Source: an uncultured Alphaproteobacteria bacterium (GTDB lineage: Bacteria > Pseudomonadota > Alphaproteobacteria > HIMB59 > GCA-002718135). From it: a stretch of 64,000 nt of DNA. The notes beneath the pieces are model-generated. The model ran no database searches. It had not been told where the DNA came from and saw only the letters and a list, made by a program, of their open reading frames with translations. The stretch lies in contig CACNAF010000002.1 of the NCBI GenBank assembly GCA_902618385.1, positions 30,988 to 94,987 of the forward strand, read 5' to 3'. Positions 1-64,000 of this stretch are shown in pieces. The position numbers were made by a program, and so were the translations under genes. How positions within the stretch are numbered: position 1 is the stretch's first letter; every line of letters starts with the position of its first letter.

Positions 1-427
1 ACTTATTGGACCCAATGCTGAAGAATATGGCCCTCGCTTTCATGACATGAGTGATGGGTATCATAAGTTTTATAGAGATCAGTTAATTAAAGTCGCTAAA
101 AAAATAGATCAAAAAATTTATGAAGGTATTTATTGTATGTACTCAGGACCAAATTTTGAAACACCTGCTGAAATCAATGCCTTAAAAGTAATAGGTGGAA
201 ATGCTGTTGGAATGTCTACGGTACCAGAGGTTTTAGTTGCTAATCATTGCGGACTTCCAATTATTGGTATCAGCGTAATCACCAACTTAGCTGCTGGTAT
301 GAATAAAACAAAATTAAGTCATCAGGAAACTTTAGAGAATGCAAGTTTAGCAGAGAACAATGTCTTAAATTTAATTAAACAATTTATACAAGAAGTTCAA
401 TTCGATGATACCTCAAGAGATAATTAG
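1..427 (+). CDS. purine nucleoside phosphorylase (PNP/MTAP family), 5' end cut by window edge
   Basis: The frame is open from nt 2 (LIGPNAEEYGPRFHDMSDGY). It continues through GMSTVPEVLVANHCGLPIIGISVITNLAAG, typical of trimeric PNPs. The stop overlaps the next gene by 23 nt. Confidence 0.85.
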   Translation, partial: LIGPNAEEYGPRFHDMSDGYHKFYRDQLIKVAKKIDQKIYEGIYCMYSGPNFETPAEINALKVIGGNAVGMSTVPEVLVANHCGLPIIGISVITNLAAGMNKTKLSHQETLENASLAENNVLNLIKQFIQEVQFDDTSRDN

Positions 428-1715
428 AAAAAAAAGAGACAACAAAGATTTGTCAAAAGAAGATATCAACTTTTTTGTTGACGGTTTAACAAATGGATCT
501 TTTTCAGATGCACAAATTGCAGCAATGAGCATGGCAATATTTGCAAATGGAATGACGCCTGAGGAAACTGTTCGTTTAACTGAGGCGATGACGAACTCAG
601 GCGATACACTGAATTGGTCTGAGATTGTAGATTCTGAGTTGGTTTGTGATAAGCACTCAACTGGTGGTGTTGGAGACAAGACGAGTGTTATATTAGCACC
701 AATACTTGCAGCTTGTGGACTGTATGTACCAATGATTTCAGGTAGAGGTTTGGGGCATACGGGCGGTACTCTAGATAAATTTGATTCCATACCTGGGTAC
801 AATACAAAACCTGATTTAGAGACTTTTAAAAAAGTTGTAAAAGACGTTGGTTGTGCAATTATCGGTCAAACATCTAACTTAGCACCAGCTGATAAAAAAT
901 TATATTCTATAAGGGATATTGTAGGTACAGTTGAATCTTTACCCTTAATAACATCATCTATTCTTTCAAAAAAAATTGCAAGCGGTCTTTCATCTTTAGT
1001 ACTTGATGTAAAAGTTGGTAATGGATCTTTTAATAGTACTATTGATATAGCAAGAGATTTATCAAACTCCTTAGTAAGAGTTGCTAAAGGAGCTGGTTTA
1101 CATTGTGAAGCTATATTAACAGATATGAATCAGGTCTTAGGTAAAAGTGCCGGTCATACGCTAGAGATATTAGAATGCATAAAATATATTAAAAATGATT
1201 TTAAAGATCACCGATTAGAGAAGATCACTAATGAATTAATATCTTCGTTATTAGTAAACATTTATAAAATTTCAAAAGAAGAGGCTTATAATAAAATTAA
1301 TACGGTTATTAATAATGGACTAGCTGCAGAAAAATTTGAAATGATGGTTGCTGCCTTGGGTGGACCAAAAAATATTTTAACATCTTATGAAAAAGATTTA
1401 ATAAATACTTCAGTTCGAAAAGATTTATTTTCTGCTGAAGAAGGATGGGTAGAAAAAATTTATACCAGAGAATTAGGCCTTATACTTATTGAACTTGGAG
1501 GTGGAAGAAAACAGGTTACCGATAAAATAGATTATGGAGTTGGATATGATAATGTGCTCAATATTGGTGATGAAGTGAATTCTTCAACTCCTTTATTAAG
1601 TTTATACTCAAATAAAAATATAGATGAAAATTTAATAAATAAAATACAAAGTTGTTTCATCATTTCAGACAAAAAAACTCACAAACTATCCGAAATATTT
1701 GAAACCATAAACTAA
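405..1715 (+). CDS. deoA: thymidine/pyrimidine-nucleoside phosphorylase
   Basis: N-terminus MIPQEIIRKKRD. Motifs HSTGGVGDKTS and SGRGLGHTGGTLDK. 436 aa. Confidence 0.92.
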   Translation: MIPQEIIRKKRDNKDLSKEDINFFVDGLTNGSFSDAQIAAMSMAIFANGMTPEETVRLTEAMTNSGDTLNWSEIVDSELVCDKHSTGGVGDKTSVILAPILAACGLYVPMISGRGLGHTGGTLDKFDSIPGYNTKPDLETFKKVVKDVGCAIIGQTSNLAPADKKLYSIRDIVGTVESLPLITSSILSKKIASGLSSLVLDVKVGNGSFNSTIDIARDLSNSLVRVAKGAGLHCEAILTDMNQVLGKSAGHTLEILECIKYIKNDFKDHRLEKITNELISSLLVNIYKISKEEAYNKINTVINNGLAAEKFEMMVAALGGPKNILTSYEKDLINTSVRKDLFSAEEGWVEKIYTRELGLILIELGGGRKQVTDKIDYGVGYDNVLNIGDEVNSSTPLLSLYSNKNIDENLINKIQSCFIISDKKTHKLSEIFETIN

Positions 1716-2371
1716 TGAGTACCCAAACTGAAATTAATGAAGCACTTGTTCAATATTTACAAACCGTAGGTTACAGAGAAGATAAAATAATTAGTGAACT
1801 AGAAAATGAAACTTTAAAACTCGGCAGTGTTTCACAAATGCAGATTGCAAAAGAACAAGGTCAGTTTTTAGAAATGATAACTAAAATTTCTAATGCAAAA
1901 AACTGTTTAGAAATTGGCAGGTTTACAGGGATGAGCACTTTGTTTTTGGCTAGAGGTATACCTGAATCAGGGAAAATCGTAACTGTTGATAATTCAGATG
2001 AATTTTTATCCTTAGCAAAAAAATATTGGGAATTAGATAATATGAGCTCCAAAATTGAATCGATTATTGGAGATGGTGTTGAGGTAATGCAAAGCATGAT
2101 AGACCGTCAACAGAGTTATGATTTAATTTTTATAGATGCTGATAAAAATAATTACCCAAATTATTACGAACTGTCGCTAAACCTATTAGTTTCTAATGGA
2201 ATAATAATCATTGATAATATGCTTTGGCACGGTGATGTGGCAGATGAAACTAAACAAGACTCTCAAACAAAAACTATACGTGATTTAAATTTAAAAATAC
2301 AAAATGACACAAGGGTGGAATTCTCTCTTCTGCCATTATCTGATGGATTATCGTTTATAAGAAAGAAATAA
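1715..2371 (+). CDS. class I SAM-dependent O-methyltransferase (caffeoyl-CoA OMT-like)
   Basis: LEIGRFTGMSTL SAM motif and FIDADKNNY. 218 aa. The ATG overlaps the deoA stop (TAATG). Confidence 0.8.
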   Translation: MSTQTEINEALVQYLQTVGYREDKIISELENETLKLGSVSQMQIAKEQGQFLEMITKISNAKNCLEIGRFTGMSTLFLARGIPESGKIVTVDNSDEFLSLAKKYWELDNMSSKIESIIGDGVEVMQSMIDRQQSYDLIFIDADKNNYPNYYELSLNLLVSNGIIIIDNMLWHGDVADETKQDSQTKTIRDLNLKIQNDTRVEFSLLPLSDGLSFIRKK

Positions 2372-2377
2372 CAAAGA

Positions 2378-2405
2378 CTTGAATTAAACACATTCATCCC
2401 CACAT
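2378..2405 (+). promoter_or_regulatory. sigma-32 (RpoH)-type heat-shock promoter
   Basis: CTTGAA (2378-2383), a 14-nt spacer, then CCCCACAT (2398-2405). Consensus is CTTGAA-N13-14-CCCCATNT. It lies 64 nt upstream of the Hsp20 ATG. Confidence 0.65.
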
Positions 2406-2444
2406 AATAATTGTCTGTATGCCATTGTGGGTGCGGGCAAAATA

Positions 2445-2471
2445 AACTTGCTTAATAAAGGAGTTATTATG
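2445..2471 (+). promoter_or_regulatory. ROSE-like RNA thermometer hairpin masking the Shine-Dalgarno sequence
   Basis: AACUUGCU-UAAUAA-AGGAGUU. The UUGCU anti-SD pairs with AGGAG, leaving a single unpaired G. The ATG lies 3 nt after the stem. Confidence 0.5.
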
Positions 2472-2906
2472 ACTAGAAACCTATCCGTTTGGAATTCTCT
2501 AAGACCATTCTCTGTTGGATTTGACTCAATTTTTGATGAATTTGATAGAATGTTGGAGTCTACGGAACGATACAATACAAATTATCCACCTTATAATATT
2601 CATAGAGTTGATGAGCATAACTATAAAATTGAAGTTGCTCTCGCTGGATATAGTAAAGAAGATATTGAGATTGAATTAAAAGAAAACAACCTAACTGTTA
2701 GAAATAAACCTAAAGAAAAAGTGGTTAATGAAAATGGTAATGGTGTAATCCATAAAGGAATCTCAACAAGACAGTTTGAAAGATCGTTCACAATTTCAGA
2801 AGACATCAAAGTTAAAGATGCTGAACTGAAGAATGGACTTTTAGCAATTGATTTGGAGAGAATTATTCCAGAAGAAAAAAAAGCTAGACTAATTTCAATA
2901 AAGTAG
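2469..2906 (+). CDS. ibpA: small heat-shock protein, Hsp20/IbpA family
   Basis: Alpha-crystallin domain (YNIHRVDEHNYKIEVALAGYSKEDIEIELKENNLTV...GISTRQFERSF). I chose the start at 2469 because AAGGAG lies 6-11 nt upstream. The track start at 2427 has no RBS. Confidence 0.9.
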   Translation: MTRNLSVWNSLRPFSVGFDSIFDEFDRMLESTERYNTNYPPYNIHRVDEHNYKIEVALAGYSKEDIEIELKENNLTVRNKPKEKVVNENGNGVIHKGISTRQFERSFTISEDIKVKDAELKNGLLAIDLERIIPEEKKARLISIK

Positions 2907-2915
2907 TTTTGGATA

Positions 2916-2942
2916 GGGGCCCAAAGTGGCCCCAACATTTTT
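2916..2942 (+). terminator. rho-independent terminator after ibpA
   Basis: GGGGCC-caaagt-GGCCCC followed by aacaTTTTT. Confidence 0.75.
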
Positions 2943-3063
2943 AACTTTAAATTTAGAATAAATCTAATTTTATGAATTTTAACAACACTTATATTAAAAA
3001 AAAATTCATATAGATCTACATTCGTATTCTGATAATTTTTAATAAGATTCTTAATCATAGAAC

Positions 3064-3086
3064 GTGGAGATATTTATTATCTCCAC
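3064..3086 (+). promoter_or_regulatory. 9-bp perfect inverted repeat just upstream of the iron SBP RBS (operator or leader hairpin)
   Basis: GTGGAGATA-tttat-TATCTCCAC, then an A8 run, GAAGG and the ATG at 3104. Confidence 0.35.
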
Positions 3087-3103
3087 AAAAAAAAGAAGGT
3101 TAT

Positions 3104-4117
3104 ATGAAAATTATTTTTAGATTACTATTGATACTAATTGCATCTACCATTTCACTAAACTTATTTGCCAAAGAGGTTAATGTTTATTCTTACAGGCAGC
3201 CAATTTTAATAGATCCTTTCTTTGAGGAATTTACAAAATTGACTGGCATAAAGGTAAATGTTTTACATGCAAAAAAAGGATTGCTAGAAAGAGTTTTAGC
3301 TGAAGGTGAAGATACACCTGCTGACTTAGTATTAACAGTTGATATAGCAAGGTTAAACCAATTTGTTGAAAAGGATATTTTGCAATCAATTAACTCAGAT
3401 ATTTTGAATATGAATATTCCAAATCATTTAAGAGACAGTAATAATAAATGGTTTGCACTTTCAAAGAGAGCTAGAATTGTTGCAATATCAAAAGAAAGAG
3501 TATCTCCAGACTCAATTAAAAGAATAGAAGATTTATCTGATCCAAAATGGAAAGATAAAATTTGTACAAGACCTGGCAGCCATGACTACAATAGATCACT
3601 TTTAGCTTCAATAATTGCTGCAAATGGAGAAGCTATAGCTGAAGAATGGGCAGCAGGCATCGTTGCAAATTTAGCACGAAAACCTGAAGGTAATGATAGA
3701 GCTCAAGCAAAAGCAATTTATGAAGGTGTTTGTGACATTGCTGTAATGAATACCTATTATTTTGGAAAAATGAAATTTAATGAAAAGAATCCAGAACAAA
3801 AAGAATGGGCTAACTCAATAGAGTTAGTTTTTACTAATCAAGAAGACAGAGGTAATCACATAAATGTTGCTGGTGGAGGTGTAATTAAGTATTCTAAAAA
3901 TAAAGACAACGCGATCGCACTACTTGAATTTTTGACTCAACCAAAAGCTCAAGTCCTCTACAGTTCTATAAACTATGAATATCCGGTTAATCCAGATATG
4001 CAATTAACTGATGAGTTAAAATCATGGGGTGAATTTAAAGAAGATAAACTGCCTGTTGAAAAACTAGCAGAACTTGCTCCCATAGCTCAGAAAATCATTG
4101 ATAGAGTAGGCTGGTAA
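3104..4117 (+). CDS. Fe(3+) ABC transporter substrate-binding protein (FbpA/SfuA/AfuA-like)
   Basis: Signal peptide. Colinear with FbpA as I recall it (TGIKVNV...EGEDTPADL, WFALSKRARIV, DPKWKDKI). The NTYYF motif matches the Tyr-Tyr iron ligands. Confidence 0.85.
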   Translation: MKIIFRLLLILIASTISLNLFAKEVNVYSYRQPILIDPFFEEFTKLTGIKVNVLHAKKGLLERVLAEGEDTPADLVLTVDIARLNQFVEKDILQSINSDILNMNIPNHLRDSNNKWFALSKRARIVAISKERVSPDSIKRIEDLSDPKWKDKICTRPGSHDYNRSLLASIIAANGEAIAEEWAAGIVANLARKPEGNDRAQAKAIYEGVCDIAVMNTYYFGKMKFNEKNPEQKEWANSIELVFTNQEDRGNHINVAGGGVIKYSKNKDNAIALLEFLTQPKAQVLYSSINYEYPVNPDMQLTDELKSWGEFKEDKLPVEKLAELAPIAQKIIDRVGW

Positions 4118-4134
4118 ATTATAGGTTAACTGTT

Positions 4135-5730
4135 TTGATAAATTTTAATTTATGGTCTAATTCTGTGGCGATAATTGCTTTAGTAATTATCGCCCCTATT
4201 TTTTCAATATTTTATTACGCGATCTTAGGTGATACATCACTATGGCCACATCTATTTTCTACTGTATTGCCCAGATATCTTACCAATACAATAATTCTAA
4301 TGTTTGGTGTTGGAGGATTAAGTTTAGTCTTTGGTTTGACTACTGCTTGGATAGTGACAAGATATAATTTTTTTGGGAAAAAATTTTTTGAATGGATGTT
4401 ATTATTACCAGCTGCTGTCCCAGCTTATATTATTGCCTATACTTATACCGACTTTTTTGAATATGCTGGTCCTCTTCAATCATTGCTAAGAGACATATTT
4501 GGTTGGACGAGCTCAAAAGATTATTGGTTTCCAAATGTTCGATCAATGGGAGGTGCAATTTTGGTAATGTCTTCTGTATTGTATCCATACGTATATTTAA
4601 TGACTAGAGCATCATTTATAACGACACCTATATCTTTTTTTCAAACTAGTTCTATTTACGGAAGGAATTCCTTCTTCAATGTCGCTATTCCATTTGGTCG
4701 TCCAGGTATAATTGCTGGCTTGGCCTTAGTACTAATGGAAACAATTTCTGATTTTGGGACAGTTGATTATTTTGCAATTGAAACATTAACCTTAGGCGTA
4801 TTTAATGTTTGGCTAGGGATGAATAGTCTATCTGGCGCATCACAGATTTCTAGTATTTTATTTATGATTGTTATAGTACTTTTAACTTTAGAGTATTTGG
4901 GTAGGCGTAGCAGAAAATTTCATGAAAAATATAGTGGTGCATCTTACACACCAACCCAAACAGTTTCTGGTGTTAAAAATTCTTTATTGTTTTTAATTTG
5001 CCTAATACCTTTAAGTCTTGGCTTTATAATACCTGTTTCAATTTTATTGAATTTTGTAATTAAAGGTTATTCCATAATAAATTTTATTGAAATTTTTCAA
5101 ATAACACTTTCAAGCATATCCTTAGCATTTATTTCTTCATCATTCATTATGTTGCTCTCCTTATTAATGATTATAGTTGGAGCATATAAATCAAATAATT
5201 TCCAAAAAATTTTAATATTTTTTGCTTCTTCTGGTTATGCTTTTCCAGGAACAATACTTGCTGTTGGAATAGTGGTATTTGTTGGGTGGCTTAATGATTT
5301 AATTTATTTTCGTATGAGTTATGCTGTTGGTGGATTTATAATTTTATTATTTGCGTATAGTATAAGATTTTTAGCTGTCGGTAATGGAGCCATTACATCA
5401 GGTATTTCAAGAATTCATCCAAACTTATTAGATGCATCAAGAACAATGGGTGTTAGTTTTTTCAAAAGTATAAGAAAAATTATATTACCCTTGCTGTATA
5501 CAAATTTATTAGTTGGAGGAATATTAGTTTTTGTAGATATCTTAAAAGAACTTCCAATAACACTTTTATTAAGACCATTTAATTTTGAGACATTAGCAAC
5601 CTATGTTTATCAATATGCCTCTGATGAAATGTTGGAAGAGTCAGCATTTGCAGCTCTAATTATCGTTATTGCTGGATTAGGACCGGTAATTTTTCTTAAC
5701 AGAACAATTACTAAATCAATAAAAAACTAA
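4135..5730 (+). CDS. iron ABC transporter permease, fused double-domain (FbpB-like)
   Basis: 531 aa with about 12 TM segments and two MetI-like halves. TTG start at 4135. Confidence 0.85.
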   Translation: MINFNLWSNSVAIIALVIIAPIFSIFYYAILGDTSLWPHLFSTVLPRYLTNTIILMFGVGGLSLVFGLTTAWIVTRYNFFGKKFFEWMLLLPAAVPAYIIAYTYTDFFEYAGPLQSLLRDIFGWTSSKDYWFPNVRSMGGAILVMSSVLYPYVYLMTRASFITTPISFFQTSSIYGRNSFFNVAIPFGRPGIIAGLALVLMETISDFGTVDYFAIETLTLGVFNVWLGMNSLSGASQISSILFMIVIVLLTLEYLGRRSRKFHEKYSGASYTPTQTVSGVKNSLLFLICLIPLSLGFIIPVSILLNFVIKGYSIINFIEIFQITLSSISLAFISSSFIMLLSLLMIIVGAYKSNNFQKILIFFASSGYAFPGTILAVGIVVFVGWLNDLIYFRMSYAVGGFIILLFAYSIRFLAVGNGAITSGISRIHPNLLDASRTMGVSFFKSIRKIILPLLYTNLLVGGILVFVDILKELPITLLLRPFNFETLATYVYQYASDEMLEESAFAALIIVIAGLGPVIFLNRTITKSIKN

Positions 5731-5733
5731 AAC

Positions 5734-6780
5734 TTAATTCTTAAATATGTACGCCTGATCATTATCAATTTCTATCTCTACTGCAGACGATTGTTTTGGA
5801 TTAAAGTCAGCAGGCATGTGGCTATGAACATGAACAATTTCATTATTATTATCTAGCACAGATAAATGGACAAAACTAAATGACCCCATTAATTTTGATG
5901 CCATAACGGTTCCCTTAATTCCATTAACTGGTGTTGGTTGTTTGTTGAGTTTTATACCTTGAGGTCTTATGTGTACTACAACTTTTTCACCTTCTAAATT
6001 TCCAGGTGTTTTAATTTTCCCAACCGGTGTGTATATGTGAGATTCTTTAACAACACCTTCAAATTTATTTGTTTCACCAAAAAAACCTGTAACATATGAA
6101 TTTTTTGGATTGTTATAGAGATCATTCGGAGTTCCTGACTGTACAATCGAACCTGATTTATCAAAAATATTTATATGATTTGAGATAAACATTGCTTCGA
6201 AAGGATCATGAGTGACTATAATTACAGACACATTTGATTTTTGTAATAGATGCAGCGTATCATCTCTCACCTCTTCTCGAAGGCTTAAATCTAAACTTGA
6301 AAAAGGTTCATCTAATAAAAGTAAATCAGGTTGTGAAATTATAGATCGTGCAAGTGCAACTCTTTGTTGTTCACCACCACTTAACTCGTGTGGGTATTTA
6401 TCTAGTGAATTAGGTAATTTTATTAATTCAATAATTTCATCAACATTATTAGATGAATTTTTAGCATTAGTTGGAAATCTCAAATTTTCTTTTACTGTCA
6501 AATGTGGGAATAACGCGTAATCTTGAAATAAAAAACCAATTTTTCTTTTTTCTGTAGGTAAGTGTTTTGCAGTACTACTTACTTCTTCACCATTAATAAT
6601 AATTTTACCTGACTGTACTTTTTCAAGACCTGCTATGAGCTTTAATAAAGTAGTTTTTCCACTACCTGACGGTCCCAAAATACAAGAGATACTATCTTTA
6701 TTGAGATTAAAATTAATATTATTTAAAATTTTTTTATTATTAATCGAATGAGTAAGATCTTTAACTTCAACAGCAATCAT
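5734..6780 (-). CDS. ABC transporter ATP-binding protein (FbpC/PotA-like, C-terminal TOBE-like domain)
   Basis: Walker A GPSGSGKTT, signature LSGGEQQRVALAR, Walker B LLLLDEPFSSLD. Convergent with the SBP-permease pair. Confidence 0.88.
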   Translation of the reverse strand: MIAVEVKDLTHSINNKKILNNINFNLNKDSISCILGPSGSGKTTLLKLIAGLEKVQSGKIIINGEEVSSTAKHLPTEKRKIGFLFQDYALFPHLTVKENLRFPTNAKNSSNNVDEIIELIKLPNSLDKYPHELSGGEQQRVALARSIISQPDLLLLDEPFSSLDLSLREEVRDDTLHLLQKSNVSVIIVTHDPFEAMFISNHINIFDKSGSIVQSGTPNDLYNNPKNSYVTGFFGETNKFEGVVKESHIYTPVGKIKTPGNLEGEKVVVHIRPQGIKLNKQPTPVNGIKGTVMASKLMGSFSFVHLSVLDNNNEIVHVHSHMPADFNPKQSSAVEIEIDNDQAYIFKN

Positions 6781-6801
6781 AAAATACCTATTACACTAAA
6801 A

Positions 6802-7713
6802 TTAAACTTGGGGAAATTTATCTAAAATTTCACTTTCCCATTCAAGAAACTTTTTTGATCTATTATCAGGACTTGGATGTGATCCCATAAATTCAGGCAC
6901 CCTCCCTTCTTGACCTGCCATCATTCTTTGCCATAATTTAGCAGGTTCTTTAATATTAAATCCAGCAAGATTCATAAATCCCATGCCTAAATAATCGGCT
7001 TCACTTTCCATCTTTCTACTAAATGGAAGAAAAATACCATACTTTACAACGGAGTTGTAAACATTACCTCCTACATTTCCTACTCTAAAAGATTTATTTA
7101 AAAGTTCAGCGTATTTACTTCGCGATATTCCAATTGTTGCCATTTGCATCATAGATGCTTGGGTTAATTTTTCAACAGTGTGTCTAGCAAATGCATGCGC
7201 AATTTCATGCCCCATCACTGCAGCAATCCCGTCATCATTTTTACAAACAGGAAGTATACCAGTGTAGAAAGCAATTTTTCCACCAGGCATACACCATGCA
7301 TTTTTTGTTTCAGACTCAATTAAAGCAAATTGCCAATTAAAATTTTCTACAGGATTTTTTTCACGCTTATTAAGATAAAATGTATCTAGAGAGGTATAAA
7401 TTTCTTTTCCAATTTCTTCAATTTTTTTAGATTCATCTGTGTTATCTAATAAAATTTTATCTTCTTTAGCTTTTGATAAAAATTTTGAATATGTTTTCTC
7501 AACTTCTTGATTTAAAGATCTTTCATTGGGATAAATTTTTGGAGTACCAAGAACACCACCTCCCATTAAAATTATAGGTAGATTGCTATCATATAAATTT
7601 AACTGACTTCGATTTGTTAATGGTACTTGTGTACAAGAAGGTAAAATCATCGAACCACATAAAGAGCAACTTGCGCCAAAAACAAAGCTTCTTCTGTTTA
7701 TTCTTGCTTCCAT
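6802..7713 (-). CDS. M48 family metallopeptidase, secreted or lipoprotein
   Basis: HEIAH zinc motif (GHEIAHAFARH) and downstream ESEADYLG. N-terminal RR-containing signal with LPSC. Confidence 0.85.
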   Translation of the reverse strand: MEARINRRSFVFGASCSLCGSMILPSCTQVPLTNRSQLNLYDSNLPIILMGGGVLGTPKIYPNERSLNQEVEKTYSKFLSKAKEDKILLDNTDESKKIEEIGKEIYTSLDTFYLNKREKNPVENFNWQFALIESETKNAWCMPGGKIAFYTGILPVCKNDDGIAAVMGHEIAHAFARHTVEKLTQASMMQMATIGISRSKYAELLNKSFRVGNVGGNVYNSVVKYGIFLPFSRKMESEADYLGMGFMNLAGFNIKEPAKLWQRMMAGQEGRVPEFMGSHPSPDNRSKKFLEWESEILDKFPQV

Positions 7714-7742
7714 ATTATTATTATATAGGTAATTTTATTTAT

Positions 7743-8723
7743 ATGAATATTTTTAATTCAGTTAAAAAAGCAGAAATTCATGTTCATTTAGAGGCAACCA
7801 TTACGCCAGATTTATGTAAGAAATTTGCCAAACGTAATAATTATGAAATACCTGAAGAAATGTTTGGCTCAAAGTACGCATACCAATGGGATGATTTTTA
7901 TGATTTTATAAAAAAATATGACATCGTTACTTCTGTCATACATACGCCAGAAGATTATTTTGAATTAACGTATGAATATTTAAAAGATTGTGCGGCTAAC
8001 AATGTTCTTTATGTCGAAGCAATGATTTCCTCAACTCATGCTAAAGAAAAAGGGATGACCTATCATTCTTTTATTGAAGGAGTCTATGAAGCTTCAAAAA
8101 AAGCTGAAGAAGATTTTGGTATTGTTTCACGTTACATAATGAATGGGATCAGACATTTAGGACCAGAGTCAGTACAAGGAACTGCAGAGGAAGTTTTAAA
8201 TAATCCTCATCCTTGTTTAGTTGGTTTTGGTTTAGCTGGGGATGAATTGCATTTTCCTCCAAACTTATTTGTTGCAACATTTGATATGTTAAAAAAAGAA
8301 AATTTTCCAATTACGGTTCATGCAGGTGAATGGGATGGTCCTGTAAACATAAGAAATGCTATTAACCTTCTGCATCCAACAAGATTAGGTCACGGAGTTC
8401 GATCAATAGAGGATCCTGATTTAGTAAAAGAAATAATTGAGAAAGATATTATTCTAGAAACTTGTCCAACAAGTAATATTGCAACTAAAATTTACAAAGA
8501 TTATGTAGATCATCCTGTGAAAACATTATTTGATCAAGGAGTAAAAGTAACAGTCAATTCGGATGACCCTCCTTTTTTTAATGCTACGATAAACGGTGAA
8601 TACAAAGTTATGGAAGATTTAGGTTTAAATGAAAAAGAACTAACCTCCCTTACTCATAACGCAATTAAATATTCTTTTTGTGATGAAAAAAATAAAAATA
8701 AATTATTAGCTAAATTAAACTAG
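7743..8723 (+). CDS. add: adenosine deaminase family protein
   Basis: KAEIHVHLEAT metal motif, TVHAGE, SVNSDDPPFF. Start moved to MNIFNS (7743). The track start at 7614 would overlap the divergent peptidase gene. Confidence 0.88.
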   Translation: MNIFNSVKKAEIHVHLEATITPDLCKKFAKRNNYEIPEEMFGSKYAYQWDDFYDFIKKYDIVTSVIHTPEDYFELTYEYLKDCAANNVLYVEAMISSTHAKEKGMTYHSFIEGVYEASKKAEEDFGIVSRYIMNGIRHLGPESVQGTAEEVLNNPHPCLVGFGLAGDELHFPPNLFVATFDMLKKENFPITVHAGEWDGPVNIRNAINLLHPTRLGHGVRSIEDPDLVKEIIEKDIILETCPTSNIATKIYKDYVDHPVKTLFDQGVKVTVNSDDPPFFNATINGEYKVMEDLGLNEKELTSLTHNAIKYSFCDEKNKNKLLAKLN

Positions 8724-9684
8724 ATAATTTTACTAAAGGTCTTGCACCATAATGTGAAATAATTTCTGCGGAAGCAATTGATGCGTAATTACCACATTCA
8801 TCCATTGCTTTACCTTTAGAGTAACCAAATAAAAAACCAGCTGCAAATAAATCTCCAGCTCCTGTTGTATCTACAACTTTTTCTACTTTTTTTGCTTCAA
8901 CTTCAGTGATGTTATTACCAGAAACAATAACTGATCCACTACTTCCTTTAGTAATAGCAGCAATTATATTTAATGATTTTGCATATTCTAGACCTTCTTC
9001 AAAACTTTCTGTTTGTGCCATTGCTTTGATTTCATCTTCGTTAGCAAAAAGAATATCAACATTCTCAGTTATTAATTCTTTAAAAGAATCTCTGTGTCTA
9101 TCAACACAAAAAAGATCAGATAAAGTAAATGCAATTTTTTGATTATCAGCTTTGCAAATATCCACCATTTTCTTCATAGCCTTTTTTGCATTCTCATTGT
9201 CCCACAAGTAGCCTTCCAAATATGCTATCTTATGATTTTTAATATCATCCTCTTTTATATCTTCAGGTCCTATTAGTGTACCAGCGCCAAGAAAAGTACA
9301 CATTGTTCTTGTTCCATCTTCTTCAACAAAAATTGTACAACATCCAGTTGAAATATCAGGAGATGTAAATCCCAATGGAAATTTTAATCCTTCCCGGATC
9401 ATATCTTTTTGAAGGTATACTCCAATTTCATCATTTTTAATTTTTCCAATAAAACTTCCATTGCCGCCAAAAGAGGTAATACCAAACATGGAGTTACCAA
9501 GGGAACCTCCGCCTGCCATTTCTCTGATGGAATAACTTTCATGCAAATTATTTTTCAAATTTTCATCAATAAGATTCATAGAATCTCTATTAATTTCATG
9601 TTTTTCAATTTCACTTTGATTGGAAGGAATTATGGCATCTACCATAGCATTTCCAATTCCAACTACATCTAATTTATCACTCAT
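8710..9684 (-). CDS. PfkB-family kinase, probably adenosine kinase
   Basis: GIGNAMVD N-terminal motif and DTTGAGDLFAAGF ATP motif. 324 aa. Located in a nucleoside-salvage neighbourhood. Confidence 0.75.
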   Translation of the reverse strand: MSDKLDVVGIGNAMVDAIIPSNQSEIEKHEINRDSMNLIDENLKNNLHESYSIREMAGGGSLGNSMFGITSFGGNGSFIGKIKNDEIGVYLQKDMIREGLKFPLGFTSPDISTGCCTIFVEEDGTRTMCTFLGAGTLIGPEDIKEDDIKNHKIAYLEGYLWDNENAKKAMKKMVDICKADNQKIAFTLSDLFCVDRHRDSFKELITENVDILFANEDEIKAMAQTESFEEGLEYAKSLNIIAAITKGSSGSVIVSGNNITEVEAKKVEKVVDTTGAGDLFAAGFLFGYSKGKAMDECGNYASIASAEIISHYGARPLVKLSSLI

Positions 9685-10565
9685 TTTTGTTTAATTATTA
9701 TAGGTACTAATTGTACTATAATGACTCCAATAAATATTGCAAGGCATCCAAGTATTTTTTGTGTGTCTAAAATTTGATTTAAAAGTATCCAACCTGCTAT
9801 TGCAGCAAAGACTGACTCCATTGATAAAATGATAGCAGCAGGAGCAGGATTAGCTTTATGTTGAGCAATAATTTGAAGTGTATACCCAATGCCAGCAGAA
9901 AAAATACCTGTATATAAAATTTCAAACCATTCAATTTGCATATTTGACAGCTTTGGTTCTTCCCACATAAAAGCTAGGATCATAGATAAAATAAAAACAA
10001 TAAAGTACTGAATACTTCCAAATAAAAAAGGACTGTTAAGTTCTTTCATAAAAATATCGATACAAATAATATGTAAGGCAAAAAACAACGCAGCAATAAA
10101 TAAGAGTGAATCTGATTGTTGAATTTCAACTGATTGATTAGAGGACAAAAGATATGATCCATACAAACAAAGTAAAATAGCAATCCAGATAATCCAGTGT
10201 ACCTGTTTTTTAATTATGAATCTTGAAATTATACCAACAAAGGGAACGTAAAGAGTGCTAAGAAAAGCAGCATTTGATATTAATGATTTTTGTAAAGCGT
10301 ATTGTTGAAGACCCATACCACCAAAAAGAAAAAAACCTGTAGCTAAACAAAGATAAACTTTTTTTCTATCACTTAATATTTTAACAATATTTTGTTGTTC
10401 TAGATAAATCGCAAATGGAATTACTGTTAAAAAAGCAAAAAGGAATCTTCCAAAGCTAAAAGTAAAAGGACCTATGGCTCCCATTCCAGTAGTTTGGCTG
10501 ACAAAAGCTGTTCCCCATATAAGTGAGGCAATTAACATGAGTATGTTAGCTCTTGTATGACTCAT
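9681..10565 (-). CDS. DMT superfamily (EamA-like) transporter
   Basis: 294 aa with about 10 TM segments and two EamA-like halves. Confidence 0.8.
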   Translation of the reverse strand: MSHTRANILMLIASLIWGTAFVSQTTGMGAIGPFTFSFGRFLFAFLTVIPFAIYLEQQNIVKILSDRKKVYLCLATGFFLFGGMGLQQYALQKSLISNAAFLSTLYVPFVGIISRFIIKKQVHWIIWIAILLCLYGSYLLSSNQSVEIQQSDSLLFIAALFFALHIICIDIFMKELNSPFLFGSIQYFIVFILSMILAFMWEEPKLSNMQIEWFEILYTGIFSAGIGYTLQIIAQHKANPAPAAIILSMESVFAAIAGWILLNQILDTQKILGCLAIFIGVIIVQLVPIIIKQK

Positions 10566-10584
10566 AAAAATATTTGATTATATT

Positions 10585-12375
10585 TTATTGTTTATCTTTA
10601 TTAATCCACCAAGACTCAATTACAATTCCGTAAAGTGGAATTTTGTCTGGGTATTCAAAAAAATCCCAATAAGCAATTCTGTCTTTGTTGCTATGATAAA
10701 GAGGAACAACATAGTGACCCCATAACAATACTCTATCAAGTGCGTGGATCGCCGTTGTTAATTCTTCTCTATTTGTTGCACTAATTAGTTTTTCAATTAA
10801 TGCATCAACTGCTGGACTATTGATACCAGGATAATTTCTGCTTCCATCTTTTTGACCAACTTCTGATCCCCAATAAAATTGTTGCTCATTTCCTGGGCTT
10901 AAACTGACACCCCAATATCTTTTAATCATATCAAAATCATAACTTAACAAACGTTCTTGATACTGTGATGAATCAACAGTTCTTACATCCATTGTAATGC
11001 CAAGTTTTTTTAAATTACTTTGATAGGCTAAGGCAATTTTCTCATCAGATGGACTGACAATCAAGAACTCAAACTTGAATTCTTTTCCATCTTTTACCAG
11101 TTTTCCATTTTCAACAAACCATCCCTCTTTTTCAAGTATTTCTTTTGCTTTCAATAAATTTTTACGGTCATTACCACTTCCATCCGTAATAGGTGGCGTA
11201 AATGATTCCGTAAATACCTCTGCTGGAATTTCATCTTTCCATACATTCAGTAATTCTAACTCATTTTTTGACGGTAAGCCTGAAGAGGCTAATGGTGAAT
11301 TATCAAAATAACTATCTGTTCTCACATAAGCATTTTGATATATTGTTTTATTAATCCATTCATGATCATAGGCATAACTTAAAGCAAGTCTTACATTTCT
11401 ATTATTAAATATGTCACGTCTTGTATTCATCACAAGACCATTCATTCCAACAGGTCTATCGTTATTCATTTCTGTCAGTATTACCTCTCCATTCTGAACA
11501 GCTTTGAAATCATATTCTGATAACCAACGTTTAACATTGTACTCTCTTCTAAAGTCGTATTCACCAACCTTAAATGCTTCAACTAAGACATTTGAGTCTT
11601 TGTAATAATCATAAATAATTGTATCAAAATTATAGAGACCTTTATTTACTGGTAAATCTTTTGCCCAATAATTTTCAACGCGTTTGTATTTTATTTGACG
11701 GCCTGGATCGAGACTATCAACTTGGTATGGACCACTGCCTAGAGGGATATCTAAAAATGTTTTTGTAACATCAAGATTTTCATAAAACTTTTTTGGAATG
11801 ATAGGAAGAAAGCCCGCAATAATAAGAGGCAATTCCTTATCTTCATTATTTTCAAAAATCATTTTTATTCCATCATTTCCAATCAATTCAGTTTCAATAA
11901 CTTTGCCATATGTTTTTTTCTGATTTGGAGTACCTTTTGTTTGAAATGTTTCTAGACTAAACAATACATCATCGCGTGTTATTGGTGAGCCATCATGAAA
12001 GGTTGCATTTGCATTTAAATAAAAAGTTATAGATGATCTATCTTCAGGCAATTCTACTTTTTCAGCTATTAAACCATAGAGAGAGAATGCTTCATCCCAT
12101 ACTCTTCTCATTAACGTATCATTAACATACCCAAGTCCAGCAGCTTTAGAACCTTTAAATGCTACTCTATTAAGATTATCAAAAGAACCATATGATCCAA
12201 ATTTTACCGTTCCACCTTTAGGTGCATTTGGGTTTACATAATCTAGATTTTCAAAATCACTGGCATACTTTGGTGTTCCATGCATTGCAATACCGTGAAC
12301 TTTTTCACTGTATGCATGTTTGTTAAGTGCAATTATTGAAGTTAAAATGGCAAATGCGATTAGAAATTTTTTCAT
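10585..12375 (-). CDS. ABC transporter substrate-binding protein, family 5 (peptide/opine, YejA-like size)
   Basis: 596 aa with a signal peptide and family-5 SBP architecture. No cognate permease genes are adjacent. Confidence 0.75.
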   Translation of the reverse strand: MKKFLIAFAILTSIIALNKHAYSEKVHGIAMHGTPKYASDFENLDYVNPNAPKGGTVKFGSYGSFDNLNRVAFKGSKAAGLGYVNDTLMRRVWDEAFSLYGLIAEKVELPEDRSSITFYLNANATFHDGSPITRDDVLFSLETFQTKGTPNQKKTYGKVIETELIGNDGIKMIFENNEDKELPLIIAGFLPIIPKKFYENLDVTKTFLDIPLGSGPYQVDSLDPGRQIKYKRVENYWAKDLPVNKGLYNFDTIIYDYYKDSNVLVEAFKVGEYDFRREYNVKRWLSEYDFKAVQNGEVILTEMNNDRPVGMNGLVMNTRRDIFNNRNVRLALSYAYDHEWINKTIYQNAYVRTDSYFDNSPLASSGLPSKNELELLNVWKDEIPAEVFTESFTPPITDGSGNDRKNLLKAKEILEKEGWFVENGKLVKDGKEFKFEFLIVSPSDEKIALAYQSNLKKLGITMDVRTVDSSQYQERLLSYDFDMIKRYWGVSLSPGNEQQFYWGSEVGQKDGSRNYPGINSPAVDALIEKLISATNREELTTAIHALDRVLLWGHYVVPLYHSNKDRIAYWDFFEYPDKIPLYGIVIESWWINKDKQ

Positions 12376-12443
12376 AGATATATCCTATCAAAAAAAAGAC
12401 AGATTTGTAATGAAATATAAATTTAAAAAATTATATAAATAGA

Positions 12444-12851
12444 ATGCAAACCCTCAAATTAATTTCGGTACTTATAATATTATGTATTGGACATAGTATT
12501 CATGCAGCAGAAGTTGATATTTTTAAAGGTATGAAACTATATGCTGAAAATTGTGCAGGGTGTCATATGGGTAATTTAGCAGGTCATGAAGAGTGGGATA
12601 AATCGTTAGATGAAGATGGCCATAGAAGAGCACCTCCTCTTAATGGCACTGGGCATACTTGGCACCACTCTCCTGCACAATTATTTCATGTCATTAAATA
12701 TGGTTTTAAAAAATCAAATCCTGATTATGAAGGTAAAATGCTTGGTAATGATGCGTTATCAGATGACGATGTTTGGTCTATTCTTGAATTTATCAAAAGT
12801 ACATGGCCAGAAAAAATACTAAATAAATATAACTCCCATTTTAAAAGCTAA
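12444..12851 (+). CDS. c-type cytochrome, monohaem, periplasmic
   Basis: Signal peptide plus a single CAGCH haem-binding motif. 135 aa. Confidence 0.8.
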   Translation: MQTLKLISVLIILCIGHSIHAAEVDIFKGMKLYAENCAGCHMGNLAGHEEWDKSLDEDGHRRAPPLNGTGHTWHHSPAQLFHVIKYGFKKSNPDYEGKMLGNDALSDDDVWSILEFIKSTWPEKILNKYNSHFKS

Positions 12852-12902
12852 GATTATTGAAGCAAATCTTCAATTTTAATATTTAAGATATATATTATTA
12901 TT

Positions 12903-13820
12903 ATGAAAATTTTAGGATCTGAAATCACACCCTATAAGACATATTTAAATAGACGTAAGTTTATAAAGGGGTCTTTAGCTAGCGCCATACTAGCAACGGT
13001 TACCTCATCAGCATTTGCAAACCACGATAGTGATCTTTCAATTTATACTAAAAATCTAAATGAAAACGAAAAACTTAATTCTTACGAAGAAATCACAACG
13101 TACAATAATTTTTATGAGTTTGGGACTCATAAAAAACATCCCCATTTAAATTCTGGAAATTTTAAACCTAGGCCATGGACAATAAAAATAGATGGTCTTG
13201 TGAAAAAGCCTCAAACATTTGACTTAGAAAAAATTTTATCAAATGTAACAATAGAAGATAGGGTTTATAGATTAAGATGTGTTGAAGCATGGTCCATGGT
13301 TATTCCTTGGCAAGGTTTTCAGTTATCTGAACTTATAAAAATGGCCGAACCTTTAAGTTCAGCAAAGTATGTTCAATTTGTAACTGTCTTCAGACCGGAA
13401 GAAATGCCAGGTCAGCAAAAGAGAACAATTATTTGGCCATATAGAGAAGGGCTTCGAATGGATGAAGCAATGAATCCTCTAACAATATTAGCAACTGGAT
13501 TGTATGGCCATGAAATGCCTAATCAAAATGGTGCACCCATCAGATTAGTAATTCCATGGAAGTATGGTTTCAAATCAATTAAATCAATTGTGGAAATTAG
13601 ATTTTTAGATACTCAACCTGAAACATCTTGGGAAACTTTAGCTCCTTGGGAATATGGTTTTTATGCTAATGTTAATCCTAATGTTAATCATCCAAGATGG
13701 AGTCAAGGAACAGAGAGACGAATTGGAGAGTTTAAAAGAAGAGAAACACTTATGTTTAATGGCTATGAAGAAGAAGTAGCACATCTCTATAAAGATTTAG
13801 ATTTGACTAAATTTTATTAA
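12903..13820 (+). CDS. msrP: protein-methionine-sulfoxide reductase catalytic subunit MsrP (YedY)
   Basis: Tat signal RRKFIKGS. Mo-pterin oxidoreductase core (RCVEAWSMVIPWQG, NGAPIRLVIPWKYGFKSIK). Followed by msrQ. Confidence 0.9.
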   Translation: MKILGSEITPYKTYLNRRKFIKGSLASAILATVTSSAFANHDSDLSIYTKNLNENEKLNSYEEITTYNNFYEFGTHKKHPHLNSGNFKPRPWTIKIDGLVKKPQTFDLEKILSNVTIEDRVYRLRCVEAWSMVIPWQGFQLSELIKMAEPLSSAKYVQFVTVFRPEEMPGQQKRTIIWPYREGLRMDEAMNPLTILATGLYGHEMPNQNGAPIRLVIPWKYGFKSIKSIVEIRFLDTQPETSWETLAPWEYGFYANVNPNVNHPRWSQGTERRIGEFKRRETLMFNGYEEEVAHLYKDLDLTKFY

Positions 13821-13823
13821 TGA

Positions 13824-14429
13824 ATGTTTTCAACAAGAAATTTTAACCGCAGTAAATCTGTCTTATTTATTTTAATTCTATTTCCTAGTCTACTCTGGGC
13901 GTACCAATTTGTTACTGGAAATCTAGGAGTAAATCCAATTGAAAAACTAATGGATGAGTTAGGTCTAATGGCACTCAGATTAATAATATTAACTCTTATG
14001 ATTACTACATTATCAAATATTAAATCTTTAAAATCGATAGTTGTATTACGAAGAATGATTGGACTTTTTGCTTTCTATTATGTCTGTTTGCATTTCTCTA
14101 CTTACATAGTTTTAGATCATTTTTTAGATATGCAATTTATCATACAAGATATAATAAAAAGACCATTTATAACTTTTGGTTTTATAAGTTTTCTTTTTTT
14201 AATCCCGCTTGCTAGCACCTCAACAAACAATATGATTAAACGACTAGGTTTTAAATTATGGAAGAAAATTCATTATTTAATTTACCCGGTAGCCATTCTG
14301 GCTAGTATGCATTTTTATGTTTTAGTTCGCGCTGATAAAACCGAACCAGTCATATATATGGGAATAATTATCCTCTTGTTACTTCACAGAATATTTAAAA
14401 GACTTACTCGTCCTCAGTTGGCTCAGTAA
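13824..14429 (+). CDS. msrQ: protein-methionine-sulfoxide reductase haem-binding subunit MsrQ (YedZ)
   Basis: 201 aa with 5-6 TM segments and conserved His residues. Lies 3 nt after msrP. Confidence 0.88.
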   Translation: MFSTRNFNRSKSVLFILILFPSLLWAYQFVTGNLGVNPIEKLMDELGLMALRLIILTLMITTLSNIKSLKSIVVLRRMIGLFAFYYVCLHFSTYIVLDHFLDMQFIIQDIIKRPFITFGFISFLFLIPLASTSTNNMIKRLGFKLWKKIHYLIYPVAILASMHFYVLVRADKTEPVIYMGIIILLLLHRIFKRLTRPQLAQ

Positions 14430-15642
14430 CGGGGTTCATTTCCATCCCGGCAGGACTAATATTTCGTGGTAAAGGATTATATTGTGATTCAAGATCACGG
14501 GGTTTAGTTCTTTGTGTCATTCTATACAAACCAAATAACCCTAGCAGTCCATGTATTAAAAATAAATAGATGTAAAAACCTAATGCTCCTAAAATTTCCA
14601 TAAATCCAGAAACAAACAAAGGTCCGATAATTGATCCAACACCAATAAGTATACCAAAGGTTGCACTTGCTGATACTATCTCATTAGGTTGTAAGAAGTC
14701 ATTTGTATGAGCAACTGTAAGTGAATACATTGGTAAACATGCAACTGAAAAAAGACCAGTAAAAATTAAGAATAATGTTAGCGGCATAAAGTTTGCAAAA
14801 ACAAAAAATAAACTCAAACCTGAAGCCATAAAAGAAACACCAATAAGAATAACACGTCTATCAATTCTATCCGACAAATATCCAATAGGCCATTGAGATA
14901 GGGCACCAGCTGATGTTATAATCATCATATACAGAGAAATTTCAAATAAGCTTAAATTAATAGATGAAGCATAAATTGCACCGTACCCAAAAACTGCACT
15001 ATGCGATAAACCAGTTGCTAAGGCACCAACAAAACCTAAAGGTGAAACAGCATAAAATTCTCTTAAAGAAAAAAATTTAGGACTTTCTGTATTAGGCTGT
15101 TCTGTTGAAGATAAAAGAATAGGAAGAAGTGCGAATGATAATAAGATTGATACTAAAATAAATAAATCAACTTTAGCAGGATCACCTAAATTTAATAAAA
15201 ATTGTCCTGCTCCAACAAACACAAAAGTAATAATCATGTAAACGGAAAGTAATTGACCGCGAGTTTGATTAGTTGATTTTTCATTCAACCAGCTTTCCAT
15301 AATCACATAAATTCCAGCAAGACTTAAACCAGTTAATATTCGTATAAACATCCATGAATAAGGATGCACAAATACTGAGTGTAATAATATAGCGATAGAA
15401 GCAAGCGAAGCTAAAGCGGCAAAAACTCTTATGTGACCAACACGTTGTAAAAAAATGGGAATTGTTAACGCGCCAGTTAAGTATCCTACGTAATAACCAG
15501 CTATAATAAGTCCTGATGCAAAAAAACTAAAACCTTCTAAAACAGAACGAACACCGATAAGTGTTCCTTGCAAACCATGACCAAGACTAATTAAAGCAAA
15601 GCCAAAAAAAAGGGCCCAAGTGTTTTGTAGTACCTTAAACAT
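14404..15642 (-). CDS. MFS transporter
   Basis: 412 aa with about 12 TM segments. The 3' end overlaps the msrQ 3' end by 26 nt. Confidence 0.8.
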   Translation of the reverse strand: MFKVLQNTWALFFGFALISLGHGLQGTLIGVRSVLEGFSFFASGLIIAGYYVGYLTGALTIPIFLQRVGHIRVFAALASLASIAILLHSVFVHPYSWMFIRILTGLSLAGIYVIMESWLNEKSTNQTRGQLLSVYMIITFVFVGAGQFLLNLGDPAKVDLFILVSILLSFALLPILLSSTEQPNTESPKFFSLREFYAVSPLGFVGALATGLSHSAVFGYGAIYASSINLSLFEISLYMMIITSAGALSQWPIGYLSDRIDRRVILIGVSFMASGLSLFFVFANFMPLTLFLIFTGLFSVACLPMYSLTVAHTNDFLQPNEIVSASATFGILIGVGSIIGPLFVSGFMEILGALGFYIYLFLIHGLLGLFGLYRMTQRTKPRDLESQYNPLPRNISPAGMEMNPVTEPTEDE

Positions 15643-15664
15643 CTTCTAAATTTTTATTGAAATT

Positions 15665-16018
15665 TTAGTATTCTTCTTCGCCGTCTTCTTTAGGTTTAAT
15701 ACCTTCGGCTATTGGATCAATTTCTGTTTCATCTTCTAGTAAAACAGTATCATCCTCAAGATTGTCTTCGTTGTTATCCAAATCCAGGTTCTCGATATCA
15801 AGATCATCATCTTTTTCTTTTGGTTTTGGAGGGATAGGATTAGTTAAAGGAGCAGCATTAGTACTTCCAGGTTTTCTACCACGTCTTGGTCTGGTCATTG
15901 TAGTTACTTCAATTAGTTTACCACACTCAGGACATTCCAGTTCCGTTCTTCCCAGGTCGTAGTATTGCTTACTACACATTGGACAAATTCTTTTTAAACC
16001 CCAAGATTCTTTGTACAT
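15665..16018 (-). CDS. TIGR02300-family zinc-ribbon protein with acidic tail (FYDLN_acid)
   Basis: CPMC...YYDLGR...CPEC zinc ribbon, then a strongly acidic C-terminus. Confidence 0.8.
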   Translation of the reverse strand: MYKESWGLKRICPMCSKQYYDLGRTELECPECGKLIEVTTMTRPRRGRKPGSTNAAPLTNPIPPKPKEKDDDLDIENLDLDNNEDNLEDDTVLLEDETEIDPIAEGIKPKEDGEEEY

Positions 16019-16020
16019 TT

Positions 16021-16191
16021 CTACTCTTCTTTTTTTATAAATATTTTACCGCAATAACCACAAACAATTTTGTTCTCATTATTAAAGGTATAATAAACTG
16101 CGGGATGTCCTAAACCATCTTCACCACCATCGCAAGAGATAGTTTCGGTTTTTGGATCTACTTCTACAATATCTTCAGTCATAAAATTCAT
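16021..16191 (-). CDS. small zinc-finger protein, zf-CHCC / NDUFS6-C-terminal-like (not in ORF track)
   Basis: My minus-strand translation: MNFMTEDIVEVDPKTETISCDGGEDGLGHPAVYYTFNNENKIVCGYCGKIFIKKEE*. The motif C-x8-H ... C-x2-C is typical. An alternative start is at 16182. Confidence 0.7.
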   Translation of the reverse strand: MNFMTEDIVEVDPKTETISCDGGEDGLGHPAVYYTFNNENKIVCGYCGKIFIKKEE

Positions 16192-16226
16192 ATAAAATTT
16201 TCGTGCAAAAAGTCTATATTTTTTCC

Positions 16227-17075
16227 TTATAGAATTTGAAAATAAACAACCGAAATACCACTCACTATTAAAACAGAAGGTATTATTCGAGATTTTGCAT
16301 TCTTCTCAAATAAGAAAAGCATTCCAATAATTGCAGCAAACACAATGCTTATTTCTCTAATACTAGAGACATAAGCTATTTCTATAAATTGCATACTCCA
16401 AACAACAATTGCGTAACTACTTGTTGCAAACACACCAGCAGCAATCCCAGATCTAAAAGTGTATGTTTCTCTTTTTCGTAAACCATCTTTCGAGATCAAA
16501 CCAATAATTAGTAGAGGTATTCCATTAAGTGTGAAGAGCCAGTAAATATAGGAAAAACCATTTTCAGAAAGTCTAACCCCGACCCCGTCAACTAAAGTGT
16601 AAGCAGTAATTAGAATAGCCGTTGATATTGCGAGAGCAAAACCTCTGAAGTTAAAAGATAAATTTTTAGAATAAGAAATTAAAAATAAACCAATACAAAC
16701 AATTAATATTCCAACAAAACCAGCAACACTAATATCAGAACTTAAAAATAAAATACTAATGATCGCTACAAACAAACATGAACTTCCTCTAGAAATTGGA
16801 TATATGTAAGAGAGATCACCGTACCTATATGAGTAGATAACATTTAGTCTGTAGAAGACATGAATGATTACGGTTGCAATTAAAAAATACCAAACCTCTA
16901 AAGTTGGAAATGGAACAGTAAATGTTAAAGGTAAAAAAATAGTAACTTCTAAGACAGACGTTATACCCATTAACGATAAAGGGTTCTTACTTGATTTTAT
17001 TATAGCACTCCAAACTGCATGACATAGAGCAGAAACAAGAATTAAGATAAAAATAAAATTTACTGACAATGTCAT
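16227..17075 (-). CDS. DMT/EamA-like membrane transporter
   Basis: 282 aa with about 10 TM segments. Lies 14 nt downstream of the ABC permease genes on the same strand. Confidence 0.7.
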   Translation of the reverse strand: MTLSVNFIFILILVSALCHAVWSAIIKSSKNPLSLMGITSVLEVTIFLPLTFTVPFPTLEVWYFLIATVIIHVFYRLNVIYSYRYGDLSYIYPISRGSSCLFVAIISILFLSSDISVAGFVGILIVCIGLFLISYSKNLSFNFRGFALAISTAILITAYTLVDGVGVRLSENGFSYIYWLFTLNGIPLLIIGLISKDGLRKRETYTFRSGIAAGVFATSSYAIVVWSMQFIEIAYVSSIREISIVFAAIIGMLFLFEKNAKSRIIPSVLIVSGISVVYFQIL

Positions 17076-17089
17076 CAGTAAATAAGAAT

Positions 17090-17983
17090 TTACTTCATGC
17101 CTGTCAAAGTAATTCCTTCAATAAATCGTTTTTGCGCGATTATAAAAGCAACAATAAGGGGTACTGTTACTGTAACTATCGAAGCCATCATAGGACCAAA
17201 TTCATCACTATCAATTCCACCTCTGAATTCTCTTATACCAAGTGGTGGAGTAAAGAGATCTCTATTTCCTGTTATTACCATACGAGGCCAGAAATAATCA
17301 TTCCAGTGTGCAACAACTGAGAATATTGCAAAAGCAAGTAACGCTGGTATTGCAGTTGGAAGCATTACTTTCCATACGATTGCGTACTCTCCCATGCCGT
17401 CCATCCTGGCGGCATCAATTAATTCATCGGGCACAGTCATAAAAAATTGCCGCATTAAAAAAATTCCAAACACCGATATAGTCCAGGGAAGTATCAAGGC
17501 GGAATAGGTGTCAACTAATCCTGCCTGGGCCAACATAACATATAATGGAAGCGCAATTCCGTGAACTGGTATGAGCAAGCAAAATAAAACCATCGAGAAA
17601 ACAAATTCTCGTCCGTAAAATCGTAACTTGGCAAGTGCATACGCGCACGGTAAGGCGACTAAAACCTGAATGATGAAGATTGATAAAGTAACAATGACAC
17701 CATTCATTAAGTATCTAGGAATAGGAGCTTTTTCAAAAGCAAACCAATAGTTGTATTGATATGGCTTCATTGTACATGTTTCTTCTGAATAGCCAGTTTT
17801 AACACACACGGGAAACGTTTGAGTTTCTTGCGCACCAATAAGACCACCAGAAATTGATTGGATTTCTTGCTGAGATTTTAATGACATTGAAACCATCATA
17901 TAAAAAGGGAGCATCACTACGATTGCACCAATAATTAAGATTGCATGCTTCCAACCTTCTCCAATATATTGTTTAGCTTCCAT
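17090..17983 (-). CDS. CUT1-family ABC permease (UgpE/MalG-like)
   Basis: 297 aa with 6 TM segments and an EAA loop (DAARMDGMGEYAIVWKVMLP). Confidence 0.85.
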   Translation of the reverse strand: MEAKQYIGEGWKHAILIIGAIVVMLPFYMMVSMSLKSQQEIQSISGGLIGAQETQTFPVCVKTGYSEETCTMKPYQYNYWFAFEKAPIPRYLMNGVIVTLSIFIIQVLVALPCAYALAKLRFYGREFVFSMVLFCLLIPVHGIALPLYVMLAQAGLVDTYSALILPWTISVFGIFLMRQFFMTVPDELIDAARMDGMGEYAIVWKVMLPTAIPALLAFAIFSVVAHWNDYFWPRMVITGNRDLFTPPLGIREFRGGIDSDEFGPMMASIVTVTVPLIVAFIIAQKRFIEGITLTGMK

Positions 17984-18939
17984 TAATAATGAACCCTCTT
18001 CTCAATGACATATCTTTGGAAAAACGTTAAAACAAGAATAAATCCAATAAAGACAACAGTGATTGCTGCACCGATACTTGTTAAGTTTTGTTGAATAGCT
18101 TTTTCAAAGATTGCATACATCATGACATACGTTGTTTTTGATGGACCACCTTTGGTCAGTATTTCGATTGTATCAAATACTTGAAACGTTCTAATTGTAG
18201 TAATAGTCACAACAAACAACGTTGTTGGACCAAGCATTGGCCATGTAACAAGTTTAAATTGCTCCCATGTAGATTTAGCCCCATCCATTTCTGCAGCTTG
18301 GTATAACTCCCTTGGTATACTTGTTAAGCCAGCTAAATATAAAACCATATTAAAACCAAAAGCCTGCCAAATTCCTATGAAACATACTGTCCAAATCGCA
18401 GTATTTTTTTGTTTTAACCAATATGGAAAATCCATGTTGTTTGCACATGCTACAGCATACCAGCTTTCTTGTGAGTCTACCCATGGCAACCAATGAAAAC
18501 CAAGAATGAATTCCCTAACTCCTCCACACCCATTCGCTAAAAAACTATTTACAATTCCTAATGTTGGATGAAGAGTAAATTCCCATGCAATTGCCATTGC
18601 AAGAAGAGTTGCCATAACTGGAAGAAAAAAAATTGTTTTATATATATCAGCGCCAAACCTTAGTGAGTTTAAAAGCATAGCAGCACATAATCCAAGTACA
18701 ACAGAAATTGGAACGACAACAATAACATACGTCGCTGTGGCCCAAATCATTTTGACATATGTTTTTCGATTGAACATCTTGTCATAATTTTCTAGTCCAA
18801 CCCACTCGAATGTTTTGTTTCCTAAATTGTAGTCAGTAAAAGAAATACCTCCTGCAAGAAAAAGAGGAAAGATTAAAATAATTATCATCAGTATGATTGC
18901 TGGTGCAATAAACCATATGTGAGCTTTTGAATTATGCAT
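17983..18939 (-). CDS. CUT1-family ABC permease (UgpA/MalF-like)
   Basis: 318 aa with an EAA loop (QAAEMDGAKSTWEQFKLVTWP). Its stop overlaps the start of the next permease. Confidence 0.85.
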   Translation of the reverse strand: MHNSKAHIWFIAPAIILMIIILIFPLFLAGGISFTDYNLGNKTFEWVGLENYDKMFNRKTYVKMIWATATYVIVVVPISVVLGLCAAMLLNSLRFGADIYKTIFFLPVMATLLAMAIAWEFTLHPTLGIVNSFLANGCGGVREFILGFHWLPWVDSQESWYAVACANNMDFPYWLKQKNTAIWTVCFIGIWQAFGFNMVLYLAGLTSIPRELYQAAEMDGAKSTWEQFKLVTWPMLGPTTLFVVTITTIRTFQVFDTIEILTKGGPSKTTYVMMYAIFEKAIQQNLTSIGAAITVVFIGFILVLTFFQRYVIEKRVHY

Positions 18940-20065
18940 TAGTAAATTGAACTCTCATTCCTGCTTGATTAAATAGTAATGCTTTATCTGAAACTCTTTT
19001 AATATTCACACTAGAACCGTTTGAAATTTGGTGTGTAAATTGAGGTAAGCCCCTTACAATTATTTTATTTGAACCGTCTTCAATATTTACATGAAAGAAA
19101 ATATCTGAACCTAAATTTTCTCTATATGCAACTATTCCACTAAATGTATTGTCATTACTTTCATTTGTAATTTCTAAATGTTCTGGTCGAATACCAATAT
19201 GTAAATCTGTATTACTTTCAGAACTTTTTCTTTTTAAATTAACGTTGAGAAAACTTACTGTCCCACTTGAGTCCGAAGTTCCTTCAAATATATTTATTTT
19301 TGGACTTCCAACAAACTGAGCCACACTTAATGAGGAAGGATTGTCATATACTTCTTGAGGTGTATCAAGTTGTAATAAATTTCCATCAATCATAACAGCC
19401 ATTCTAGAAGACATAGTTAATGCTTCTGCTTGATCATGTGTAACGTACACAAAAGTAGTTTTAAGTGAATTATGAAGTTCAGATAGTTCAGAACGCATGT
19501 GAACTCTCAAAGCCGCATCTAAATTTGAAAGAGGCTCATCCATTAAAAAGGCAACAGGCTCTCTTACCATAGCACGACCAAGAGCAACTCTTTGTCTTTG
19601 ACCACCTGACAATTGTCCAGGTTTTCTATCTAATAGTTCTGAAATTTTTAAAGTTTCAGAAGTTTTATTTACTAATTGATTTATAGATTCTGTTTTCTCT
19701 TTTTTGCTTGGAGAAAAATTACCAATCAAGGGTAGTCTTTCAAATGCATTATAATCTCTAAGTCTTAATGGAGTTTCTAAATTTCTTCTTACTGTGAGAT
19801 GAGGATAAAGAGCATATGATTGGAATACCATCGCCAAATCTCTTTCACTGGCTCTAACTCTATTTACATTTTTATTATCTATTAATACATCACCCGAAGT
19901 TTGTTGTTCCAATCCTGCAATTATTCTAAGTAATGTAGATTTACCACAACCAGATGGACCAACTAATGTTAAGAATTCTCCATCGTTTATGTCAACATTC
20001 AAATTATTAAGTACTTGTGTAGACCCAAATGACTTTGAAATATTTTTAAGTGATATAGTCCCCAC
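18932..20065 (-). CDS. CUT1-family ABC ATP-binding protein (UgpC/MalK-like)
   Basis: Walker [10 protein letters not shown], signature LSGGQRQRVALGR, Walker B FLMDEPLSNLD, and a C-terminal regulatory domain. GTG start with GGGGGA 6 nt upstream. Confidence 0.88.
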   Translation of the reverse strand: MGTISLKNISKSFGSTQVLNNLNVDINDGEFLTLVGPSGCGKSTLLRIIAGLEQQTSGDVLIDNKNVNRVRASERDLAMVFQSYALYPHLTVRRNLETPLRLRDYNAFERLPLIGNFSPSKKEKTESINQLVNKTSETLKISELLDRKPGQLSGGQRQRVALGRAMVREPVAFLMDEPLSNLDAALRVHMRSELSELHNSLKTTFVYVTHDQAEALTMSSRMAVMIDGNLLQLDTPQEVYDNPSSLSVAQFVGSPKINIFEGTSDSSGTVSFLNVNLKRKSSESNTDLHIGIRPEHLEITNESNDNTFSGIVAYRENLGSDIFFHVNIEDGSNKIIVRGLPQFTHQISNGSSVNIKRVSDKALLFNQAGMRVQFTNA

Positions 20066-20134
20066 TCATTCCCCCTCTATGTTAACTTTAATCTACAAAA
20101 TTTTATTAAATTTGAGAATATTTTAAATCTATTT

Positions 20135-20164
20135 ATTTCAGTTTTATTTCAATTTTATTAACAA
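20135..20164 (-). promoter_or_regulatory. candidate Pho box (three phased heptamers) facing the ugpC-like operon
   Basis: The minus strand reads TTGTTAA-n5-TTGAAAT-AAAA-CTGAAAT. TAAAAT follows 9 nt downstream. The site is about 70 nt upstream of the GTG start. Confidence 0.45.
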
Positions 20165-20241
20165 ATATTCAAATTATCATTGAGTTTAACTAGCAGATAA
20201 CTATAAATTCTTATTTTTAATAATATATATTAGATGAATTT

Positions 20242-21483
20242 GTGTCCGATAACTTAGAAATTAATAAAAGAGAATATCCAAGTAATTTTTCAAAAACTGC
20301 TATTGTGATTTGCCTTGATGGTAGTCAAAAAGAGTATCTCGAAGAAGCATCAAAATCAAATCTTACACCAAACCTTGATAAATTAATTGCAAGTGGTGAA
20401 AACCTACTAGTACACAGCGCTATTCCAAGTTTTACAAATCCAAATAATATTTCGATTGTAACAGGCCAACCAAGTTCTGTTCACGGTATATGCGGGAACT
20501 TCTTTTATACACCCGAGACCGGTGAAGAAGTAATGATGAATGACCCAAAATATATGCGAGCACCAACTATTTTTGAAAAATTTTATAATTCTGGTTCTAA
20601 AATTGCTCTGGTTACTGCAAAAGATAAGCTGAGAACACTTTTAGGAAATGGATTAAGTTTTGATGATGAGAGAGCTATTTGTTTTTCTGCTGAAAAATCT
20701 GATCAAGCAACAAAAGATCTCAATGGTATAGATAATGTAAACGATTGGTTAGGGATGCCAGTGCCAGAAGTATACTCTGAAGAACTTTCTGAATTTGTAA
20801 TGGCTGCAGGTGTAAAGCTTCTTGAAGAGTTCAAACCAAATATCATGTATTTATCGACTACGGATTATATTCAACACAAATATGCGCCAGGAAATGAAAC
20901 AGCAAATAAATTTTATGCAATGTTTGATAAATATATTGGTCTTTTAAATAAGGAGAATGTTTCTATAATTATCACAGCAGATCACGGTATGAAACCAAAA
21001 TCAAAAGAAGATGGTTCACCTAATGCAATATTTTTACAAGATTATTTAGATAAAAAATTTGAACCAAACATGGCTAAAGTTATTCTACCAATTACAGATC
21101 CATATGTTGTGCATCATGGTTCACTTGGTTCTTTTGCAACAATTTATTTAGAAGACAAAAGTAAGATAGATTCAGTTGTAAATGCTATAAAAGAAATAAA
21201 AGATATAGAAGTTGTTTTAACAAAAGACGAAGGATGCTCTACTTATAATTTACCTCCAGATAGAATGGGGGATATTATATGTATGTCTTCAGAATTTATG
21301 ACTATTGGTTCATCAGAAGATAAACACAATCTTTCTGGATTAAATGAACCTTTACGTTCACACGGTGGACTTCATGAAAGAGAAGTGCCATTCATATCAA
21401 ATTTAAAATTACAAAATTTAGATACTAACAAACAATTATATAACTATGATGCATTTTACTATGCAATTAACGGAGCCCTATGA
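20242..21483 (+). CDS. phnA: phosphonoacetate hydrolase
   Basis: Alkaline-phosphatase/NPP superfamily. Nucleophile motif [14 protein letters not shown], plus TADHGM and SHGGLHE. 413 aa with a GTG start. Overlaps the following ALDH by 4 nt, as in characterised phnA-phnY pairs. Confidence 0.82.
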
Positions 21484-22922
21484 TGCACAAAAAAATGATT
21501 AATGAAGCAATGCGTATTGCTGGAGAAAAAGTTACCTCAGATAAAACAATAAATGTTGAGTACCCTTTTACAGGTGAAGTAATCGGAACGGTTCCAGCCG
21601 GTACTGCAGAGCATGCAAGAAAGGCTTTAGATATTGCTGCAAATTACCAACCTAAACTTACAAGATACGAGAGACAAAAAATTCTTCAAACTGCTGCAGA
21701 AGTACTTGTTAAAAGAAAAGAAGAAATTTCTGATATTATTACTTTAGAACTTGGTATCTCAAAACAAGATTCTTTATACGAAGTAGGAAGAGCTTTTGAT
21801 GTCTTTTCATTAACGGCTCAACTTTGTATTCTTGATGATGGAGAAATATTTTCTTGTGATTTAACTCCGCATGGAAAAGCGAGAAAAATATTTACCATAA
21901 GAGAACCTTTAACGGCAATTTCAGCAATCACTCCATTTAATCATCCTTTGAATATGGTAGCGCATAAAATTGCACCTTCAATTGCAACTAATAATTGTAC
22001 TGTATGTAAACAAACAGAATTAACACCCTTAACAGCAATGGTACTTGCTGATGTTTTATATGAAGCAGGTTTACCACCAGAAATGTTTTCAGTTGTAACT
22101 GGATGGCCTCAAGACATTGGATCAGAAATGATCAAAAATCCAAACATTGATCTCATTACTTTTACAGGCAGTGTAGGTGTAGGAAAATTAATTGCTGAAC
22201 AAGCTGGATACAAAAGAACAGTTCTTGAGCTAGGCGGTAATGATCCTTTAATTGTTTTAAACGACTTAGATGGTGATGATCTTAAAAAAGCTGTTGAGCT
22301 AGCTGTTACTGGAGCAACGAAAAACTCTGGTCAACGTTGTACAGCTGTTAAAAGAATACTGGTTCAAGAATCCATTGCAGATCAATTTGTTGAAATGGCT
22401 CTTGAGCGTGCTAAGAAAATTAAATTTGGTGATCCTATGAATATGGAAACAGACTTAGGTACGGTTGTTAATGCTCAAGCTGCAGAACTTTTTGATAAAA
22501 GAGTTTCTATGGCTGAAGAAGACGGTGCAAAAATTTTATATCACCCTGGAAGAAAGGGTGCTTTGTTACCTCCAATAGTTGTAGATCATGTTGATCCTAA
22601 AAGTGAATTAGTTTTAGAAGAAACATTTGGTCCAGTTATCCCAATCATTCGTGTGCCTAATGACGATGAAGCTGTAATGAAAATATCTAATTCAACCGCA
22701 TTTGGATTATCATCTGGTGTATGTACAAATAACTTCATGCGAGCAAAAAAATATATTCAAGGTTTAAATGTTGGAACTGTAAATATTTGGGAGGTTCCAG
22801 GCTATAGAATTGAAATGTCTCCTTTTGGAGGAATTAAAGATTCAGGTCTTGGTTATAAAGAAGGAGTAATTGAAGCAATGAAAAGCTTTACTAATGTAAA
22901 AACTTTCTCGCTACCTTGGTAA
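21480..22922 (+). CDS. phnY: phosphonoacetaldehyde dehydrogenase (NAD-dependent aldehyde dehydrogenase)
   Basis: ALDH motifs ELGGNDP, catalytic Cys in GQRCTAV, and EETFGPV. The call rests on translational coupling to phnA and on phnW nearby. Confidence 0.78.
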
Positions 22923-22977
22923 AAAAACAAGTTTTTCTCTAATTTTTTTATTTCTGTGGAAAAATAAGCTTATTTTT

Positions 22978-23006
22978 TAGTAATATTTTCGTAATAAAAT
23001 TGTAAC
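22978..23006 (+). promoter_or_regulatory. candidate Pho box (three 11-bp-phased heptamers) upstream of the UgpB-like SBP
   Basis: TAGTAAT-ATTT-TCGTAAT-AAAA-TTGTAAC, 53 nt upstream of the ATG. A strong GGGAGG SD sits at 23048-23053. Confidence 0.5.
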
Positions 23007-23058
23007 CCTTTCTAGCTACATGTTAGATTAAATTATTATATTCAATCGGGAGGATTAA

Positions 23059-24312
23059 ATGAAAAAATTAATTACAGGATTGGCAGCCGTATTAGCTTTC
23101 GGTTTTTATGGTTCTGTTAATTCAGCTAAGTCTATTGAAATAGAAGTAGCTTATCCTTATTCAGGATTATTCGATGTAACGTTTCAAGCTATTATGCCAG
23201 AGTTTGAAAAAGCGCATCCAGATATTCAAGTTAAATTTAGAGCAACTTATGAAAACTATGAAGATGCAACTGCAACAATTTTTAGAGAGTCTACTTCAGG
23301 TAACTTACCAGATGTAACGATGCAAGGTCTTAACAGACAAGCACCTCTAGTAGATAAAGGTATTGCAAAGTCTTTAGAGCCATTTATTGCAAAAGAAGCA
23401 GCTTTTGAAAAAGATGGTTACCATTCCGCTATGTTAAGTCTTTCAACATTCGGTGGTGAAGTTTATGGATTACCATTTTCTGTATCAACGCCAGTTGGAT
23501 ATTACAACATGGATCTATTAGCTGAAGCAGGTGTAGATAGTATTCCAACTAACTGGGACGAAGTTATTGCAGCATGTAATAAATTGGAAGCAGCAGGTAA
23601 AGGAACTCTATACTTTGGTTGGAACATCACAGGTAACTGGTTCCACCAAGCATTAATGCATACTCAGAACGTTCCAATGGTTAAAGATGGAGCTGTAAAT
23701 ATGGGTGGTGATGCAGGACTTGCAACGTTAGAGCAAATGAAAGCAATCATGAGTGGATGTAATATGCCAAACTATTCAATTGCTGATGGTCAAGCTGCGT
23801 TTAACGCAGGTACTATTGGTATGATGTTCTGGTCTACTTCAAGCTTGGGTTCAGTTAATGCTGCAAAGGCAGACTTTGTTTTAAAAACTGCACCATTCCC
23901 TGGAATGGCTGGAGTAAACAATGGAACACCAGCAAGATTACCAGCAGGTGGAAACGCTGCAATGTTAGTGTCTACATCTGATGATCCAGCAAGAGTTGAT
24001 GCTGCATGGACTTTCTTAAAGTTCATTACATCAGGTATCGGTGCTGCATTAGTTGCTGAAACAACTGGATATGTTCCACCAAATAAAGCAGCGAATGATT
24101 TATTAGGTGACTTCTATAGTCAAAACCCTAATAAACTTACTGCTGTTGAACAACTTCCACTTCTTGCTGATTGGTTTGCGTATCCTGGAGAAAATGGATT
24201 AGCTGTTACACAGGTAATCTATGATTTCACGGAAGAAATTGCTACAGGTGACGCTGATGATATGGCAGATCTTCAAGAAGAAATGATGGAAGAAATAAAC
24301 GATCTTATGTAA
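23059..24312 (+). CDS. family-1 extracellular solute-binding protein, UgpB-like (glycerophosphoryl or organophosphorus ligand inferred)
   Basis: Signal peptide. Colinear with E. coli UgpB as I recall it (HPDIQVKF..YENYED, FSVSTPVGYYNMDLLAEAG, TGYVPPNKAA). It has its own strong SD and terminator. Confidence 0.75.
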   Translation: MKKLITGLAAVLAFGFYGSVNSAKSIEIEVAYPYSGLFDVTFQAIMPEFEKAHPDIQVKFRATYENYEDATATIFRESTSGNLPDVTMQGLNRQAPLVDKGIAKSLEPFIAKEAAFEKDGYHSAMLSLSTFGGEVYGLPFSVSTPVGYYNMDLLAEAGVDSIPTNWDEVIAACNKLEAAGKGTLYFGWNITGNWFHQALMHTQNVPMVKDGAVNMGGDAGLATLEQMKAIMSGCNMPNYSIADGQAAFNAGTIGMMFWSTSSLGSVNAAKADFVLKTAPFPGMAGVNNGTPARLPAGGNAAMLVSTSDDPARVDAAWTFLKFITSGIGAALVAETTGYVPPNKAANDLLGDFYSQNPNKLTAVEQLPLLADWFAYPGENGLAVTQVIYDFTEEIATGDADDMADLQEEMMEEINDLM

Positions 24313-24342
24313 TTTGAGATTATTTATTATTAACTTTTTATT

Positions 24343-24375
24343 ACAGCGGCTTTATAAAAGCCGCTGTTTTATTTT
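24343..24375 (+). terminator. rho-independent terminator or attenuator after the SBP gene
   Basis: ACAGCGGCTTT-ata-AAAGCCGCTGT (11-bp stem) followed by TTTATTTT. Confidence 0.8.
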
Positions 24376-24399
24376 AAATTTAAATGGGAGTAAAAATAG

Positions 24400-25479
24400 A
24401 TGCCTCTTACAACAACTACAATAGGTGCTTATCCAAAACCTAAACAAACACCCATTCAAGATTGGTTTTTAGGGACAAAATCAGAAGAAGAGAGAAAAGC
24501 ATCAAAAGGATTATTATCAAATTGGTCACCTGGCGCATATGAAAAAGCATTAGAGTCTGCAGGTGCGGATGCTGAAAAATTATTTTTAGCAGCAATTAAA
24601 GAAGTTATAACTGATCAAGTGAGTGCGGGTATTGATGTTCCAACAGATGGGGAAGTTAGGCGTGAGAGTTATGTATTATATCAATGTCGATTTTTAAATG
24701 GTGTAAGTTTTAAGGAAGTTACACATAAGTCAGTAAGACAGGGTGCGTTCGAAGCTGACCTTCCAACTATTGTTGCACCAATTTCAAGTAAAGAAATACG
24801 TATGCATTTAGACTGGAAGAGTGCACAACAATTTACAAAAAACCCAGTTAAAATTACGCTACCTGGACCAATGACAATTACAGATTCAATTGCCAACAAT
24901 TACTATGATGACATGAAAAAACTTGGTTTTGATTTAGCATTAGCCCTCAATAAAGAAGTTAAAGCACTTGTAGATGCAGGTTGTCAGTATATTCAAATTG
25001 ATGAACCAGTATTTGCTAGAAAGCCCGATGAAGCTCATTCTTACGGTATGGAAAATTTAGAAAGAATGATGCATGGTATTCCTAAAGAAGTGCAACGCGT
25101 TTGCCATATCTGTTGTGGTTATCCTAACTCATTAGATTCAGAAGGGTATAAAAAGGCTGATCTAGATGCTTATGATAGAATTGCATCACTTGTAGATGAT
25201 TCAACTATTGATGAAGTATCTTTAGAAGATTCACATAGGCATAATGATTTAAATCTTTTAGAAAAATTTACTAAAACAAAAGTAATTTTTGGATTTATTG
25301 ATATTGCAAAAAGTAGAATGGAGTCTGTTGAAGAGGTAAGAGTTCGTATCAAAGATTCACTTGAACATATTGATGAACACCGCTTAATAGCTGCACCAGA
25401 TTGTGGTTTAGGTTTCTTTACACGAGAACAAGCAATTGAGAAAATGACAATTTTAACTAAAGCGGCAAAATCAATTTAA
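24400..25479 (+). CDS. core-MetE-like protein: cobalamin-independent methionine synthase catalytic domain only (Zn-dependent thiol alkyltransferase)
   Basis: 359 aa. TTTIGAYPKP, PTDGEVRRE and YIQIDEPVF match the MetE C-terminal domain. Zn ligands are present: H-x-C in VCHICCGY, E in VSLEDS, C in APDCGLGF. There is no N-terminal folate-tail domain. Confidence 0.8.
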   Translation: MPLTTTTIGAYPKPKQTPIQDWFLGTKSEEERKASKGLLSNWSPGAYEKALESAGADAEKLFLAAIKEVITDQVSAGIDVPTDGEVRRESYVLYQCRFLNGVSFKEVTHKSVRQGAFEADLPTIVAPISSKEIRMHLDWKSAQQFTKNPVKITLPGPMTITDSIANNYYDDMKKLGFDLALALNKEVKALVDAGCQYIQIDEPVFARKPDEAHSYGMENLERMMHGIPKEVQRVCHICCGYPNSLDSEGYKKADLDAYDRIASLVDDSTIDEVSLEDSHRHNDLNLLEKFTKTKVIFGFIDIAKSRMESVEEVRVRIKDSLEHIDEHRLIAAPDCGLGFFTREQAIEKMTILTKAAKSI

Positions 25480-25483
25480 TGTA

Positions 25484-26596
25484 ATGTGGAATTATTTTAA
25501 TCCTGTTGAAATTATCTTTGGAGAAAATAGATTTAAAGAAGTACATGATGCTCTTAAAAATAAGAACTACATCATAATCACTCATCCAGAAGAAATTTTT
25601 AAAAAATATAGCGATGAATTAAAATCTTCTTCAAATCCACCACTATCCATTATGACGGATGTTCAGCCTAATCCAGATTATAAGGATATTTTAGAGCTAC
25701 AAAAAAAATTTTCTTCAATCAATGAATCGGTAGATTATATTTTAGCTATAGGTGGTGGCTCTGTTACAGACACAGCTAAAGCAATTGCTGCATTTAAAGA
25801 TAAACAAGAATATCTGACAGATTTCGTTCGCAATAAGAAAAGTCCAAGAGTCGAAAATCCAATCAAGATTATTGCAATACCTACAACTTCAGGAACATCA
25901 AGTGAGCTTACGTGTTGGGCCACAATTTGGGATAAAGAAAAAAACAATAAATTATCTTTGGCGCATAAATCTCTTTATGCAGAAAAAACAATTATCGATC
26001 CATCTATTATGGTTGATAAGCCTTTAGGCTTGACCATTTCAACTGGTTTAGATGCTCTCTCCCATTCAATGGAAAGTATTTGGAATATTAATGCAAATCC
26101 AGTTTCTGCTTCTCATGCAATACAAGCATCAAAATTAGTATTAGAAAATTTACCACTTCTCACTAAAGATTTAAGAAGTGTTGAATTACGCTCAAACATT
26201 GCATTGGCGTGTGTTCATGCTGGTTTAGCGTTTTCCAATACGAAAACTGCTATTGCGCACAATCTATCATACCCTGTGACACTCAATTACGGTATTCAGC
26301 ATGGTATTGCTTGTTCATTTACTTTACCCATGATTACTAAAAGTATGGTTGGAATTGATAGTGTCGCTGAAGAAAGACTAAAGTTAATTTTTAACGATAA
26401 CCTTGAAAATGCCGCAAATCATCTGAGTGAATTTATGCGTTCTTTAGAGGTTCCTCTTAACTTAAATGAAATAAAAGTTCCTGTTCAAGAATGGAATAAT
26501 ATAGTAGATGATGCGTTTTTAGGGGAACGAGGTAAAAACTTTATTGGCAATAAAGAAGCCTTTATCTCTTCTGCTAAATCAATGGGACTTTATTAG
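25484..26596 (+). CDS. iron-containing (group III) alcohol dehydrogenase; candidate phosphonoacetaldehyde / 2-hydroxyethylphosphonate oxidoreductase
   Basis: GGGSVTDTAKAIA, PTTSGTSSELT, and metal His motifs LSHSMES and IAHNLSYPV...HGIAC. 370 aa. The substrate is inferred only from context. Confidence 0.75.
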   Translation: MWNYFNPVEIIFGENRFKEVHDALKNKNYIIITHPEEIFKKYSDELKSSSNPPLSIMTDVQPNPDYKDILELQKKFSSINESVDYILAIGGGSVTDTAKAIAAFKDKQEYLTDFVRNKKSPRVENPIKIIAIPTTSGTSSELTCWATIWDKEKNNKLSLAHKSLYAEKTIIDPSIMVDKPLGLTISTGLDALSHSMESIWNINANPVSASHAIQASKLVLENLPLLTKDLRSVELRSNIALACVHAGLAFSNTKTAIAHNLSYPVTLNYGIQHGIACSFTLPMITKSMVGIDSVAEERLKLIFNDNLENAANHLSEFMRSLEVPLNLNEIKVPVQEWNNIVDDAFLGERGKNFIGNKEAFISSAKSMGLY

Positions 26597-26598
26597 TA

Positions 26599-27705
26599 AT
26601 GAAAAAAAATTTCAGGTTTTATGATAACAGACAAAAATACTTGCTATTTGTCACAACAACAAATGAAAAAAATCAAATTGCTGATGCTATACGCCCTCAC
26701 GTAAATAAAATTAAACCTCAAAAACCTGGCATAAAAATATTTGATGCTGGTATGGGTGATGGTTCCTTACTTATGAATGTTATGCGTCAGTGCCACGAGG
26801 CTGAGCCTAACGTACCTTTATTAGTTTGCACAAAAGAAATAAGCATAGAAGATGTAAGATTAGGTTTAGAAAAGTTACCCGATAGGTTTGTTGAGCATAA
26901 GAATACCGTTTTTGTCATTTCAAATCTACACTACGCGGAAGCCGCAAACCTAAAATCAAAAAATGAAGTTAAACAGAAAAAAATTAATTGGAATATTATT
27001 AAATTAAAAGGAGATACCTCTCTTGAATTTGCCCAACAATTAAGAGAACAAAATGAATTTCTAGAAAAAAAATGGAATATAGAAATTAATAAAAAATCAG
27101 GTAACCATACTTATAAAGAGCCTTCAGTCATGGTTATCTACCGCGAAGATCAAGAATTTAATGTTAATGAATTAATACCTACCAAAAAAAAATCAGATAA
27201 TAAATTTGATCTTATTATTGCTTCACAGCCTTATCGTTCAAGAATTTCAGCAGAAAAGAAATCAAAATACGTCATCGAACCAATGATTCGAGCGTTAAAA
27301 TCAAAAGGGAAATTATTAACTATTCATGCTTCAGGAAAAGATCCTGCTAATGAAATAATTCGTAAAATTTGGCCAAAAGAGAACCCATTTCCTTCTCTTG
27401 GAAATAGTATCATTTCTTATCTTAAGAAAAATTTAGATAAAGATCTATTAAGTAGTTTATCGTTTGGAGAAAAAAGAATTATTAAATGTAAATTGAGAGC
27501 TCTACCAACAGAAATCAGTGGAGGTATAGCGACATCATTAGTTTTTTCTGCTTGGAATGCGTCCATATATGTCAATCAAATGGATGATGATCAAGTAATG
27601 AAGGTAGAAAAAACAAGAAATTATGAAAAAGTAGTCCAGAAAATAGTTTCAAAAAATAAAGGCCTTTATTTTAACAATGAAATATTTGTAATCGAAAAAA
27701 AATAA
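26599..27705 (+). CDS. class I SAM-dependent methyltransferase-like protein with a large internal insertion, function unknown
   Basis: Motif I IKIFDAGMGDGSLL, acidic post-I residue in CTKEIS. After about 120 aa come motif II FDLIIASQPY and motif III LKSKGKLLTI. 368 aa. Confidence 0.55.
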   Translation: MKKNFRFYDNRQKYLLFVTTTNEKNQIADAIRPHVNKIKPQKPGIKIFDAGMGDGSLLMNVMRQCHEAEPNVPLLVCTKEISIEDVRLGLEKLPDRFVEHKNTVFVISNLHYAEAANLKSKNEVKQKKINWNIIKLKGDTSLEFAQQLREQNEFLEKKWNIEINKKSGNHTYKEPSVMVIYREDQEFNVNELIPTKKKSDNKFDLIIASQPYRSRISAEKKSKYVIEPMIRALKSKGKLLTIHASGKDPANEIIRKIWPKENPFPSLGNSIISYLKKNLDKDLLSSLSFGEKRIIKCKLRALPTEISGGIATSLVFSAWNASIYVNQMDDDQVMKVEKTRNYEKVVQKIVSKNKGLYFNNEIFVIEKK

Positions 27706-27709
27706 TTTT

Positions 27710-28498
27710 TTATTTAAACCAATTAACTTCTGTTTTTAAAAAATCCTCTGTATGAATAATTAATGCGTCAGATCGAATTATTGCAACATTATAATTTGTA
27801 TCTGTATTTGCCGTTCCTAAACGATATTCATTTGAAAAGTTAGGTATTAGAGGAGACCAAGTACTTCTTGGGGAGGAAAAAGTAATACCACAATAAGAGC
27901 CAGAACTTGTAATGTGTTGATGACCAAAAAAAATATGTTTTATTATCTTATTATTTTTCGTTAAAATTTGTTGAAACTCTTTTTTTTGTTGTAATCCTAT
28001 TCCATCACTTTCCTCTTTTACTAATGCCAGTGGATTATGATGCATAAAGATGTACGTATCCGTATTAGTCTTACTTAAAATATTATTTAACCATTCTTGC
28101 CTCTCTTCACAATAATGTCCTTGGTGAGTGTTAATCAGATTAGTATCTATAAAAATTAAACGTTTATTATCTATATCCTTAAAGTATTGAATAAATCCAT
28201 TTGGATCGGTTTCAATATTAGGAAAGTTTATTTTAAATTCATCTCTGTTATCATGATTACCTATAATTAGTTGAGGATTTAAATTCTTCGGCAGACCTGC
28301 TTCATCAATTATTTTTAAAAATAACTGATAAGAATCTTTATCACCTAAGTCTGTAATATCACCTGTGATGGCAAATAAATCTGCATCACCATGATTATTT
28401 TTTATATGAGTTAATGCTTTTTTAAATTTACTGACAGGATCTATGCCATGAATCTTATCTATATAAATATGAGGGTCTGAAAGGTGAATAATTTTCAT
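27710..28498 (-). CDS. metallophosphoesterase, GpdQ/CpdA-like phosphodiesterase
   Basis: All calcineurin-like motifs are present: HLSDPH, TGDITDLG, GNHDNR, FMHHNP, GHQH. Colinear with Enterobacter GpdQ as I recall it. 262 aa. Confidence 0.8.
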   Translation of the reverse strand: MKIIHLSDPHIYIDKIHGIDPVSKFKKALTHIKNNHGDADLFAITGDITDLGDKDSYQLFLKIIDEAGLPKNLNPQLIIGNHDNRDEFKINFPNIETDPNGFIQYFKDIDNKRLIFIDTNLINTHQGHYCEERQEWLNNILSKTNTDTYIFMHHNPLALVKEESDGIGLQQKKEFQQILTKNNKIIKHIFFGHQHITSSGSYCGITFSSPRSTWSPLIPNFSNEYRLGTANTDTNYNVAIIRSDALIIHTEDFLKTEVNWFK

Positions 28499-28518
28499 TA
28501 TTAAATATAAATTTATAA

Positions 28519-29151
28519 TTAAATCGCAGTTTTAAAATAAATATACTTATTAAATTCTTCTTTTAAGTCGATGCTAACTCTTGCATGTACTTTACCTTGT
28601 TTTCCTTGAAACGATTGTTTTTCTGTAACTGGAAACACCCCTTCATGCCAAATATTTGGATGAATATACAAACCTTTTGATCCGTCACAATAAAATGCTT
28701 TAAAATGTTCTGGTTCAATGTCGTCTGTAGGTAAGGCTAAAGGACAAATAAATGGTTTATTTTCTGTAGGAAAAAAAAGCTGACCTCCATCAGGATGATA
28801 ATTTGCATGCCATAAAAAAATTTTTGTTGGATCTGAATATTTATCTTTTTGTAATTCTTGATCAGGATTATTGGCATAACCCAGTATATATTTTCCATCT
28901 ACTTCATAATCGCTCTTATGTTGGACAGCATTATTTTGTCCATAAAGCACGTCACCTTGCCACCAGGTATCAAAAGAACCTTCGGTAGTTCCACCTTCAT
29001 TACCAGTTCCCTCTTCTATGTCACGCCATCCTTGTTTTGGCCAAGTAACAATTTCAATATCACTATTTTCAAAACTATCGATTAAATACCCGTATCCTTT
29101 AAGATTTTCATTTGTTGCTTTAACTAAAGGTATTTCAATTTCTTTTGTCAT
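28519..29151 (-). CDS. ureidoglycolate-lyase (AllA)-like beta-barrel protein, function unknown
   Basis: Colinear with E. coli AllA as I recall it: LKGYGYLID vs FSAYGDVIE, ANYHPDGGQLFFP vs ERHPLGTQAFIP, GLYIHPNIWHEGVF vs GVNYHRNVWHHPLF. It carries about 50 extra residues. Confidence 0.6.
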   Translation of the reverse strand: MTKEIEIPLVKATNENLKGYGYLIDSFENSDIEIVTWPKQGWRDIEEGTGNEGGTTEGSFDTWWQGDVLYGQNNAVQHKSDYEVDGKYILGYANNPDQELQKDKYSDPTKIFLWHANYHPDGGQLFFPTENKPFICPLALPTDDIEPEHFKAFYCDGSKGLYIHPNIWHEGVFPVTEKQSFQGKQGKVHARVSIDLKEEFNKYIYFKTAI

Positions 29152-29158
29152 TTTTTTG

Positions 29159-30256
29159 TTAGTTTAATGTTAATCCCAACTCAGTAACAACTTCTTTTAC
29201 AGCTTTTATTGTATCCATCATGTCTTGTTCATTTAAATTACCAATACACCCAATTCTAAAAGTTTCTGCCACTGTTAGTTTTCCTGGATAAATTAAAAAA
29301 TCTTTTTCACTAAGAGCATTATAAAATTTATCAAAGTTAAATTTAGGATCATTAGGATGTTTAAAAGTAATAATAATTGGTGCTTGTAAATTATCAGGAA
29401 GTAGTTGCTCAAATCCCAACTCTTTCATTCCATTACAAATAATTTCACAATTTTTTTTATATCTTTTACCTCTTCCCTCTACACCGCCTTGTTCTTTATG
29501 TTCCTCAATCGCTTGGTTGAATGCAGCCAATACGTGTGTTGGAGGTGTAAATCGCCATTGTTTATTTTTTTCCATTGCTTGCCATTGATCATACAAGTCT
29601 AGACTTAGTGAGTGACTATTGCCTTTTGCATTTTGAATAACTTCATTTTTAACAAGAATGAAACCAACACCTGGCACACCTTCTAAGCATTTGTTTGATG
29701 AAGCGGCTACAGCATCAAAAGTAATTGTTTTAGAACTTAAGGGTAATGCACCAAAGGCACTCATTGCATCGATGAATAACGATAAGTTTTTCCCTTCAAC
29801 CAATTTTGCAATCTCTTCAATAGGATTTAAAATACCCGATGTTGTTTCACAATATACAGCAAAGACGTGTGTTAAGTTGTTGCTATCAATTAACTCTTCA
29901 ATTTTATTGATGTCATGTACTTCATGTTCAGCAACTTCATATTCAATAAAATCTCTCCCTAAATAAGTGCACATTTTTTTCATTCTTTGTCCGTAAGCAC
30001 CATTGATCAGAATCAGAATTTTAGAATCTTTTTGAGTAAGAGAGCTCACCATTGACTCTACAGCAAAAGTTCCACTTCCCTGCATTGGAACACATTGATA
30101 TTTATCTTCACCGTCTATTAATTTAACAAGGGAATCTCTAATTGATGCATTGAGATCAATAAATTTTGTATCTCTCGAACCCCAATCATGAAGCATAGCC
30201 TCTTTTGTTGACATCGATGTCGTGAGAGGACCAGGGGTTAATAATTTTTTATCCAT
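29159..30256 (-). CDS. phnW: 2-aminoethylphosphonate--pyruvate transaminase
   Basis: Class V aminotransferase. LLTPGPLTTS N-terminus and HDWGSRDTKF, as in characterised PhnW. 365 aa. Confidence 0.85.
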   Translation of the reverse strand: MDKKLLTPGPLTTSMSTKEAMLHDWGSRDTKFIDLNASIRDSLVKLIDGEDKYQCVPMQGSGTFAVESMVSSLTQKDSKILILINGAYGQRMKKMCTYLGRDFIEYEVAEHEVHDINKIEELIDSNNLTHVFAVYCETTSGILNPIEEIAKLVEGKNLSLFIDAMSAFGALPLSSKTITFDAVAASSNKCLEGVPGVGFILVKNEVIQNAKGNSHSLSLDLYDQWQAMEKNKQWRFTPPTHVLAAFNQAIEEHKEQGGVEGRGKRYKKNCEIICNGMKELGFEQLLPDNLQAPIIITFKHPNDPKFNFDKFYNALSEKDFLIYPGKLTVAETFRIGCIGNLNEQDMMDTIKAVKEVVTELGLTLN

Positions 30257-30344
30257 TAAATATTTACTTAATAAATATTATTATAAATTTGATCAATCTT
30301 ATTAAAGTTGGAATTGAATTTATTTTCTAATAAGTTAATTATAA

Positions 30345-30920
30345 ATGAGAATGGAAGAAAATATCGTAGATTATCTCTTAGATCTTTTGAAAACAAAAGG
30401 TGCTGATATTCAATATGGTAATGAGGATGTGACTCAGCTTGAGCACGCACTCCAATGTGCTGAACTTGCTGAAAAACATAAATTACCAGGACCAACAATT
30501 GCTGCAGCATTACTGCATGATGTTGGCCACCTTATTTATGAGGACGGCGATCCCATTCATGAAGGGAAAGATGGTCATCATGAAAACTTAGGTGCTGATT
30601 TTTTAAAAAAATATTTTGGTGAAGATGTTATTTTACCAATTAGAGCACATGTTGATTCAAAAAGATATTTATCAAGTGTTGAAGAAGGTTATTATGATAG
30701 TCTATCAGAAGCATCGAAACTTTCGTTAAAAGTTCAAGGCGGTCCTTTCACAAAAGAAGAAGCAGATGCGTTTATCAGCAAACCTTTTATGGATGAGGCA
30801 GTAGAGCTTAGAAGATTTGATGATCTAGCAAAAATTCTAGATAAAAAAACTCCCGATGTTGAACATTTTCGCCCCTATTTAGAAGAAGCAAGACAGTCTT
30901 TTTTAGCTAAACAAGCGTAA
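30345..30920 (+). CDS. phnZ: HD-domain diiron oxygenase PhnZ family (C-P cleaving; 1-hydroxy-2-aminoethylphosphonate dioxygenase-like)
   Basis: QLEHALQCA, AALLHDVGH, HHENLGADFL, AHVDSKRYL and LSEASKLSLKVQGGPF are colinear with characterised PhnZ as I recall it. 191 aa. Confidence 0.8.
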   Translation: MRMEENIVDYLLDLLKTKGADIQYGNEDVTQLEHALQCAELAEKHKLPGPTIAAALLHDVGHLIYEDGDPIHEGKDGHHENLGADFLKKYFGEDVILPIRAHVDSKRYLSSVEEGYYDSLSEASKLSLKVQGGPFTKEEADAFISKPFMDEAVELRRFDDLAKILDKKTPDVEHFRPYLEEARQSFLAKQA

Positions 30921-31445
30921 ATGCAATTTAGCAATTATGATTTTATTGACTCTAAGTCATTTGCAGGAAAAATTATATTAACTTCTTTTCCAGGTCTTAA
31001 CTCTAATGGTTTATTTGAAGAAACAATTTTAGCAAACGAATTAGAAATGTTTAAAAATAATAATTGTAGTTCTATTACTTCTTTTGTTGAAGATAGCGAA
31101 TTTGAAAAATTGTGTGATAAAACTTTGTTTGTCAAAAGTATTTATAAACATAAATTACATTGGTACCATTTACCCATTTATGACATGGGAGCACCAGATA
31201 AAGATTTTAAATATAAATGGGAAACAACAAAAGTTTTATTAAAGAACGAATTGATAGATGGTAAAAATATAGTCTTACATTGTCGTGGAGGAAAAGGAAG
31301 AGCTGGCACTATAGCTGCTATTTTACTTGTTGAATTTAATTATGAAAAACAAGAAGCTATTGATCTTGTACGATCAAGAAGAAAAGGAGCTATTGAATCT
31401 AAAATACAGAAAGATTTTATTTTTTCTTATCGAGCAGTTAATTAA
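30921..31445 (+). CDS. cysteine-dependent (dual-specificity/CDKN3-like) phosphatase
   Basis: P-loop HCRGGKGRAGT (HCX5R-S/T). 174 aa. The ATG directly abuts the phnZ stop. Confidence 0.75.
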   Translation: MQFSNYDFIDSKSFAGKIILTSFPGLNSNGLFEETILANELEMFKNNNCSSITSFVEDSEFEKLCDKTLFVKSIYKHKLHWYHLPIYDMGAPDKDFKYKWETTKVLLKNELIDGKNIVLHCRGGKGRAGTIAAILLVEFNYEKQEAIDLVRSRRKGAIESKIQKDFIFSYRAVN

Positions 31446-32494
31446 AAAGAGACCGTTAAATTAAAAATATTTTCTAGAATAAATAAAACAATTAAAGAAA
31501 TTAAAGCTGCAATTATAGGTAGCGTCATCCAACCCAAAGAAATTCTACCCGCAATTGACCATTGAACCTCTTTTCCTCCTTTTAAAAGACCAATTCCAAT
31601 TACGCCGCCAACAACAGCTTGGGAACTTGATACTGGTACCAAAGGTATAGAGGGAAGATTTATAGATTGTAAAAAAGCACTTATGCCCTGGGATGCAAAT
31701 AAAAATAAAACAATAGAATGCGATATAACAACAATAAATGCTGCCACTGGTGTCATTTTTAAGAGATCATTACCCACGGTAAACATAACTCTTTTCGAGT
31801 AGGTAAAAACACCAACAGCTATGGCTAAACCACCCAGCAGAAATAGTTGTTCTTTTGAGGAAAAGACAAATAAATTTCCAATAGTAACATCAGTAAACGG
31901 TGATATAGGTACGAAGACACCCATTACATTGGCAATATTGTTTGCACCTAAACTATAAGCACCAAAAGCACCGGCTAAAAGTAAAGCTGTTCTTGTATAG
32001 GCATCAAGTCTGAGAATATGTAACTTTCTATTGAGTATAACTCTTTTTGTAAAAGTAAATAAACCCATTGCAATAACTCCTGCAATAATAGGACAGAGTA
32101 TCCATGTTCCTAAAATAGTAATTAAAACTTGAAGATTAGTTGAAGATCCCGTGTATAAATTCCAACCAACAATTGCTCCAACAATCGCTTGCGTTGTAGA
32201 AACAGGCAAGCCAACTTTGGTCATTAAATAAACGGATATGCCTGCAGCCACACATGCTGCAAAGGCACCAGGTAATGCATTAATAGCACCTAACTTACCT
32301 AAAGTTTCTGTTGTTCCTGCTCCACTAATAATTGCACCTAGAATAACAAAGACACTACAAATTATTGCTGCACTTGTGAAACTAACCATTCGCGTCCCAA
32401 CAGCAGTTCCAAAAACATTTGCTGCATCATTGGCGCCAAGTGACCAACCTAAAAAAAGACCACCAAATAAAAAAATCAGAATTGTAATTTCCAT
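31442..32494 (-). CDS. inorganic phosphate transporter, PiT (PHO4) family
   Basis: Duplicated GANDAANVFG and GANNIANVMG signature. About 10 TM segments. 350 aa. Confidence 0.88.
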   Translation of the reverse strand: MEITILIFLFGGLFLGWSLGANDAANVFGTAVGTRMVSFTSAAIICSVFVILGAIISGAGTTETLGKLGAINALPGAFAACVAAGISVYLMTKVGLPVSTTQAIVGAIVGWNLYTGSSTNLQVLITILGTWILCPIIAGVIAMGLFTFTKRVILNRKLHILRLDAYTRTALLLAGAFGAYSLGANNIANVMGVFVPISPFTDVTIGNLFVFSSKEQLFLLGGLAIAVGVFTYSKRVMFTVGNDLLKMTPVAAFIVVISHSIVLFLFASQGISAFLQSINLPSIPLVPVSSSQAVVGGVIGIGLLKGGKEVQWSIAGRISLGWMTLPIIAALISLIVLFILENIFNLTVSF

Positions 32495-32500
32495 TGAAAA

Positions 32501-33163
32501 TTAAACGGAGCGTTTAATAGCGTAAATTTGAACCTCGTCAGCTATGTCTTCTGCTTGATCACAAATACGATCAATCTTCTCTACAAAATATCGAAGATGC
32601 ATTTTTTGATCTAGAGGTAATTCAGAATCAAAAATTCTTCTTGCAAGTGCACTAAATTTTATATCAGATTCTTTTTCATAAAAAGTTACTTTATGAGCAT
32701 TATCTCTAACAGATTTAATATCTCTAAAAAATGATCTTACAGTTAAACATAATGATTCAACACAATTTACAACAGTCTCTGTTAACTCAATAAGATCTTC
32801 ATGAAATTCTTTTGGAAAATTAGGTTTTTGAATAGAGAAGTGATAGCAATTTCCTTGGTACATTCCAATTAATTCGTCGATGTGTTCTAGAAGTCGTAAC
32901 ACATCACTTCTTGCATCTGGGATTAGTGTTTCTTCATAAAGAGTATGCTCAACATCTTTCGTAATTTTGTCGGCCTTACTTTCCATTTCTTTAACTTTTT
33001 CAACCATTTCCTCAAATTTACCATTGGCGGAATGATTGAGATAAGTTGGAACTATCGATTTAAATACTAAGCCCACTTCAGAGACAATATCAACAAACTC
33101 ATCAATTTCTCTTTCAAGCTTTTTGGTATCACCAAATAATGATGCACTTTTTAATCCAAACAT
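32501..33163 (-). CDS. DUF47 / PhoU_div family protein (PiT-associated regulator)
   Basis: 220 aa, helical. Conserved position immediately upstream of pit. Confidence 0.8.
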   Translation of the reverse strand: MFGLKSASLFGDTKKLEREIDEFVDIVSEVGLVFKSIVPTYLNHSANGKFEEMVEKVKEMESKADKITKDVEHTLYEETLIPDARSDVLRLLEHIDELIGMYQGNCYHFSIQKPNFPKEFHEDLIELTETVVNCVESLCLTVRSFFRDIKSVRDNAHKVTFYEKESDIKFSALARRIFDSELPLDQKMHLRYFVEKIDRICDQAEDIADEVQIYAIKRSV

Positions 33164-33200
33164 GGCGTGCTTATAGAACTTTTTAAAAAAAAAGAAAGAA

Positions 33201-33218
33201 ATGTTAAATTTTTGTTAC
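33201..33218 (+). promoter_or_regulatory. candidate Pho box upstream of the small membrane protein and arsC
   Basis: ATGTTAA-ATTT-TTGTTAC, then TAATAT 8 nt downstream. Confidence 0.4.
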
Positions 33219-33286
33219 AATTTGATTAATATCTTTATCTTTAAGTAAAGTGTAATATTCGCAATCTATAGAATTTAGGAGAAGAT

Positions 33287-33514
33287 ATGACAGATTTATC
33301 AATTAATAGAATTAAGTGGTTTAGCACCGCGTTAATTTTATCAGGAATATTATTAACCAATTTAAATGCGTATCCAATTAACATAATTATTCACGGTACA
33401 GGTGCTGTTGGTTGGTCAATTGTTGGTTATATGACAAAAGATAGAGCTCTGCTCACAAACTTTGGTTTACAACTCCCACTATTTATTTTTGGATATATTT
33501 ATTTGCTGACATGA
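33287..33514 (+). CDS. small 3-TM membrane protein, unknown function
   Basis: 75 aa with three hydrophobic helices. AGGAG lies 6 nt upstream. Its stop overlaps the arsC start (ATGA). Confidence 0.55.
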   Translation: MTDLSINRIKWFSTALILSGILLTNLNAYPINIIIHGTGAVGWSIVGYMTKDRALLTNFGLQLPLFIFGYIYLLT

Positions 33515-33930
33515 AAAATAAAAATATTCTTTTTATGTGTGTTGCTAATTCAGCAAGAAGTCAAATGGCTGAAGGAATTGCAAAAAAATTATATCCTAAT
33601 TGTATTATTCAAAGTGCAGGATCAGTGCCCAAAGAAGTTAATCCCAATGCTATCGAGGTTATGGGTGAAATCGATATTGATATATCAAAACATTATTCAA
33701 AAGATTTTGAAAGTTTAGACAAAAAATTTAGAGATGAATTAAATACCGTTTTTACGCTTTGTAAAGAAGAGGTATGTCCAGTTTTAAATTCCAAAGCTCA
33801 GATATTTTCAATACCATTTGATGATCCAGCATCAGATCATTTTAGTTCAAACCAATTAAATAAATTTAGAGAAGTAAGAGACTCAATTTTTATTAAATTG
33901 AAAGAACTAAAAAATTTATTTGAAAACTAA
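33511..33930 (+). CDS. arsC: arsenate reductase, LMW-PTP (thioredoxin-coupled) type
   Basis: CVANSARS (CX5R) P-loop, TLCKEEVCP Cys pair, and FDDPA. Confidence 0.82.
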   Translation: MKNKNILFMCVANSARSQMAEGIAKKLYPNCIIQSAGSVPKEVNPNAIEVMGEIDIDISKHYSKDFESLDKKFRDELNTVFTLCKEEVCPVLNSKAQIFSIPFDDPASDHFSSNQLNKFREVRDSIFIKLKELKNLFEN

Positions 33931-34070
33931 TAAGTTTAAATATTAGTTTAATTTATAAAAATTTAATATTCTATTAATACGTCTGTAAAAAATAAAATTT
34001 AAATACTTTTTACCACTCACAGTATTATTTCTTCCTGCTTATGTCCAATTATTGTGAGTGGGATTAAATT

Positions 34071-36176
34071 CTATTTTCCAATTTTTAAATTAGACTTAGC
34101 TCTAGATTTGAGTTTTGCTGAACCCCTCCCAGACAAGCTTGGATTTTTGATAAAAAAATTGTGAGAGGAAAATTTTTTCTCTTTGCTTGATATTTCTTTT
34201 TTCTGATAATTGCCATTACTTAACATTTGCCAAGAATTTGTATTATCTGTCATACTGGCAATTAAGATCTGATTTAATATTTGTTCATGTACAGTTTCAT
34301 TTTCAATAGGAATAAATGTTTCAACCCGCCTATCTAGATTTCTTTGCATTAAATCGGCAGAAGAAATAAACAAGATATTTTTTCTATGAGGGAATTTATG
34401 ACCGTTATAAAAACAATATATTCTCGTATGTTCTAAAAAACGACCAATTATACTTTTAACAACTATATTTTCCGATAGATTTTCTTTACCAGGTATTAGA
34501 GAGCAAATTCCTCTTATCAACAATTCAATTTTTACATTTTTTTGAGATGCTTTATAAAATTCATCAATAATTTGTTTATCAACAAGAGAATTACACTTAC
34601 ATACTATTCCAGATGGTTTATTTTTTCCAGCATTTGTAATTTCATTTCTAATTAGTTCATTTAATTTGTTTCTTGCAGTTATTGGAGAATATACTATTTT
34701 TTTTATTGTGGTTGGTTCTGAATAACTAGTTAAATAATTAAACATTTTTGCAGCATCATTTGTTAATGTTTTGTCACAGGTGAAGTAAGATAAATCCATA
34801 TAAACTCTTGCATTTCTTGGGTGATAATTACCTGTTCCATAATGTGCGTAATTTACAACAGAATTCATTTGCTTCCTTGTTACAAGTGTAATTTTTGCAT
34901 GAGTTTTCATATCAATATTGCCAAAAACAACTTGCGCTCCAGCTAATTCTAATTCTTTTGCCCATTTTAAGTTACGCTCTTCATCAAAACGTGCTTGCAA
35001 CTCTATAATGACAGTTACTAATTTTCCTTTTTGTGCTGCTCTAACTAAACTTGCTTCTATTGGTGAGTCATCAGTAGTTCGGTATAAAGTATGTTTTATT
35101 GATAAGACTTTTGGGTCATCTGCAGCTTGATCAATAAACTGAGTCACTACTTCAAAAGATTCAAAAGGGTGATGAATAACAATATCTTTATTTGCTATAG
35201 CTTTAAAATAATCATTTTTAAAATCTTTAATTCTTTCAGGAAATCGTACCTTAAATTTTGGAAAAAATAATTTTTTAAAATCTTTCAAAAAAATTGACTC
35301 TATACTCGAAAGATTAACGGGTATTGGCAGTTTATATGTATTTACATCCTTATAGTTAAGTTTTTTATTTATGAATTTAATTAAGTGACTAGATATACTT
35401 TCATCAAAATCAATTCTTATTACCTCTTGTCTTCTTCTCTCAAAAATAGCTTTTTGAAATACTAAAAATAAATCTTCTCCCTCACCACCTAATTCTAATT
35501 CACTATTCCTAATTGGTCTAAAAACACCTTTATCCAAAACCCTATCACACTGGAAAATTTCTTTTAGAGAAATAAGTAGGGCTGTCTCCATAGATACAAA
35601 ACGTGTTTTTTTACCAGGTAATTTAATAAATTTTTCTAATCCCTCTGGCACTCTCAGTATTCCATAAAAAGTTTTTTTATTATTTATTAAACGACATACT
35701 AAGGTTGTTTCTTTATTTGGTATAAAAGGAAATGGGTGAGATGGATCAATAATAATTGGCGTTAAAACTCCCCAATTATTTTCTTCTAAATAATTTTTAA
35801 TAAATGTTTTATCTTTTGTTTTCAGTGTTTTTTCTACATCTATATGGATTTTGTTTTCTGAAAGCTCTCTTAGTAAATCTATCCATATTGATTTTATATT
35901 TGAAATCATCTTCGATGTTTCTTTATCTATCAGCTTGAGTTGTTGTTGTGGTGTTAATCCATCAAAACTTTTATGTCGTGAAAATTTTTGAACATTCAAT
36001 CCTGCTACTCTAACCATAAAAAATTCATCTAAATTAGAGAATGCTATTGATAAAAATCTAACCCTTTCTAAAAGTGGAATTTTACTATCAGATGTCTGAC
36101 TTAAGACTCTTTCATTGAATTTTAGCCAAGACAATTCCCTGTTTGCATAGTTATAAGTGGTATTTTTTTTTAACAT
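34071..36176 (-). CDS. ppk1: polyphosphate kinase 1
   Basis: 701 aa. N-terminus YANRELSWLKFNERVL and autophosphorylation region MKTHAKITLV. Confidence 0.92.
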   Translation of the reverse strand: MLKKNTTYNYANRELSWLKFNERVLSQTSDSKIPLLERVRFLSIAFSNLDEFFMVRVAGLNVQKFSRHKSFDGLTPQQQLKLIDKETSKMISNIKSIWIDLLRELSENKIHIDVEKTLKTKDKTFIKNYLEENNWGVLTPIIIDPSHPFPFIPNKETTLVCRLINNKKTFYGILRVPEGLEKFIKLPGKKTRFVSMETALLISLKEIFQCDRVLDKGVFRPIRNSELELGGEGEDLFLVFQKAIFERRRQEVIRIDFDESISSHLIKFINKKLNYKDVNTYKLPIPVNLSSIESIFLKDFKKLFFPKFKVRFPERIKDFKNDYFKAIANKDIVIHHPFESFEVVTQFIDQAADDPKVLSIKHTLYRTTDDSPIEASLVRAAQKGKLVTVIIELQARFDEERNLKWAKELELAGAQVVFGNIDMKTHAKITLVTRKQMNSVVNYAHYGTGNYHPRNARVYMDLSYFTCDKTLTNDAAKMFNYLTSYSEPTTIKKIVYSPITARNKLNELIRNEITNAGKNKPSGIVCKCNSLVDKQIIDEFYKASQKNVKIELLIRGICSLIPGKENLSENIVVKSIIGRFLEHTRIYCFYNGHKFPHRKNILFISSADLMQRNLDRRVETFIPIENETVHEQILNQILIASMTDNTNSWQMLSNGNYQKKEISSKEKKFSSHNFFIKNPSLSGRGSAKLKSRAKSNLKIGK

Positions 36177-36236
36177 AATTTTTTTTTATATTTTTTAGGT
36201 ATAAAAAAAACATGTTCATAAAAAATTCATATTTCT

Positions 36237-36695
36237 TTAATAATTTTTATTTTTTGGTTTTAAAATTTTATCAATAGTCCAGCTATTTTTAAAGGATATT
36301 ATAGCAAAAGCACAGGTTGGAAAATGTTCAATATTTGAATTACATAAAATATTAATTGATTCTATCAAACTAGGGTTGTGTCCAATGATAAGAGTATTTT
36401 TTTTTAATTTTTTAATTTTTCTTACAAGTATATTTGGTGGGCATTCATAAATATCGTTATCAATTGTAAATTTTACTGAGCGATCAAATGAATTAGAAAT
36501 TATATCATATGTGCTAGTTGTTCTTTTAGAAGGAGAACATATTATCTGATTAATTTGAAATTTTCTTTTATCTAATATTTTAGAAAATTGTTTTGCGTTT
36601 CTCATACCTCTTTTATTCAGCGGCCTATCAATGTCATCAAGTTCTAAATTATCCCAACTAGATTTGGCGTGACGTAATAAATAGACTTGTAGCAT
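36237..36695 (-). CDS. histidine phosphatase family protein (SixA-like)
   Basis: LLRHAKS catalytic motif and IIGHNP. 152 aa. Confidence 0.78.
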   Translation of the reverse strand: MLQVYLLRHAKSSWDNLELDDIDRPLNKRGMRNAKQFSKILDKRKFQINQIICSPSKRTTSTYDIISNSFDRSVKFTIDNDIYECPPNILVRKIKKLKKNTLIIGHNPSLIESINILCNSNIEHFPTCAFAIISFKNSWTIDKILKPKNKNY

Positions 36696-36727
36696 TCGAG
36701 TTTAATACTTTAGATGTATACATTTCC

Positions 36728-37633
36728 ATGGCTAAAAAGAAAAATAAAAATCCCATAACAGTTATTGATCTAGGCTCTAATACATTTAGACTAGTTATAT
36801 ACGCGCAAGCTATTCATCCTTTTCCAATACTTTATCAAAAAAGAGAATTCTTAAAATTAGGTGAAAGTATTAAAATAGGTAAACTCCCATCGATAAAAAT
36901 AAAAGAAGCTATAAAATGCTTAGAAGAATATATTAAGATTGCAAAAGATTATGAGTCCTCAGATATTCATATAATTGCAACGGCCGCAATTCGTGAAACA
37001 ATAAATGGAAAAGAAATTATTGAACCCTTCAAGAAAAAAAAGTCAGTTAGAGTAGAAGTGCTCTCACCAAAAAATGAGGCTAAATGCGGATCCCTAGGTG
37101 TAATTAGTTCAATAAAAAATCCAATTGGTTTAGTTGCTGACTTGGGAGGTGGAAGTTTAGAACTTAGTACCATAAAAAATGAAAACATACTTGAAACTAA
37201 AAGTTTAAAAATTGGCATCTTAAGAAGTGAATCTGATATGTACAAAACTACTAAAATTAAATTTGATAATTTTTTATTTTCTAAATTTAAAAACCAATCT
37301 CTTAAATTTTCTAAAAACGTAGGAAATATTTATGTTATTGGAGGCATGTGGCGCAATCTTGCAAAACTTCATTTGCACCTAAATGGAATCAAGAAAAATA
37401 AATTACATGGGTACATGATACCATTTTCAGAGTTAGAAATATTTTATCACAAATTATACTCTATGGAAAAAAAACAAATTCAAAAATTGAATGTTGTCCA
37501 ACCCAATCGATTAGATAAATTAAAATTATCTACATATATTTTATTTAGCCTTGCTTCATTTTATAACATTAAAAATATTATTTTTGTAAGATATGGAATC
37601 CGTGAAGGCTACTTGTACGATATGTTGAACTAA
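36728..37633 (+). CDS. ppx: Ppx/GppA-family phosphatase, short form (actin-like domains only)
   Basis: VIDLGSNTFRLVIY and DLGGGSLEL. At 301 aa it lacks the C-terminal domains of the long E. coli-type PPX. Confidence 0.8.
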   Translation: MAKKKNKNPITVIDLGSNTFRLVIYAQAIHPFPILYQKREFLKLGESIKIGKLPSIKIKEAIKCLEEYIKIAKDYESSDIHIIATAAIRETINGKEIIEPFKKKKSVRVEVLSPKNEAKCGSLGVISSIKNPIGLVADLGGGSLELSTIKNENILETKSLKIGILRSESDMYKTTKIKFDNFLFSKFKNQSLKFSKNVGNIYVIGGMWRNLAKLHLHLNGIKKNKLHGYMIPFSELEIFYHKLYSMEKKQIQKLNVVQPNRLDKLKLSTYILFSLASFYNIKNIIFVRYGIREGYLYDMLN

Positions 37634-38286
37634 TTTTTAAAAAACAATCTAACAATAATTGTAGCAATAAGAGCACCAATAATCTGAGCTAAAATAAAAC
37701 CTAGAACACTTGATGGACTTATTCCACTAAAACTATCTGTAAACATTCTTCCTATAGTTACTGCTGGATTTGCAAAACTTGTTGATGAAGTAAACCAATA
37801 TCCTGCGGTAATAAATAGAGCTACACCAATAGCTATTCTTTCCTTGTTTACCTCTTTTAATATAAAAATAGTTAATAATAATCCAACAGTTGCAATTATT
37901 TCTGAAAAGAATTTAAATACACCAACTCTTTCATTGAGTGACCATTCAATTATAGGATATTCAAAATACCAATTTGCAGTTAAACAACCAAATATACCAG
38001 CAATAATCTGAGTAAAAATAAAAATTATTCCGTAATTAATAGGAATATTTTTTTGGATAATATCACTTAATACAACAGCAGGATTAAAGTACGCTCCTGA
38101 GATATTAATAAACATAGAAATAATTACATATAAAATGGCACCTGTTGCGATAGTGTTTCCTAGTAATATTATACCAAGGTCATTTGACATTAATTCTCCC
38201 ATAATTCCACTACCTACAACTGTTAGTACAAGAAAATATGTCCCAATAAATTCTGCTAGTATTTTTTGTCTTAAAGAATATGTCAC
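37630..38286 (-). CDS. MIP-family channel (aquaporin/aquaglyceroporin)
   Basis: Two NPA boxes (FNPAV, ANPAV), 6 TM segments, 218 aa. Lies 20 nt downstream of the glycosyltransferase on the same strand. Confidence 0.85.
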   Translation of the reverse strand: MTYSLRQKILAEFIGTYFLVLTVVGSGIMGELMSNDLGIILLGNTIATGAILYVIISMFINISGAYFNPAVVLSDIIQKNIPINYGIIFIFTQIIAGIFGCLTANWYFEYPIIEWSLNERVGVFKFFSEIIATVGLLLTIFILKEVNKERIAIGVALFITAGYWFTSSTSFANPAVTIGRMFTDSFSGISPSSVLGFILAQIIGALIATIIVRLFFKN

Positions 38287-38306
38287 TATAAAATTACCTT
38301 AAATAA

Positions 38307-39308
38307 CTAAACTTTTACCATGAATTCTAAAAATTCATTCACACATTTGTCCCAAGTTAATTTAAGAGTAAAATTTCTACAATCAACTCTTTTTACTTTA
38401 AGTGCCTTCTTAACTGATTGTAACAAGTCATTATCTAAAGTGTTAATCTTTTCATCTGTTAATACATCTATGGGCCCGGTTACTGGATATGCAGCAATTG
38501 GTGTTCCACTAGCCAATGCTTCAAGTATTACATTTCCTAAAGTGTCTGTTTTAGAAGGAAAGACAAATACATCTGCGTTTGCATAATATTTCGCTAGTTC
38601 ATCTCCAGTTTTTACACCGACAAAATTTATTTCAGGATATTTATTAATATATTTTTGTAATTCGGGACCATCACCCACAACAGTTTTATTATAATTTCCT
38701 TTAAGTTTTAAAAATTCTTCAATATTTTTTTCAATTGCTACTCTACCAACATAAGTCAGTTGCCTATCTTTACTGTTTGTGTCTCTTTTATTTGGATTAA
38801 ATAATTCTGTATCAACACCTCTATTCCAAACTACTAAATTTTTAAAATTATATTTTTTTAACTCATTTAGCATTGAAACTGATGGAACAAGAACTCTTTC
38901 TGAATCACTATGTAGTCTTCTTAATATGGAGTATGTAAATCTCTTTGGGATAAAAGCTCTTTGCTTAATGTAGTCAGGAAAACGGGTGTGAAAGGAAGAA
39001 GTGTATTGTAGTTTATTTTTAAGACAGTACTTACGACCAGCAAAACCTACCGGACCTTCAGTCATTATATGAACAATATCTGGATTAAATTCTTTAAAAA
39101 ATTTTTCAGTAACTTTTTTAGTATTGTAAGAAATTTTTATTTCTTTGTACCAAGGATAACTAAAATTATTAAACATCTCAGGATGTAATATTTTAATTTC
39201 AAAACCTTTTTTTTCTAGAATAGGTATAATGCTTTGAAATGTCGTAACAACGCCATTTACCTGAGGAACCCACGCATCACTAATTAACGCGATTTTTTTA
39301 GGCTGCAT
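38307..39308 (-). CDS. agt: GT4 glycosyltransferase; likely diacylglycerol glycosyl/glucuronosyl-transferase of the P-stress lipid-remodelling pair
   Basis: GT-B fold with a C-terminal GNVILEALASGTP motif. It overlaps plcP by 11 nt, the arrangement described for PlcP-Agt in marine heterotrophs. Confidence 0.72.
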   Translation of the reverse strand: MQPKKIALISDAWVPQVNGVVTTFQSIIPILEKKGFEIKILHPEMFNNFSYPWYKEIKISYNTKKVTEKFFKEFNPDIVHIMTEGPVGFAGRKYCLKNKLQYTSSFHTRFPDYIKQRAFIPKRFTYSILRRLHSDSERVLVPSVSMLNELKKYNFKNLVVWNRGVDTELFNPNKRDTNSKDRQLTYVGRVAIEKNIEEFLKLKGNYNKTVVGDGPELQKYINKYPEINFVGVKTGDELAKYYANADVFVFPSKTDTLGNVILEALASGTPIAAYPVTGPIDVLTDEKINTLDNDLLQSVKKALKVKRVDCRNFTLKLTWDKCVNEFLEFMVKV

Positions 39309-40110
39309 CCTCTTTTATTTTTCGTCTTTCTTCAAAAGAAATTAATTTTAATTTTTCTCTTTCTTCGGGCCAATTAAGAATAGATAAATTTCCAATTTCA
39401 TCTTCAACGAGTGCTGTGCAACTTTCAATCCAGTCACCATCATTACAATAGAGAACACCATTTAATTCCTTTATTTCAGGTCTATGTATATGCCCACACA
39501 CAACGACATCGGCATTTTCTCTTCTTGCTCTATCAGATACAGCAAACTCAAAATTACTAATAAAGTTTGTTGCATGCTTTGTTTTCTTTTTTAAATATTG
39601 AGACAGTGACCAGTAAGATAAACCCATCTTTCGTCGAATAAAATTAAATACATTATTTAACTTTAGTAAATATTCATAAAGTGCTGATCCCACTTTGGCT
39701 AACCATCTTGCATTAATGATCACAGCATCAAACTCATCTCCGTGTGTAATCAGTACTTTCCTTCCATCAGCTAATTGATGTGTATCTTCATTTTTGATTG
39801 AAATTTCTCCAAAGGAAAAATTTGTAAAATCTTTTAATACTTCATCATGATTTCCTGGGATAAGCACTACCTTAGTTCCATTTTTCGCTTTTTTTAAAAC
39901 TTTTTGAACCACATCATTATGTTCTTGAGGCCAATACATTTTCTTACGCATGCGCCATCCATCTACAATGTCGCCTACTAAAAATAAATATTCTGAATCT
40001 GTTTCTTCTAAGAATTCTAAAAGCATTTTGCTTTTACAACCACTGGTTCCTAGATGGGTATCCGAAATCCAAATTGTGCGGTAAAATTTTTTATTACTTT
40101 CAAATTTCAT
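39298..40110 (-). CDS. plcP: LpxH-like metallophosphoesterase; likely phospholipase C PlcP (lipid remodelling)
   Basis: WISDTHLG, VGDIVDGW, PGNHDE, THGDEFD, GHIHRP. 270 aa. Paired with the GT4 gene and next to the Pho regulon. Confidence 0.72.
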   Translation of the reverse strand: MKFESNKKFYRTIWISDTHLGTSGCKSKMLLEFLEETDSEYLFLVGDIVDGWRMRKKMYWPQEHNDVVQKVLKKAKNGTKVVLIPGNHDEVLKDFTNFSFGEISIKNEDTHQLADGRKVLITHGDEFDAVIINARWLAKVGSALYEYLLKLNNVFNFIRRKMGLSYWSLSQYLKKKTKHATNFISNFEFAVSDRARRENADVVVCGHIHRPEIKELNGVLYCNDGDWIESCTALVEDEIGNLSILNWPEEREKLKLISFEERRKIKEDAA

Positions 40111-40177
40111 TAATTAAAGATTTGTTCTTATACATAAAAGTATCATTTTATAATACAATTTATTATTATATGTGTGT

Positions 40178-40195
40178 ATTGTATAAAAATAACAG
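40178..40195 (-). promoter_or_regulatory. candidate Pho box plus perfect -10 for plcP
   Basis: The minus strand reads CTGTTAT-TTTT-ATACAAT, then 7 nt, then TATAAT (40165-40170). The site is 68 nt upstream of the plcP ATG. Confidence 0.4.
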
Positions 40196-40196
40196 T

Positions 40197-40697
40197 ATGA
40201 CGCAGAAAATTTGGTTTAAAAAAAAATCACCCCTTCACGGTTCTGGATTATTTGCAAAAACTAATATTAAAAAAGGCCAGAAAATAATCCAATATATTGG
40301 TGATAAAGTTACTAAAAGAGAGGGTGACAAAAGAGCAGATAAACAAATCCGTAAAGCAAAAAAAGATAAAAATAATGGCATGGTCTATGTTTTTGAACTA
40401 AACAAGCGATACGACATTGACGGTGATGTTGATTATAATTTTGCAAAATTTATTAATCACTCATGTAATCCTAATTGTGAAGTAGACATCATAGATAATG
40501 AAATTTGGATTTCTTCCATTAAACGAATAAAAAAAGGTGCCGAACTTTTTTATAACTATGGTTATCCTTTTGATACAGATTTTGTGGATCACATTTGTAA
40601 GTGTGGTTCTAGAAATTGTGTTGGTTATATTTTAAGTGATAATGATTGGCCTAAACTAAAAAAATATGAAAAAAAAACTAAGACTAAGTCTAAGTAA
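40197..40697 (+). CDS. SET-domain protein (putative protein-lysine methyltransferase)
   Basis: GSGLFA, NHSCNPNC, ELFYNYGY, and post-SET CKCGSRNC. Start set at MTQKIWF (40197). The track start at 40074 would overlap plcP. Confidence 0.85.
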   Translation: MTQKIWFKKKSPLHGSGLFAKTNIKKGQKIIQYIGDKVTKREGDKRADKQIRKAKKDKNNGMVYVFELNKRYDIDGDVDYNFAKFINHSCNPNCEVDIIDNEIWISSIKRIKKGAELFYNYGYPFDTDFVDHICKCGSRNCVGYILSDNDWPKLKKYEKKTKTKSK

Positions 40698-41718
40698 GAT
40701 ACCTTCGATTATTATTGCAATTGATACAAATAAGGAAATAATTTTTTACAATAATGCAGCTAAACAAAAATTTTTATTTATCGATGAAGGAAGAGATCTC
40801 AATAATATTATTAGATCAACAGAGTTAAATACTTTTATTGATAAAGCCTTTAGGGAGAAAGAAGATTTTAAGTTTGAATTCACCCCATCTAATTTTAGTG
40901 ATATGTATTTTATTGCTGACTTAATATTTGTTGAAAAAGATTATGAAGAATTATTAATATCACTAAATGATCAAAGTCTTCTTAAAAACTACGAACAAAT
41001 GCGAACAGATTTTGTGGCTAATGTAAGCCATGAATTGAGAACTCCTCTTTCCTCAATTCTAGGCTATGTTGAAACAATTAAAAATTCACTCAATGAAGAT
41101 AAGACCAATGACAAAACGGTTGGTAAATTTTTAGACACAATGGAAGATCAGGCTTGGCGTATGACTAGACTAGTCGAAGATTTATTATTACTAAGTAAAT
41201 ATGAGACTGAAGATAAACCTATAGAATTTCAAGAAGCGAATATAAGGCAATTAATTGAAGGCGTAGTAGATAATTTACAAAACAAGTTAATGGCCAAAAA
41301 AATTGAAGTTCAAATCAAGGATGATTTTGATAAGTCTACAATATCAGCAAACAAAGATGCTTTGATCCAAGTTTTTTTAAATCTAACTGATAATGCAATT
41401 AAATATAGCAGAGAAAATTCTACTATTGAAATTGAGCTTGAGAGTGTAATTGATGACAATACCACCTTTTGCCAAATAAGTTTTATAGATAAGGGAGAAG
41501 GCATATCGAAAGAGCATTTAACTAGACTTACTGAAAGATTTTATAGAGTAGATAAAAATAGATCTCGAAATCAAGGCGGTACGGGTTTGGGTTTATCTAT
41601 TGTTAAACATATAACTAATAGGCATAATGGTAAATTATCGATAAAAAGCAAGGTAGATAAGGGTTCAACATTTACTATTTCTTTACCAGTATTTCAGCAA
41701 ACTGTAATAAATACTTAA
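40666..41718 (+). CDS. phoR: phosphate-regulon sensor histidine kinase PhoR, no transmembrane segment
   Basis: An N-terminal PAS-like region comes first. Then H-box SHELRTPL, N-box DNAIKYS, G1 DKGEGI, G2 GGTGLGLSIV. It overlaps the SET gene by 32 nt. Confidence 0.85.
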   Translation: MKKKLRLSLSKIPSIIIAIDTNKEIIFYNNAAKQKFLFIDEGRDLNNIIRSTELNTFIDKAFREKEDFKFEFTPSNFSDMYFIADLIFVEKDYEELLISLNDQSLLKNYEQMRTDFVANVSHELRTPLSSILGYVETIKNSLNEDKTNDKTVGKFLDTMEDQAWRMTRLVEDLLLLSKYETEDKPIEFQEANIRQLIEGVVDNLQNKLMAKKIEVQIKDDFDKSTISANKDALIQVFLNLTDNAIKYSRENSTIEIELESVIDDNTTFCQISFIDKGEGISKEHLTRLTERFYRVDKNRSRNQGGTGLGLSIVKHITNRHNGKLSIKSKVDKGSTFTISLPVFQQTVINT

Positions 41719-41749
41719 TATATATTCTGTAAGGACAACCTTATTTTAA

Positions 41750-42757
41750 ATGAGGCTTAATATGAAAAATGTAATCAAATTAATTGCTGTCCTTGCTTTA
41801 TTTGGAACTACTTCAGTTTCAGCAAGAGACTATATTTCAATTGTAGGATCTTCTACAGTTTATCCTTTCGCTACTTTAGTTGCTGAAAAAATGGCATCAG
41901 AAGGAATGAAAGCACCCGTAATTGAATCAACTGGTTCTGGTGGAGGACACAAATTATTTTGTGCAGGTGTTGGAGTTGAACATCCAGATATCACTAACTC
42001 TTCAAGAGCACAAAAAGATAAAGAATTCAAACTTTGCCAAGATGGCGGTGTAACTGATATCATCGAAGTTAGAGTTGGTAATGATGGTATAGCTTTTGCA
42101 TACGCTGCAGATTATGAATGGAAATATACTAACGGTGCTACAATGAAAGGTGGCATTGATTTAACTAAAGAAGAAATCTGGCAGGCAATGGCTAGAGATA
42201 ATGCAAATGCTCCAACAACTTGGTATGAAATAGATAAAAGATTACCAAAAGTTGAAATTTCTATCATGGCACCTCCTCCAACTTCTGGAACAAGAGATGC
42301 ATTTGACTCACTTGTAATGAAAAAGGGTTGTGTTAAAGATATGTTAGTTGCTGACGGTGATTGTCAAGCGTATCGTGAAGATGGCCATGTTATTGAAGGT
42401 GGTGAAAATGATGAACTGTATGTTGAGCATATAACTAAAGAACAAGGTGCATTCGGTATCTTTGGTTATAGTTTTGTATCTAATAATTCTGATAAAGTTA
42501 AAGCGTCAATGATTAACGGTGTTGAAATCTCTATGGAAGGTATCCAAGATTATTCATATCCAATAGCAAGACCTTTATTCTTCTACATTAAAAAAGCACA
42601 CATTGGTGTTATTCCTGGTTTAATGGATTATGTTAATGAGTTTGTAAGTGAAGAAGCAACAGAAGGTTACTTACTAGATGCTGGACTTGTTCAACTAAGT
42701 CCTGAGGATAGAGCAACTGTTCTTGATGCTATTTCTAATCAAACAAATTATAAATAA
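41750..42757 (+). CDS. pstS: phosphate ABC transporter substrate-binding protein PstS
   Basis: Signal peptide. GSSTVYPF and TGSGGG motifs. An alternative start is at 41762. Confidence 0.9.
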   Translation: MRLNMKNVIKLIAVLALFGTTSVSARDYISIVGSSTVYPFATLVAEKMASEGMKAPVIESTGSGGGHKLFCAGVGVEHPDITNSSRAQKDKEFKLCQDGGVTDIIEVRVGNDGIAFAYAADYEWKYTNGATMKGGIDLTKEEIWQAMARDNANAPTTWYEIDKRLPKVEISIMAPPPTSGTRDAFDSLVMKKGCVKDMLVADGDCQAYREDGHVIEGGENDELYVEHITKEQGAFGIFGYSFVSNNSDKVKASMINGVEISMEGIQDYSYPIARPLFFYIKKAHIGVIPGLMDYVNEFVSEEATEGYLLDAGLVQLSPEDRATVLDAISNQTNYK

Positions 42758-42779
42758 AAATCTTAAATTTTTATAAAAT

Positions 42780-42805
42780 GGGGGCATACAAGCCCCCTTT
42801 TTTTT
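42780..42805 (+). terminator. rho-independent terminator or attenuator between pstS and pstC
   Basis: GGGGGC-atacaa-GCCCCC followed by T8. Confidence 0.8.
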
Positions 42806-42820
42806 AATACTAAGTTATAA

Positions 42821-44194
42821 ATGTTTTTTTGGTCTTTAGTTTTAATTGCAGTCGGAATTTTCTCATCCTTTATATACGGAAGATCAAGAATTAAATTAAA
42901 TTCTAAAAAACAAGGTACGAAAAGCAAATCTCTTCCCAATTATTACGCACAATACGTTTTAATGTGGTGTTTGTTTCCTGCACTAATTGTTTATTTTTCA
43001 TGGGCTATTTTTCAAGAACAGATTATTCAAAACATAGTTATTAGTAACTTTGAATTTATTGAGGGCGCAGTTTACAACGAAGGATTATTGTTAGCAGAGA
43101 TTAGAAATGTTGCTAATAACCCTTCTTTTGCTGATGGTAAATCTATAGAAATAATTAATGCTGCATCTCATTATTCTTCCTTAAGACAAATAAGTCAAAT
43201 ATCTTTTTATACCTCAATAATCATTATAATGTTACTTGGAGCCTTATACGCTTCACAAAAATTAAAACCAGAATTTCATGCTCAACATACAATTGAAAAA
43301 TATATTCAATATATACTTATATTTTGTTCATCTGTTGCTATTTTCACTACAATAGGAATAGTTTTTTCACTAATATTTGAAAGCCTTCGCTTTTTTGCAG
43401 AAGTATCAATATTTGAATTTTTATTTAGTACTGAGTGGTATCCTTTTATTCCAATTAGAGAAGGTCAAACAGCTGCAGAGGGATCCTTTGGTGCAGTACC
43501 AATATTTGCTGGAACATTTTTAGTAATGGTAGTAGCCATGTGTGTTGCGGTACCTCTTGGATTATTAACAGCAATTTATTTAGCAGAATACGCAAGTCAA
43601 AGAGTTAGAAAAATAGTTAAACCTCTTCTCGAAATTTTGGCAGGAATACCAACAATAGTCTACGGGTTCTTTGCTTTTGTTAGTGTTGCACCTTTCGTTA
43701 AAGCATTTGGACAATCAATTGGAATTGATGCTTCACCAACAAGCGCCCTTGCAGCCGGCATGGTAATGGGGGTTATGATTATTCCTTTTATTTCTTCTTT
43801 ATCTGATGATGTAATAAACTCTGTCCCACAAAGTCTAAGGGAAGCATCTCTTGGTATTGGCGCTAATAAAGCAGAAACTATTAAAAAAGTAATTTTACCA
43901 GCAGCTTTACCTGGAATTGTTGGAGCATTTTTATTAGCAATATCCAGAGCGATAGGGGAGACTATGATTGTTGTAGTTGCAGCAGGCACAGCCCCCAATC
44001 TTACGGGCAATCCTTTTGAAAATGTAACAACAGTTACAGTTCAAATTGTTGTGGCCTTAATAGGTGATCAAGAATTTGATAACCCAAGAACATTATCAGC
44101 ATTTGCTTTAGGATTAGTTTTATTTGTTATTACATTATTTCTTAACATTATAGCTCTACAAATAGTAAAGAGATACAGGGAGCGTTATGAATAA
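42821..44194 (+). CDS. pstC: phosphate ABC transporter permease PstC (long form)
   Basis: 457 aa. EAA-type loop LREASLGIGANKAETIKKVILPAALPG. Confidence 0.9.
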   Translation: MFFWSLVLIAVGIFSSFIYGRSRIKLNSKKQGTKSKSLPNYYAQYVLMWCLFPALIVYFSWAIFQEQIIQNIVISNFEFIEGAVYNEGLLLAEIRNVANNPSFADGKSIEIINAASHYSSLRQISQISFYTSIIIIMLLGALYASQKLKPEFHAQHTIEKYIQYILIFCSSVAIFTTIGIVFSLIFESLRFFAEVSIFEFLFSTEWYPFIPIREGQTAAEGSFGAVPIFAGTFLVMVVAMCVAVPLGLLTAIYLAEYASQRVRKIVKPLLEILAGIPTIVYGFFAFVSVAPFVKAFGQSIGIDASPTSALAAGMVMGVMIIPFISSLSDDVINSVPQSLREASLGIGANKAETIKKVILPAALPGIVGAFLLAISRAIGETMIVVVAAGTAPNLTGNPFENVTTVTVQIVVALIGDQEFDNPRTLSAFALGLVLFVITLFLNIIALQIVKRYRERYE

Positions 44195-45467
44195 CTCTAT
44201 TGCTAAAGAAAAAATTATTTCTTTGAGAAAAAAGAGAAGTTTAGAAGATATGCGATTTAAGTATTACGGCTTCACAGCTATGTGTTTATCTTTAGCAGTT
44301 TTAGTTTTTCTTTTGTATACAATATTTTCTAAAGGATACACTGCTTTTCAAAAAACAATTGTTCTCCTAGAAGTTGATTATAATCAAGAGGTTTTAAAAC
44401 TAACACCTGACTCTTCAGATGAAGATATGGAAAAAGGAAAATTTTTTAGAGTTAAAAAACAGGCTATTGAAAATTTTTTCCCTGATCTCTCAAAATCAGA
44501 TATTAAATTAGTAAAAAAATTATTTTCTATAAATGTAGATAAGGAAATTAAAGACTACTTCTTAGATAATCCTGAAGTTATTAATACTAAGCAACAAATT
44601 TGGGTAACTGCCCATAGTGATGTGGATCAACTATTAAAAGGTAATTCAAGAAGGGATGTGCCAGAAGATAGAAGAAAATTAAATGATATTCAATTAAGTT
44701 ATGTTGATCAATTAGTTGAAGAAAATAGAGTTAAACAAGTTTTTAATAATTTCTTTTTTACTAAAGCAGATTCAAGGCATCCTGAAATTGCTGGTGTAGC
44801 TGGTTCATTTATGGGATCATTATTTACTCTTTTTACTGTTTTTATTTTATCTTTTCCAATAGCTATAGGAGCGTCTGTTTATCTTGAGGAATTTGCTCCA
44901 AAAAATAGAATAACTGAATTAATAGAAGTAAATATTTCAAATCTAGCAGCAGTCCCATCAATAGTTTTTGGACTACTTGGGTTGGGGGTATTGCTTAATG
45001 TTTTTGGTCTTCCAAGGAGTACACCGTTAGTTGGAGGGTCCGTATTAGCCTTAATGACGTTACCAACCATTATCATTGCCTGCCGAGCTTCATTGAAAGC
45101 TGTTCCTCCTTCAATTAAAGAAGGAGCACTCGCAGTTGGAGCAACAAAAACACAAGCGGTATTTCATCATGTCGTACCCCTTGCACTACCAGGGACTTTA
45201 ACAGGGACTATTATTGGATTAGCACAAGCATTAGGAGAAACAGCACCACTAATAATGATTGGCATGATTGCATTTATTCCTAATATTCCAACTGGTTTAA
45301 CAGAACCTTCAGCAGCACTACCTGTTCAAATATATCTTTGGGTGGAAAGTGCAGAAAGAGGTTTTCAAGAAAAATCAGCTGCAGCCATAATGGTAATTTT
45401 AATATTTTTGTTTATGATGAATGCCATTGCAGTGTTCTTAAGAAATAGATTTGAAAGGAAGTGGTAA
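44187..45467 (+). CDS. pstA: phosphate ABC transporter permease PstA (long form)
   Basis: 426 aa. IKEGALAVGATKTQAVFHHVVPLALPG. Overlaps pstC by 8 nt. Confidence 0.9.
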   Translation: MNNSIAKEKIISLRKKRSLEDMRFKYYGFTAMCLSLAVLVFLLYTIFSKGYTAFQKTIVLLEVDYNQEVLKLTPDSSDEDMEKGKFFRVKKQAIENFFPDLSKSDIKLVKKLFSINVDKEIKDYFLDNPEVINTKQQIWVTAHSDVDQLLKGNSRRDVPEDRRKLNDIQLSYVDQLVEENRVKQVFNNFFFTKADSRHPEIAGVAGSFMGSLFTLFTVFILSFPIAIGASVYLEEFAPKNRITELIEVNISNLAAVPSIVFGLLGLGVLLNVFGLPRSTPLVGGSVLALMTLPTIIIACRASLKAVPPSIKEGALAVGATKTQAVFHHVVPLALPGTLTGTIIGLAQALGETAPLIMIGMIAFIPNIPTGLTEPSAALPVQIYLWVESAERGFQEKSAAAIMVILIFLFMMNAIAVFLRNRFERKW

Positions 45468-45470
45468 AAC

Positions 45471-46232
45471 ATGAGTAACTCTAAAATATTGGCAAATGGT
45501 GTAGATGTATATTATGGATCCAAACAAGCCCTTTTTGGAATCTCAATGGATATCAAGGAGAAAGAAGTTACGGCATTAATCGGTCCTTCAGGATGTGGTA
45601 AATCAACTTTCTTAAGATGTATAAACAGAATGAATGATTTAATTGAAATATGTAAAGTATCGGGATCAATAAAAGTAGATAACGAAGAAATTATTAGTGA
45701 AAAAACCGATGTTGTAAGTCTAAGATCTAAAATTGGAATGGTATTTCAAAAACCAAATCCTTTTCCTAAATCTATTTTTGATAATGTTGCTTATGGCCCA
45801 ACTATACATGGTTTAGTTGACTCAAAAAATGAATTAGAAGAAATTGTACATTCATCATTAAAAAAGGCAGGTCTATTTGATGAAGTAAAAGATAGATTAA
45901 ATGAACCTGGAACAAGTTTATCAGGCGGTCAACAACAACGATTATGTATTGCAAGAGCAATTGCTGTTAATCCTGAAATAATCCTAATGGATGAACCTTG
46001 CTCTGCTTTAGATCCAATAGCAACTGCTATTATAGAAGAATTAATTGATGAGTTAAGATTAAACTATACAATTATTATAGTAACTCATTCTATGCAACAG
46101 GCAGCCAGGGTTTCGCAGAAAACATGTTTCTTCCATTTAGGAGAATTAATAGAAACGGGTGAGACAAACAAAATTTTTACAAATCCTGATAATACAAAAA
46201 CACAGGATTACATTACAGGGAGATTTGGATAA
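45471..46232 (+). CDS. pstB: phosphate ABC transporter ATP-binding protein PstB
   Basis: [34 protein letters not shown]. Confidence 0.93.
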
Positions 46233-46942
46233 TGAAACAAGAAGGACACATTGTAAAATCATATGATGAAGAAATTAGAGACATTAAAAATAATATTGTT
46301 GATATGGGCAGTTTAGTTGAAAATCAACTAAAAGACTCACTTCAATGTTTAAAGGATAAAGATACAGAATTTGCCGAAAAAATTATAGAAAACGATAATG
46401 TAATTGATAAAGCATATAATACTCTTGATCAAAGCTTAGTTGAAATACTTGGCAAAAGACAACCGATGGCTGCAGACTTACGAACAATTTTTTCAGCAAT
46501 TAAAATCAATAAAGATCTAGAAAGAATAGGAGATCATGCAACAAATATTGCCAAAAGAGTAGCAGTAGCAGAAATAGTTTTGCCAGAAAAACCTTCGAGA
46601 GATATTATTAATATGGGTGCACAAGTAAATATAATGATTAGTGAAGTAATAAAAGCTTTTTTAGAATTTTCAGATCAAGCCGCAAAAAAAGTTTGGTTAA
46701 TGGATAGACAAATTGATGAAGAATATCTTGGAATATTAAGACAACTATTAACCTACATGATGGAAGAACCAAAAAGAATCACAGCATGTACAAGTCTTTT
46801 ATATATGGTTAAAGACCTAGAGCGAATTGGTGATTATGTACAAAATATAGCTGAAGATATTTATTATGCAGTTTCTGGTGAGCCCCTATTTGATGGTAAT
46901 CCAGACCCAACCTGGGAAGCAATTCTTCCAAAGAAAAAATAA
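46232..46942 (+). CDS. phoU: phosphate signalling complex protein PhoU
   Basis: Two PhoU repeats, each with an E(R)IGD motif (LERIGDHATNIA, LERIGDYVQNIA). Confidence 0.92.
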   Translation: MKQEGHIVKSYDEEIRDIKNNIVDMGSLVENQLKDSLQCLKDKDTEFAEKIIENDNVIDKAYNTLDQSLVEILGKRQPMAADLRTIFSAIKINKDLERIGDHATNIAKRVAVAEIVLPEKPSRDIINMGAQVNIMISEVIKAFLEFSDQAAKKVWLMDRQIDEEYLGILRQLLTYMMEEPKRITACTSLLYMVKDLERIGDYVQNIAEDIYYAVSGEPLFDGNPDPTWEAILPKKK

Positions 46943-46943
46943 A

Positions 46944-46961
46944 TTGTAATAGAATTGTAAC
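46944..46961 (+). promoter_or_regulatory. candidate Pho box upstream of phoB
   Basis: TTGTAAT-AGAA-TTGTAAC, then TAATAG 7 nt downstream. Lies 23 nt before the phoB ATG. Confidence 0.45.
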
Positions 46962-46983
46962 AAAAATTTAATAGTAAAGATCC

Positions 46984-47667
46984 ATGAAACTAAAAATGCT
47001 TATAGTCGAAGATGAAGAAGCATTACTAGATCTTCTTAAATTTAATTTTAATAAAGAAGGATATAAAATAGATACTGCAACGGACGGTGAAACTGCTTTA
47101 GAAAAAATATTATATAAACCACCTGACATAATTATTCTTGATTGGATGTTACCTAAACTATCAGGAATTGAACTTTGTAGAAGAATTAGAAAAAATAAAG
47201 AACATAAGAATATTCCTATCATAATGTTAACAGCAAAAGGTGAAGAAGAAGATAAACTTCGTGGCTTAGAAACTGGAGCAGATGATTACATAACAAAACC
47301 TTTTTCGGTTAACGAATTAGTGGCAAGAGTAAAAGCTGTTCTTCGACGAATTAGACCAATGTTTGTAGATGAAGTTTTAACTTATAAAGGAATAGTAATT
47401 GACCTTGTATCTCACTCAGCATCACGAGATGGAGAAACTCTTCATCTTGGTCCAACAGAATTTAATTTATTAGCTTTCTTCATGGAAAATATTGGTCGTG
47501 TCTTTAGCCGTGAACAATTACTAAATCATGTTTGGAAAAATGATGCCTATGTAGAACCTCGAACAGTTGATGTTCATATAAGAAGACTGCGAAAGGCCAT
47601 TAATAATGACGTAAAAGAAGATTTTATAAGAACCGTGAGATCAGCAGGATATTGTTTTGGCTCGTAA
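46984..47667 (+). CDS. phoB: phosphate-regulon response regulator PhoB (OmpR family)
   Basis: Receiver domain (LIVEDEEAL...DWMLP) plus a winged-helix domain (LGPTEFNLL, VDVHIRRLRKA). Confidence 0.92.
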   Translation: MKLKMLIVEDEEALLDLLKFNFNKEGYKIDTATDGETALEKILYKPPDIIILDWMLPKLSGIELCRRIRKNKEHKNIPIIMLTAKGEEEDKLRGLETGADDYITKPFSVNELVARVKAVLRRIRPMFVDEVLTYKGIVIDLVSHSASRDGETLHLGPTEFNLLAFFMENIGRVFSREQLLNHVWKNDAYVEPRTVDVHIRRLRKAINNDVKEDFIRTVRSAGYCFGS

Positions 47668-47721
47668 TTAAGCCATAAATTTCACTTATACAAATCACTT
47701 ACCAAACTATAAAACCACCAT

Positions 47722-49269
47722 ATGAAGAGTCTTTTTAGATCATTCTTTACCGTCAGCTTTTATACATTTTTAAGTCGAGTATTAGGTTTTATTCGTGACA
47801 TATTAATAGCAAGATACCTTGGATCGACAGTCATTGCAGATGCATTCTTCGTAGCATTTCGTATTCCTAATTTCTTTCGCCGTGTCTTAGCGGAAGGAGC
47901 ATATAGTGCTGCATTAATCCCAGTTTTCTCTGGTGTTGTTCTCAATCCAAAAGATGAACGCGAGGCTTCTGATTTTGTTGAAAATACGACCTCTATGTTA
48001 CTATTTGCTACGGTAATTTTAACGATCATTTTCTTCTTTGGAATGCCTTATATCATTCAAGTTTTAGCACCAGGTTTTACTGACAATAAAGAAGCCTATG
48101 AACTTGCCGTCCATTTTGGAAAAATAATTTTCCCCTATATTATTTTTATTTCTTTAGCTGCACACTTTGCCTCAATTAATAATGTTCATGAACGTTTCGC
48201 TGCTGGTGCATTTGCTCCTGCTATTTTGAATATAAGTTTTATTCTGTCATTATTCTTTTTAACACCTTTTGTGACAACTGCGGGTCACGCATTATCGTAT
48301 GGTGTATTAATAGGAGGAGTTTTACAATTTCTATATTTATACAGAGCGGTTTTAAATTTTTATCGACCACGTATTCGTATCCCAATTTTAAATGAAAAGT
48401 TAAAAAAGTTTTTCAAATTATTTTTTCCAGGTGTTGTTGGTTCAGGAGTCATTCAATTAAATATTGTCATCGGAACTATCATCGCTTCCTTTTTACCCGT
48501 TGGTGCTATTAGTCATATTTATTACGCGGATCGTCTTAACCAATTACCACTTGCTATATTTGGAATAGCACTTGGTATTGTTCTTTTACCAAGTTTATCA
48601 AAGGCTATTAAACAATCAGATCAAGAAACAACAAATAATATTCAAAATAGATCTATTGAATTTTCATTATTAATTTCTTTACCATCAGCTATAGGATTAT
48701 TTATTTTAGCTGAACCCATTATACAAATTTTATTTGAACGAGGTGCATTTGTAGCAGAAGATACTTTTTATACTTCTAAAGTATTAAGCTACTTTGCTTT
48801 AGGTCTACCTGCTTACATTATAATTAAAGTTTTAGTTTCTTGTTTCTTTGCAAGGGAAGATACTAAAACACCACTCTATATATCTATTGTCAGTGTGATT
48901 AGTAATGTTGTGTTATCGCTACTTTTTATTGGATCAATGAGAGAAATGGGAATTGCTGTTGCAACAGCAATTAGTGCATGGGTAAATGCATTATTACTCT
49001 ATTTCTTTTTAGCTATTAGAAATCATATGAAATTTGATGAACTATTAGTAAGGAATTCTATCAAAATTTTACTAAGTTCATTTCTATTATTTGTAGGAAT
49101 CTACGTATTAAATGGACTATTCTTTACAAATATTAGTGGTAATTCAGTGTTATTAAACTCGGCACTTTTACTTCTGATGATCTTTTTAGCTATAATTATT
49201 TATTTTGGATTAGTAATTGTGTTAAAAGTCCTATCGGTTAATCAGTTAAAAGAATATTTTAAAAAATAA
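47722..49269 (+). CDS. murJ: lipid II flippase MurJ (MviN)
   Basis: 515 aa with about 14 TM segments. N-terminus [17 protein letters not shown]. Confidence 0.9.
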
Positions 49270-49270
49270 T

Positions 49271-50279
49271 ATGGAAAAACCATCAAAAAGAATACTGTCC
49301 GGTGTCCAACCATCTGGTGATCTTCATTTAGGCAATTATCTTGGCGCCATAAAAAATTTTGTTAGTCTTCAAAAAGAATACGAATGTTTTTTTTTGTGTT
49401 GTTGATTTACATGCTATTACAGTTTGGCAAGATCCAAAAGTGTTAGCAAATAAAACAAGAGAAGTAACAGCTGCCTTTATTGCTTCTGGTATTGACCCAA
49501 AGAAAAATAATATTTTTGTTCAATCACAAGTTCCTCAACATGCACAGCTTGGATGGTTGTTCAATTGTGTTGCGAGGATGGGATGGTTAAACCGTATGAC
49601 ACAATTTAAAGATAAAGCTGGTAAAAATAGTGAAAATGTTTCTGTTGGTTTATTTTCTTATCCAACACTGATGGCAGCAGATATATTAATTTATTTAGCA
49701 ACGCACGTTCCTGTTGGTGATGATCAAAAACAACATTTAGAATTAACAAGAGATATAGCCCAAAAATTTAATAATGATTTTAAGACAGATTTTTTTCCTA
49801 TTCCTGAACCATTAATTTTAGGAGAGGCGACAAGAGTAATGAGCCTTCGTGATGGGTCAAAGAAAATGAGTAAATCAGATCCATCTGATTATTCGAGAAT
49901 TATGTTAACTGATACTGCAGAAAATATTACACAAAAAATTAAAAAGGCAAAAACAGATCCTGAACCATTACCACAAGATAAAACTGGTTTAGAAAAAAGA
50001 CCAGAAGCAGAAAATTTAATCTCTATATTTGCTTCTTTACAAGATACATCAATTGAAAGTGTTATTAAGGATTATGCAGGGAAAGAATTCTCCACCTTTA
50101 AAAAAGATTTGGCAGATTTATCCGTATCTAAATTAGAGCCAATTACGAGTGAAATGAATAAACTCATGAGTGATGTTTCTTACATCGATTCTATTTTAAA
50201 TAAGGGTAAAGAGAATGCTATAGCAGTAGCAGAACCTGTTTTGCAAAAAACTAAAGAAATTATTGGTTTTTTATCCTAA
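49271..50279 (+). CDS. trpS: tryptophan--tRNA ligase, reading frame broken by one extra T in a T9 run (49387-49395)
   Basis: The N-terminal 44-codon fragment (49271-49405) carries the HIGH-type motif [14 protein letters not shown]. The rest (frame +1) carries [11 protein letters not shown] and KMSKS. Removing one T gives a colinear TrpRS. Confidence 0.85.
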
Positions 50280-50346
50280 AAATTCCCCAAATTTTAAATT
50301 TTTTTTTAGAAAATTCATACTAAAGACATATTAATAACTATATATA

Positions 50347-50916
50347 ATGCATATGTTTATACAAACTGAACAAACTCCCAATCCACAAACATTAAAATTT
50401 CTACCCGGAAAGGTTGTCATGGATGATGGAACAGCCTTTTTCCAAAATATTGGTGAAGCAGCAGACTCACCATTTGCAAAACGCTTATTTGATGTCGATG
50501 GAGTTGAGGGGGTGTTTTTTGGTAGTGATTTTATCACTATTACAAAAAATCAATCTTTAGATTGGCAAGTTATGAAACCATTGATCTTAGGTTCAATAAT
50601 GGATCATTATAACTCTGGCGATAAAACAATTAATAATAGTAAAAAAAGTGATGATAAATCTTTAGAGATTGAAGAAAACGATACCGATATTGTAAAACAA
50701 ATTAAAGAATTACTGGATACACGAGTAAGACCAGCTGTTGCTATGGATGGTGGTGATATTATCTATGATAGTTTTAAGGATGGTGTTGTATATCTTCATA
50801 TGCAAGGTGCTTGTTCAGGTTGTCCAAGTTCAACTGCTACATTAAAAATGGGTATTGAAAATATGTTAAAACACTATGTTCCAGAGGTACAAGAAGTAAG
50901 GCCTATTGATGGATAG
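50347..50916 (+). CDS. NifU/Nfu-family Fe-S cluster protein (Nfu_N + NifU C-terminal domain)
   Basis: FIQTEQTPNPQTLKF N-domain and GACSGCPSS CxxC motif. The start may be at 50353. Confidence 0.88.
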   Translation: MHMFIQTEQTPNPQTLKFLPGKVVMDDGTAFFQNIGEAADSPFAKRLFDVDGVEGVFFGSDFITITKNQSLDWQVMKPLILGSIMDHYNSGDKTINNSKKSDDKSLEIEENDTDIVKQIKELLDTRVRPAVAMDGGDIIYDSFKDGVVYLHMQGACSGCPSSTATLKMGIENMLKHYVPEVQEVRPIDG

Positions 50917-51889
50917 ACTGCATAATTTTTTTTGTTTCCCTTTATTACTTCTTGGATTAATTTTTATAAGCAATGGTTTTGTTGGCTATGTAGAATTTAA
51001 TGCAGTTGATACTAAGAATACCATTCAAACTGCAAATCAAATAAATAAATTATATTCTGAAAAAGAAATTATACCATCTGAAAAAGAAATTACTCTTAAA
51101 GGTCCTCCTATTGCAGAAATAGTGAAGGAAAAATTAATTGTAAAAATAAGAATAAAGCCTATCAATCCTATAATCACCTCAAAGATTGAAGAGCAAAACA
51201 ATCCAAGTATACAGTTAACATTATCAGATAAAGATTTTGATTACCTTGATTCAAATAAAAAAGAATTTGTAAAAACTATTTTACCAATAATTATTAATGA
51301 AAATCAAAATATTTTAATGATTAGAAGTTTCGTTAGTGAACTTAAAGGTAAGTTAGAAACATTTAGAACTCTCAATAATAATGAAATAAGAAAACTTAAT
51401 GATATTGCTAAAAAGTATAATATTAAGTATCAAAACAAACACAAATTAGATTTAGTTGATGAAATACTTTCAAACGTTGATGTAATACCTAATTCAATAG
51501 TATTAGCCCAAGCAGCAATTGAAAGTGGATGGGGTAAGTCTAGATTTGCAAAAGAATACAACGCACTTTTTGGGGAATACACTTATGATGACTCGGAAGG
51601 TGTTATCCCACTTGAAAGAGAAAATGGTGATACTCATCTAATCAAATCATTTAGCTCATATAGTAACAGTGTTGAATCATATTTTGATAATATTAACTCT
51701 CATTATGCATATGAAGATTTTCGTGATATCCGAAATATAATGAGAAAACGAAATAATTTTTCCAATGTTAACTTACTTGTTAATAAATTAAGCACTTACG
51801 CAGAAGATGAGAATTATATTAAGACGATAAGAGAAGTTATTAAAACTAATAACTTTACTATCTTTGATCAAAAAACTATTTCTTATTAA
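50906..51889 (+). CDS. glucosaminidase-domain protein (Bax/FlgJ-like muramidase family)
   Basis: N-terminal TM segment. C-terminal LAQAAIESGWGKSRFA motif of the mannosyl-glycoprotein endo-beta-N-acetylglucosaminidase domain. Confidence 0.75.
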   Translation: MMDRLHNFFCFPLLLLGLIFISNGFVGYVEFNAVDTKNTIQTANQINKLYSEKEIIPSEKEITLKGPPIAEIVKEKLIVKIRIKPINPIITSKIEEQNNPSIQLTLSDKDFDYLDSNKKEFVKTILPIIINENQNILMIRSFVSELKGKLETFRTLNNNEIRKLNDIAKKYNIKYQNKHKLDLVDEILSNVDVIPNSIVLAQAAIESGWGKSRFAKEYNALFGEYTYDDSEGVIPLERENGDTHLIKSFSSYSNSVESYFDNINSHYAYEDFRDIRNIMRKRNNFSNVNLLVNKLSTYAEDENYIKTIREVIKTNNFTIFDQKTISY

Positions 51890-52918
51890 TTAAAAATAAA
51901 ATTGGTGACCAAACCATCTCCAATTTCCTTCACCATCTTTAACAGTACAATTCATTCTCGATCTTCCAGGCGATAATTCTCGTGAAAGTCTTATTTCAAT
52001 TCTTTCGTTAAATTTATAAATTTCTCTATCAACTTGACCTTTGCTATCAAATATAAAACAATCTAGAGATTTAACTTTTTTATCATCTAGAAGAGAGAAA
52101 CCTATGAATGGTGGGTTTTGTTTAATAGTTGGATTTTGAGGTATAAAGTCGTAAACTCCTAATCCTTTAGAAGAAGCAGCAAATTTTACTCTATCTATTT
52201 CACCATATCTTTCATTTAATGAAAATCTTGGTAGATAATACATGTTAGAAGTTTCATTAATTATTCCGGAATGCTGTCCAAAGGCAACTTTAAATTTAAA
52301 TTCTTTTACTAATTCAATTATTTCATCTGTTGTCTCACCATAAGGAAATGCAAATAAAGTTGGTATCTCCCCAAGCTCTTTTAAGAAGATTCTATTGGAT
52401 GTTTCTATTTCATCTCTTACTTCTTCAATACTAATATCTGGCATGTGGGCATGTGTATGAGAGTGTGCACCAATTACTACTCCTTCTTCTTTCAATTTTC
52501 TTATTTGATCCCAGTTAATATATTTTTTATTATTTGAAATCGTTCCTGTTGTTACAAATAAGGTAACAGGAATATTATTTTTTTTAAATAAGGGCCATCC
52601 AACTTCTAAAAAAGACTTATCAGCATCATCTACACTTATACCAATAGTATTTGCTGGAAGATCACCATCATTAATAATTGTATCAATAATAAAATCTAAT
52701 GATTTAATACTATATTTTTCTTTAGTTAGTTCTTCAATATGACTATTAAGTTGGTCAATGGTTACGCTTGTTGAGGGATATTTAGAAACTCCAAATTTGT
52801 GATACATAAATACAGTTGCTGAATTTTTTACTTCATTAGCAAAAGCACTACTTACTAATAAAAAAATTAAAGAAATACTTTTTAAAAATAGCAATAGAAT
52901 GTAGTTATGTAATTTCAT
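51890..52918 (-). CDS. polysaccharide deacetylase (NodB-homology) family protein, secreted
   Basis: Signal peptide. NodB motifs VDDADKS and GAHSHTHAHM. 342 aa. Confidence 0.8.
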   Translation of the reverse strand: MKLHNYILLLFLKSISLIFLLVSSAFANEVKNSATVFMYHKFGVSKYPSTSVTIDQLNSHIEELTKEKYSIKSLDFIIDTIINDGDLPANTIGISVDDADKSFLEVGWPLFKKNNIPVTLFVTTGTISNNKKYINWDQIRKLKEEGVVIGAHSHTHAHMPDISIEEVRDEIETSNRIFLKELGEIPTLFAFPYGETTDEIIELVKEFKFKVAFGQHSGIINETSNMYYLPRFSLNERYGEIDRVKFAASSKGLGVYDFIPQNPTIKQNPPFIGFSLLDDKKVKSLDCFIFDSKGQVDREIYKFNERIEIRLSRELSPGRSRMNCTVKDGEGNWRWFGHQFYF

Positions 52919-53530
52919 ATGTTGTTATTTCTAGATATTATATCACCAATACCAGAATTTTGTGTAATTGATGACAACAAAATAATATTACAACAGAAAA
53001 TTACTAAATCTGAAACAGATAAGTTAAGTGATAATATAATACAATCATATATAGAAATAGATAAACGATTAAATTTAACTAAAAATCTCAAAAAAATTTC
53101 TACAACAATTGGTCCTGGTTCTTACACAAGTTTAAGGGTTGGTTCAGCATTTATTTCTGGTCTTATGATTTCGCGTAATATTCCTTATTGCCCACTAACT
53201 ATTGAGGATATCTTAAACTTTAACGCAATAAAACATACCAAAAAAAATTTGGGAGTTTTTATAACCTCTTCTAATAATCAGAAATTTTTTTGTTATAAAA
53301 TTAAAGATAAAAACATGAAATACTATAAAATTGAAAATAATAAATATTCAATTCCAAAAAATATCGATTTGATTCTTTTTAATAAAAATAAAATAAATGA
53401 AAAAAATGAATTAGAACAAATGAAGTTTTCTTTTTTTGAAGAATTTTACAACAATCACAATAATTTTACGTTTAAAAAAAATATTATTATTGAACCAATA
53501 TATATATCAAATAATCAATTACTAAATTGA
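52919..53530 (+). CDS. tsaB: tRNA t6A37 threonylcarbamoyltransferase complex subunit TsaB
   Basis: GPGSYTSLRVG motif. 203 aa. Followed by rimI, as in many bacteria. Confidence 0.8.
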   Translation: MLLFLDIISPIPEFCVIDDNKIILQQKITKSETDKLSDNIIQSYIEIDKRLNLTKNLKKISTTIGPGSYTSLRVGSAFISGLMISRNIPYCPLTIEDILNFNAIKHTKKNLGVFITSSNNQKFFCYKIKDKNMKYYKIENNKYSIPKNIDLILFNKNKINEKNELEQMKFSFFEEFYNNHNNFTFKKNIIIEPIYISNNQLLN

Positions 53531-54006
53531 ATAGAATTAGCTTAATAAATAAAGAACACTTATTATCAATAATCAATTTTATAAATGATAATAGTGATGA
53601 ATTTAATTATTTTAAAAACATAGGATGGAGTATAAAAAATATTGAAAGTCATTTTAGCAAAAATAATAATTACTCTCTTGGATATTTTAAGGATAATAAT
53701 CTTGTAGGAGTCTTAATTGGTGATACAATTAAAAATAATAAAAAATATGATTTAGAATTGCATATTTTATTTGTATCAAAAAATCAAAGAAGAAAAAAAA
53801 TTGCAACAAAATTATTAAATTATATTGAAACAAATAATATAAATTTTTCAAAGATTTTCATTGAAGTTGCTGAAGATAATGTAGAAGCAATAAATTTTTA
53901 TCAAAAAAACAACTTTGTCTTTTTAAATTTTAGACATAACTATTATAGGTATAATGACAAAAATATTCATGCTAAATGCTTAATAAAAAATATTAATAAT
54001 GAGTGA
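53527..54006 (+). CDS. rimI: GNAT N-acetyltransferase, RimI-like
   Basis: GNAT motif A (VSKNQRRKKIATKLL). Conserved position after tsaB. Confidence 0.75.
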   Translation: MNRISLINKEHLLSIINFINDNSDEFNYFKNIGWSIKNIESHFSKNNNYSLGYFKDNNLVGVLIGDTIKNNKKYDLELHILFVSKNQRRKKIATKLLNYIETNNINFSKIFIEVAEDNVEAINFYQKNNFVFLNFRHNYYRYNDKNIHAKCLIKNINNE

Positions 54007-55300
54007 TAAATATATTTATATAAAATCTTATGGCTGTCAGATGAATGTATATGATAGTAATCGTATTAAAGATTTGTTTTCAAATAAGGGATATAAAATA
54101 ACAAAAGATATTTCTAAAGCAGATTTAACTGTTTTGAATACTTGTCATATTAGAGAAAAGGCAGTTGAAAAAGTTTATTCTGATATTGGCAGAGTAAAAA
54201 AAATTAAAGACAAAAAACAAAATATGAAATTAGTAGTTGCCGGTTGTGTAGCTCAAGCTGAAGGTCTTGAAATAAAAAAAAGATCTCCTTCAGTCGATTA
54301 TGTCGTTGGACCTCAATCTTATCACAAATTACCTGATATGATTGATACAGTTGATGAAATTGAAAATAGTGAGTTTTTACAGAATGAAAAATTTAAAAAC
54401 TTAATTTTCAATTCTTCTAATTTATCTTCTGAATTTTTATCTATTCAAGAAGGGTGTGATAAGTTTTGTTCTTTTTGTGTAGTGCCATATACAAGAGGAC
54501 CTGAATTTTCTAGACCAGTTGATGATATAGTAGAAGAAACAAAAAAATATGTATCAAATGGAATTAAAGAAATAATTTTGCTAGGTCAAAATGTTAATGC
54601 TTACCACGGTGTAGCATCAGATGGAAAATCAAAAGATCTAGCTTACTTAATTAATAAAATCAGTGAAATCGAAGAAATAAAAAGGATTAGATATATGACA
54701 TCCCACCCTATAGATATGAAAGATTCCCTCATAAATGCCCATGCTGATAATTCAAAACTTATGCCTTTTCTTCATCTACCCATTCAATCTGGCTCAGATA
54801 AAATTTTAAAAAAAATGAATAGAAAACATTCAGTTGATGATTATTTAAGAATAGTTGAAAAAATAAGAAATGTTCGCCCTGACATTGCTCTTTCATCAGA
54901 CTTTATTGTCGGTTTCCCAGAAGAAACAGATAATGATTTTGAAGATACAATGAAATTTATTGAAAAAGTAAATTTTGTTATTGCTTACTCATTTATTTAT
55001 AGTCCAAGACCAGGAACACCTGCTCAAAACAAAGATAATATTAGTTTGTTAGATAAAAAAGCACGGTTAAGCGCCTTGCAATCTTTACTTACACAACAAC
55101 AAATAAATTTTAATAAATCATTTGTTAATAAAGGGATGGAAGTATTATTTGAAAAAGTAGGCAGGCATAAAGATCAATTTATAGGTCGTACAATCTACAA
55201 TCAAAGTACATTTATTAACTCAAAAAAAGATCTCTTAAATCAAATTATGAATGTGAAAATTACAAACTCAACTAACTTTGCTCTTGAATGTCAGATATAG
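53999..55300 (+). CDS. miaB: tRNA-2-methylthio-N6-dimethylallyladenosine synthase
   Basis: N-terminal YGCQMN, radical-SAM CDKFCSFCVVP, and a TRAM domain at the C-terminus. Confidence 0.92.
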   Translation: MSDKYIYIKSYGCQMNVYDSNRIKDLFSNKGYKITKDISKADLTVLNTCHIREKAVEKVYSDIGRVKKIKDKKQNMKLVVAGCVAQAEGLEIKKRSPSVDYVVGPQSYHKLPDMIDTVDEIENSEFLQNEKFKNLIFNSSNLSSEFLSIQEGCDKFCSFCVVPYTRGPEFSRPVDDIVEETKKYVSNGIKEIILLGQNVNAYHGVASDGKSKDLAYLINKISEIEEIKRIRYMTSHPIDMKDSLINAHADNSKLMPFLHLPIQSGSDKILKKMNRKHSVDDYLRIVEKIRNVRPDIALSSDFIVGFPEETDNDFEDTMKFIEKVNFVIAYSFIYSPRPGTPAQNKDNISLLDKKARLSALQSLLTQQQINFNKSFVNKGMEVLFEKVGRHKDQFIGRTIYNQSTFINSKKDLLNQIMNVKITNSTNFALECQI

Positions 55301-56247
55301 TAAATAAAAACGAAAATTTAGAATTAGAATTAGAAGATAATACAATTTTAAGTAACTTATTTGGTATCAATGATAGAAACTTATCTCTTATAGAACAAAT
55401 TAATCAAGTTAAAATCCAATACCGTGGAAACAAAATTAAAATATCAGGTAATAAAAAATCAATTTTTGAAACTAAGAAAACTATTCTTAATTTATTTAAA
55501 GAAGCACAAAATGGTGCTGAAATAGATGAGGATAGAATTAGGGATAATAAAAGTTTAATATCTATGAATATTAAGTCAGACAAACAGATGGATTTATTTA
55601 TTCAAACTAAAAAAAGAAAAATTATACCAAGAACTGAAATACAAAATAAGTATCTTCAATTACTAAATACCAAAAATATTATATTTGCTATTGGTCCTGC
55701 TGGGACAGGAAAGACATATCTTGCTGTTGCTAAAGCAGTTTCAGCCCTTCAAGATGGCAAAGTAAATAAAATTATTTTATCCAGACCAGCTGTTGAAGCT
55801 GGAGAAAAATTAGGTTTTCTTCCTGGGGATTTAAAAGAAAAAGTAGATCCTTTTTTGAGACCAATTTACGATGCTTTATATTCAATGTTACCTTATGAAC
55901 AGGTAGAAAAAAAATTACTTAATAACACAATAGAAATAGCACCTATTGCGTTTATGAGAGGAAGAACCCTTGAAGATTGTTTTATAATTTTAGATGAAGC
56001 TCAAAATACAACAAAAACACAAATGAAAATGTTTTTAACAAGGTTAGGTAAAAATAGTCAAATGGTAGTTGTAGGAGATATTACCCAAATCGATCTTGTA
56101 AGTGAAAAAGACTCAGGACTTAAAGATGCATTGAAAAAGTTAAACAAAGTTGATGATATAGGTTTTATAGAATTGTCAGAAAAAGATGTTGTACGTCATG
56201 ATTTAGTTAAAAAAATTATTAATGCATATGAAAAACATAAAAGTTGA
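55288..56247 (+). CDS. ybeZ: PhoH-family ATPase (YbeZ)
   Basis: Walker A GPAGTGKTYLA and Walker B ILDEAQN. Followed by ybeY. Confidence 0.9.
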   Translation: MSDIVNKNENLELELEDNTILSNLFGINDRNLSLIEQINQVKIQYRGNKIKISGNKKSIFETKKTILNLFKEAQNGAEIDEDRIRDNKSLISMNIKSDKQMDLFIQTKKRKIIPRTEIQNKYLQLLNTKNIIFAIGPAGTGKTYLAVAKAVSALQDGKVNKIILSRPAVEAGEKLGFLPGDLKEKVDPFLRPIYDALYSMLPYEQVEKKLLNNTIEIAPIAFMRGRTLEDCFIILDEAQNTTKTQMKMFLTRLGKNSQMVVVGDITQIDLVSEKDSGLKDALKKLNKVDDIGFIELSEKDVVRHDLVKKIINAYEKHKS

Positions 56248-56701
56248 TTTTTTTTCTGAATCAAAAAAATGGCCAAGGCGAATACCTAAAATTAAGACTA
56301 TTACAAAAAAGACTATAAATAAGATGAACTCTTATTTTAAAAGAGATCATAGATTTGAACTAAATATTATTTTAACAGATAAATCAAAAATGATTAAACT
56401 TAATAAAATCTATAAAAATAGTCAATCAGACACAGATGTCCTTACTTTTATTTCTAAGATTTCAAATAAAAATGTTGGAAAAATTTTATATTGTGATATT
56501 TTTTTCTCGATTGATACTATTGAAAAATTTATATGTAGGAATAAAATTAGCATATATGATCATTTTAACCATTTGTTGATTCATAGTTTATTGCATATTA
56601 ACGGATATAATCATAAAAAAAATTTAGAATTTAAAAAAATGAAAAGAGAGGAAATAAAAATTTTAGGATTATTTGGAATCAATAATCCTTACACAATTTA
56701 A
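56222..56701 (+). CDS. ybeY: rRNA maturation endoribonuclease YbeY
   Basis: HSLLHINGYNH zinc motif (HxxxHxxGxxH). Confidence 0.88.
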   Translation: MHMKNIKVDFFSESKKWPRRIPKIKTITKKTINKMNSYFKRDHRFELNIILTDKSKMIKLNKIYKNSQSDTDVLTFISKISNKNVGKILYCDIFFSIDTIEKFICRNKISIYDHFNHLLIHSLLHINGYNHKKNLEFKKMKREEIKILGLFGINNPYTI

Positions 56702-57549
56702 TGAACACAAATAACGCTGATAAATCATCGAGCTGGAAAAATTGGATAATTAAAAAATTATTATCTAATGATTCAACAAAAGAAGACATTTTAAATTTTA
56801 TAGCTAATGACGAAGATAATAAAAATATTGATGATCTAAATGATAATAATGAGAAAAATCTAATTAAGAACATCGTAAATTTGAACGAAAAAAGTGTTGA
56901 AGATTTAATGATACCAAGAAGTGAAATAGTAGCTTTAGAGCATAATAAATCTTACAATGAAATTTTAGAAGTAATTAAGGAAGAAGGACATTCTAGAATT
57001 CCAGTATTCAAAAAAAATATTGATAATGTAATTGGTTTCTTTCACATAAAAGATTTTATTAAATCATCACAAGATACATTTCAAATGAGTGAAATAATAA
57101 GAGATGTATTATATGTTGCTCCCAAATCACCAATTTTAGATTTATTAAAAACGATGAGATCCTCTAGAATTCATATAGGGCTCGTTGTCGATGGAGTTGG
57201 TGGTGTAGATGGATTGGTTACGATAGAAGATTTAGTTGAAGAAATTGTTGGTGAGATTGAAGATGAACATGATGCTGAAGATGATGAAGAATTAGTTTAT
57301 AAAAAATCAGATAATTCAATAACAGTAGATGCTAGTTATAGAGTCGAGGATTTGGAAGAATTTTTTTCAATTAATATTCCAAGAAATGAAGATGATGAAA
57401 CCTCTTCTGTAGGTGGTCTTGTATATGAAAAAATAAATAGGATACCAAAAAATAATGAGGTAATTGATTTTAATGATGAACTTAGGATCAAGATCGTTAA
57501 ATCAAACAATAGAAAAATTGAAATTGTTGAAGTAAATAAAAATAATTGA
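56701..57549 (+). CDS. corC: CBS-pair + CorC_HlyC domain protein (CorC/TlyC family)
   Basis: Tandem CBS domains followed by a CorC/HlyC transporter-associated domain. Conserved ybeZ-ybeY-corC-lnt order. Confidence 0.85.
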   Translation: MNTNNADKSSSWKNWIIKKLLSNDSTKEDILNFIANDEDNKNIDDLNDNNEKNLIKNIVNLNEKSVEDLMIPRSEIVALEHNKSYNEILEVIKEEGHSRIPVFKKNIDNVIGFFHIKDFIKSSQDTFQMSEIIRDVLYVAPKSPILDLLKTMRSSRIHIGLVVDGVGGVDGLVTIEDLVEEIVGEIEDEHDAEDDEELVYKKSDNSITVDASYRVEDLEEFFSINIPRNEDDETSSVGGLVYEKINRIPKNNEVIDFNDELRIKIVKSNNRKIEIVEVNKNN

Positions 57550-58997
57550 ATAATTTAATTTATTTTATCTTAGGACTTTTAACCTCTCTTTTATTTCCTC
57601 CATATTTTTTTTTACCACTAGGTTTTATCATTTTTCCGTCTCTTTGTTTTTTATTAGATTCAAATAAAGAAAATTATACTGACAAAAATATTTTTAATAA
57701 ATTTTCAATATTTGGGCTTGGTTTTTTTATAAGTTATTTATTTTGGATCAAAAACCCTTTTTTTGTTTTTGAAGAAACTAAAAATTTTTTTCTAGTATTT
57801 TTATTACTGATAATATTCTTATCTGTAATTTTAGGTTTAATCTTTACAATAATTTTTAAATTAGGAAAAAAAATTCCAGTAATCTTTCTTGTCCCATTCA
57901 TGTTCACATCTAGTGAATATATAATATCAATATTTTTTTATGGATTTCCTTGGTTTACATTTTCGTTATTACTTTCTAGTAATGAATATTTACTATTTTT
58001 ACTAAAATCATTTGGAACATTATTTTCAAGTTATTTTGTTATTCAGATATTTTGCATACCTTTTATTTTTTTAACTAAAGAAAACTTTAAACAAGAATTG
58101 AAGTATCTTTCATTCTTTTTTGCTTTGCCAATCATTACTTTAATGATCATAAATTTTAATTTAGAAACAAATAATTCTAAAATTAAAACAATTAATTTGG
58201 AAATTTTCCAATTAAATTTTAAAAATAATGACAAATTTTTGACACCTGAGAAAAAACTGCAAAGAATAATCAATCATATAGATGAAAGTAGTGCAGACTT
58301 GCTTATTTTTGGTGAGAATAATTTTCCTTATCTTTTAGATGATCTTGAACTAAAAATTATAAAAGATTCTTTAAAGGAAAATCAAACATTAATTATTGGA
58401 GCTACAAGATATGAAAGTAATAAATATTATAATAGTTTAATAAATATCAATTTAGTAAATGTAACTTACTTTGATAAAAAAATACTTGTTCCCTTTGGAG
58501 AGTTTTTACCATTAAGAGATTCTTTGTCCTTTTTAGAGAGGATTGTAGGTCAAAATGATTATTCAAGTGGTAACGTTGAAAGAATAATTTATCTATCTGA
58601 TAATATAAGTTTTATACCAGTGATTTGTTATGAAATTGTTTTTTATTGGAAGCTTTTAAATAAATTTAATAAAAAAGGTAATTTTATTGTAAATATTACG
58701 AATGATTTTTGGTTTGGTGATTATCTCGGTCCTTATCAACATTTCTATCTCACTAAAATCAGAGCTGCAGAATTTAATAAGCCAATTATTCGTGTTTCTA
58801 ATAATGGTATATCTGCGGTGATAGATAATAATGGTGCTGTGCTAAATAAAACCCAATTTAACAAAACTGAGAATTTTAAACACAAATTATTTTTCAAAGA
58901 AAATAATAATTTTGTAAATTTTCATTTAATATTTAAATTTTATCTCTTTATTTTTTTTACACTAACTACTTTATATTATTTAAGAAAATATGATTAG
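57546..58997 (+). CDS. lnt: apolipoprotein N-acyltransferase
   Basis: N-terminal polytopic region plus a C-terminal nitrilase-like domain (PVICYE catalytic Cys). TTG start. Confidence 0.85.
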   Translation: MNNLIYFILGLLTSLLFPPYFFLPLGFIIFPSLCFLLDSNKENYTDKNIFNKFSIFGLGFFISYLFWIKNPFFVFEETKNFFLVFLLLIIFLSVILGLIFTIIFKLGKKIPVIFLVPFMFTSSEYIISIFFYGFPWFTFSLLLSSNEYLLFLLKSFGTLFSSYFVIQIFCIPFIFLTKENFKQELKYLSFFFALPIITLMIINFNLETNNSKIKTINLEIFQLNFKNNDKFLTPEKKLQRIINHIDESSADLLIFGENNFPYLLDDLELKIIKDSLKENQTLIIGATRYESNKYYNSLININLVNVTYFDKKILVPFGEFLPLRDSLSFLERIVGQNDYSSGNVERIIYLSDNISFIPVICYEIVFYWKLLNKFNKKGNFIVNITNDFWFGDYLGPYQHFYLTKIRAAEFNKPIIRVSNNGISAVIDNNGAVLNKTQFNKTENFKHKLFFKENNNFVNFHLIFKFYLFIFFTLTTLYYLRKYD

Positions 58998-59646
58998 TAA
59001 TAATTATAGCAGCCGCTTATTTGGGAGAACAAGAGGAAGAAGCAAGAAAAAAATTGATTTAAAAAAATATTATCAAAAAATTGACAAATATAAGTTTCAA
59101 AATTGCGATAAAAAAATAAATTATATTTTAGATATTGGCACTGGATATGGTGAAACAAGTTTATTTCTTGCAAATCAATTTTTAGACAAAGTTATTATAT
59201 CTTGTGAAAAATACATTGATGGAAATATAATTTTACTTAAAAATATTGAAAAGAATGAAATAAATAATATTCGATTACATAACGGAAATGTATATGATGT
59301 TTTAGAATGTACGCATAGAGAATGTTTTGATCTTGTATGGATTTTTTTTCCTGATCCATGGCCAAAAAATAGACACGCAAAGCGAAGATTGATAACTAGT
59401 GATTTCTTAAAAAAACTTCACAATACTTTAAAAGAGAATAGTGAAATACATATAGCTACAGATTCAACAATATATGTAAGATTTATTTTAAACTCAATTT
59501 ATAATTGTAAAGATTATTTTGTCTGGTTGAATCAATCTGAAATGAATCTGGATATAAAAGATTATTTCGATATTGAGACAAAATATTATAAAAAAGCAAT
59601 TAATTCTCAAAGAAAACCATCTTTATTCATTTTGAGAAAATTATAG
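58990..59646 (+). CDS. trmB: tRNA (guanine46-N7)-methyltransferase
   Basis: LDIGTGYGE SAM motif and FFPDPWPKNRHAKRR. Confidence 0.88.
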   Translation: MISNNYSSRLFGRTRGRSKKKIDLKKYYQKIDKYKFQNCDKKINYILDIGTGYGETSLFLANQFLDKVIISCEKYIDGNIILLKNIEKNEINNIRLHNGNVYDVLECTHRECFDLVWIFFPDPWPKNRHAKRRLITSDFLKKLHNTLKENSEIHIATDSTIYVRFILNSIYNCKDYFVWLNQSEMNLDIKDYFDIETKYYKKAINSQRKPSLFILRKL

Positions 59647-59686
59647 GCTTGAAATTCTGTAAAATATTAATATACGCAATATTATT

Positions 59687-59712
59687 AAGGTGGGTTATCC
59701 CACCTTTTTTTT
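59687..59712 (+). terminator. rho-independent terminator ending 6 nt before the nusA ATG
   Basis: AAGGTGGG-ttat-CCCACCTT followed by a T run to 59712. Confidence 0.75.
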
Positions 59713-59718
59713 ATAACT

Positions 59719-61257
59719 ATGGCTAAAAAAAAATATAATGTAATTAGAGAAGAGATGCTTCAAGTTGCATCTAATGTAGCACAAGAAAAGAATATTGATC
59801 AAGATTCAGTTTTTTCTGCAATGGAACAAGCATTAGAAAAAGCTGCAAGAGTAAAATATGGCCAAGATATTGATATAAGAATATCTATTGATAGAAGCAC
59901 AGGGGATATTAAACTTAATTCTTATTTGGAAGTTGTAGAAAATATTGAAGAAGAGTTTCAATCTAGGCAAATTCTTTTAGAAGATGCAAAAAAAACTAAT
60001 CCAGATATCAGTTTAGGAGAGTATATTATTAAAGAACTTCCACCAATTGAATTAGGAAGAGTTGCTGCACAAAATGCTAAAGGAGTAATAATTCAAAAAG
60101 TAAGAGAAGCTGATAAATCTAATCAATATGAAGAATATAAAGATAAGGTCGGTGAAATAGCAGTAGGTATAGTTAAAAGAACTGAATTCGGAAATTTAAT
60201 AATAGATTTAGGTAAGAGTGAAGCCATAATTAAAAGGGAGGAACTTATTCCAAGAGAAACATTTAAGAATGGAGATAGAGTTAGAGCTTATATTTACGAA
60301 GTAAAGAACGATGTAAAAGGTTACCAAGTTTTCTTATCAAGAACACATCCTCAATTTTTATCAAAATTATTTTTTCAAGAAGTACCAGAAATATACGAGG
60401 GAGTTATTACCGTTAAAAGTGTTGCAAGAGATCCTGGTTCAAGAGCTAAGATTAGTGTTTTTACAGAAGACTCTACTATCGATCCAGTTGGAGCTTGTGT
60501 TGGTATGAGAGGTTCAAGAGTACAAGCTGTTGTAAATGAATTGCAAGGAGAGAAAATAGATATTGTTACATGGTCTGATAATCAAGCTACTTTTTTAGCC
60601 AATGCCCTTGCTCCTGCAGAAGTTAGTAAAATTTTCTTATATGAAGAAAAAAATAAAGTTGAAGTTGTAATACCTGATGATCAATTAAGTTTAGCAATTG
60701 GAAGAAAAGGTCAAAATGTGAAACTAGCTTCTAATTTAACTAGTTTAGAAATAGATATTTTAACTGAAGATGAAGAATCGGAAAGAAGACAACAAGAATT
60801 TAAAGAAAAAAGTATTTTATTAGCTGAGACACTTGATGTTGAAGACGTTATTGCTCAACTACTTGTTACTGATGGTTATACAACTGTTGAGTCTATAGCT
60901 ACTGAAACTTTAGAGAATTTAGAAAAAATAGAAGGTTTTGATACTGCTTTAGCTCAGGAAATAATTGATAGATCTACAAAATTTGTTAAGGAAAAAGCAG
61001 AGTCGGACAAAAAACTCATAGATGAAAATATTAGTGATGAAAAATTAAAAAATTTGAAGGGTATGAATAATAGTATTTTAGCAAAATTAGCAAAATCAAA
61101 TATTCTCAATGTAAATGATTTTGCTGATTTAGCTACATTCGAACTTATAGACAAAGAAGAAGGTATCTTAAGAGAATTGGATCTTGATGAAGAAATAGCT
61201 AACAATATGATAATGGAAGCAAGAAGTTTCTGGTCTGAAGAACAAAATAAGGATTAA
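59719..61257 (+). CDS. nusA: transcription termination/antitermination factor NusA
   Basis: S1 and two KH domains (GACVGMRGSRVQAV, LAIGRKGQNVKLAS) plus C-terminal acidic repeats. Confidence 0.93.
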   Translation: MAKKKYNVIREEMLQVASNVAQEKNIDQDSVFSAMEQALEKAARVKYGQDIDIRISIDRSTGDIKLNSYLEVVENIEEEFQSRQILLEDAKKTNPDISLGEYIIKELPPIELGRVAAQNAKGVIIQKVREADKSNQYEEYKDKVGEIAVGIVKRTEFGNLIIDLGKSEAIIKREELIPRETFKNGDRVRAYIYEVKNDVKGYQVFLSRTHPQFLSKLFFQEVPEIYEGVITVKSVARDPGSRAKISVFTEDSTIDPVGACVGMRGSRVQAVVNELQGEKIDIVTWSDNQATFLANALAPAEVSKIFLYEEKNKVEVVIPDDQLSLAIGRKGQNVKLASNLTSLEIDILTEDEESERRQQEFKEKSILLAETLDVEDVIAQLLVTDGYTTVESIATETLENLEKIEGFDTALAQEIIDRSTKFVKEKAESDKKLIDENISDEKLKNLKGMNNSILAKLAKSNILNVNDFADLATFELIDKEEGILRELDLDEEIANNMIMEARSFWSEEQNKD

Positions 61258-61259
61258 AA

Positions 61260-63500
61260 TTGGATAAAGATAAAGGTAACAAAAAAAAACCATTAAAACT
61301 ATCTTCATCAGGAAGACTACAAATAAGAAAAAATCTTGGTCCAGCAGGTGATAAGGCAAGAACTAGTGGCAGTAAAAAAACAATACAAATTGTTTTTAAA
61401 AATAAGAATAATCAACAGAAAAGTACATCTACAACTCAATCTAATTTTAGAGGATCATCTAGCTTAAGAACACCTAGGCCAGGAATAAATTCATCACCAC
61501 AACCAAACTTTTCTTCTCCAAATAAAACTAGAAACTTTGATAACAAAAATAAAAAAAATGTAGATAAAAAAACCCAACAAAAAAAATCAACACTTAGACC
61601 ACTTGAAGATGATTTTAGTAAATCTGATGCTAAAAAAATACTAGAACAAGAAGAACAAGAATTTGATAAATTTCCAAGCTTAGCTAAAATAAAAAGAGCT
61701 AGAGAAAAAGAAAAACTAAAATCTGCAAACGAATTAGATGAGAGCAAAATTTCTAGAGAAATTTCCATTCCTGATTTTATTACTGTTCAAGATCTGGCAA
61801 ATAGAATGGCAGAAAAAACTGCTGATGTAGTTAAAGTCTTAATGAAAATGGGTGTCATGGCAAATGCTACTCAATCATTGGAATCTGATACAGCTCAACT
61901 AGTTGCAGAAGAATTAGGTCATAAAGTAACTGTAGTTAAAGATGACGATGTATTAAATGATATTAAAGATATTGAAGACCATGAAGATAGTCTTATTAAA
62001 AGAGCTCCTGTAGTAACAATCATGGGCCATGTTGACCATGGGAAAACTTCTTTACTTGATGCATTTAGAGAAAGTAATGTAGTATCTGGTGAAGCCGGTG
62101 GTATTACTCAACATATTGGTGCTTATCAAATTAATAATAATAATAAAAAAATTACATTTATTGATACTCCAGGTCATGCCGCCTTCTCAAATATGCGTGC
62201 TAGGGGATCTAAGACAACTGATATAGTTATACTTGTTGTTGCAGCTGATGATGGAATTAAACCTCAAACAATTGAATCTATTGCTCATGCAAAATCTGCT
62301 GAGGTTCCAATAATAGTTGCTATTAACAAAATTGATCTTCCAGGAGCAGATCCCGATAAAGTTAGAAATGAATTACTTAGTCATGAGGTAATTGTCGAAA
62401 AGTTAAGTGGTGAGGTTTTAGATATAGAAGTATCTGCAACTAAACGAACAAATCTAGATAAATTAGAGGAAGCAATTCATTTACAAGCAGACCTTCTGAA
62501 TCTTAAAGCTAACCCTGATAGAAAGGCTCGAGGATCCGTAATCGAATCAAAATTAGAAAAAGGTAGAGGCTCAGTTGCTACAGTGTTAGTTCAAAAAGGA
62601 ACATTAAAAGTAAGTGATATTTTTGTATCAGGCTCTGAATGGGGAAAAGTTAAAGCTTTAATTGATGACAAGGGTAAAAATATAAAACAAGCCGAGCCAT
62701 CAGTACCTGTTGAAGTTCTAGGATTTGATTCTAACCCTTTAGCTGGTGATGATTTTATTGTAGTTGAAAATGAGGGTATTGCTCGTAAAATTGCAGAATT
62801 TAGATCAAGTAAAATACAAATCCAAAAAAATACAGTGGCTAAATCAAATGTTGAAGAGATGTTTGCCCAGATTAATAAAGGTGAAGCAACAAGTCTTCCT
62901 GTAGTAATTAAAACTGATGTTCAAGGTTCTGCAGAAGCAATTGAAAATTCAATAACTAAACTTTCAACTGATGAAGTTAAGGTCAATGTTATTTATAAAG
63001 GTGTTGGTGCAATTACTGAGAGTGATGTTACGTTAGCTGGCTCAGGAAAAGGTTTTATAGTTGGCTTTAATGTTAGAGCACTACCTCACGCAAGAGATAT
63101 AGCAAAAAGAGATGGTGTCGATATTAAATATTATTCAATTATTTACGAGCTTATTGATGATGTAAAAAATCTTTTAACTGGTTTATTAAAGCCTGAAATT
63201 TCTGAAAATATCACGGGTAATGTTGAGATTAGAGAGGTCTTCAATATATCAAAAGTTGGGAATATTGCAGGGTGTATGGTTAAGGAGGGTCTTATTTCCA
63301 GAAAATCACAAATAAGAATTCTAAGAGATAATATTGTAATTCATAAAGGACAAATTAGTAGTCTAAAAAGATTTAAGGAAGAGGTATCTGAGGTCAAGTC
63401 TGGTTTTGAATGTGGTGTGATGCTAGACAATTATAGTGATATTAAAGTAGGTGATATTATTGAAACATTTGAAGAAGTTTCTACAAGTAGAAAGTTATAA
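61260..63500 (+). CDS. infB: translation initiation factor IF-2
   Basis: GTPase motifs GHVDHGKTS, DTPGH and NKID. 746 aa. Apparent TTG start 2 nt after the nusA stop. Confidence 0.93.
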   Translation: MDKDKGNKKKPLKLSSSGRLQIRKNLGPAGDKARTSGSKKTIQIVFKNKNNQQKSTSTTQSNFRGSSSLRTPRPGINSSPQPNFSSPNKTRNFDNKNKKNVDKKTQQKKSTLRPLEDDFSKSDAKKILEQEEQEFDKFPSLAKIKRAREKEKLKSANELDESKISREISIPDFITVQDLANRMAEKTADVVKVLMKMGVMANATQSLESDTAQLVAEELGHKVTVVKDDDVLNDIKDIEDHEDSLIKRAPVVTIMGHVDHGKTSLLDAFRESNVVSGEAGGITQHIGAYQINNNNKKITFIDTPGHAAFSNMRARGSKTTDIVILVVAADDGIKPQTIESIAHAKSAEVPIIVAINKIDLPGADPDKVRNELLSHEVIVEKLSGEVLDIEVSATKRTNLDKLEEAIHLQADLLNLKANPDRKARGSVIESKLEKGRGSVATVLVQKGTLKVSDIFVSGSEWGKVKALIDDKGKNIKQAEPSVPVEVLGFDSNPLAGDDFIVVENEGIARKIAEFRSSKIQIQKNTVAKSNVEEMFAQINKGEATSLPVVIKTDVQGSAEAIENSITKLSTDEVKVNVIYKGVGAITESDVTLAGSGKGFIVGFNVRALPHARDIAKRDGVDIKYYSIIYELIDDVKNLLTGLLKPEISENITGNVEIREVFNISKVGNIAGCMVKEGLISRKSQIRILRDNIVIHKGQISSLKRFKEEVSEVKSGFECGVMLDNYSDIKVGDIIETFEEVSTSRKL

Positions 63501-63512
63501 TGTTTTTTTACA

Positions 63513-63878
63513 ATGGATACGCAGAGGCAAATTAGATTTGGTGAACTAATAAGATCATTACTAAGTGATTGTTTATTAAGAGAAGATTTTTTTGACGAAA
63601 ATATTAACTCTTCATCCATCACAATTTCATTTGTCAGAATGTCCAAGGACTTAAAGATAGCAAATGTATATTTCATGCCTCTTGGTGGTAAGAACAAAAT
63701 ACAAATTTTAGAAGTTTTAAAAGATAGAAAATATATTTTTCAAAAATTTCTATCAAAAGCAAAAATAAATTCAAAATTTACACCAAAACTTTCTTTTTAT
63801 TTAGATGATACATTTGATGAAGCAGAAAAAATTGAAAACCTTTTATTAAATAAAAACGTCTTAAGAGATATTAAGTAA
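63513..63878 (+). CDS. rbfA: ribosome-binding factor A
   Basis: 121 aa. Conserved position after infB. KH-like core ([19 protein letters not shown]). Confidence 0.85.
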
Positions 63879-64000
63879 TGATTTCAAAACAAGGTTGGAT
63901 AAACTTATACAAACCCAAAAATATTACATCTTTTAAAGCTATTAATTCAATAAAAAAAAAATTTTCAATTAATAAAATCGGTCATGCAGGTACTTTAGAT
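63878..64000 (+). CDS. truB: tRNA pseudouridine55 synthase TruB, 3' end cut by window edge
   Basis: [19 protein letters not shown]...GHAGTLD (catalytic Asp motif). The ATG overlaps the rbfA stop (TAATG). Confidence 0.85.

Follow-up and report, generated by a model that had tools for sequence, protein, structure and literature searches.

A phosphorus-scavenging region of a HIMB59-type marine alphaproteobacterium carries a recurrent cassette of an ABC importer and a MetE-like zinc enzyme

We analysed a 64-kb stretch of DNA (the window) from a streamlined marine alphaproteobacterium of the SAR11/HIMB59 type and found that its 17-34 kb block is a genuine phosphorus-scavenging neighbourhood, most of which is already explained. 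It also carries a recurrent cassette that pairs an importer with a methionine-synthase-like zinc enzyme. All 17 genes of the preliminary description were recovered in place and with the folds proposed for them, using the ORF list and Pfam and NCBIfam profiles with curated cutoffs. The gene order of the island is kept in ~30 independent single-cell genomes (85-100% amino-acid identity) and in a second lineage (~55-90%, most genes 70-90%). Since the order is kept across lineages the island is more than chance, and the earlier claim of a conserved block for phosphonate and phosphate acquisition holds. Its proposed limits, 17090-33930, were too narrow: an EamA gene (16227-17075) belongs to the ABC operon and phosphorus genes continue to 47667. 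The whole phosphorus region spans ~14.4-47.7 kb (~33 kb), and the 17-34 kb block is its left, phosphonate half.

We are highly confident of this anatomy, that is of the gene identities and the cassette structure, which like the linkage across taxa were observed directly. The full reading is a known route from 2-aminoethylphosphonate (AEP) or 2-hydroxyethylphosphonate (HEP) to phosphonoacetate, joined by optional cassettes including one for MetE dealkylation, under PhoB control; we give this whole statement slightly less than an even chance.

An importer and a MetE-like enzyme in one cassette

Three overlapping genes on the minus strand (17090..20065) encode a CUT1-type ABC importer with a UgpC-like ATPase (18932-20065), a UgpA-like permease (17983-18939) and a UgpE-like permease (17090-17983), all scoring below the Ugp equivalog cutoffs. 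The operon ends with the EamA-family membrane protein (16227..17075, minus strand; Pfam EamA, phn_DUF6-like), whose gene begins 14 nt beyond the UgpE-like gene and adjoins phnA in every island variant. This protein scored 143 bits against TIGR03340, 'phosphonate utilization associated putative membrane protein', under the cutoff of 288. The solute-binding protein (SBP; 23059..24312, plus strand) matches SBP_bac_1/8, and its closest solved relatives are UgpB-type binders of glycerol-phosphate and its diesters. AepX was rejected as its identity because AepX belongs to PF13343.

Between the SBP gene and the next gene lies a hairpin followed by a T-run (24343..24375, plus strand; 11-bp stem, 6 GC pairs, tail TTTATTTT). 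It is the top terminator-like site within 16-34 kb and is likely an attenuating terminator. The gene beyond it (24400..25479, plus strand) encodes a single-barrel, core-MetE-like Zn alkyltransferase that matches Meth_synt_2 with 122 bits, falls under the cutoff in all NCBIfam methionine synthase models and has 3rpd as its top PDB match. The Zn ligands H-x-C, E and C are invariant, as are the homocysteine-binding motifs TTTIG, DGE and IDEP; these homocysteine-site residues are family-wide and no proof that homocysteine is the acceptor.

Across 37 related loci the ABC, SBP and MetE-like genes were either all kept or all missing, despite their two separate positions. They form one five-gene cassette that is gained and lost jointly. 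Five of the 37 lacked both this cassette and the PhpC-type dehydrogenase described below, and PhpC was present without the ABC, SBP and MetE-like genes in loci L002, L028 and L039. The preliminary description had placed the unassigned genes in one network; this did not hold, as the ABC/SBP/MetE-like cassette, PhpC and the phosphodiesterase are gained and lost separately.

The proposed tie between the MetE-like gene and phosphonate genes was confirmed and reaches well past the window's genome. Operons of ATPase, two permeases, SBP and MetE-like enzyme occur in at least 12 loci beyond the window's clade, in unrelated Proteobacteria of 37-70% GC. SBP orthologues (61-64% identity) lie directly 5' of MetE-like genes in L087-L090 and L094-L101, and orthologues of the ABC importer (54-74% identity) adjoin MetE-like genes in unrelated bacteria; in L083 and L175 orthologous TRAP transporters (DctP 64% identical) stand in for the ABC importer. 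Neighbours of the cassette elsewhere include alcohol dehydrogenases of the PhpC or HpnZ/PbfG type. Nearby Zn-dependent alcohol dehydrogenases in L087, L089, L090, L099 and L108 match TIGR03366, 'phosphonate catabolism associated', with 287-300 bits, which is below the trusted cutoff of that family. PhnW-PhnA-PhnY or PhnA-PhnY were found near the cassette in L095, L101, L108 and L123, the class III phosphodiesterase family adjoins MetE-like genes in L081, L100, L104, L127 and L175, and a DUF47-PiT pair adjoins the cassette in L088.

Roughly one in two MetE-like homologues that had sufficient flanking DNA lacked a nearby phosphonate marker, and several cassette loci (L087-L090) had no C-P hydrolase within 9 kb. 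Below ~55% identity the homologues had no phosphonate context at all, thus the MetE-like family is functionally mixed.

It is plausible that the cassettes serve a putative uptake of esterified or methylated C2 organophosphorus compounds that are funnelled to phosphonoacetaldehyde (PAA). The MetE cassette would import a small anionic organophosphorus solute with an activated alkyl group, most simply methyl, and the MetE-like enzyme would pass that group to zinc-bound homocysteine, yielding methionine. The dealkylated product might then go to the diesterase and the HEP dehydrogenase, followed by PhnY and PhnA. We know of no natural methylated HEP-type compound. Our confidence in this inferred alkyl-transfer mechanism, taken alone, is low.

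The core phosphonate pathway and its optional genes

The fixed core of the island consists of PhnW, PhnY, PhnA, a PhnZ-type oxygenase and the PiT-DUF47 pair. Phosphonoacetate hydrolase PhnA (20242..21483, plus strand; TIGR02335, 470 bits, cutoff 408) is followed, with an overlap of 4 nt, by phosphonoacetaldehyde dehydrogenase PhnY (21480..22922, plus strand; TIGR03250, 797 bits, cutoff 636). The 2-aminoethylphosphonate:pyruvate transaminase PhnW is encoded at 29159..30256 on the minus strand (NF010006, 510 bits, cutoff 296). Because their scores exceed the curated cutoffs all three are bona fide, in agreement with the identities first given. PhnW would convert AEP to PAA, which PhnY would oxidize to phosphonoacetate for cleavage by PhnA to acetate and phosphate.

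The PhnZ-type HD-domain mixed-valence di-iron oxygenase (30345..30920, plus strand) scored 201 bits with TIGR03276 (cutoff 215), 157 bits with the TmpB model and 153 bits with the PhnZ1 model. Its Fe ligands and Tyr/Glu pair are conserved, and its metal ligands align with those of TmpB (6npa, 116 bits) and PhnZ (4mlm, 104 bits). No PhnY*-type hydroxylase partner was found among the scanned ORFs of at least 100 aa in the 64 kb, and the oxygenase may act on environmental phosphonate that was 1-hydroxylated beforehand. The base directly 3' of the phnZ stop is the start of a Cys-based dual-specificity/PTP-like phosphatase gene (30921..31445, plus strand; PTP-SAK/DSPc; CX5R motif HCRGGKGRAGT).

Within the phnW operon an AllA-like protein of the ureidoglycolate-lyase family (28519..29151, minus strand) matches PF04115 and PDB 1xsr over residues 113-182 only; its C-terminal 60 aa resemble ureidoglycolate lyase in Pfam and NCBIfam profiles, and its AF2 model has a pLDDT of 40. 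The suggested co-variation of these two genes with phnW and phnZ stood in the window's lineage, where the AllA-like gene always adjoins phnW and the Cys-phosphatase gene tracks phnZ, but not in other taxa: phnW clusters in L101 and L134 lack the AllA-like gene and phnZ occurs without the phosphatase in L110 and L115.

The phnW operon closes with a metallophosphodiesterase gene (27710..28498, minus strand; Metallophos; SpdA model 174 bits, cutoff 400). It was first called GpdQ-like; class III (CpdA/SpdA/GpdQ-family) is the safer name. Related loci carry one of two allelic forms (~98% and ~67% identity) or lack the gene, and this optional cassette could free phosphonates from monoesters.

The iron-family alcohol dehydrogenase (Fe-ADH; 25484..26596, plus strand) scored 362 bits with TIGR03405, under the trusted cutoff of 424; the next best family scored 157 bits. 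We predict from this match that it is a PhpC-type HEP dehydrogenase. The preliminary description had found no described route for it, but conversion of HEP to PAA by the PhpC family, in catabolic clusters with phnY-phnA, was shown in 2026 (PMC13576164), and phpC within AEP operons had been noted earlier by Lockwood et al. (PMC9381506). As an optional cassette it would feed HEP into the pathway at PAA.

The supposed split methyltransferase is a 368-aa class I SAM-dependent enzyme with an insertion (26599..27705, plus strand; motif FDAGMGDG; weak methyltransferase profile match). Its AF2 model has a pLDDT of 74, and the top Foldseek match is histamine N-methyltransferase (1jqe, E 6e-9). No fewer than 547 species genomes contain a relative. 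Of the 80 best related loci, 43 have the gene in a housekeeping setting between fhs/gshAB and purEK, where phn genes are absent within 10 kb; this counts in part against its proposed place in a phosphonate network. In L094 and L096 the first gene of the ABC-MetE operon encodes a 40% identical homologue.

Regulation and the phosphate half

C-P lyase and PhnX were absent, as were 2OG dioxygenases and any LysR/GntR regulator, from the ORFs of at least 100 aa scanned over the 64 kb (all but two short ones, 47-427 and a SET-like stretch at ~40.1-40.7 kb), as first reported. The statement that the island has no regulator is true only inside 17-34 kb; PhoR-PstSCAB-PhoU-PhoB lie 7-14 kb downstream in the window. 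They comprise, on the plus strand, PhoR (40666-41718; 303 bits, cutoff 334), PstS, PstC, PstA and PstB (41750-46232), PhoU (46232-46942; TIGR02135, 207 bits, cutoff 130) and PhoB (46984-47667; TIGR02154, 333 bits, cutoff 296).

A candidate Pho box of three half-sites with 11-bp spacing (22979..23006, plus strand; AGTAAT-N5-CGTAAT-N5-TGTAAC) lies 53 nt 5' of the SBP gene and recurs in L010 and L030, at -53 and -59. Another (33203..33230, minus strand; ATTAAT-N5-TGTAAC-N5-TTTAAC) lies 40 nt 5' of the DUF47 gene, and at equal distance in L010, L028, L033, L048, L091 and L093. Both sites are thus retained in diverged loci. The motif, derived partly from two of the sites that it finds, was only 2-fold enriched at up to 1 mismatch, a count reached in 8 of 100 shuffles, and showed no enrichment at 2 mismatches. 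Neither the stretch 5' of phnA nor the divergent region between phnW and phnZ yielded a candidate. A perfect TGTAAY-N5-TGTAAY repeat, a site outside the motif definition, precedes phoB (46945-46972, plus strand). The island is probably expressed under PhoB, encoded 14 kb downstream.

Phosphate would be handled by the PiT transporter (31442-32494), encoded with DUF47 (PhoU_div; 32501-33163) in a minus-strand operon (31442..33163). The adjoining flexible phosphate island opens with the gene first labelled ArsC (33511..33930, plus strand). Its product does belong to the LMW-PTP/ArsC family (LMWPc), but is below arsenate reductase cutoffs (arsC_pI258, 93 versus 174 bits); it is the counterpart of 'Wzb' in the fGIp island (PMC10734472). 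Beyond it are PPK1 (34071-36176, minus), a SixA-like protein (36237-36695, minus), Ppx/GppA (36728-37633, plus), a MIP channel (37630-38286, minus), and a PlcP/glycosyltransferase-like pair made up of a GT4 glycosyltransferase (38307-39308, minus) and an LpxH/PlcP-like metallophosphoesterase (39298-40110, minus). This gene set (34071..40110) agrees with the published fGIp island (PMC10734472).

Predicted AEP and HEP catabolism in the phosphorus block

In the ocean, phosphonates account for about a fifth to a quarter of high-molecular-weight dissolved organic phosphorus, and SAR11-type cells are their most abundant consumers. ORF calls together with Pfam and NCBIfam scans recovered every open reading frame of the phosphorus-stress block (17090-33930) exactly where the preliminary description had placed it. 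On the plus strand, phnA (20242-21483) and phnY (21480-22922) overlap by 4 nt in an operon-like arrangement, and both products exceed curated equivalog cutoffs (TIGR02335, 470 bits against 408; TIGR03250, 797 bits against 636). The product of phnW (29159-30256, minus strand) is likewise over both of its cutoffs (NF010006, 510 vs 296 bits; TIGR02326, 458 vs 401 bits). With all three enzymes above equivalog cutoffs the block resembles the PhnW-PhnY-PhnA route for 2-aminoethylphosphonate (AEP), the phosphonoacetate branch of hydrolytic catabolism known from Sinorhizobium meliloti and many marine bacteria. It differs from that route in that phnW lies in a separate, opposite operon with AllA-like and phosphodiesterase genes, the island lacks a LysR regulator, and the block contains no recognised AEP transporter (AepXVW, PhnSTUV or AepP).

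An Fe-type alcohol dehydrogenase (Fe-ADH) gene (25484-26596, plus strand) lies 2.5 kb downstream of phnY on the same strand. It is flanked by genes for a single-barrel Meth_synt_2 protein (24400-25479, plus strand; Pfam 122 bits), here called MetE-like, and for a 368-aa protein with a sub-threshold methyltransferase match (26599-27705, plus strand), here called MT. The best family of the Fe-ADH is TIGR03405 (362 bits), and the runner-up family in NCBIfam scores 157 bits. The preliminary description had left the Fe-ADH unexplained by any route; however, its best match is the PhpC/TIGR03405 family, for which oxidation of 2-hydroxyethylphosphonate (HEP) has been published. In degradative gene clusters that also contain phnX or phnY-phnA, PhpC-type enzymes convert HEP to phosphonoacetaldehyde (Piazza et al., Protein Sci, September 2026, PMC13576164), and phpC has been seen within AEP operons (Lockwood et al. 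(2022), PMC9381506). Since both the activity and this placement are published, the conversion of HEP to phosphonoacetaldehyde, phosphonoacetate and finally acetate plus Pi is a described route. One mark of an HEP dehydrogenase is a non-biosynthetic cluster in which its gene accompanies phnX or phnY-phnA (PMC13576164), and the island is such a cluster. The Fe-ADH is probably PhpC-type and a predicted HEP dehydrogenase, which gives one of the five unassigned genes an assignment. The island is thus predicted to funnel both AEP and HEP to phosphonoacetate, which is known biology.

Like the HEP clusters of PMC13576164, the island has an Fe-ADH, here one with PhpC/TIGR03405 as best family, together with phnY-phnA. 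The window protein falls under the TIGR03405 cutoff of 424 bits, and its gene stands in a combined AEP and HEP cluster, which that paper describes as infrequent. Related loci have an unrelated Zn-ADH type at the equivalent place; PbfG, an unrelated Zn-ADH that carries out the same HEP reaction as PhpC-type enzymes, is listed in PMC13576164 for non-proteobacterial phyla. We also considered the Fe-ADH as PbfF (HAEP racemase) and rejected this, as PbfF is a PF02826 protein.

The equilibrium of the PhpC/PbfG reaction lies toward HEP (PMC13576164), which would favour a pathway running the other way: PhnW and PhpC would produce HEP, MT would modify the product and the MetE-like enzyme would recycle homocysteine. 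Lockwood et al. suggested this biosynthetic role for phpC in AEP operons (PMC9381506), and in the island phpC is flanked by MT and a methionine-synthase-like gene. We nevertheless consider biosynthesis or remodelling highly improbable, because the scanned ORFs of the window include no pepM, aepY or phosphonate-attaching transferase genes, PhnY-PhnA and an importer belong to the cluster and its neighbours are of the Pho type, and MT is mostly found remote from phosphonate genes. The absences listed in the preliminary description were borne out as well: no C-P lyase subunit, PhnX, 2OG hydroxylase or LysR/GntR regulator was found among window ORFs of at least 100 aa, a scan that took in all but two short ones (47-427 and a SET-like stretch at about 40.1-40.7 kb).

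Outside the block lies a second ABC system, in which the gene for an SBP_bac_6 binding protein (3104-4117) is followed by that for a fused double permease (4135-5730), with the ATPase gene (5734-6780, minus strand) convergent to them. The best NCBIfam matches of this system are parts of 2-AEP transporters (PhnS, PhnU2 and PhnT2 types), all far under cutoff, and a Pho-box-like repeat with one mismatch lies at 6790-6806, directly upstream of the ATPase gene. This system (3104-6780) could be the AepX/PhnS-type AEP importer that is missing from the island itself.

Gene order and accessory genes among related loci

MT was used as the query against one genome per GTDB species, which gave at least 547 carriers. 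The best 80 loci were taken with 10-kb flanks and compared with the island proteins by tblastn; 37 of these comparison loci (numbered with the prefix L) have phn genes. The total sample was 80+80 loci and 17 loci around single proteins. We found three architectures. In type A, represented by the window and about 28 loci, the order is EamA-UgpEAC / PhnA-PhnY-SBP-MetE-like-PhpC-MT / diesterase-AllA-like-PhnW / PhnZ-DSP / PiT-DUF47, where SBP is a solute-binding protein. Type B (L002, L028 and L039) is without the ABC, SBP and MetE-like genes and retains PhpC. In type C (L029, L032, L034, L035 and L048, and also L091) PhpC is gone too, leaving PhnA-PhnY-MT. The ABC genes lie at one site and the SBP and MetE-like genes at another, yet the two sets are invariably both there or both missing across the 37 phn loci. 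The diesterase gene (27710-28498, minus strand; a metallophosphoesterase of the CpdA/SpdA class, or class III diesterase, 174 bits against a cutoff of 400) has two allelic forms in related loci or is missing. The window's PiT (31442-32494) and DUF47 (32501-33163) genes are both on the minus strand.

The PhnZ-type HD protein (30345-30920, plus strand) falls under all three relevant cutoffs (TIGR03276, 201 vs 215 bits; TmpB, 157 vs 300; PhnZ1, 153 vs 300). When aligned to PhnZ (4mlm) and TmpB (6npa) it keeps the H, HD, H, H and D ligands and the Y-x-x-E pair. It therefore resembles the oxygenases of the PhnY*/PhnZ, TmpA/TmpB and PhnY*/PhnZ1 pathways in its HD domain, from which no metal ligand is missing and in which the Tyr/Glu pair is kept. 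In contrast to those pathways there is no 2OG/Fe(II) hydroxylase partner (PhnY*, TmpA), with no TauD- or PhyH-type protein among the scanned window ORFs; instead phnZ is translationally coupled to a Cys-phosphatase gene (30921-31445, plus strand) whose DSP/PTP product carries the motif HCRGGKGRAGT. By analogy, the 1-hydroxylated substrate of the oxygenase would most simply be hydroxy-phosphonates from the environment; environmental uptake has been argued for the substrates of PbfA and PbfF.

Wherever the contig is long enough, the Cys-phosphatase gene accompanies phnZ and the AllA-like gene accompanies phnW invariably within the window's own lineage. Beyond it, L110 and L115 have an EamA gene after phnZ rather than the Cys-phosphatase gene, and the AllA-like gene is missing from phnW clusters in other taxa (L101, L134). 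Both genes are lineage-specific accessories. The AllA-like protein (28519-29151, minus strand; 210 aa) matches ureidoglycolate lyase over residues 113-182 only, covering profile positions 76-139 at 34 bits against cutoffs of 160-282, which is short of a full-length match. Its AlphaFold model from a 28-sequence alignment reached a pLDDT of only 40, and the homologue search returned no informative relatives beyond the lineage.

MT has the SAM motif FDAGMGDG. Its AlphaFold model (pLDDT 74) resembles class I small-molecule methyltransferases, with histamine N-methyltransferase 1jqe as the best structural match (E 6e-9, target TM 0.66) and the thiol methyltransferases TmtA and GtmA next; a sequence search against the PDB gave no match. 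An ArsM-like arsenite methyltransferase was rejected, as a 32-sequence alignment has no invariant cysteine. At 43 of the 80 loci no island gene lies within 10 kb of MT (66-70% identity; all Pelagibacteraceae or Candidatus Pelagibacter), which at the level of gene neighbourhood counts against the link to phosphonate genes drawn in the preliminary description. At L078, MT (9998-11110) has gpsA, GATase, gshA, gshB and fhs on one flank and GNAT, an MBL-fold protein, purK and purE on the other. No such housekeeping neighbours are present in the window, and we rejected the idea that MT was a core gene and the island an insertion around it; because they are missing, the gene must have moved, in a direction that cannot be inferred. 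In L094 and L096, which are 37%-GC contigs from another lineage, the ABC-SBP-MetE-like operon is directly preceded by a 40%-identical MT homologue (E 1e-102), and this counts against MT being a pure hitch-hiker. MT is mostly away from phosphonate genes and its link to phosphonates is loose. As a separate observation, it is a widespread SAR11 gene with two chromosomal homes, the fhs/gshAB-GNAT/purEK setting (L036-L080, Pelagibacteraceae) and the phosphonate island.

These patterns bear on the original proposal that MetE-like, Fe-ADH, MT, AllA-like and Cys-phosphatase form a single coordinated network by which C2 organophosphorus compounds, whether esterified, hydroxylated or methylated, would be carried to phosphonoacetaldehyde. 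Tight, operon-like packing would fit such a network, as would the whole island order kept in about 30 close relatives and the MT homologue at the front of the cassette operon in L094 and L096. However, separate cassettes come and go independently, MT sits in a housekeeping setting at more than half of the 80 loci, the pairing of the AllA-like gene with phnW and of the Cys-phosphatase gene with phnZ is confined to the lineage, and the Fe-ADH step had already been published. We therefore regard one coordinated network as distinctly unlikely.

A transporter-linked MetE-like cassette in Proteobacteria

The MetE cassette consists of five genes: those for the UgpE/UgpA/UgpC-like ABC importer (17090-20065, minus strand), the SBP_bac_1/8 binding protein (23059-24312, plus strand) and the MetE-like protein. 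Our survey of the MetE-like protein covered long contigs with homologues of 54-73% identity and, in addition, a scan of metagenome contigs. An ATPase-permease-permease-SBP-MetE-like operon was found in L087-L090, L094-L099 and L101, and in L081 the same cassette genes are divergent from the MetE-like gene. At these loci the SBPs are 61-64% and the permeases 58-74% identical to those of the window, on contigs whose GC ranges from 37 to 70%. The cassette neighbours PhnW-PhnA-PhnY in L101, PhnA-PhnY in L095, L108 and L123, and PiT-DUF47 with a PhnD homologue in L088. Of the non-redundant loci whose flanks could be used, about 33 in number, 13 have at least one phosphonate-pathway marker and 17 have the ABC; neither was found at the Magnetovibrio-type loci L085, L106 and L107 or at L105, L119 and L174. 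MetE-like homologues below about 55% identity had no such context. Non-SAR11 carriers are labelled as 'Alphaproteobacteria', 'Pseudomonadota', 'Chromatiales' and 'Magnetovibrio' metagenome-assembled genomes, and no cultured model organism with the cassette was found among them. In marine metagenomes the MetE-like protein forms more than 4,600 clusters at 90% identity.

The partners of the MetE-like gene vary. The Zn-ADHs near the cassette in L087, L089 and L090, the three that were scanned, have TIGR03366 as their best family (287-300 bits, cutoff 328), and those of L099 and L108 belong to the same sequence cluster. TIGR03366 is described as a 'putative phosphonate catabolism associated alcohol dehydrogenase', and from the shared Pfam family and shared description we infer that it is the PbfG family. 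A PhpC-type Fe-ADH lies near the MetE-like gene in L123 and SAR11-type loci, and in L083 at 45% identity beside a PhnD-type ABC. A class III diesterase gene is found beside or between the SBP and MetE-like genes in L081, L100, L104, L127 and L175, and L090 has a second, unrelated esterase type, a sulfatase/PehA-like protein. In L083 (5279-8419) and L175 (1333-4429), unrelated contigs of 55% and 40% GC, an orthologous TRAP transporter (DctP 64% identical) replaces the ABC beside the MetE-like gene. Thus two ADH families, two esterase types and two transporter types interchange around a constant MetE-like gene, which argues for a functional module rather than a chance neighbourhood. We conclude that the MetE-like protein is part of a widespread, undescribed transporter-enzyme cassette; the tie to phosphonate catabolism recurs outside this genome and is repeated without being universal. 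L175 also has Zn-ADH, diesterase, Fe-ADH and cupin genes between its TRAP and MetE-like genes.

The importer shares with UgpBAEC and its GpdQ/UgpQ-type diesterase the CUT1 architecture, a TOBE-domain ATPase, an SBP closest to UgpB structures and a class III diesterase in the neighbourhood. It differs in that all components are far below the Ugp equivalog cutoffs (UgpB 66 vs 411, UgpA 103 vs 335, UgpE 128 vs 297 and UgpC 386 vs 432 bits), and in that it is constantly paired with a MetE-like enzyme, a partner missing from Ugp systems. The SBP was rejected as the AEP binder AepX of AepXVW, since AepX is a PF13343 protein.

In the MetE-like protein the motifs CHICCGY, SLEDS, PDCGLG, TTTIGAYP, DGEVRRE and IQIDEP are invariant in 21 homologues. 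We take the His-x-Cys of CHICCGY, the Glu of SLEDS and the Cys of PDCGLG to be the zinc ligands of MetE, and the last three motifs to be its homocysteine-binding motifs. Aligned by eye, the stretch that would correspond to the region of the folate-stacking Trp of MetE has no Trp. The nearest solved structure is 3rpd, an uncharacterised structural-genomics protein. The Meth_synt_2 barrel, the His-Cys-Glu-Cys zinc site and the homocysteine-binding motifs are features in common with MetE and with core-MetE, a single-barrel enzyme that uses methylcobalamin as donor (Deobald et al. 2020, PMC7005905). In contrast to these enzymes, the MetE-like protein is far under all methionine synthase equivalog models (best 194 vs 406 and 194 vs 392 bits; full-length MetE 92 vs 930 bits), its gene lies within a transporter operon, and no corrinoid protein is encoded near it in the window.

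A His-Arg-His cluster follows the Glu zinc ligand, and this could point to a Zn hydrolase or lyase for which phosphonoacetaldehyde or a related phosphonate would be the substrate. Such a PhnX analogue would make transporter, HEP dehydrogenase and MetE-like protein a self-sufficient HEP pathway. This would suit L087, L089 and L090, where a phosphonate-type ADH occurs with no PhnA, PhnY or PhnX within 9 kb, and L085, L106 and L107, where a generic aldehyde dehydrogenase follows the MetE-like gene. We consider it very unlikely, since all homocysteine-binding motifs of true MetE are kept and, in a window that has PhnY-PhnA, MetE-like co-varies with the importer and not with PhpC. We also know of no precedent for a MetE-like Zn hydrolase or lyase acting on phosphonates.

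Since type B islands retain PhpC without the cassette, the MetE-like protein is dispensable for HEP oxidation itself and should act on the cargo of the importer. The conserved homocysteine site suggests transfer of an alkyl (methyl) group from the imported solute to homocysteine. The UgpB-like relatives of the SBP and the TRAP alternative suggest that this solute would be a small anion, and the diesterase and ADH partners suggest that it may be an esterified C2 phosphonate. A more far-reaching reading, which we judge unlikely, is that the cassette carries out an unrecognised organophosphonate step, a homocysteine-dependent dealkylation of an imported alkylated C2 phosphonate or ester that feeds the HEP dehydrogenase, PhnY and PhnA and would at the same time be a P-regulated source of methionine. 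If so, SAR11/HIMB59-type cells, reported to be without MetE and MetH, would make methionine under P control, and a so far undescribed methylated phosphonate would be common in seawater. In the literature searched we found no paper linking MetE-like proteins to HEP or phosphonates, and 'methionine synthase', 'MetE' and 'methyltransferase' were not found as terms in PMC13576164.

The same homocysteine site would also serve a transporter-coupled methionine synthase that is not specific to phosphonates. Here the ABC or TRAP system would import an onium compound as methyl donor, with a choline-containing phosphodiester such as glycerophosphocholine or a sulfonium as candidates, and the genes would lie in phosphorus islands only since the solute yields phosphate or the operon is Pho-regulated. 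According to a 2025 paper, MetE and MetH are missing from SAR11, and marine bacteria have core-MetE homologues without established function (PMC12478193); both would fit, as would the UgpB-type binders nearest to the SBP and the many cassette loci from which PhnA and PhnX are missing. Near the cassette, L081 has a URO-D/B12-binding fusion, MTHFR and a BCCT transporter (15976-17925) and L089 an MttB-family gene (1-146); these methyl-transfer genes may be there by chance or may hint that the solute is a methyl donor. Against this, the cassette pairs repeatedly, in different lineages, with two unrelated phosphonate-tied ADH families and with PhnA/PhnY/PhnW, and in the window cassette genes are placed between phnY and phpC. 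A methionine synthase of this general kind is possible, although we are doubtful of it.

The island is real and conserved, with a known pathway as its backbone in a known kind of genomic setting. Judged from sequence, most of it is confirmatory, namely the predicted passage of AEP and HEP to phosphonoacetate and an adjacent, probably Pho-regulated flexible island. The cassette is the part worth following, being abundant and recurrent beside two unrelated phosphonate-associated ADH families across Proteobacteria. To name its substrate would be to add either an organophosphorus compound to those known as bioavailable or a methyl donor to those already described, and would also test the view of SAR11 as lacking a MetE-type methionine synthase.

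Downstream phosphorus genes and candidate Pho boxes

Phosphorus genes continue past 33930. Profile scans found PPK1, a SixA-like phosphatase, Ppx/GppA, a MIP channel, a GT4 glycosyltransferase overlapping an LpxH/PlcP-like metallophosphoesterase, a SET-domain ORF, PhoR, PstS, PstC, PstA, PstB, PhoU (207 bits, cutoff 130) and PhoB (TIGR02154, 333 bits, cutoff 296), after which come MurJ and housekeeping genes. Because PhoR and PhoB are among these genes, the earlier statement that no regulator is present stands for 17-34 kb and does not extend to the window. The GC content of the window is 31%, and relatives of its genes are found in marine metagenomes and in GORG single-cell genomes labelled 'uncultured Alphaproteobacteria', 'Pelagibacteraceae' and 'Candidatus Pelagibacter', which marks the genome as streamlined and of SAR11/HIMB59 type.

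The gene set at 33.5-47.7 kb resembles fGIp of HIMB59/AEGEAN-169 (Molina-Pardines et al., mSystems 2023, PMC10734472) as given in the figure legend of that paper, with which it has in common SET, GlpF/MIP, Ppx, SixA, Ppk, a tyrosine-phosphatase/ArsC-like protein, an LpxH-like protein, a glycosyltransferase, PhoR, PstSCAB, PhoU and PhoB. The phosphonate island of that paper is of the C-P lyase type, whereas the block described here is an adjacent, more conserved segment; 'phnA', 'phnW' and 'methionine synthase' were not found as terms in PMC10734472. In L091 and L093, SET and MurJ directly adjoin DUF47-PiT without fGIp-type genes, an order that fits the fGIp part being an insertion beside a steadier phosphonate segment.

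An 11-bp-period repeat, TGTAAY-N5-TGTAAY, was derived by eye from the upstream regions of the SBP and DUF47 genes. Allowing at most one mismatch there are 6 occurrences in the window against 2.9 expected, a number reached in 8 of 100 shuffles. At two mismatches there is no enrichment (43 found, 44 expected), so only sites with at most one mismatch were used, as candidates. Those of the SBP gene (22979-23006) and of DUF47 (33203-33230) both read in the sense direction and precede the start codons by 53 and 40 nt. A perfect repeat with a third half-site, which was not among the motif-defining sites, lies at 46945-46972, 12-39 nt upstream of phoB. Repeats at the same distance occur in diverged loci before the SBP gene (L010, L030) and before DUF47 (L010, L028, L033, L048, L091, L093). 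No Pho-box-like site was found before phnA or between phnW and phnZ. From their sequence and placement we regard these sites as candidate Pho boxes for this lineage. A sigma-70 promoter scan gave fewer matches than in shuffles and was uninformative in this AT-rich DNA. Between the SBP and MetE-like genes lies a strong hairpin followed by a T-run (24343-24375); such terminator hairpins behind SBP genes are often seen in systems that produce surplus binding protein.

At 52000-60000 the GC content falls to 23-28% across ordinary housekeeping genes (tsaB-like, rimI, miaB, phoH, ybeY, corC, lnt and trmB), and the gene content of this stretch gave no sign of foreign DNA. A 75-aa hydrophobic ORF (33287-33514) has a good ribosome-binding site and a 4-nt overlap with the start of the LMW-PTP/ArsC-family gene (33511-33930, plus strand; 93 bits against a cutoff of 174), and is probably a small membrane protein co-transcribed with it. 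The ArsC-like protein and the MIP/aquaglyceroporin (37630-38286) are both encoded inside the phosphate island, neither at its curated cutoff. We take it that the two could be an arsenate-reduction and arsenite-efflux pair, which would be sensible where Pst and PiT import arsenate. The GT4 and LpxH-like pair (38307-40110) presumably resembles the PlcP/Agt lipid-remodelling pair, with which marine bacteria swap out phospholipids under P stress.

Follow-up and report, generated by a model that had tools for sequence, protein, structure and literature searches.

The three genes between the SBP gene and the convergent phnW-containing unit (Table 1) form a real co-oriented block in the genome of a marine SAR11 bacterium (Pelagibacterales), within an island devoted to phosphorus scavenging. 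We tentatively read this trio as a composite, which we judge somewhat less than an even bet, in which homocysteine-dependent methyl transfer and an enzyme of the SAM cycle would be coupled to phosphonate scavenging, the nature of the methyl donor being a guess.

Table 1. Features of the island, in coordinates of the window (the whole 64,000-nucleotide stretch of DNA that was analysed).
Feature	Position	Strand	Description
Two permeases and ATPase of the same CUT1-type ABC transporter as the SBP	17090-20065	-	Divergent from phnA
phnA (phosphonoacetate hydrolase) and phnY (phosphonoacetaldehyde dehydrogenase)	20242-22922	+	TIGR02335, 470 bits; TIGR03250, 797 bits; both above cut-off
CUT1/UgpB-like SBP	23059-24312	+	PF01547/PF13416; conserved upstream neighbour of core-MetE
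Stem-loop and T-run	24343-24375	+	11-bp stem with 6 G-C pairs (24343-24367), then TTTATTTT; directly 3' of the SBP gene
core-MetE	24400-25479	+	359 aa; MesD-like 'core' methionine-synthase homologue, predicted Zn-dependent homocysteine S-methyltransferase
Fe-ADH-family gene (ADH)	25484-26596	+	370 aa; putative PhpC-type 2-hydroxyethylphosphonate (HEP) dehydrogenase / phosphonoacetaldehyde reductase (EC 1.1.1.309 family, TIGR03405)
Class-I SAM-dependent methyltransferase	26599-27705	+	368 aa; unnamed family; predicted histamine-N-methyltransferase-like fold with Rossmann insertion
Convergent unit: GpdQ-like Metallophos diesterase, PF04115-like protein, phnW	27710-30256	-	Metallophos gene at 27710-28498

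A mechanical ORF list confirmed the layout that an earlier, sequence-only reading had described. The three plus-strand ORFs, each with an ATG start, are separated by 4 nt (25480-25483) and 2 nt (26597-26598), begin 24 nt past a strong hairpin followed by a T-run, and stop 4 nt (27706-27709) short of the Metallophos gene. What had been called a convergent phnW operon is indeed a convergent unit, but its last gene encodes the GpdQ-like phosphoesterase and phnW lies two genes further. Such packing is the norm in the window, where the 48 same-strand neighbour pairs have a median gap of 5 nt (24/48 at ≤5 nt) and 7 of the 8 convergent pairs are ≤4 nt apart. The spacing of the trio is therefore no evidence of function or of operon membership. 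The stem-loop, which looks like an intrinsic terminator or attenuator, was the strongest terminator-like site across 20000-30500, and the same scan found no further plus-strand site of this kind within 24400-27705. Lineages with a core-MetE of only 54-72% identity keep a stem-loop in this position, though its sequence differs. With its genes on one strand and no such site inside it, the trio is probably co-transcribed. The order core-MetE then ADH is constant in SAR11; the methyltransferase is missing from the close relatives L088, L099 and L116, which carry core-MetE-ADH without it, and is thus dispensable in cis.

The features of ADH support its identification as a PhpC-type HEP dehydrogenase, an already known enzyme type. 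Its product carries the Fe-ADH domains PF00465 and PF25137. TIGR03405 was the best family at 361.9 bits (next family, 156.6 bits, 2.3-fold less), below the trusted cut-off of 423.7 bits of a model that is built mainly on other lineages. The metal ligands D190, H194, H259 and H273 correspond to PhpC Asp191, His195, His260 and His274, and the phosphonate clamp K156, R349, T255 and Y263 to PhpC Lys157, Arg349, Thr256 and Tyr264; both sets are invariant across 115 homologues. The roles of the PhpC residues derive from an AlphaFold3 model, and Tyr264 is PhpC-specific, sulfoacetaldehyde reductases having Phe at this position (PMC13576164). An NCBI protein 97% identical to ADH bears the database name 'phosphonoacetaldehyde reductase'. 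PhnA-PhnY lie 2.6 kb upstream of ADH in the window, and in the sister island L002, as well as in L089, ADH directly follows PhnA-PhnY.

The family match, the PhpC residues and the NCBI protein all favour the earlier suggestion that ADH oxidises HEP to phosphonoacetaldehyde. This activity already has a published history, with a proposal in 2022 and enzymology in 2026. The presence of phpC within phnWAY clusters was noted by Lockwood 2022 (PMC9381506), and Piazza 2026 (PMC13576164) reported that HEP oxidation feeds PhnX or PhnY-PhnA, the enzyme assay evidence for PhpC-type degradative activity coming from the P. fungorum homologue only. ADH shares with the HEP dehydrogenases of such degradative clusters the family (PF00465/TIGR03405), the metal ligands, the Lys/Arg/Tyr/Thr clamp and the clustering with phnY-phnA. 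The window cluster differs in also holding phnW, which is the rarer arrangement according to Piazza et al. (PMC13576164), and in that a core-MetE gene always precedes ADH in its SAR11 lineage.

The same enzymes could in principle serve biosynthesis, with PhnW and ADH running reductively from AEP through phosphonoacetaldehyde to HEP, the methyltransferase decorating the phosphonate and core-MetE supplying methionine/SAM. Production of HEP from scavenged AEP by phnW and phpC was proposed by Lockwood et al. (PMC9381506), the HEP/phosphonoacetaldehyde equilibrium lies on the HEP side, and the generic fold matches of the methyltransferase model include HvrF, which methylates a phosphonate. We nevertheless regard this as very improbable, as the constant neighbours are PhnY and PhnA, enzymes that draw the aldehyde off in the direction of phosphate release, pepM, mpnS and transferase genes are absent, and the methyltransferase is also found in SAR11 lineages without nearby phosphonate genes.

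Core-MetE matched PF01717 (Meth_synt_2) at 121.6 bits over residues 53-357, and NCBIfam methionine-synthase models at 194 bits, far under their cut-offs. The folate-binding domain at the N terminus of canonical MetE, a protein of ~750 aa, is absent from its 359 residues, and TIGR01371 was matched at positions 457-750 only (91.8 bits against a cut-off of 930). The missing domain and this low score argue against a canonical 5-methyl-THF-triglutamate-homocysteine methyltransferase. The best solved structure was 3RPD, MesD of Shewanella, at 154 bits. By the residue roles described for MesD (PMC7857596), the Zn ligands H236, C238, E276 and C335 and the homocysteine ligands E85, D201 and Y241 are invariant in the clade; among the homocysteine ligands of 3RPD (Ser22, Glu73, Asp188, Tyr226), the one at the Ser position gives way to Ala in the window protein, and clade members have either Ser or Ala there.

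Core-MetE thus shares with the folate-independent methionine synthase MesD/MesX (Price 2021, PMC7857596; PDB 3RPD) a single-domain MetE catalytic core whose zinc site is His/Cys/Glu/Cys, along with the Glu/Asp ligands of homocysteine and the Tyr that is specific to MesD. Both proteins come from aerobic bacteria. However, its 154 bits to 3RPD compare with the at least 390 bits, or ~55% identity, to ACIAD3523 that Price et al. demanded, and, where MesD is paired with MesX, the conserved company of core-MetE is an ABC transporter of UgpB type, a diesterase and genes for phosphonate use. No DUF1852 (MesX) gene was found beside core-MetE, either in the window, where its neighbours are SBP and ADH, or in the Pfam-annotated neighbourhoods retrieved for relatives. 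The PF02574 enzymes BHMT and MmuM, whose donors are betaine and S-methylmethionine, likewise methylate homocysteine through a Zn-thiolate with an activated non-folate donor, but are unrelated to core-MetE in family and fold details. The split methionine synthase/glycine-betaine demethylase MtgBCDE (Mausz 2025, PMC12478193) embodies a similar idea, methionine synthesis by demethylation of an imported metabolite in marine heterotrophs, but it depends on cobalamin and does not occur in Pelagibacteraceae. That work also described the function of core-MetE homologues in marine aerobes as questionable (PMC12478193).

Core-MetE travels with the transporter and phosphonate genes in unrelated lineages. 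Its homologues fell into 52 sequence clusters, ~30 of them informative; a UgpB-like SBP or ABC transporter adjoins the gene in 13 of these ~30, often along with a GpdQ-like diesterase, a Metallophos gene lies directly beside it in 3 clusters (in L092, Metallophos and transporter are both adjacent), and PhnA and/or PhnY occur within 8 kb in 7/52. Among the ten clusters at ≥57% identity with adequate upstream flank, the transporter is directly upstream in 6, and in the rest core-MetE stands alone or beside SSADH/glutathione reductase or a TRAP transporter (L083, L086, L111, L123, L126). At 52-56% identity, most clusters lack all these neighbours. The alcohol dehydrogenases near core-MetE belong to three unrelated classes: PhpC-type in SAR11, PbfG-type in L094, L132 and L135, where the Zn-ADH has its Cys/Ser/Arg/His spaced as in PbfG, and HIBADH-type in L139 and L146. 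SAR11 islands have transporter, homocysteine methyltransferase and ADH all together (the window, L001, L011, L088 and L002) or lack all three, core-MetE included (L010 and L012). Core-MetE is therefore accessory, not housekeeping. In L002 its position is filled by a homocysteine methyltransferase of family PF02574, which scored at most 74 bits, far beneath every NCBIfam cut-off.

The transporter that accompanies core-MetE is of the CUT1 type. The UgpB model, with a cut-off of 411, gave its SBP no more than 65.7 bits; the PDB relatives of the SBP are sugar-binding and UgpB proteins, the sugar-binding ones scoring equally well; its ATPase best matched UgpC (386 bits), and the homologous transporter genes of L001 are two BPD_transp_1 and one ABC_tran. 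Identification of the SBP as AepX was rejected, AepX being PF13343 and the SBP PF01547/PF13416, as was its identification as PhnD. In the convergent unit, PhnW matched NF010006 at 510 bits, and the best PDB relatives of the Metallophos protein are the phosphohydrolase entries 2DXL, 2ZO9 and 3D03, which we take to be GpdQ. A CUT1-type SBP, two permeases, a UgpC-like ATPase and a GpdQ-like Metallophos enzyme are thus shared with glycerophosphodiester use by UgpBAEC and GpdQ/GDPD, and the L002 variant has GDPD. The window SBP, however, is far under the UgpB cut-off, and its setting is one of phosphonate clusters.

This resemblance bears on a route of the glycerophosphocholine type, in which the UgpB-like transporter would import a choline phosphodiester, the GpdQ-like enzyme or GDPD would cleave it, and choline would be oxidised to glycine betaine; core-MetE or the PF02574 protein would then act like BHMT on betaine or choline, and the phosphonate genes would be neighbours only as phosphorus-stress genes. 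The GDPD gene follows the transporter in L002, a BCCT transporter abuts core-MetE in L092/L129, and a second aldehyde dehydrogenase recurs beside core-MetE, its best family being BADH at 439-541 bits, below the cut-off. According to published work, SAR11 bacteria have neither MetE nor MetH and rely on Bhmt (PMC12478193). Against this stand the linked dehydrogenases, which belong to the two HEP-dehydrogenase families and retain an anionic-phosphonate clamp (K156/R349/Y263; Arg at Cys+11). Such a clamp is unsuited to cationic choline. Moreover, genuine PhnY (~790 bits) and PhnA occur in the same clusters in unrelated lineages. We consider the choline route rather improbable.

We give a little less credence still to the proposal of the sequence-only reading that core-MetE moves N-methyl groups of N-methylated 2-aminoethylphosphonates to homocysteine and so yields a product open to transamination by PhnW. 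Its general logic held up: the Zn and homocysteine ligands are in place, a BHMT-family (PF02574) gene displaces core-MetE in L002, and the gene keeps company with the transporter and phosphonate genes. A PhnZ/TmpB-like HD oxygenase in the same island and the L153/L155 arrangement, in which PhnW-PhnA-PhnY, the transporter and core-MetE occur without ADH, are also consistent with it. N-methyl-AEP feeding PhnW is not favoured, however, because L134/L139, L143-L147 and L094 have core-MetE, an alcohol dehydrogenase, PhnY and PhnA with no PhnW within 8-17 kb. To our knowledge, the established donors of BHMT-like Zn-thiolate methyltransferases are quaternary amines only, and full demethylation to AEP would therefore need extra chemistry.

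The third gene encodes a predicted class-I methyltransferase that matched no named family above threshold in Pfam or NCBIfam (the only Pfam match reached 19.5 bits against a cut-off of 27, and NCBIfam gave none) and no PDB sequence at E≤1. Its AF2 model (pLDDT 90.9) contains a ~90-residue insertion between Rossmann strands 3 and 4. The family calls of the sequence-only reading were right for all three products, the class-I match here being a weak one. At E≤1e-3 the model hit 177 chains of methyltransferases in the PDB, the best being human HNMT (E 5e-11, TM 0.48/0.60, ~12% identity). Like HNMT and other small-molecule class-I methyltransferases, it has the conserved SAM motif I and a lid domain set into the Rossmann fold; some members of the window family differ in carrying an extra ~100-residue N-terminal extension. 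HNMT, GNMT, DhpI, MmtN and similar enzymes were rejected as identifications, there being no subfamily sequence match and HNMT being matched by fold only, at 12% identity. Conserved elements comprise DAGxGDG, K79-E80, N109 and D204..Q210-P211. In the closer homologues (set A2, 36-69% identity to the window) DAGMGDG (49-55) and K79-E80 are conserved; once all of set A1 is included, which reaches as low as 27% identity, G53 and K79 alone stay near-invariant.

The genomic company of this family is that of the methionine/SAM cycle. In other subclades, which make up most of SAR11, the gene lies beside metY or fhs, and 39 of the 48 non-SAR11 loci have, no further than 8 kb away, MTHFR-like, MetK, AhcY, PfkB, Fhs or MetE-like genes (MTHFR-like as the immediate downstream gene in 17/48; a MetE-like gene present in 20/48). 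In L002 it adjoins the PF02574 gene, and in the non-SAR11 lineage of L137, L142 and L139 a 40%-identical methyltransferase heads a transporter/core-MetE operon where HIBADH, PhnY and PhnA are also found. The copies found in the islands group in a single clade, the pattern to be expected if the gene was inherited vertically and simply happens to lie there.

These data bear on the view that core-MetE and the methyltransferase are ordinary methionine/SAM-cycle genes with no chemical link to phosphorus, placed here by coincidence, and that only ADH belongs to a phosphonate pathway. The methyltransferase contexts, the monophyly of its island copies and the 5-nt median gap in the window all agree with this view, as do MetK directly upstream of core-MetE in L094-L096, MetK-AhcY-PfkB 3.5 kb from core-MetE in L088, and the isolation of some core-MetE orthologues. 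We nevertheless find it unlikely for the trio as a whole: core-MetE is missing in sister islands and comes and goes together with the transporter and ADH, its place next to the SBP gene, conserved hairpin included, is seen again in relatives of as little as 54% identity, a non-homologous PF02574 gene takes its place in L002, and PhnA/PhnY and three ADH classes recur beside it. The earlier suggestion of a methionine/SAM-cycle module unrelated to phosphorus therefore fits the methyltransferase, whose family sits beside methionine or one-carbon genes without phosphorus genes almost everywhere else, but not core-MetE or ADH, which are accessory and co-vary with the transporter inside phosphorus islands. 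Such company is what the sequence-only reading had itself named as grounds for refutation, here for the methyltransferase only.

Under the composite reading, ADH would oxidise HEP to phosphonoacetaldehyde, as its sequence and the published enzymology on a homologue suggest, and PhnY and PhnA would turn this product into phosphonoacetate and then acetate and phosphate, in parallel to PhnW. Core-MetE, to judge from sequence and context, would act as a Zn-dependent homocysteine S-methyltransferase in an accessory cassette with the UgpB-like ABC transporter and the GpdQ-like diesterase. It may take its methyl group from an imported organophosphorus compound, or from a head group freed by the diesterase, and convert homocysteine to methionine. 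Its methyl donor and the acceptor of the methyltransferase are both guesses; for the donor we rank an onium-type (quaternary ammonium) head group first and a methyl ester or ether of HEP second. We know of no naturally occurring methylated HEP precursor, and count this against the proposal. The methyltransferase, placed by its genomic context, would provide a SAM-consuming step of the methyl cycle that, with MetK and AhcY, recycles methionine to homocysteine. If so, the homocysteine acceptor would become usable catalytically.

The three plus-strand genes downstream of the UgpB-like substrate-binding protein (SBP) gene, encoding a core-MetE protein, a Fe-ADH (ADH) and an HNMT-like methyltransferase (MT), are best read as a composite unit. 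The sequence-only reading had described their layout accurately: the ORFs are separated by 4 and 2 nt, the stop codon of the convergent gene starts 4 nt past the third ORF, and the SBP gene, ending at 24312, is followed by a hairpin with an 11-bp stem (6 G-C pairs) and a T-run. This hairpin was the strongest terminator-like site in a scan of positions 20000-30500, which detected no plus-strand terminator-like site inside the trio. Such packing is not special for the window, which is AT-rich (∼31% G+C) and ∼97% coding: the median same-strand gap is 5 nt, half of the 48 pairs are ≤5 nt apart, and most convergent pairs lie within ≤4 nt. The main rival explanation is that the two methyl-cycle genes, core-MetE and MT, are bystanders in a compact genome. 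A strong stem-loop just 3′ of the SBP stop codon was retained, with changed sequence, in the SBP/core-MetE spacers of distant lineages (L088, L122, L130, L134, L136, L139, L143, L146, L153 and L162, loci carrying homologues of the trio genes); a transcript end or attenuator may therefore be under selection there. Searches 5′ of core-MetE, metY or MT in the window and in L013, L017, L045, L083 and L086 detected one tRNA only and no SAM or cobalamin riboswitch above Rfam gathering thresholds.

Positions of features in the window and in loci from other genomes (L numbers)
Sequence	Feature	Position	Strand
Window	UgpC-like ATPase and two permeases	17090-20065	-
Window	UgpB-like SBP	23059-24312	+
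Window	Hairpin after SBP gene	24343-24367	
Window	core-MetE	24400-25479	+
Window	ADH	25484-26596	+
Window	MT	26599-27705	+
Window	Convergent unit: Metallophos enzyme, PF04115-like protein, PhnW	27710-30256	-
Window	PF04115-like protein, 210 aa	28519-29151	-
Window	HD-domain protein	30345-30920	+
Window	Remainder of island	31442-40110	
L146	Class-I methyltransferase, PF08241	2242-3084	-
L094	Split thiamine-diphosphate decarboxylase	1310-2441	+
L092	Genes flanking the core-MetE module	1-636 and 12976-13080	
L038, L043, L047, L063, L066, L074	Steroidobacteraceae-type block	~8000	
L045, L048, L054, L069	Methyl-cycle operon	~8000-14000	

The nearest relatives (95-100% identity) come from single-cell genomes that bear the label uncultured Alphaproteobacteria or Pelagibacteraceae, and the source is therefore SAR11. 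The neighbourhood of the trio is a phosphorus-acquisition island, whose members are the ATPase and permeases, PhnA (470 bits) and PhnY (797 bits), both exceeding their cut-offs, the SBP followed by the trio, and the convergent unit with PhnW (510 bits). The SBP is not AepX, the known 2-AEP binding protein, which belongs to PF13343 and not to PF01547/PF13416. The closest solved structures to the Metallophos enzyme are the phosphohydrolase entries 2DXL, 2ZO9 and 3D03, which we take to be GpdQ. Its neighbour, a weak ureidoglycolate-lyase-like (PF04115) match, forms a pair with phnW in each SAR11 island that was examined. Beyond the convergent unit, the PhnZ/TmpB-like HD-domain protein scores best with TIGR03276, the HD oxygenase family of phosphonate degradation (201 bits against a cut-off of 214.6), and with TmpB (157 bits), and no Fe/2-oxoglutarate hydroxylase partner of the PhnY*/TmpA type adjoins it. 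The remainder of the island holds PHO4 and PhoU_div, an LMW-PTP/ArsC-like protein, polyphosphate kinase (Ppk), Ppx and a MIP channel, together with a paired glycosyltransferase and Metallophos gene similar to Agt/PlcP, with which phosphate-starved SAR11 remodels its lipids.

The ADH had been proposed to oxidise 2-hydroxyethylphosphonate (HEP), and this function is both supported and already known. TIGR03405, the family of phosphonate-associated Fe-ADHs, outscores all other families by far (361.9 bits, cut-off 423.7; next family 156.6), and NCBI gives a protein 97% identical to the window ADH the name phosphonoacetaldehyde reductase. Oxidation of HEP to phosphonoacetaldehyde was shown for a degradative PhpC, with metal ligands Asp191, His195, His260 and His274 and HEP-binding residues Lys157, Arg349, Thr256 and the PhpC-specific Tyr264 (Piazza 2026, PMC13576164). 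The window ADH carries D190, H194, H259, H273, K156, R349, T255 and Y263, all invariant across 115 homologues. In two sister SAR11 islands (L002, L089) the ADH gene lies directly 3′ of PhnA-PhnY, and phpC within phnWAY clusters was already seen by Lockwood 2022 (PMC9381506). The predicted ADH step can be regarded as secure and known; it is nothing new in itself and locates in the islands of SAR11 an HEP entry point described earlier.

The core-MetE protein (359 aa) consists of the MetE catalytic domain only. Among solved structures 3RPD comes closest (154 bits), identified as MesD by Price 2021 (PMC7857596). An alignment reaching down to 54% identity shows no variation at the zinc ligands (H236, C238, E276, C335), at E85 and D201, which bind homocysteine, or at the MesD-specific Tyr (Y241); the carboxylate-binding Ser position is Ala in the window protein and variable across the clade. 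Identity with MesD proper was rejected, similarity being far under the Price 2021 threshold and no DUF1852 gene being adjacent. An epoxyalkane:CoM-transferase-like thiol alkylation was also set aside, because the residues holding the amino-acid part of homocysteine are invariant. According to published work, SAR11 has neither MetE nor MetH, and the function of core-MetE homologues of marine aerobes is doubtful (PMC12478193).

Core-MetE is accessory within SAR11, where five island forms were found. PhnA-PhnY-SBP-coreMetE-ADH-MT occurs in the window, L001, L003-L009 and L011, and the same order without MT in L088 and L116; in L099, coreMetE-ADH is followed directly by the convergent unit. L002 has PhnA-PhnY-ADH-MT-PF02574, with transporter and GDPD elsewhere in the island, and L010 and L012 have PhnA-PhnY-MT, lacking transporter, homocysteine methyltransferase and ADH. 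The transporter and the ADH therefore co-vary with a homocysteine methyltransferase, whichever of the two families supplies it. The core-MetE-ADH pair can do without MT in cis.

Outside SAR11, 91 core-MetE loci were reduced to 52 clusters at 90% identity. A UgpB-like SBP or transporter adjoins core-MetE in 13 of these, directly upstream in 9 (by 73-197 nt); a Metallophos gene lies directly beside it in 3, and PhnA and/or PhnY within ≤8 kb in 7. In L092 both the Metallophos gene and the transporter are adjacent. The alcohol dehydrogenases beside core-MetE belong to three unrelated classes: PhpC-type in SAR11, a PbfG-type Zn-ADH in L094, L132 and L135 (best family TIGR03366), whose C-x-S-x8-R-x9-H spacing is that of PbfG Cys45/Ser47/Arg56/His66, and a HIBADH-type in L139 and L146. 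Genuine PhnY (∼790 bits) and PhnA accompany these dehydrogenases. Some core-MetE orthologues are solitary, and none of these neighbours is seen in most of the clusters with 52-56% identity, where the high-GC relatives could not be annotated reliably with a simple ORF caller. We conclude that a functional tie links the core-MetE clade with the transporter and with HEP-type phosphonate catabolism. These data oppose the bystander explanation for core-MetE.

It had also been suggested that core-MetE demethylates N-methyl-AEP so that PhnW can act. The type of chemistry, homocysteine methylation, is well supported; N-methyl-AEP as the general methyl donor is disfavoured by those clusters that carry an ADH but no PhnW. 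Choline-type donors stay in play owing to GDPD, BCCT and BADH-like neighbours of core-MetE. For the predicted step, methylation of homocysteine from a candidate donor delivered by the transporter, chemistry type and association are well supported and the substrate is not.

Two of the core-MetE loci have distinctive surroundings. In L094, the decarboxylase, resembling sulfopyruvate or phosphonopyruvate decarboxylase, and a TctA transporter gene lie upstream of Aldh-MetK-coreMetE, with a convergent PbfG-like ADH and PhnA opposite. In L092, the core-MetE/diesterase/transporter module lies between MTHFR plus DUF5981 and a URO-D/B12-binding fusion, an arrangement that recalls the cobalamin-dependent MtgBCD genes for betaine demethylase/methionine synthase.

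Pfam, NCBIfam and PDB sequence searches gave no family name for MT. With 777 representatives at E≤1e-3 among 1.84 billion, the family is small, and its closer homologues keep SAM motif I and the acidic residue that follows strand 2; the genome scan used the closer 9-sequence alignment, an 18-sequence distant alignment having no conserved block. The AF2 model (pLDDT 90.9) has a class-I fold with a ∼90-residue insertion, and fold searches gave generic class-I matches only, led by human histamine N-methyltransferase (TM 0.48/0.60, 12% identity). Depending on the SAR11 subclade, MT follows metY and an alpha/beta hydrolase gene, is divergent from fhs, or lies in the phosphorus island; in a neighbour-joining tree without support values, the copies from the island group together in a single clade that is sister to the rest.

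Among 48 non-SAR11 MT loci, 39 have at least one of MTHFR-like, MetK, AhcY, MetE-like, PfkB and Fhs as neighbour. A weak MTHFR-like gene lies immediately downstream in 17, MetK within about 2 kb in 14, AhcY within 8 kb in 11 and a MetE-like gene within 8 kb in 20, this last being 51-113 nt upstream of MT in six Steroidobacteraceae-type loci. In one non-SAR11 lineage (L137, L142, L139), a 40%-identical MT heads a transporter/core-MetE operon with HIBADH, PhnY and PhnA. The family is therefore a methyl-cycle neighbour repeatedly linked to homocysteine methyltransferases. That operon and the 20 loci with MetE-like genes weaken the idea that MT is only a bystander, which the MT data oppose only partly. 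From its neighbourhoods, we infer that MT may be a methyl sink regenerating homocysteine.

The Steroidobacteraceae-type loci repeat a block of TonB receptor, VOC-family protein, MetE-like, MT and intradiol dioxygenase genes, with a second MetE-like gene 4-5 kb upstream; the block may serve homocysteine-dependent aryl-O-demethylation. The four methyl-cycle operons are complete and start with MT, followed by weak MTHFR-like, MetK, PfkB (adenosine-kinase-like), AhcY and Fhs, with a MetE-like gene on the opposite strand just past the operon. In L146, a different class-I methyltransferase gene (81 bits) is divergent from the transporter/core-MetE/HIBADH/PhnD/PhnA/PhnY cluster, and thus a methyltransferase of some kind recurs near the core-MetE module.

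It is conceivable, if in our estimation unlikely, that the MesD-like core-MetE clade represents a new kind of phosphonate 'breakdown factor'. The dedicated UgpB-like transporter would bring in a methylated organophosphonate; core-MetE, as a homocysteine-dependent demethylase, would move the methyl from the organophosphonate or head group to homocysteine, yielding methionine and a demethylated product that would enter the HEP-dehydrogenase/PhnY/PhnA route. The MT family would be the missing methyl sink, with its MTHFR-like and Fhs neighbours possibly channelling the methyl into folate-linked C1 oxidation. If true, some SAR11, said to lack MetE and MetH, would gain phosphorus-linked methionine synthesis, and a physiological methyl donor would be named for a MesD-type enzyme.

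Our literature searches brought up no phosphonate cluster described as carrying core-MetE or a homocysteine methyltransferase. The recurrence of a MesD-like homocysteine methyltransferase beside an ABC transporter, diesterase, PhnA/PhnY and three interchangeable ADH classes appears to be undescribed, as does the link of the unnamed MT family to MetE-like and SAM-cycle genes. The trio proteins are all small and soluble, and these ideas are therefore directly testable in vitro. One third of the finding is by now textbook; the remaining two thirds offer a specific lead, open to testing, on core methionine synthases and on what marine phosphonate scavengers use as substrates. Among the major routes by which phosphorus is regenerated in the ocean is the hydrolytic catabolism of phosphonates, with SAR11 as its most abundant carrier, and the lead bears on the methyl donor of folate-independent core methionine synthases in aerobes, on which esterified or methylated phosphonates marine bacteria really take up, and on homocysteine recycling by methionine-auxotroph-like SAR11 cells.

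Follow-up and report, generated by a model that had tools for sequence, protein, structure and literature searches.

Gene content of the phosphorus island

The stretch of DNA analysed here, 64,000 nucleotides long and referred to below as the window, is by its gene content a SAR11 phosphorus island, coding for an ABC importer, PhnA, PhnY, PhnW, a PhpC-type alcohol dehydrogenase (ADH), a GpdQ-like phosphodiesterase and a PhnZ-like HD protein, and also for Ppk, Ppx and Pst. Two BPD_transp_1 permeases (17090-17983 and 17983-18939, minus strand) and a MalK/UgpC-like ATPase with a TOBE domain (18932-20065, minus strand) form a block (17090..20065) that is divergent from phnA, and belong to the same importer as a 417-aa SBP_bac_1 solute-binding protein of the CUT1 type (23059..24312, plus strand). 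The nearest solved relatives of the binding protein are UgpB, Mtb UgpB and a Thermus dinucleotide binder, that is, binders of phosphodiesters or glycerol-3-phosphate, and it resembles UgpB only weakly, scoring 66 bits where the cut-off is 411. The known AEP transporters AepX and AepS were considered for this importer and rejected, as they belong to pfam13343, a family other than SBP_bac_1 (PMC8316502).

On the plus strand ahead of the binding-protein gene lie those for phosphonoacetate hydrolase, PhnA (20242..21483; 470 bits to TIGR02335, cut-off 408) and phosphonoacetaldehyde dehydrogenase, PhnY (21480..22922; 797 bits to TIGR03250, cut-off 636, and 826 bits to S. meliloti PhnY, PDB 4i3t). 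The binding-protein gene is followed, after a gap of 87 nt, by the gene for a 359-aa core-MetE-like protein (24400..25479, plus strand; ATG at 24400, stop codon within 25479). Within the gap, an 11-bp GC-rich hairpin and then a T run (24343..24367, plus strand) resemble a terminator or attenuator, of the kind often found downstream of genes for ABC binding proteins.

The two genes downstream of the MetE-like gene, both on the plus strand, encode a 370-aa PhpC-type Fe-ADH (25484..26596) and then the 368-aa ORF6 (26599..27705). The ADH scored 362 bits with TIGR03405 (cut-off 424; next best model 157 bits) and 122 bits against the GbsB type, and is probably a 2-hydroxyethylphosphonate (HEP)/phosphonoacetaldehyde oxidoreductase (PMC13576164). 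ORF6 has a class-I SAM-methyltransferase fold with motif I FDAGMGDG, falls in no Pfam family and is nearest in fold to histamine N-methyltransferase; a 70%-identical paralogue stands directly after metY in the SAR11 core genome. On the minus strand there follow a 262-aa metallophosphoesterase (27710..28498) that is probably a phosph(on)odiesterase, its nearest solved relatives being GpdQ and Rv0805, a 210-aa protein with a weak PF04115 (ureidoglycolate-lyase fold) match that travels with the island (28519..29151), and 2-aminoethylphosphonate (AEP):pyruvate transaminase, PhnW (29159..30256; 510 bits to NF010006, cut-off 296). An HD-domain protein (30345..30920, plus strand; 201 bits to TIGR03276, cut-off 214.6) is a candidate PhnZ/TmpB-like phosphonate oxygenase.

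The MetE-like protein and its place among methionine synthases

The initial annotation had described the protein as a half-size MetE made up of the C-terminal catalytic barrel alone, and the ORF translation does carry the motifs TTTIGAYPKP, DGEVRRE, IQIDEPVF, VCHICCGY, SLEDS and APDCGLG. The HMM comparison it proposed bore this out: the Pfam model PF01717 matched residues 53-357 over nearly the whole profile (positions 27-323 of 324; E=5.7e-35), and the full-length MetE model TIGR01371 matched only at its C-terminal third (positions 457-750 of 754; 92 bits against a cut-off of 930). PF08267, the N-terminal barrel said to be missing, gave 16 bits against a cut-off of 27 and only over an internal stretch of the 359 residues.

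Active-site residues were mapped by alignment with E. coli MetE and genuine MesD. It can be seen that the zinc ligands H641, C643, E665 and C726 of E. coli MetE correspond to H236, C238, E276 and C335, as had been claimed for all four positions, and that the homocysteine amino-group binders E484 and D599 correspond to E85 and D201; across 21 members of the family (54-100% identity) none of the six varies. Also invariant in the family is Y241, the equivalent of the MesD-specific carboxylate contact Tyr226. The further claim of an intact homocysteine site holds for three of four contacts: of Ser22, Glu73, Asp188 and Tyr226 in MesD (3RPD numbering), Glu, Asp and Tyr are kept, and the Ser, Ser433 in E. 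coli MetE, is replaced by Ala10, a position that varies between A and S across the family. Many Arg and Lys residues are invariant, among them R87, R88, R113, K151, R207, K252 and R280, and an aromatic-rich, family-specific insertion at about residues 18-50 adds roughly 20 residues relative to MesD. We conclude from these profile matches and alignments that this is a core protein of the MetE type, in which the zinc site is intact and a folate-tail domain is absent.

MesD is the best match in both sequence and fold. PDB 3rpd, which is selenomethionine-bound MesD, matches at E=5e-44, far above chance, and the AlphaFold model (pLDDT 89.5), a second check that had been proposed, superposes on 3rpd with TM 0.82/0.86 and on MetE C-terminal barrels with TM 0.77. 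In BLASTP the protein is 31% identical to genuine A. baumannii MesD, whose gene adjoins DUF1852, and it is 29% identical to the E. coli MetE C-terminus. The MesD family has been delimited by at least 390 bits in BLASTP to an ACIAD3523-type MesD (Price et al. 2021, PMC7857596); with the A. baumannii protein as reference in place of ACIAD3523, the score was 164 bits. No curated methionine-synthase cut-off was reached, the best models giving about 194 bits against cut-offs of 392-406, and the archaeal/anaerobe core-synthase models stayed below half of theirs (NF003317, 194 against 406 bits; NF002119, 115 against 258). The plasmid database returned only MesD-type proteins at no more than 33% identity and therefore holds no annotated close relative, and a genome-collection scan with the single protein as query returned only SAR11 relatives. 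On these sequence comparisons the protein is a member of a distinct, tightly conserved marine family with MesD as its nearest known relative. Judged by curated-model scores and by identity to MesD and MetE, it lies outside the subfamilies with a proven corrinoid or methyl-THF donor, where a placement would have told against the initial annotation.

With MesD the protein shares a single PF01717 barrel of ~350 aa, the H-x-C...E...C zinc site, three of the four homocysteine contacts, among them the Tyr in 'GY' after HxC, and an occurrence in aerobic bacteria. MesD, however, is oxygen- and MesX-dependent, whereas MesX (DUF1852) gave no tblastn match (E<=1) across the window and the 167 loci compared below, DUF1852 was not found among the island proteins in a profile search, and no flavin reductase lies near the MetE-like gene in any locus, its neighbours being an ABC importer and phosphonate genes. 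With MetE (EC 2.1.1.14) it shares the catalytic C-terminal barrel, the zinc ligands, the DGE and DEP homocysteine-binding motifs and, presumably, the thiol chemistry, but it lacks the N-terminal barrel that closes over methyl-THF-polyglutamate. MesA, MesB and MesC are alike in half-size MetE architecture and a non-folate donor, but depend on corrinoid proteins and are found in anaerobes with methyl-corrinoid proteins; a profile search of the SAR11 island found no corrinoid or B12-binding protein encoded there.

Neighbours of the gene within and beyond SAR11

We compared neighbourhoods in the window and in 167 loci (L-numbers). Orthologues outside SAR11 with recurring phosphorus neighbours were found at 52-73% identity. 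An orthologous ABC importer adjoins the MetE-like gene in L075, L077, L078, L089, L090, L093, L095, L097, L098 and L100-L102, with identities to the window in L075/L077/L078 of 62-64% for the binding protein, 63-71% for the permeases and 54-59% for the ATPase. True PhnA is encoded near the gene in L085, L089 and L100, true PhnY in L089 and L100, and PhnW in L128. Three unrelated ADH types flank it, namely the PhpC type, a Zn-ADH that matches TIGR03366 ('phosphonate catabolism associated ADH') and an HIBADH-like enzyme; HEP-dehydrogenase-type ADHs adjoin it in SAR11, L077, L085, L089, L095 and L098-L102. Co-location of the family with PhnA, PhnY, PhnW or HEP-dehydrogenase genes thus extends over SAR11 (about 65 single-cell genomes), L089, L085, L100, L128, L077 and L095; the counter-examples are L071-73, L167 and L103. 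In L071-73 and L167 standalone orthologues (69-71% identity) have no transporter or phosphonate genes nearby. Because SAR11 genes are so tightly packed, adjacency inside SAR11 is weak evidence on its own. We conclude that the phosphorus link of the family is not peculiar to SAR11; a conserved non-phosphorus context, which the initial annotation had thought would count against it, is not what the several non-SAR11 lineages present.

A general-purpose role has to be weighed at this point. The protein could be an alternative methionine synthase that takes an endogenous methyl group via a partner protein, with ORF6 in a MesX-like role, and that resides in the island only through a raised methionine/SAM demand under phosphorus stress, for example in methylating phosphorus-free lipids. 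Its closest known family is MesD, the SAM synthetase gene metK adjoins it in L085 (and is near it in L089), standalone orthologues exist in L071 and L167, and homologues of ORF6, whose 70%-identical paralogue follows metY, accompany it in unrelated lineages (L098/L102, L157 and, in two copies and with no phosphonate genes, L103). However, ORF6 is absent from the MetE-like-bearing islands L052, L057 and L079 and from the majority of loci outside SAR11, net methionine synthesis is beyond a SAM-dependent methyltransferase, and there would be no explanation for why the importer is a near-constant neighbour or why PhnA, PhnY and phosphonate-type ADHs recur. As a test of a housekeeping methionine-synthase role we also searched for riboswitches (Rfam, permissive E-values), and no SAM or B12 riboswitch was found in the window, L071, L074, L159, L160 or L167, so that none stands upstream in any context checked. 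We consider this role unlikely.

In sister SAR11 islands the same chromosomal slot lacks the MetE-like gene and holds one for a PF02574 homocysteine S-methyltransferase, in the orders PhnA-PhnY-FeADH-ORF6-PF02574 / Mphos (L159) and PhnA-PhnY-PF02574 / Mphos-cupin-PhnW (L162/L163). This gene has no homologue in the window, its product reaches the cut-off of no curated PF02574 model, and exactly one homocysteine methyltransferase, of either type, is present in each of the four island variants seen. PF02574 enzymes of the BHMT/MmuM type carry out Zn-thiolate methyl transfer from small onium donors to homocysteine, without folate or B12, but they belong to a Pfam family of their own, in which no sequence similarity to the MetE-like protein could be detected, and are non-homologous to it. 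To our knowledge, betaine, SMM, SAM and DMSP, the small molecules characterised as donors for PF02574 enzymes, are all onium compounds; methyl-THF and methylcobalamin are the remaining known donors (in part from PMC12366255).

This swap also bears on whether methionine is formed at all. The protein might instead be an alkyl transferase like the epoxyalkane:CoM transferases, which the PF01717 superfamily includes, or might use a thiol other than homocysteine, for example in phosphonate ring-opening or alkylation; the Ala at the Ser433 position and the downstream alcohol dehydrogenase, as in the epoxide pathway, are compatible with this. The conserved homocysteine contacts, the exchange with a PF02574 homocysteine methyltransferase and the metK genes of L085 and L089 make it highly implausible. 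No CoM or carboxylase genes were seen among the neighbours.

Possible sources of the methyl group

Since the MetE-like family recurs beside an organophosphate importer and phosphonate-degrading genes, the methyl source is probably an imported methylated phosphorus compound and not folate. The reading that we tentatively favour, and regard as quite possible, is that the protein is a Zn-dependent homocysteine S-methyltransferase taking its methyl group from an imported methylated organophosph(on)ate, likeliest from a trimethylammonium head group; we infer both homocysteine as acceptor and the imported compound as donor. In a module for organophosph(on)ate catabolism, the enzyme would then serve to harvest methyl groups. 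The UgpB-like importer would bring in a phospho- or phosphono-diester, the GpdQ-like phosphodiesterase would free the head group, and the Zn-bound homocysteine thiolate would accept a methyl from a head group that is methylated, most likely as trimethylammonium ('betaine-type'). The products would be methionine and a demethylated compound that could pass through PhnW or the PhpC-type ADH to phosphonoacetaldehyde, and by PhnY and PhnA to acetate and phosphate. More speculatively, the leading donor candidate would be N,N,N-trimethyl-2-aminoethylphosphonate or less methylated AEPs, with choline-derived betaine possible in some lineages, and ORF6 might act as a sink, homocysteine being regenerated by way of the SAM cycle, or as an N-methyltransferase on the same head groups.

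Consistent with the favoured reading are the zinc ligands, E85, D201 and Y241, invariant across 21 members, the superposition on 3rpd (TM 0.82), the synteny with importer, PhnA/PhnY/PhnW, ADH and metK genes beyond SAR11, the replacement by a non-homologous homocysteine methyltransferase in sister islands, and the lack of an alternative methyl source (MesX or a corrinoid protein) at the SAR11 loci. Hints of a quaternary-amine donor come from neighbours: a BCCT transporter divergent from the gene in L075, GCV_T or DMGDH-like demethylases in L074, L099, L104, L138 and L162, BADH-like aldehyde dehydrogenases in L085, L095 and L100, a choline kinase with a methyltransferase in L099, and an OpuA system that abuts PhnW in L058/L060/L063 and L162. 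OpuAC is 96% identical between island variants, against 72-80% for island genes, so OpuA may simply belong to the core flanking genes; for this reason we downgraded the OpuA and DMGDH neighbours of variant V4, the only variant with a DMGDH-like gene, as proof of a trimethyl-AEP pathway. Against the favoured reading stand the standalone orthologues of L071-73 and L167, whose hosts must also have access to the donor, the weak UgpB resemblance of the binding protein, the unexplained role of ORF6 with its core-genome paralogue, the lack in the window's island of an enzyme for the second and third N-demethylations, and the recurring alcohol dehydrogenase link, for which an N-methyl donor does not account.

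Some of the same neighbours would suit a betaine-homocysteine methyltransferase analogue, in which glycine betaine (or DMSP), derived from the choline of imported glycerophosphocholine, donates the methyl group, no phosphonate does so, and the phosphonate genes are co-resident for phosphorus scavenging. An ADH, a BADH-like aldehyde dehydrogenase and a homocysteine methyltransferase (with GCV_T) make up the canonical choline-betaine-dimethylglycine order, which fits L085, L095, L100, L074 and L099; the binding protein resembles GPC-binding UgpB, GDPD genes are present in island variants, and standalone orthologues would be explained because betaine and DMSP are ubiquitous. Yet in SAR11 the one aldehyde dehydrogenase of the island is a genuine PhnY (826 bits to 4i3t), the island ADH is of the PhpC and not the GbsB type (122 bits), true PhnA and PhnY accompany the gene outside SAR11 too, and SAR11 already has a core betaine-homocysteine methyltransferase. 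We find this rather improbable.

The alcohol dehydrogenases would be accommodated by a homocysteine-dependent O-demethylase that strips a methyl ester (or ether) from methylated HEP and so unmasks HEP for a PhpC- or PbfG-type dehydrogenase, PhnY and PhnA. Ada, in which a Zn-thiolate attacks methyl phosphoesters, provides a precedent. The invariant R87, R88, R113, K151, R207, K252 and R280 could hold the phosphonate, a GpdQ-like esterase co-occurs, and HEP-dehydrogenase-type ADHs of three unrelated folds adjoin the gene in SAR11 and the other loci listed above (PMC13576164). Several points render it decidedly improbable: O-methyl phosph(on)ates are not known as donors for any enzyme of PF01717 or PF02574, HEP methyl esters are undocumented in seawater, the hydrolytic esterase of the same island would make the step redundant, and the PF02574 swap and quaternary-amine neighbours point to onium donors.

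Within the favoured reading, methyl transfer from an imported organophosph(on)ate, a more specific version is that the MetE-like protein and its PF02574 stand-in are trimethyl-/N-methyl-2-aminoethylphosphonate:homocysteine methyltransferases, acting non-oxidatively and conserving the methyl group by analogy with the conversion of betaine to dimethylglycine. We hold this version to be fairly unlikely. Trimethyl-AEP is frequent in nature and is not a substrate of known FAD enzymes, and only one route for its degradation, TmpA/TmpB, has been described (PMC10590968). The MetE-like gene sits in clusters of the hydrolytic AEP/HEP pathways (PhnW, PhpC/PbfG, PhnY and PhnA), to which its product would be a further feeder beside the 'Pbf' enzymes, widening the substrate range. 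Known phosphonate feeders are FAD oxidases, a PLP lyase, a racemase and dehydrogenases, and no methyltransferase-type feeder is described in the same sources (PMC10590968, PMC13576164, PMC9381506). Neither the MetE-like gene nor a homocysteine methyltransferase in these clusters is mentioned in the literature on HEP dehydrogenases, FAD 'Pbf' enzymes, marine phosphonate surveys, SAR11 transport proteins or SAR11/HIMB59 phosphorus islands; a Phaeobacter gene termed 'Mes-like' gave no DMSP-related phenotype when knocked out (PMC12366255).

Non-folate donors are known for core methionine synthases, and for the aerobic bacterial ones the present family offers a tractable case, as the conserved adjoining importer and the replacement by a non-homologous homocysteine methyltransferase limit the possible donors to a few compounds that can be tested. 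The gene lies in a phosphorus island of SAR11, the most abundant surface-ocean bacteria, which also depend on reduced sulfur and methyl-group metabolism. A methylated phosphonate as donor would mean that marine phosphonate mineralisation has a further, new point of entry and that phosphorus scavenging is linked to the methionine/SAM cycle; two large protein families that lack annotation would also gain functions. Should the N-methyl-AEP:homocysteine version be true, the methylated aminophosphonate head groups of phosphonolipids would enter the PhnW-PhnY-PhnA pathway in SAR11 and other marine bacteria with methionine being made, and a core-MetE family would have its first small-molecule methyl donor.

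Domain content and active site of the MetE-like protein

The gene at 24400-25479 (+) starts with ATG and encodes a 359-aa protein that the initial annotation had described as a half-size MetE with an intact zinc/homocysteine site and no folate-tail domain. The half-size ORF proved to be real: the HMM search proposed at that stage gave PF01717 as the only family (E=5.7e-35, nearly the entire profile covered), PF08267, the N-terminal MetE domain, was sub-threshold, in keeping with the described loss, and just the last third of the full-length MetE model TIGR01371 aligned. Its match to cobalamin-independent methionine synthase is limited to the catalytic barrel.

Residues were mapped by alignment with E. 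coli MetE and a genuine Acinetobacter MesD (the core methionine synthase), which is encoded beside DUF1852. It can be seen that all four zinc ligands are kept, as had been claimed (H236, C238, E276 and C335), along with E85 and D201, which bind the homocysteine amino group, and that these six residues are invariant across 21 family members of 54-100% identity. The homocysteine site stood up less completely: Tyr226, a MesD-specific homocysteine carboxylate contact (PMC7857596), corresponds to the invariant Y241, but the equivalent of Ser433, also a carboxylate contact, is Ala10 and varies between Ala and Ser across the family. A structural model had likewise been suggested, and the AlphaFold model built from the family alignment was confident (pLDDT 89.5). 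It superposed best on 3rpd, Shewanella MesD with selenomethionine (TM 0.82/0.86), followed by MetE C-terminal barrels (TM ~0.77).

The SAR11 phosphorus island and its variants

All 70 of the 70 genome matches of the protein were to Pelagibacterales (SAR11) single-cell genomes, and the window has a G+C content of 30.5%. The MetE-like gene sits inside a SAR11 phosphorus island, the initial annotation having placed it in a P-scavenging island; PhnA, PhnY, PhnW, a PhpC-type Fe-ADH, Ppk, Ppx and PstSCA are all encoded in the window. A CUT1 ABC importer (ATPase and two permeases; 17090-20065, -) is followed by PhnA (20242-21483, +) and PhnY (21480-22922, +; 826 bits to S. meliloti PhnY 4i3t), both exceeding curated cut-offs, and by an SBP_bac_1 binding protein (23059-24312, +) whose closest solved relatives bind phosphodiesters or G3P. 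Directly 3' of the binding-protein gene, a strong hairpin of 11 bp is followed by a T run (24343-24367, +); this element could raise the binding-protein transcript above that of the downstream enzyme genes. The Fe-ADH gene (25484-26596, +) starts 4 nt downstream of the MetE-like gene and is followed after 2 nt by ORF6 (26599-27705, +), which encodes 368 aa with no Pfam family; then come a GpdQ-like metallophosphoesterase (27710-28498, -), a 210-aa PF04115-like protein (28519-29151, -) and PhnW, identified by NCBIfam profile search (29159-30256, -). From 30345 onwards, on mixed strands, lie a PhnZ-like HD protein, a dual-specificity-type phosphatase, PHO4/PhoU, Ppk, Ppx, glycosyltransferases, a PhoR-like kinase and PstSCA. 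As the stretch at 34071-47000 (Ppk, Ppx, GT4 glycosyltransferases, PhoR-like histidine kinase, PstS/PstC/PstA) continues from the phosphonate genes, ~17 kb to ~47 kb forms one phosphorus-acquisition region. The conserved left flank of the island comprises an MsrPQ-like pair (molybdopterin oxidoreductase and ferric-reductase-like membrane protein, 12903-14429) with MFS, FYDLN_acid and EamA genes.

The slot at 17090-30256 was compared with L159, L162/L163, L052/L079, L010 and L016, from among 167 fetched loci (L-numbers), and proved to be mosaic: within constant flanks, at least four variants of gene content occur. These differ in having the MetE-like gene or PF02574, a separate homocysteine S-methyltransferase family, in the presence of ORF6, in extra CUT1 importers with GDPD, and in a DMGDH-like gene. 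The MetE-like gene is found in the layout of the window and, without ORF6, in L052, L057 and L079; PF02574 is found in L159 (PhnA-PhnY-FeADH-ORF6-PF02574 / Mphos, followed by a second CUT1 importer plus GDPD) and in L162 and L163 (PhnA-PhnY-PF02574 / Mphos-PF04115-PhnW-DMGDH-like-OpuA). Each of the four variants has exactly one homocysteine methyltransferase. The window has no homologue of the island PF02574 protein, which does not reach the cut-off of any curated PF02574 model. A shared function is the best explanation for two unrelated zinc-thiolate homocysteine methyltransferases occupying one and the same position. Together with the conserved homocysteine contacts and the SAM synthetase gene metK, adjacent to the MetE-like gene in L085 and nearby in L089, this one-per-variant pattern, the strongest of the three lines, points to a predicted homocysteine-methylating enzyme.

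ORF6 is predicted to fold as a class-I SAM-dependent small-molecule methyltransferase (model pLDDT 78.6; nearest fold histamine N-methyltransferase). Its family, without Pfam model or name, has >5000 homologues, among them L161:8001-9110, L098:390-1832 and L103:11088-13563. A 70%-identical paralogue lies in the SAR11 core genome directly after metY and an alpha/beta hydrolase gene, in L098 and L102 the ABC operon is preceded by an N-terminally extended form of 480 aa, and in L103 two copies flank the MetE-like gene. The PF04115-like protein, whose match to this ureidoglycolate-lyase fold is weak, pairs with an HD-domain protein (30345-30920, +) that is a candidate PhnZ/TmpB-like oxygenase (TIGR03276 201 bits, cut-off 214.6). 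The pair recurs in L123 (4192-5493), adjoining a 53%-identical MetE-like gene, and the PF04115-like protein may, as a new partner, take the place of the 2OG dioxygenase that is usual in oxidative C-P cleavage of the PhnY*/PhnZ type.

Neighbourhoods beyond SAR11

The order SBP - MetE-like - FeADH - ORF6 is conserved in ~65 SAR11 single-cell genomes. SAR11 genes are packed so tightly that adjacency there by itself says little; the argument is built on the reappearance of the context in other lineages and on the replacement of the gene by a non-homologous one. Non-SAR11 contexts came from contig look-ups and a metagenome scan; ORF calls on GC-rich metagenome contigs gave spurious antisense ORFs, and only BLAST- or HMM-confirmed genes were used.

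An orthologous importer adjoins the MetE-like gene in L075, L077, L078, L089, L090, L093, L095, L097, L098 and L100-L102, with identities to the window, measured in L075, L077 and L078, of 62-64% (SBP), 63-71% (permeases) and 54-59% (ATPase). Genuine PhnA is encoded in L085, L089 and L100, of which L089 and L100 also encode genuine PhnY; for L085 and L100 these calls were checked against curated cut-offs, and for L089 they follow from identities of 71% and 80% to the genes of the window. In L128 the gene of a PhnW homologue (45% identity) runs divergently to the MetE-like gene. The alcohol dehydrogenases beside the gene are of three unrelated folds: PhpC-type (SAR11 and L089), Zn-ADH matching TIGR03366, 'phosphonate catabolism associated alcohol dehydrogenase' (L077, L085, L095), and HIBADH-like (L098, L100, L102). 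A GpdQ-like phosphoesterase accompanies it in L074, L075, L090, L093 and L099. The exceptions are standalone 69-71%-identical orthologues in the Magnetovibrio-type loci L071-73 and in L167, and remoter relatives (50-54%) have mixed neighbours. We conclude that the phosphorus context is conserved well beyond SAR11. As importer, PhnA/PhnY, PhnW and phosphonate-type dehydrogenases all recur there, the neighbourhoods do not show the conserved non-phosphorus context that the initial annotation had named, together with placement in a subfamily of proven corrinoid or methyl-THF donor, as evidence against its reading. Upstream of the standalone orthologues are unusually long non-coding regions of 650-780 nt (L071:9213-9882; L167:9219-10001), in which no Rfam riboswitch was found; that of L167 contains a tRNA, and an integrase/primase element lies downstream.

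Methyl donor and family placement

A trimethylammonium or other onium methyl donor is hinted at by the small-molecule donors characterised for PF02574 enzymes, namely betaine, SMM, SAM and DMSP (PMC12366255), by the ORF6 fold, and by a BCCT transporter divergent from the MetE-like gene (L075), OpuA systems abutting PhnW (L058, L060, L063, L162), GCV_T or DMGDH-like N-demethylases (L074, L099, L104, L138, L162), BADH-like aldehyde dehydrogenases (L085, L095, L100) and a choline kinase with a methyltransferase (L099). In L099 (887-3963 and 7406-8533) a GpdQ-like phosphoesterase, choline/ethanolamine kinase and class-I methyltransferase adjoin a 72%-identical MetE-like gene, with the GCV_T demethylase further on, a grouping that suggests a theme of phospho-bases or quaternary amines. 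Around the 72%-identical orthologue of L075 (1045-2636, 6067-7680 and 14976-16925) are the BCCT gene, a 649-aa URO-D and B12-binding fusion and MTHFR with DUF5981; the last two indicate a methyl-corrinoid system beside the same ABC operon.

Weighing these hints against the objections, we rank first, tentatively and at somewhat less than even chances, the head group of an imported, methylated organophosph(on)ate. Trimethyl-AEP (AEP, 2-aminoethylphosphonate) leads the head-group candidates, although as the specific donor it is doubtful. It is common in nature, is not attacked by known FAD enzymes and has one described catabolic route only, TmpA/TmpB (PMC10590968). The MetE-like enzyme would carry out a homocysteine-dependent first demethylation, and further demethylation would lead into PhnW-PhnY-PhnA, mirroring betaine catabolism. 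Against a trimethylammonium donor, enzymes for the later demethylations are missing from the window, OpuA may simply belong to the core flanks, and the standalone orthologues call for a widely available donor. An endogenous methyl group supplied by a partner protein, ranked second, is rather improbable. A further objection to a trimethylammonium donor is that the recurrent alcohol dehydrogenases point instead to a choline-to-betaine route or to a step yielding HEP (2-hydroxyethylphosphonate), such as O-demethylation of methylated HEP; glycine betaine or DMSP as donor, ranked third, is unlikely, and an O-methyl HEP derivative, placed fourth, a little more so. Alkyl transfer without homocysteine, in fifth place, is very improbable.

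By score, the protein falls outside every curated methionine-synthase family: its top NCBIfam models reach ~194 bits (cut-offs 392-406), and it shares 29% identity with E. coli MetE and 31% with genuine MesD (164 bits by BLASTP), a family delimited at 390 bits by Price et al. (PMC7857596). Unlike MetE it has no N-terminal barrel; unlike MesD it has no partner MesX (DUF1852), of which no homologue was found in the window or any of the 167 loci; and it falls short of the curated models for MesA-C, and no corrinoid protein is encoded in the SAR11 island. The family differs from MesD and MetE in an additional, aromatic-rich stretch of ~20 residues close to the N-terminus (D21 W22 F23 ... W42 ... 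Y47 E48) and in numerous invariant Arg/Lys residues. Among PLSDB plasmids the relatives were of MesD type only (identity <=33%). The protein database contains thousands of relatives, of which the best 120 clusters are all >=55% identical, carry automatic names only and come nearly all from marine metagenomes and single-cell genomes. The literature examined on phosphonate clusters, SAR11 phosphorus islands and core methionine synthases makes no mention of the association between the MetE-like gene and phosphorus genes. In mechanism at the thiol site the protein is closest to MesD/MetE, and in physiological role to BHMT/MmuM. We suggest that the MetE-like proteins form a fifth core-MetE family, marine and aerobic, that has its own conserved context and a predicted enzymology.
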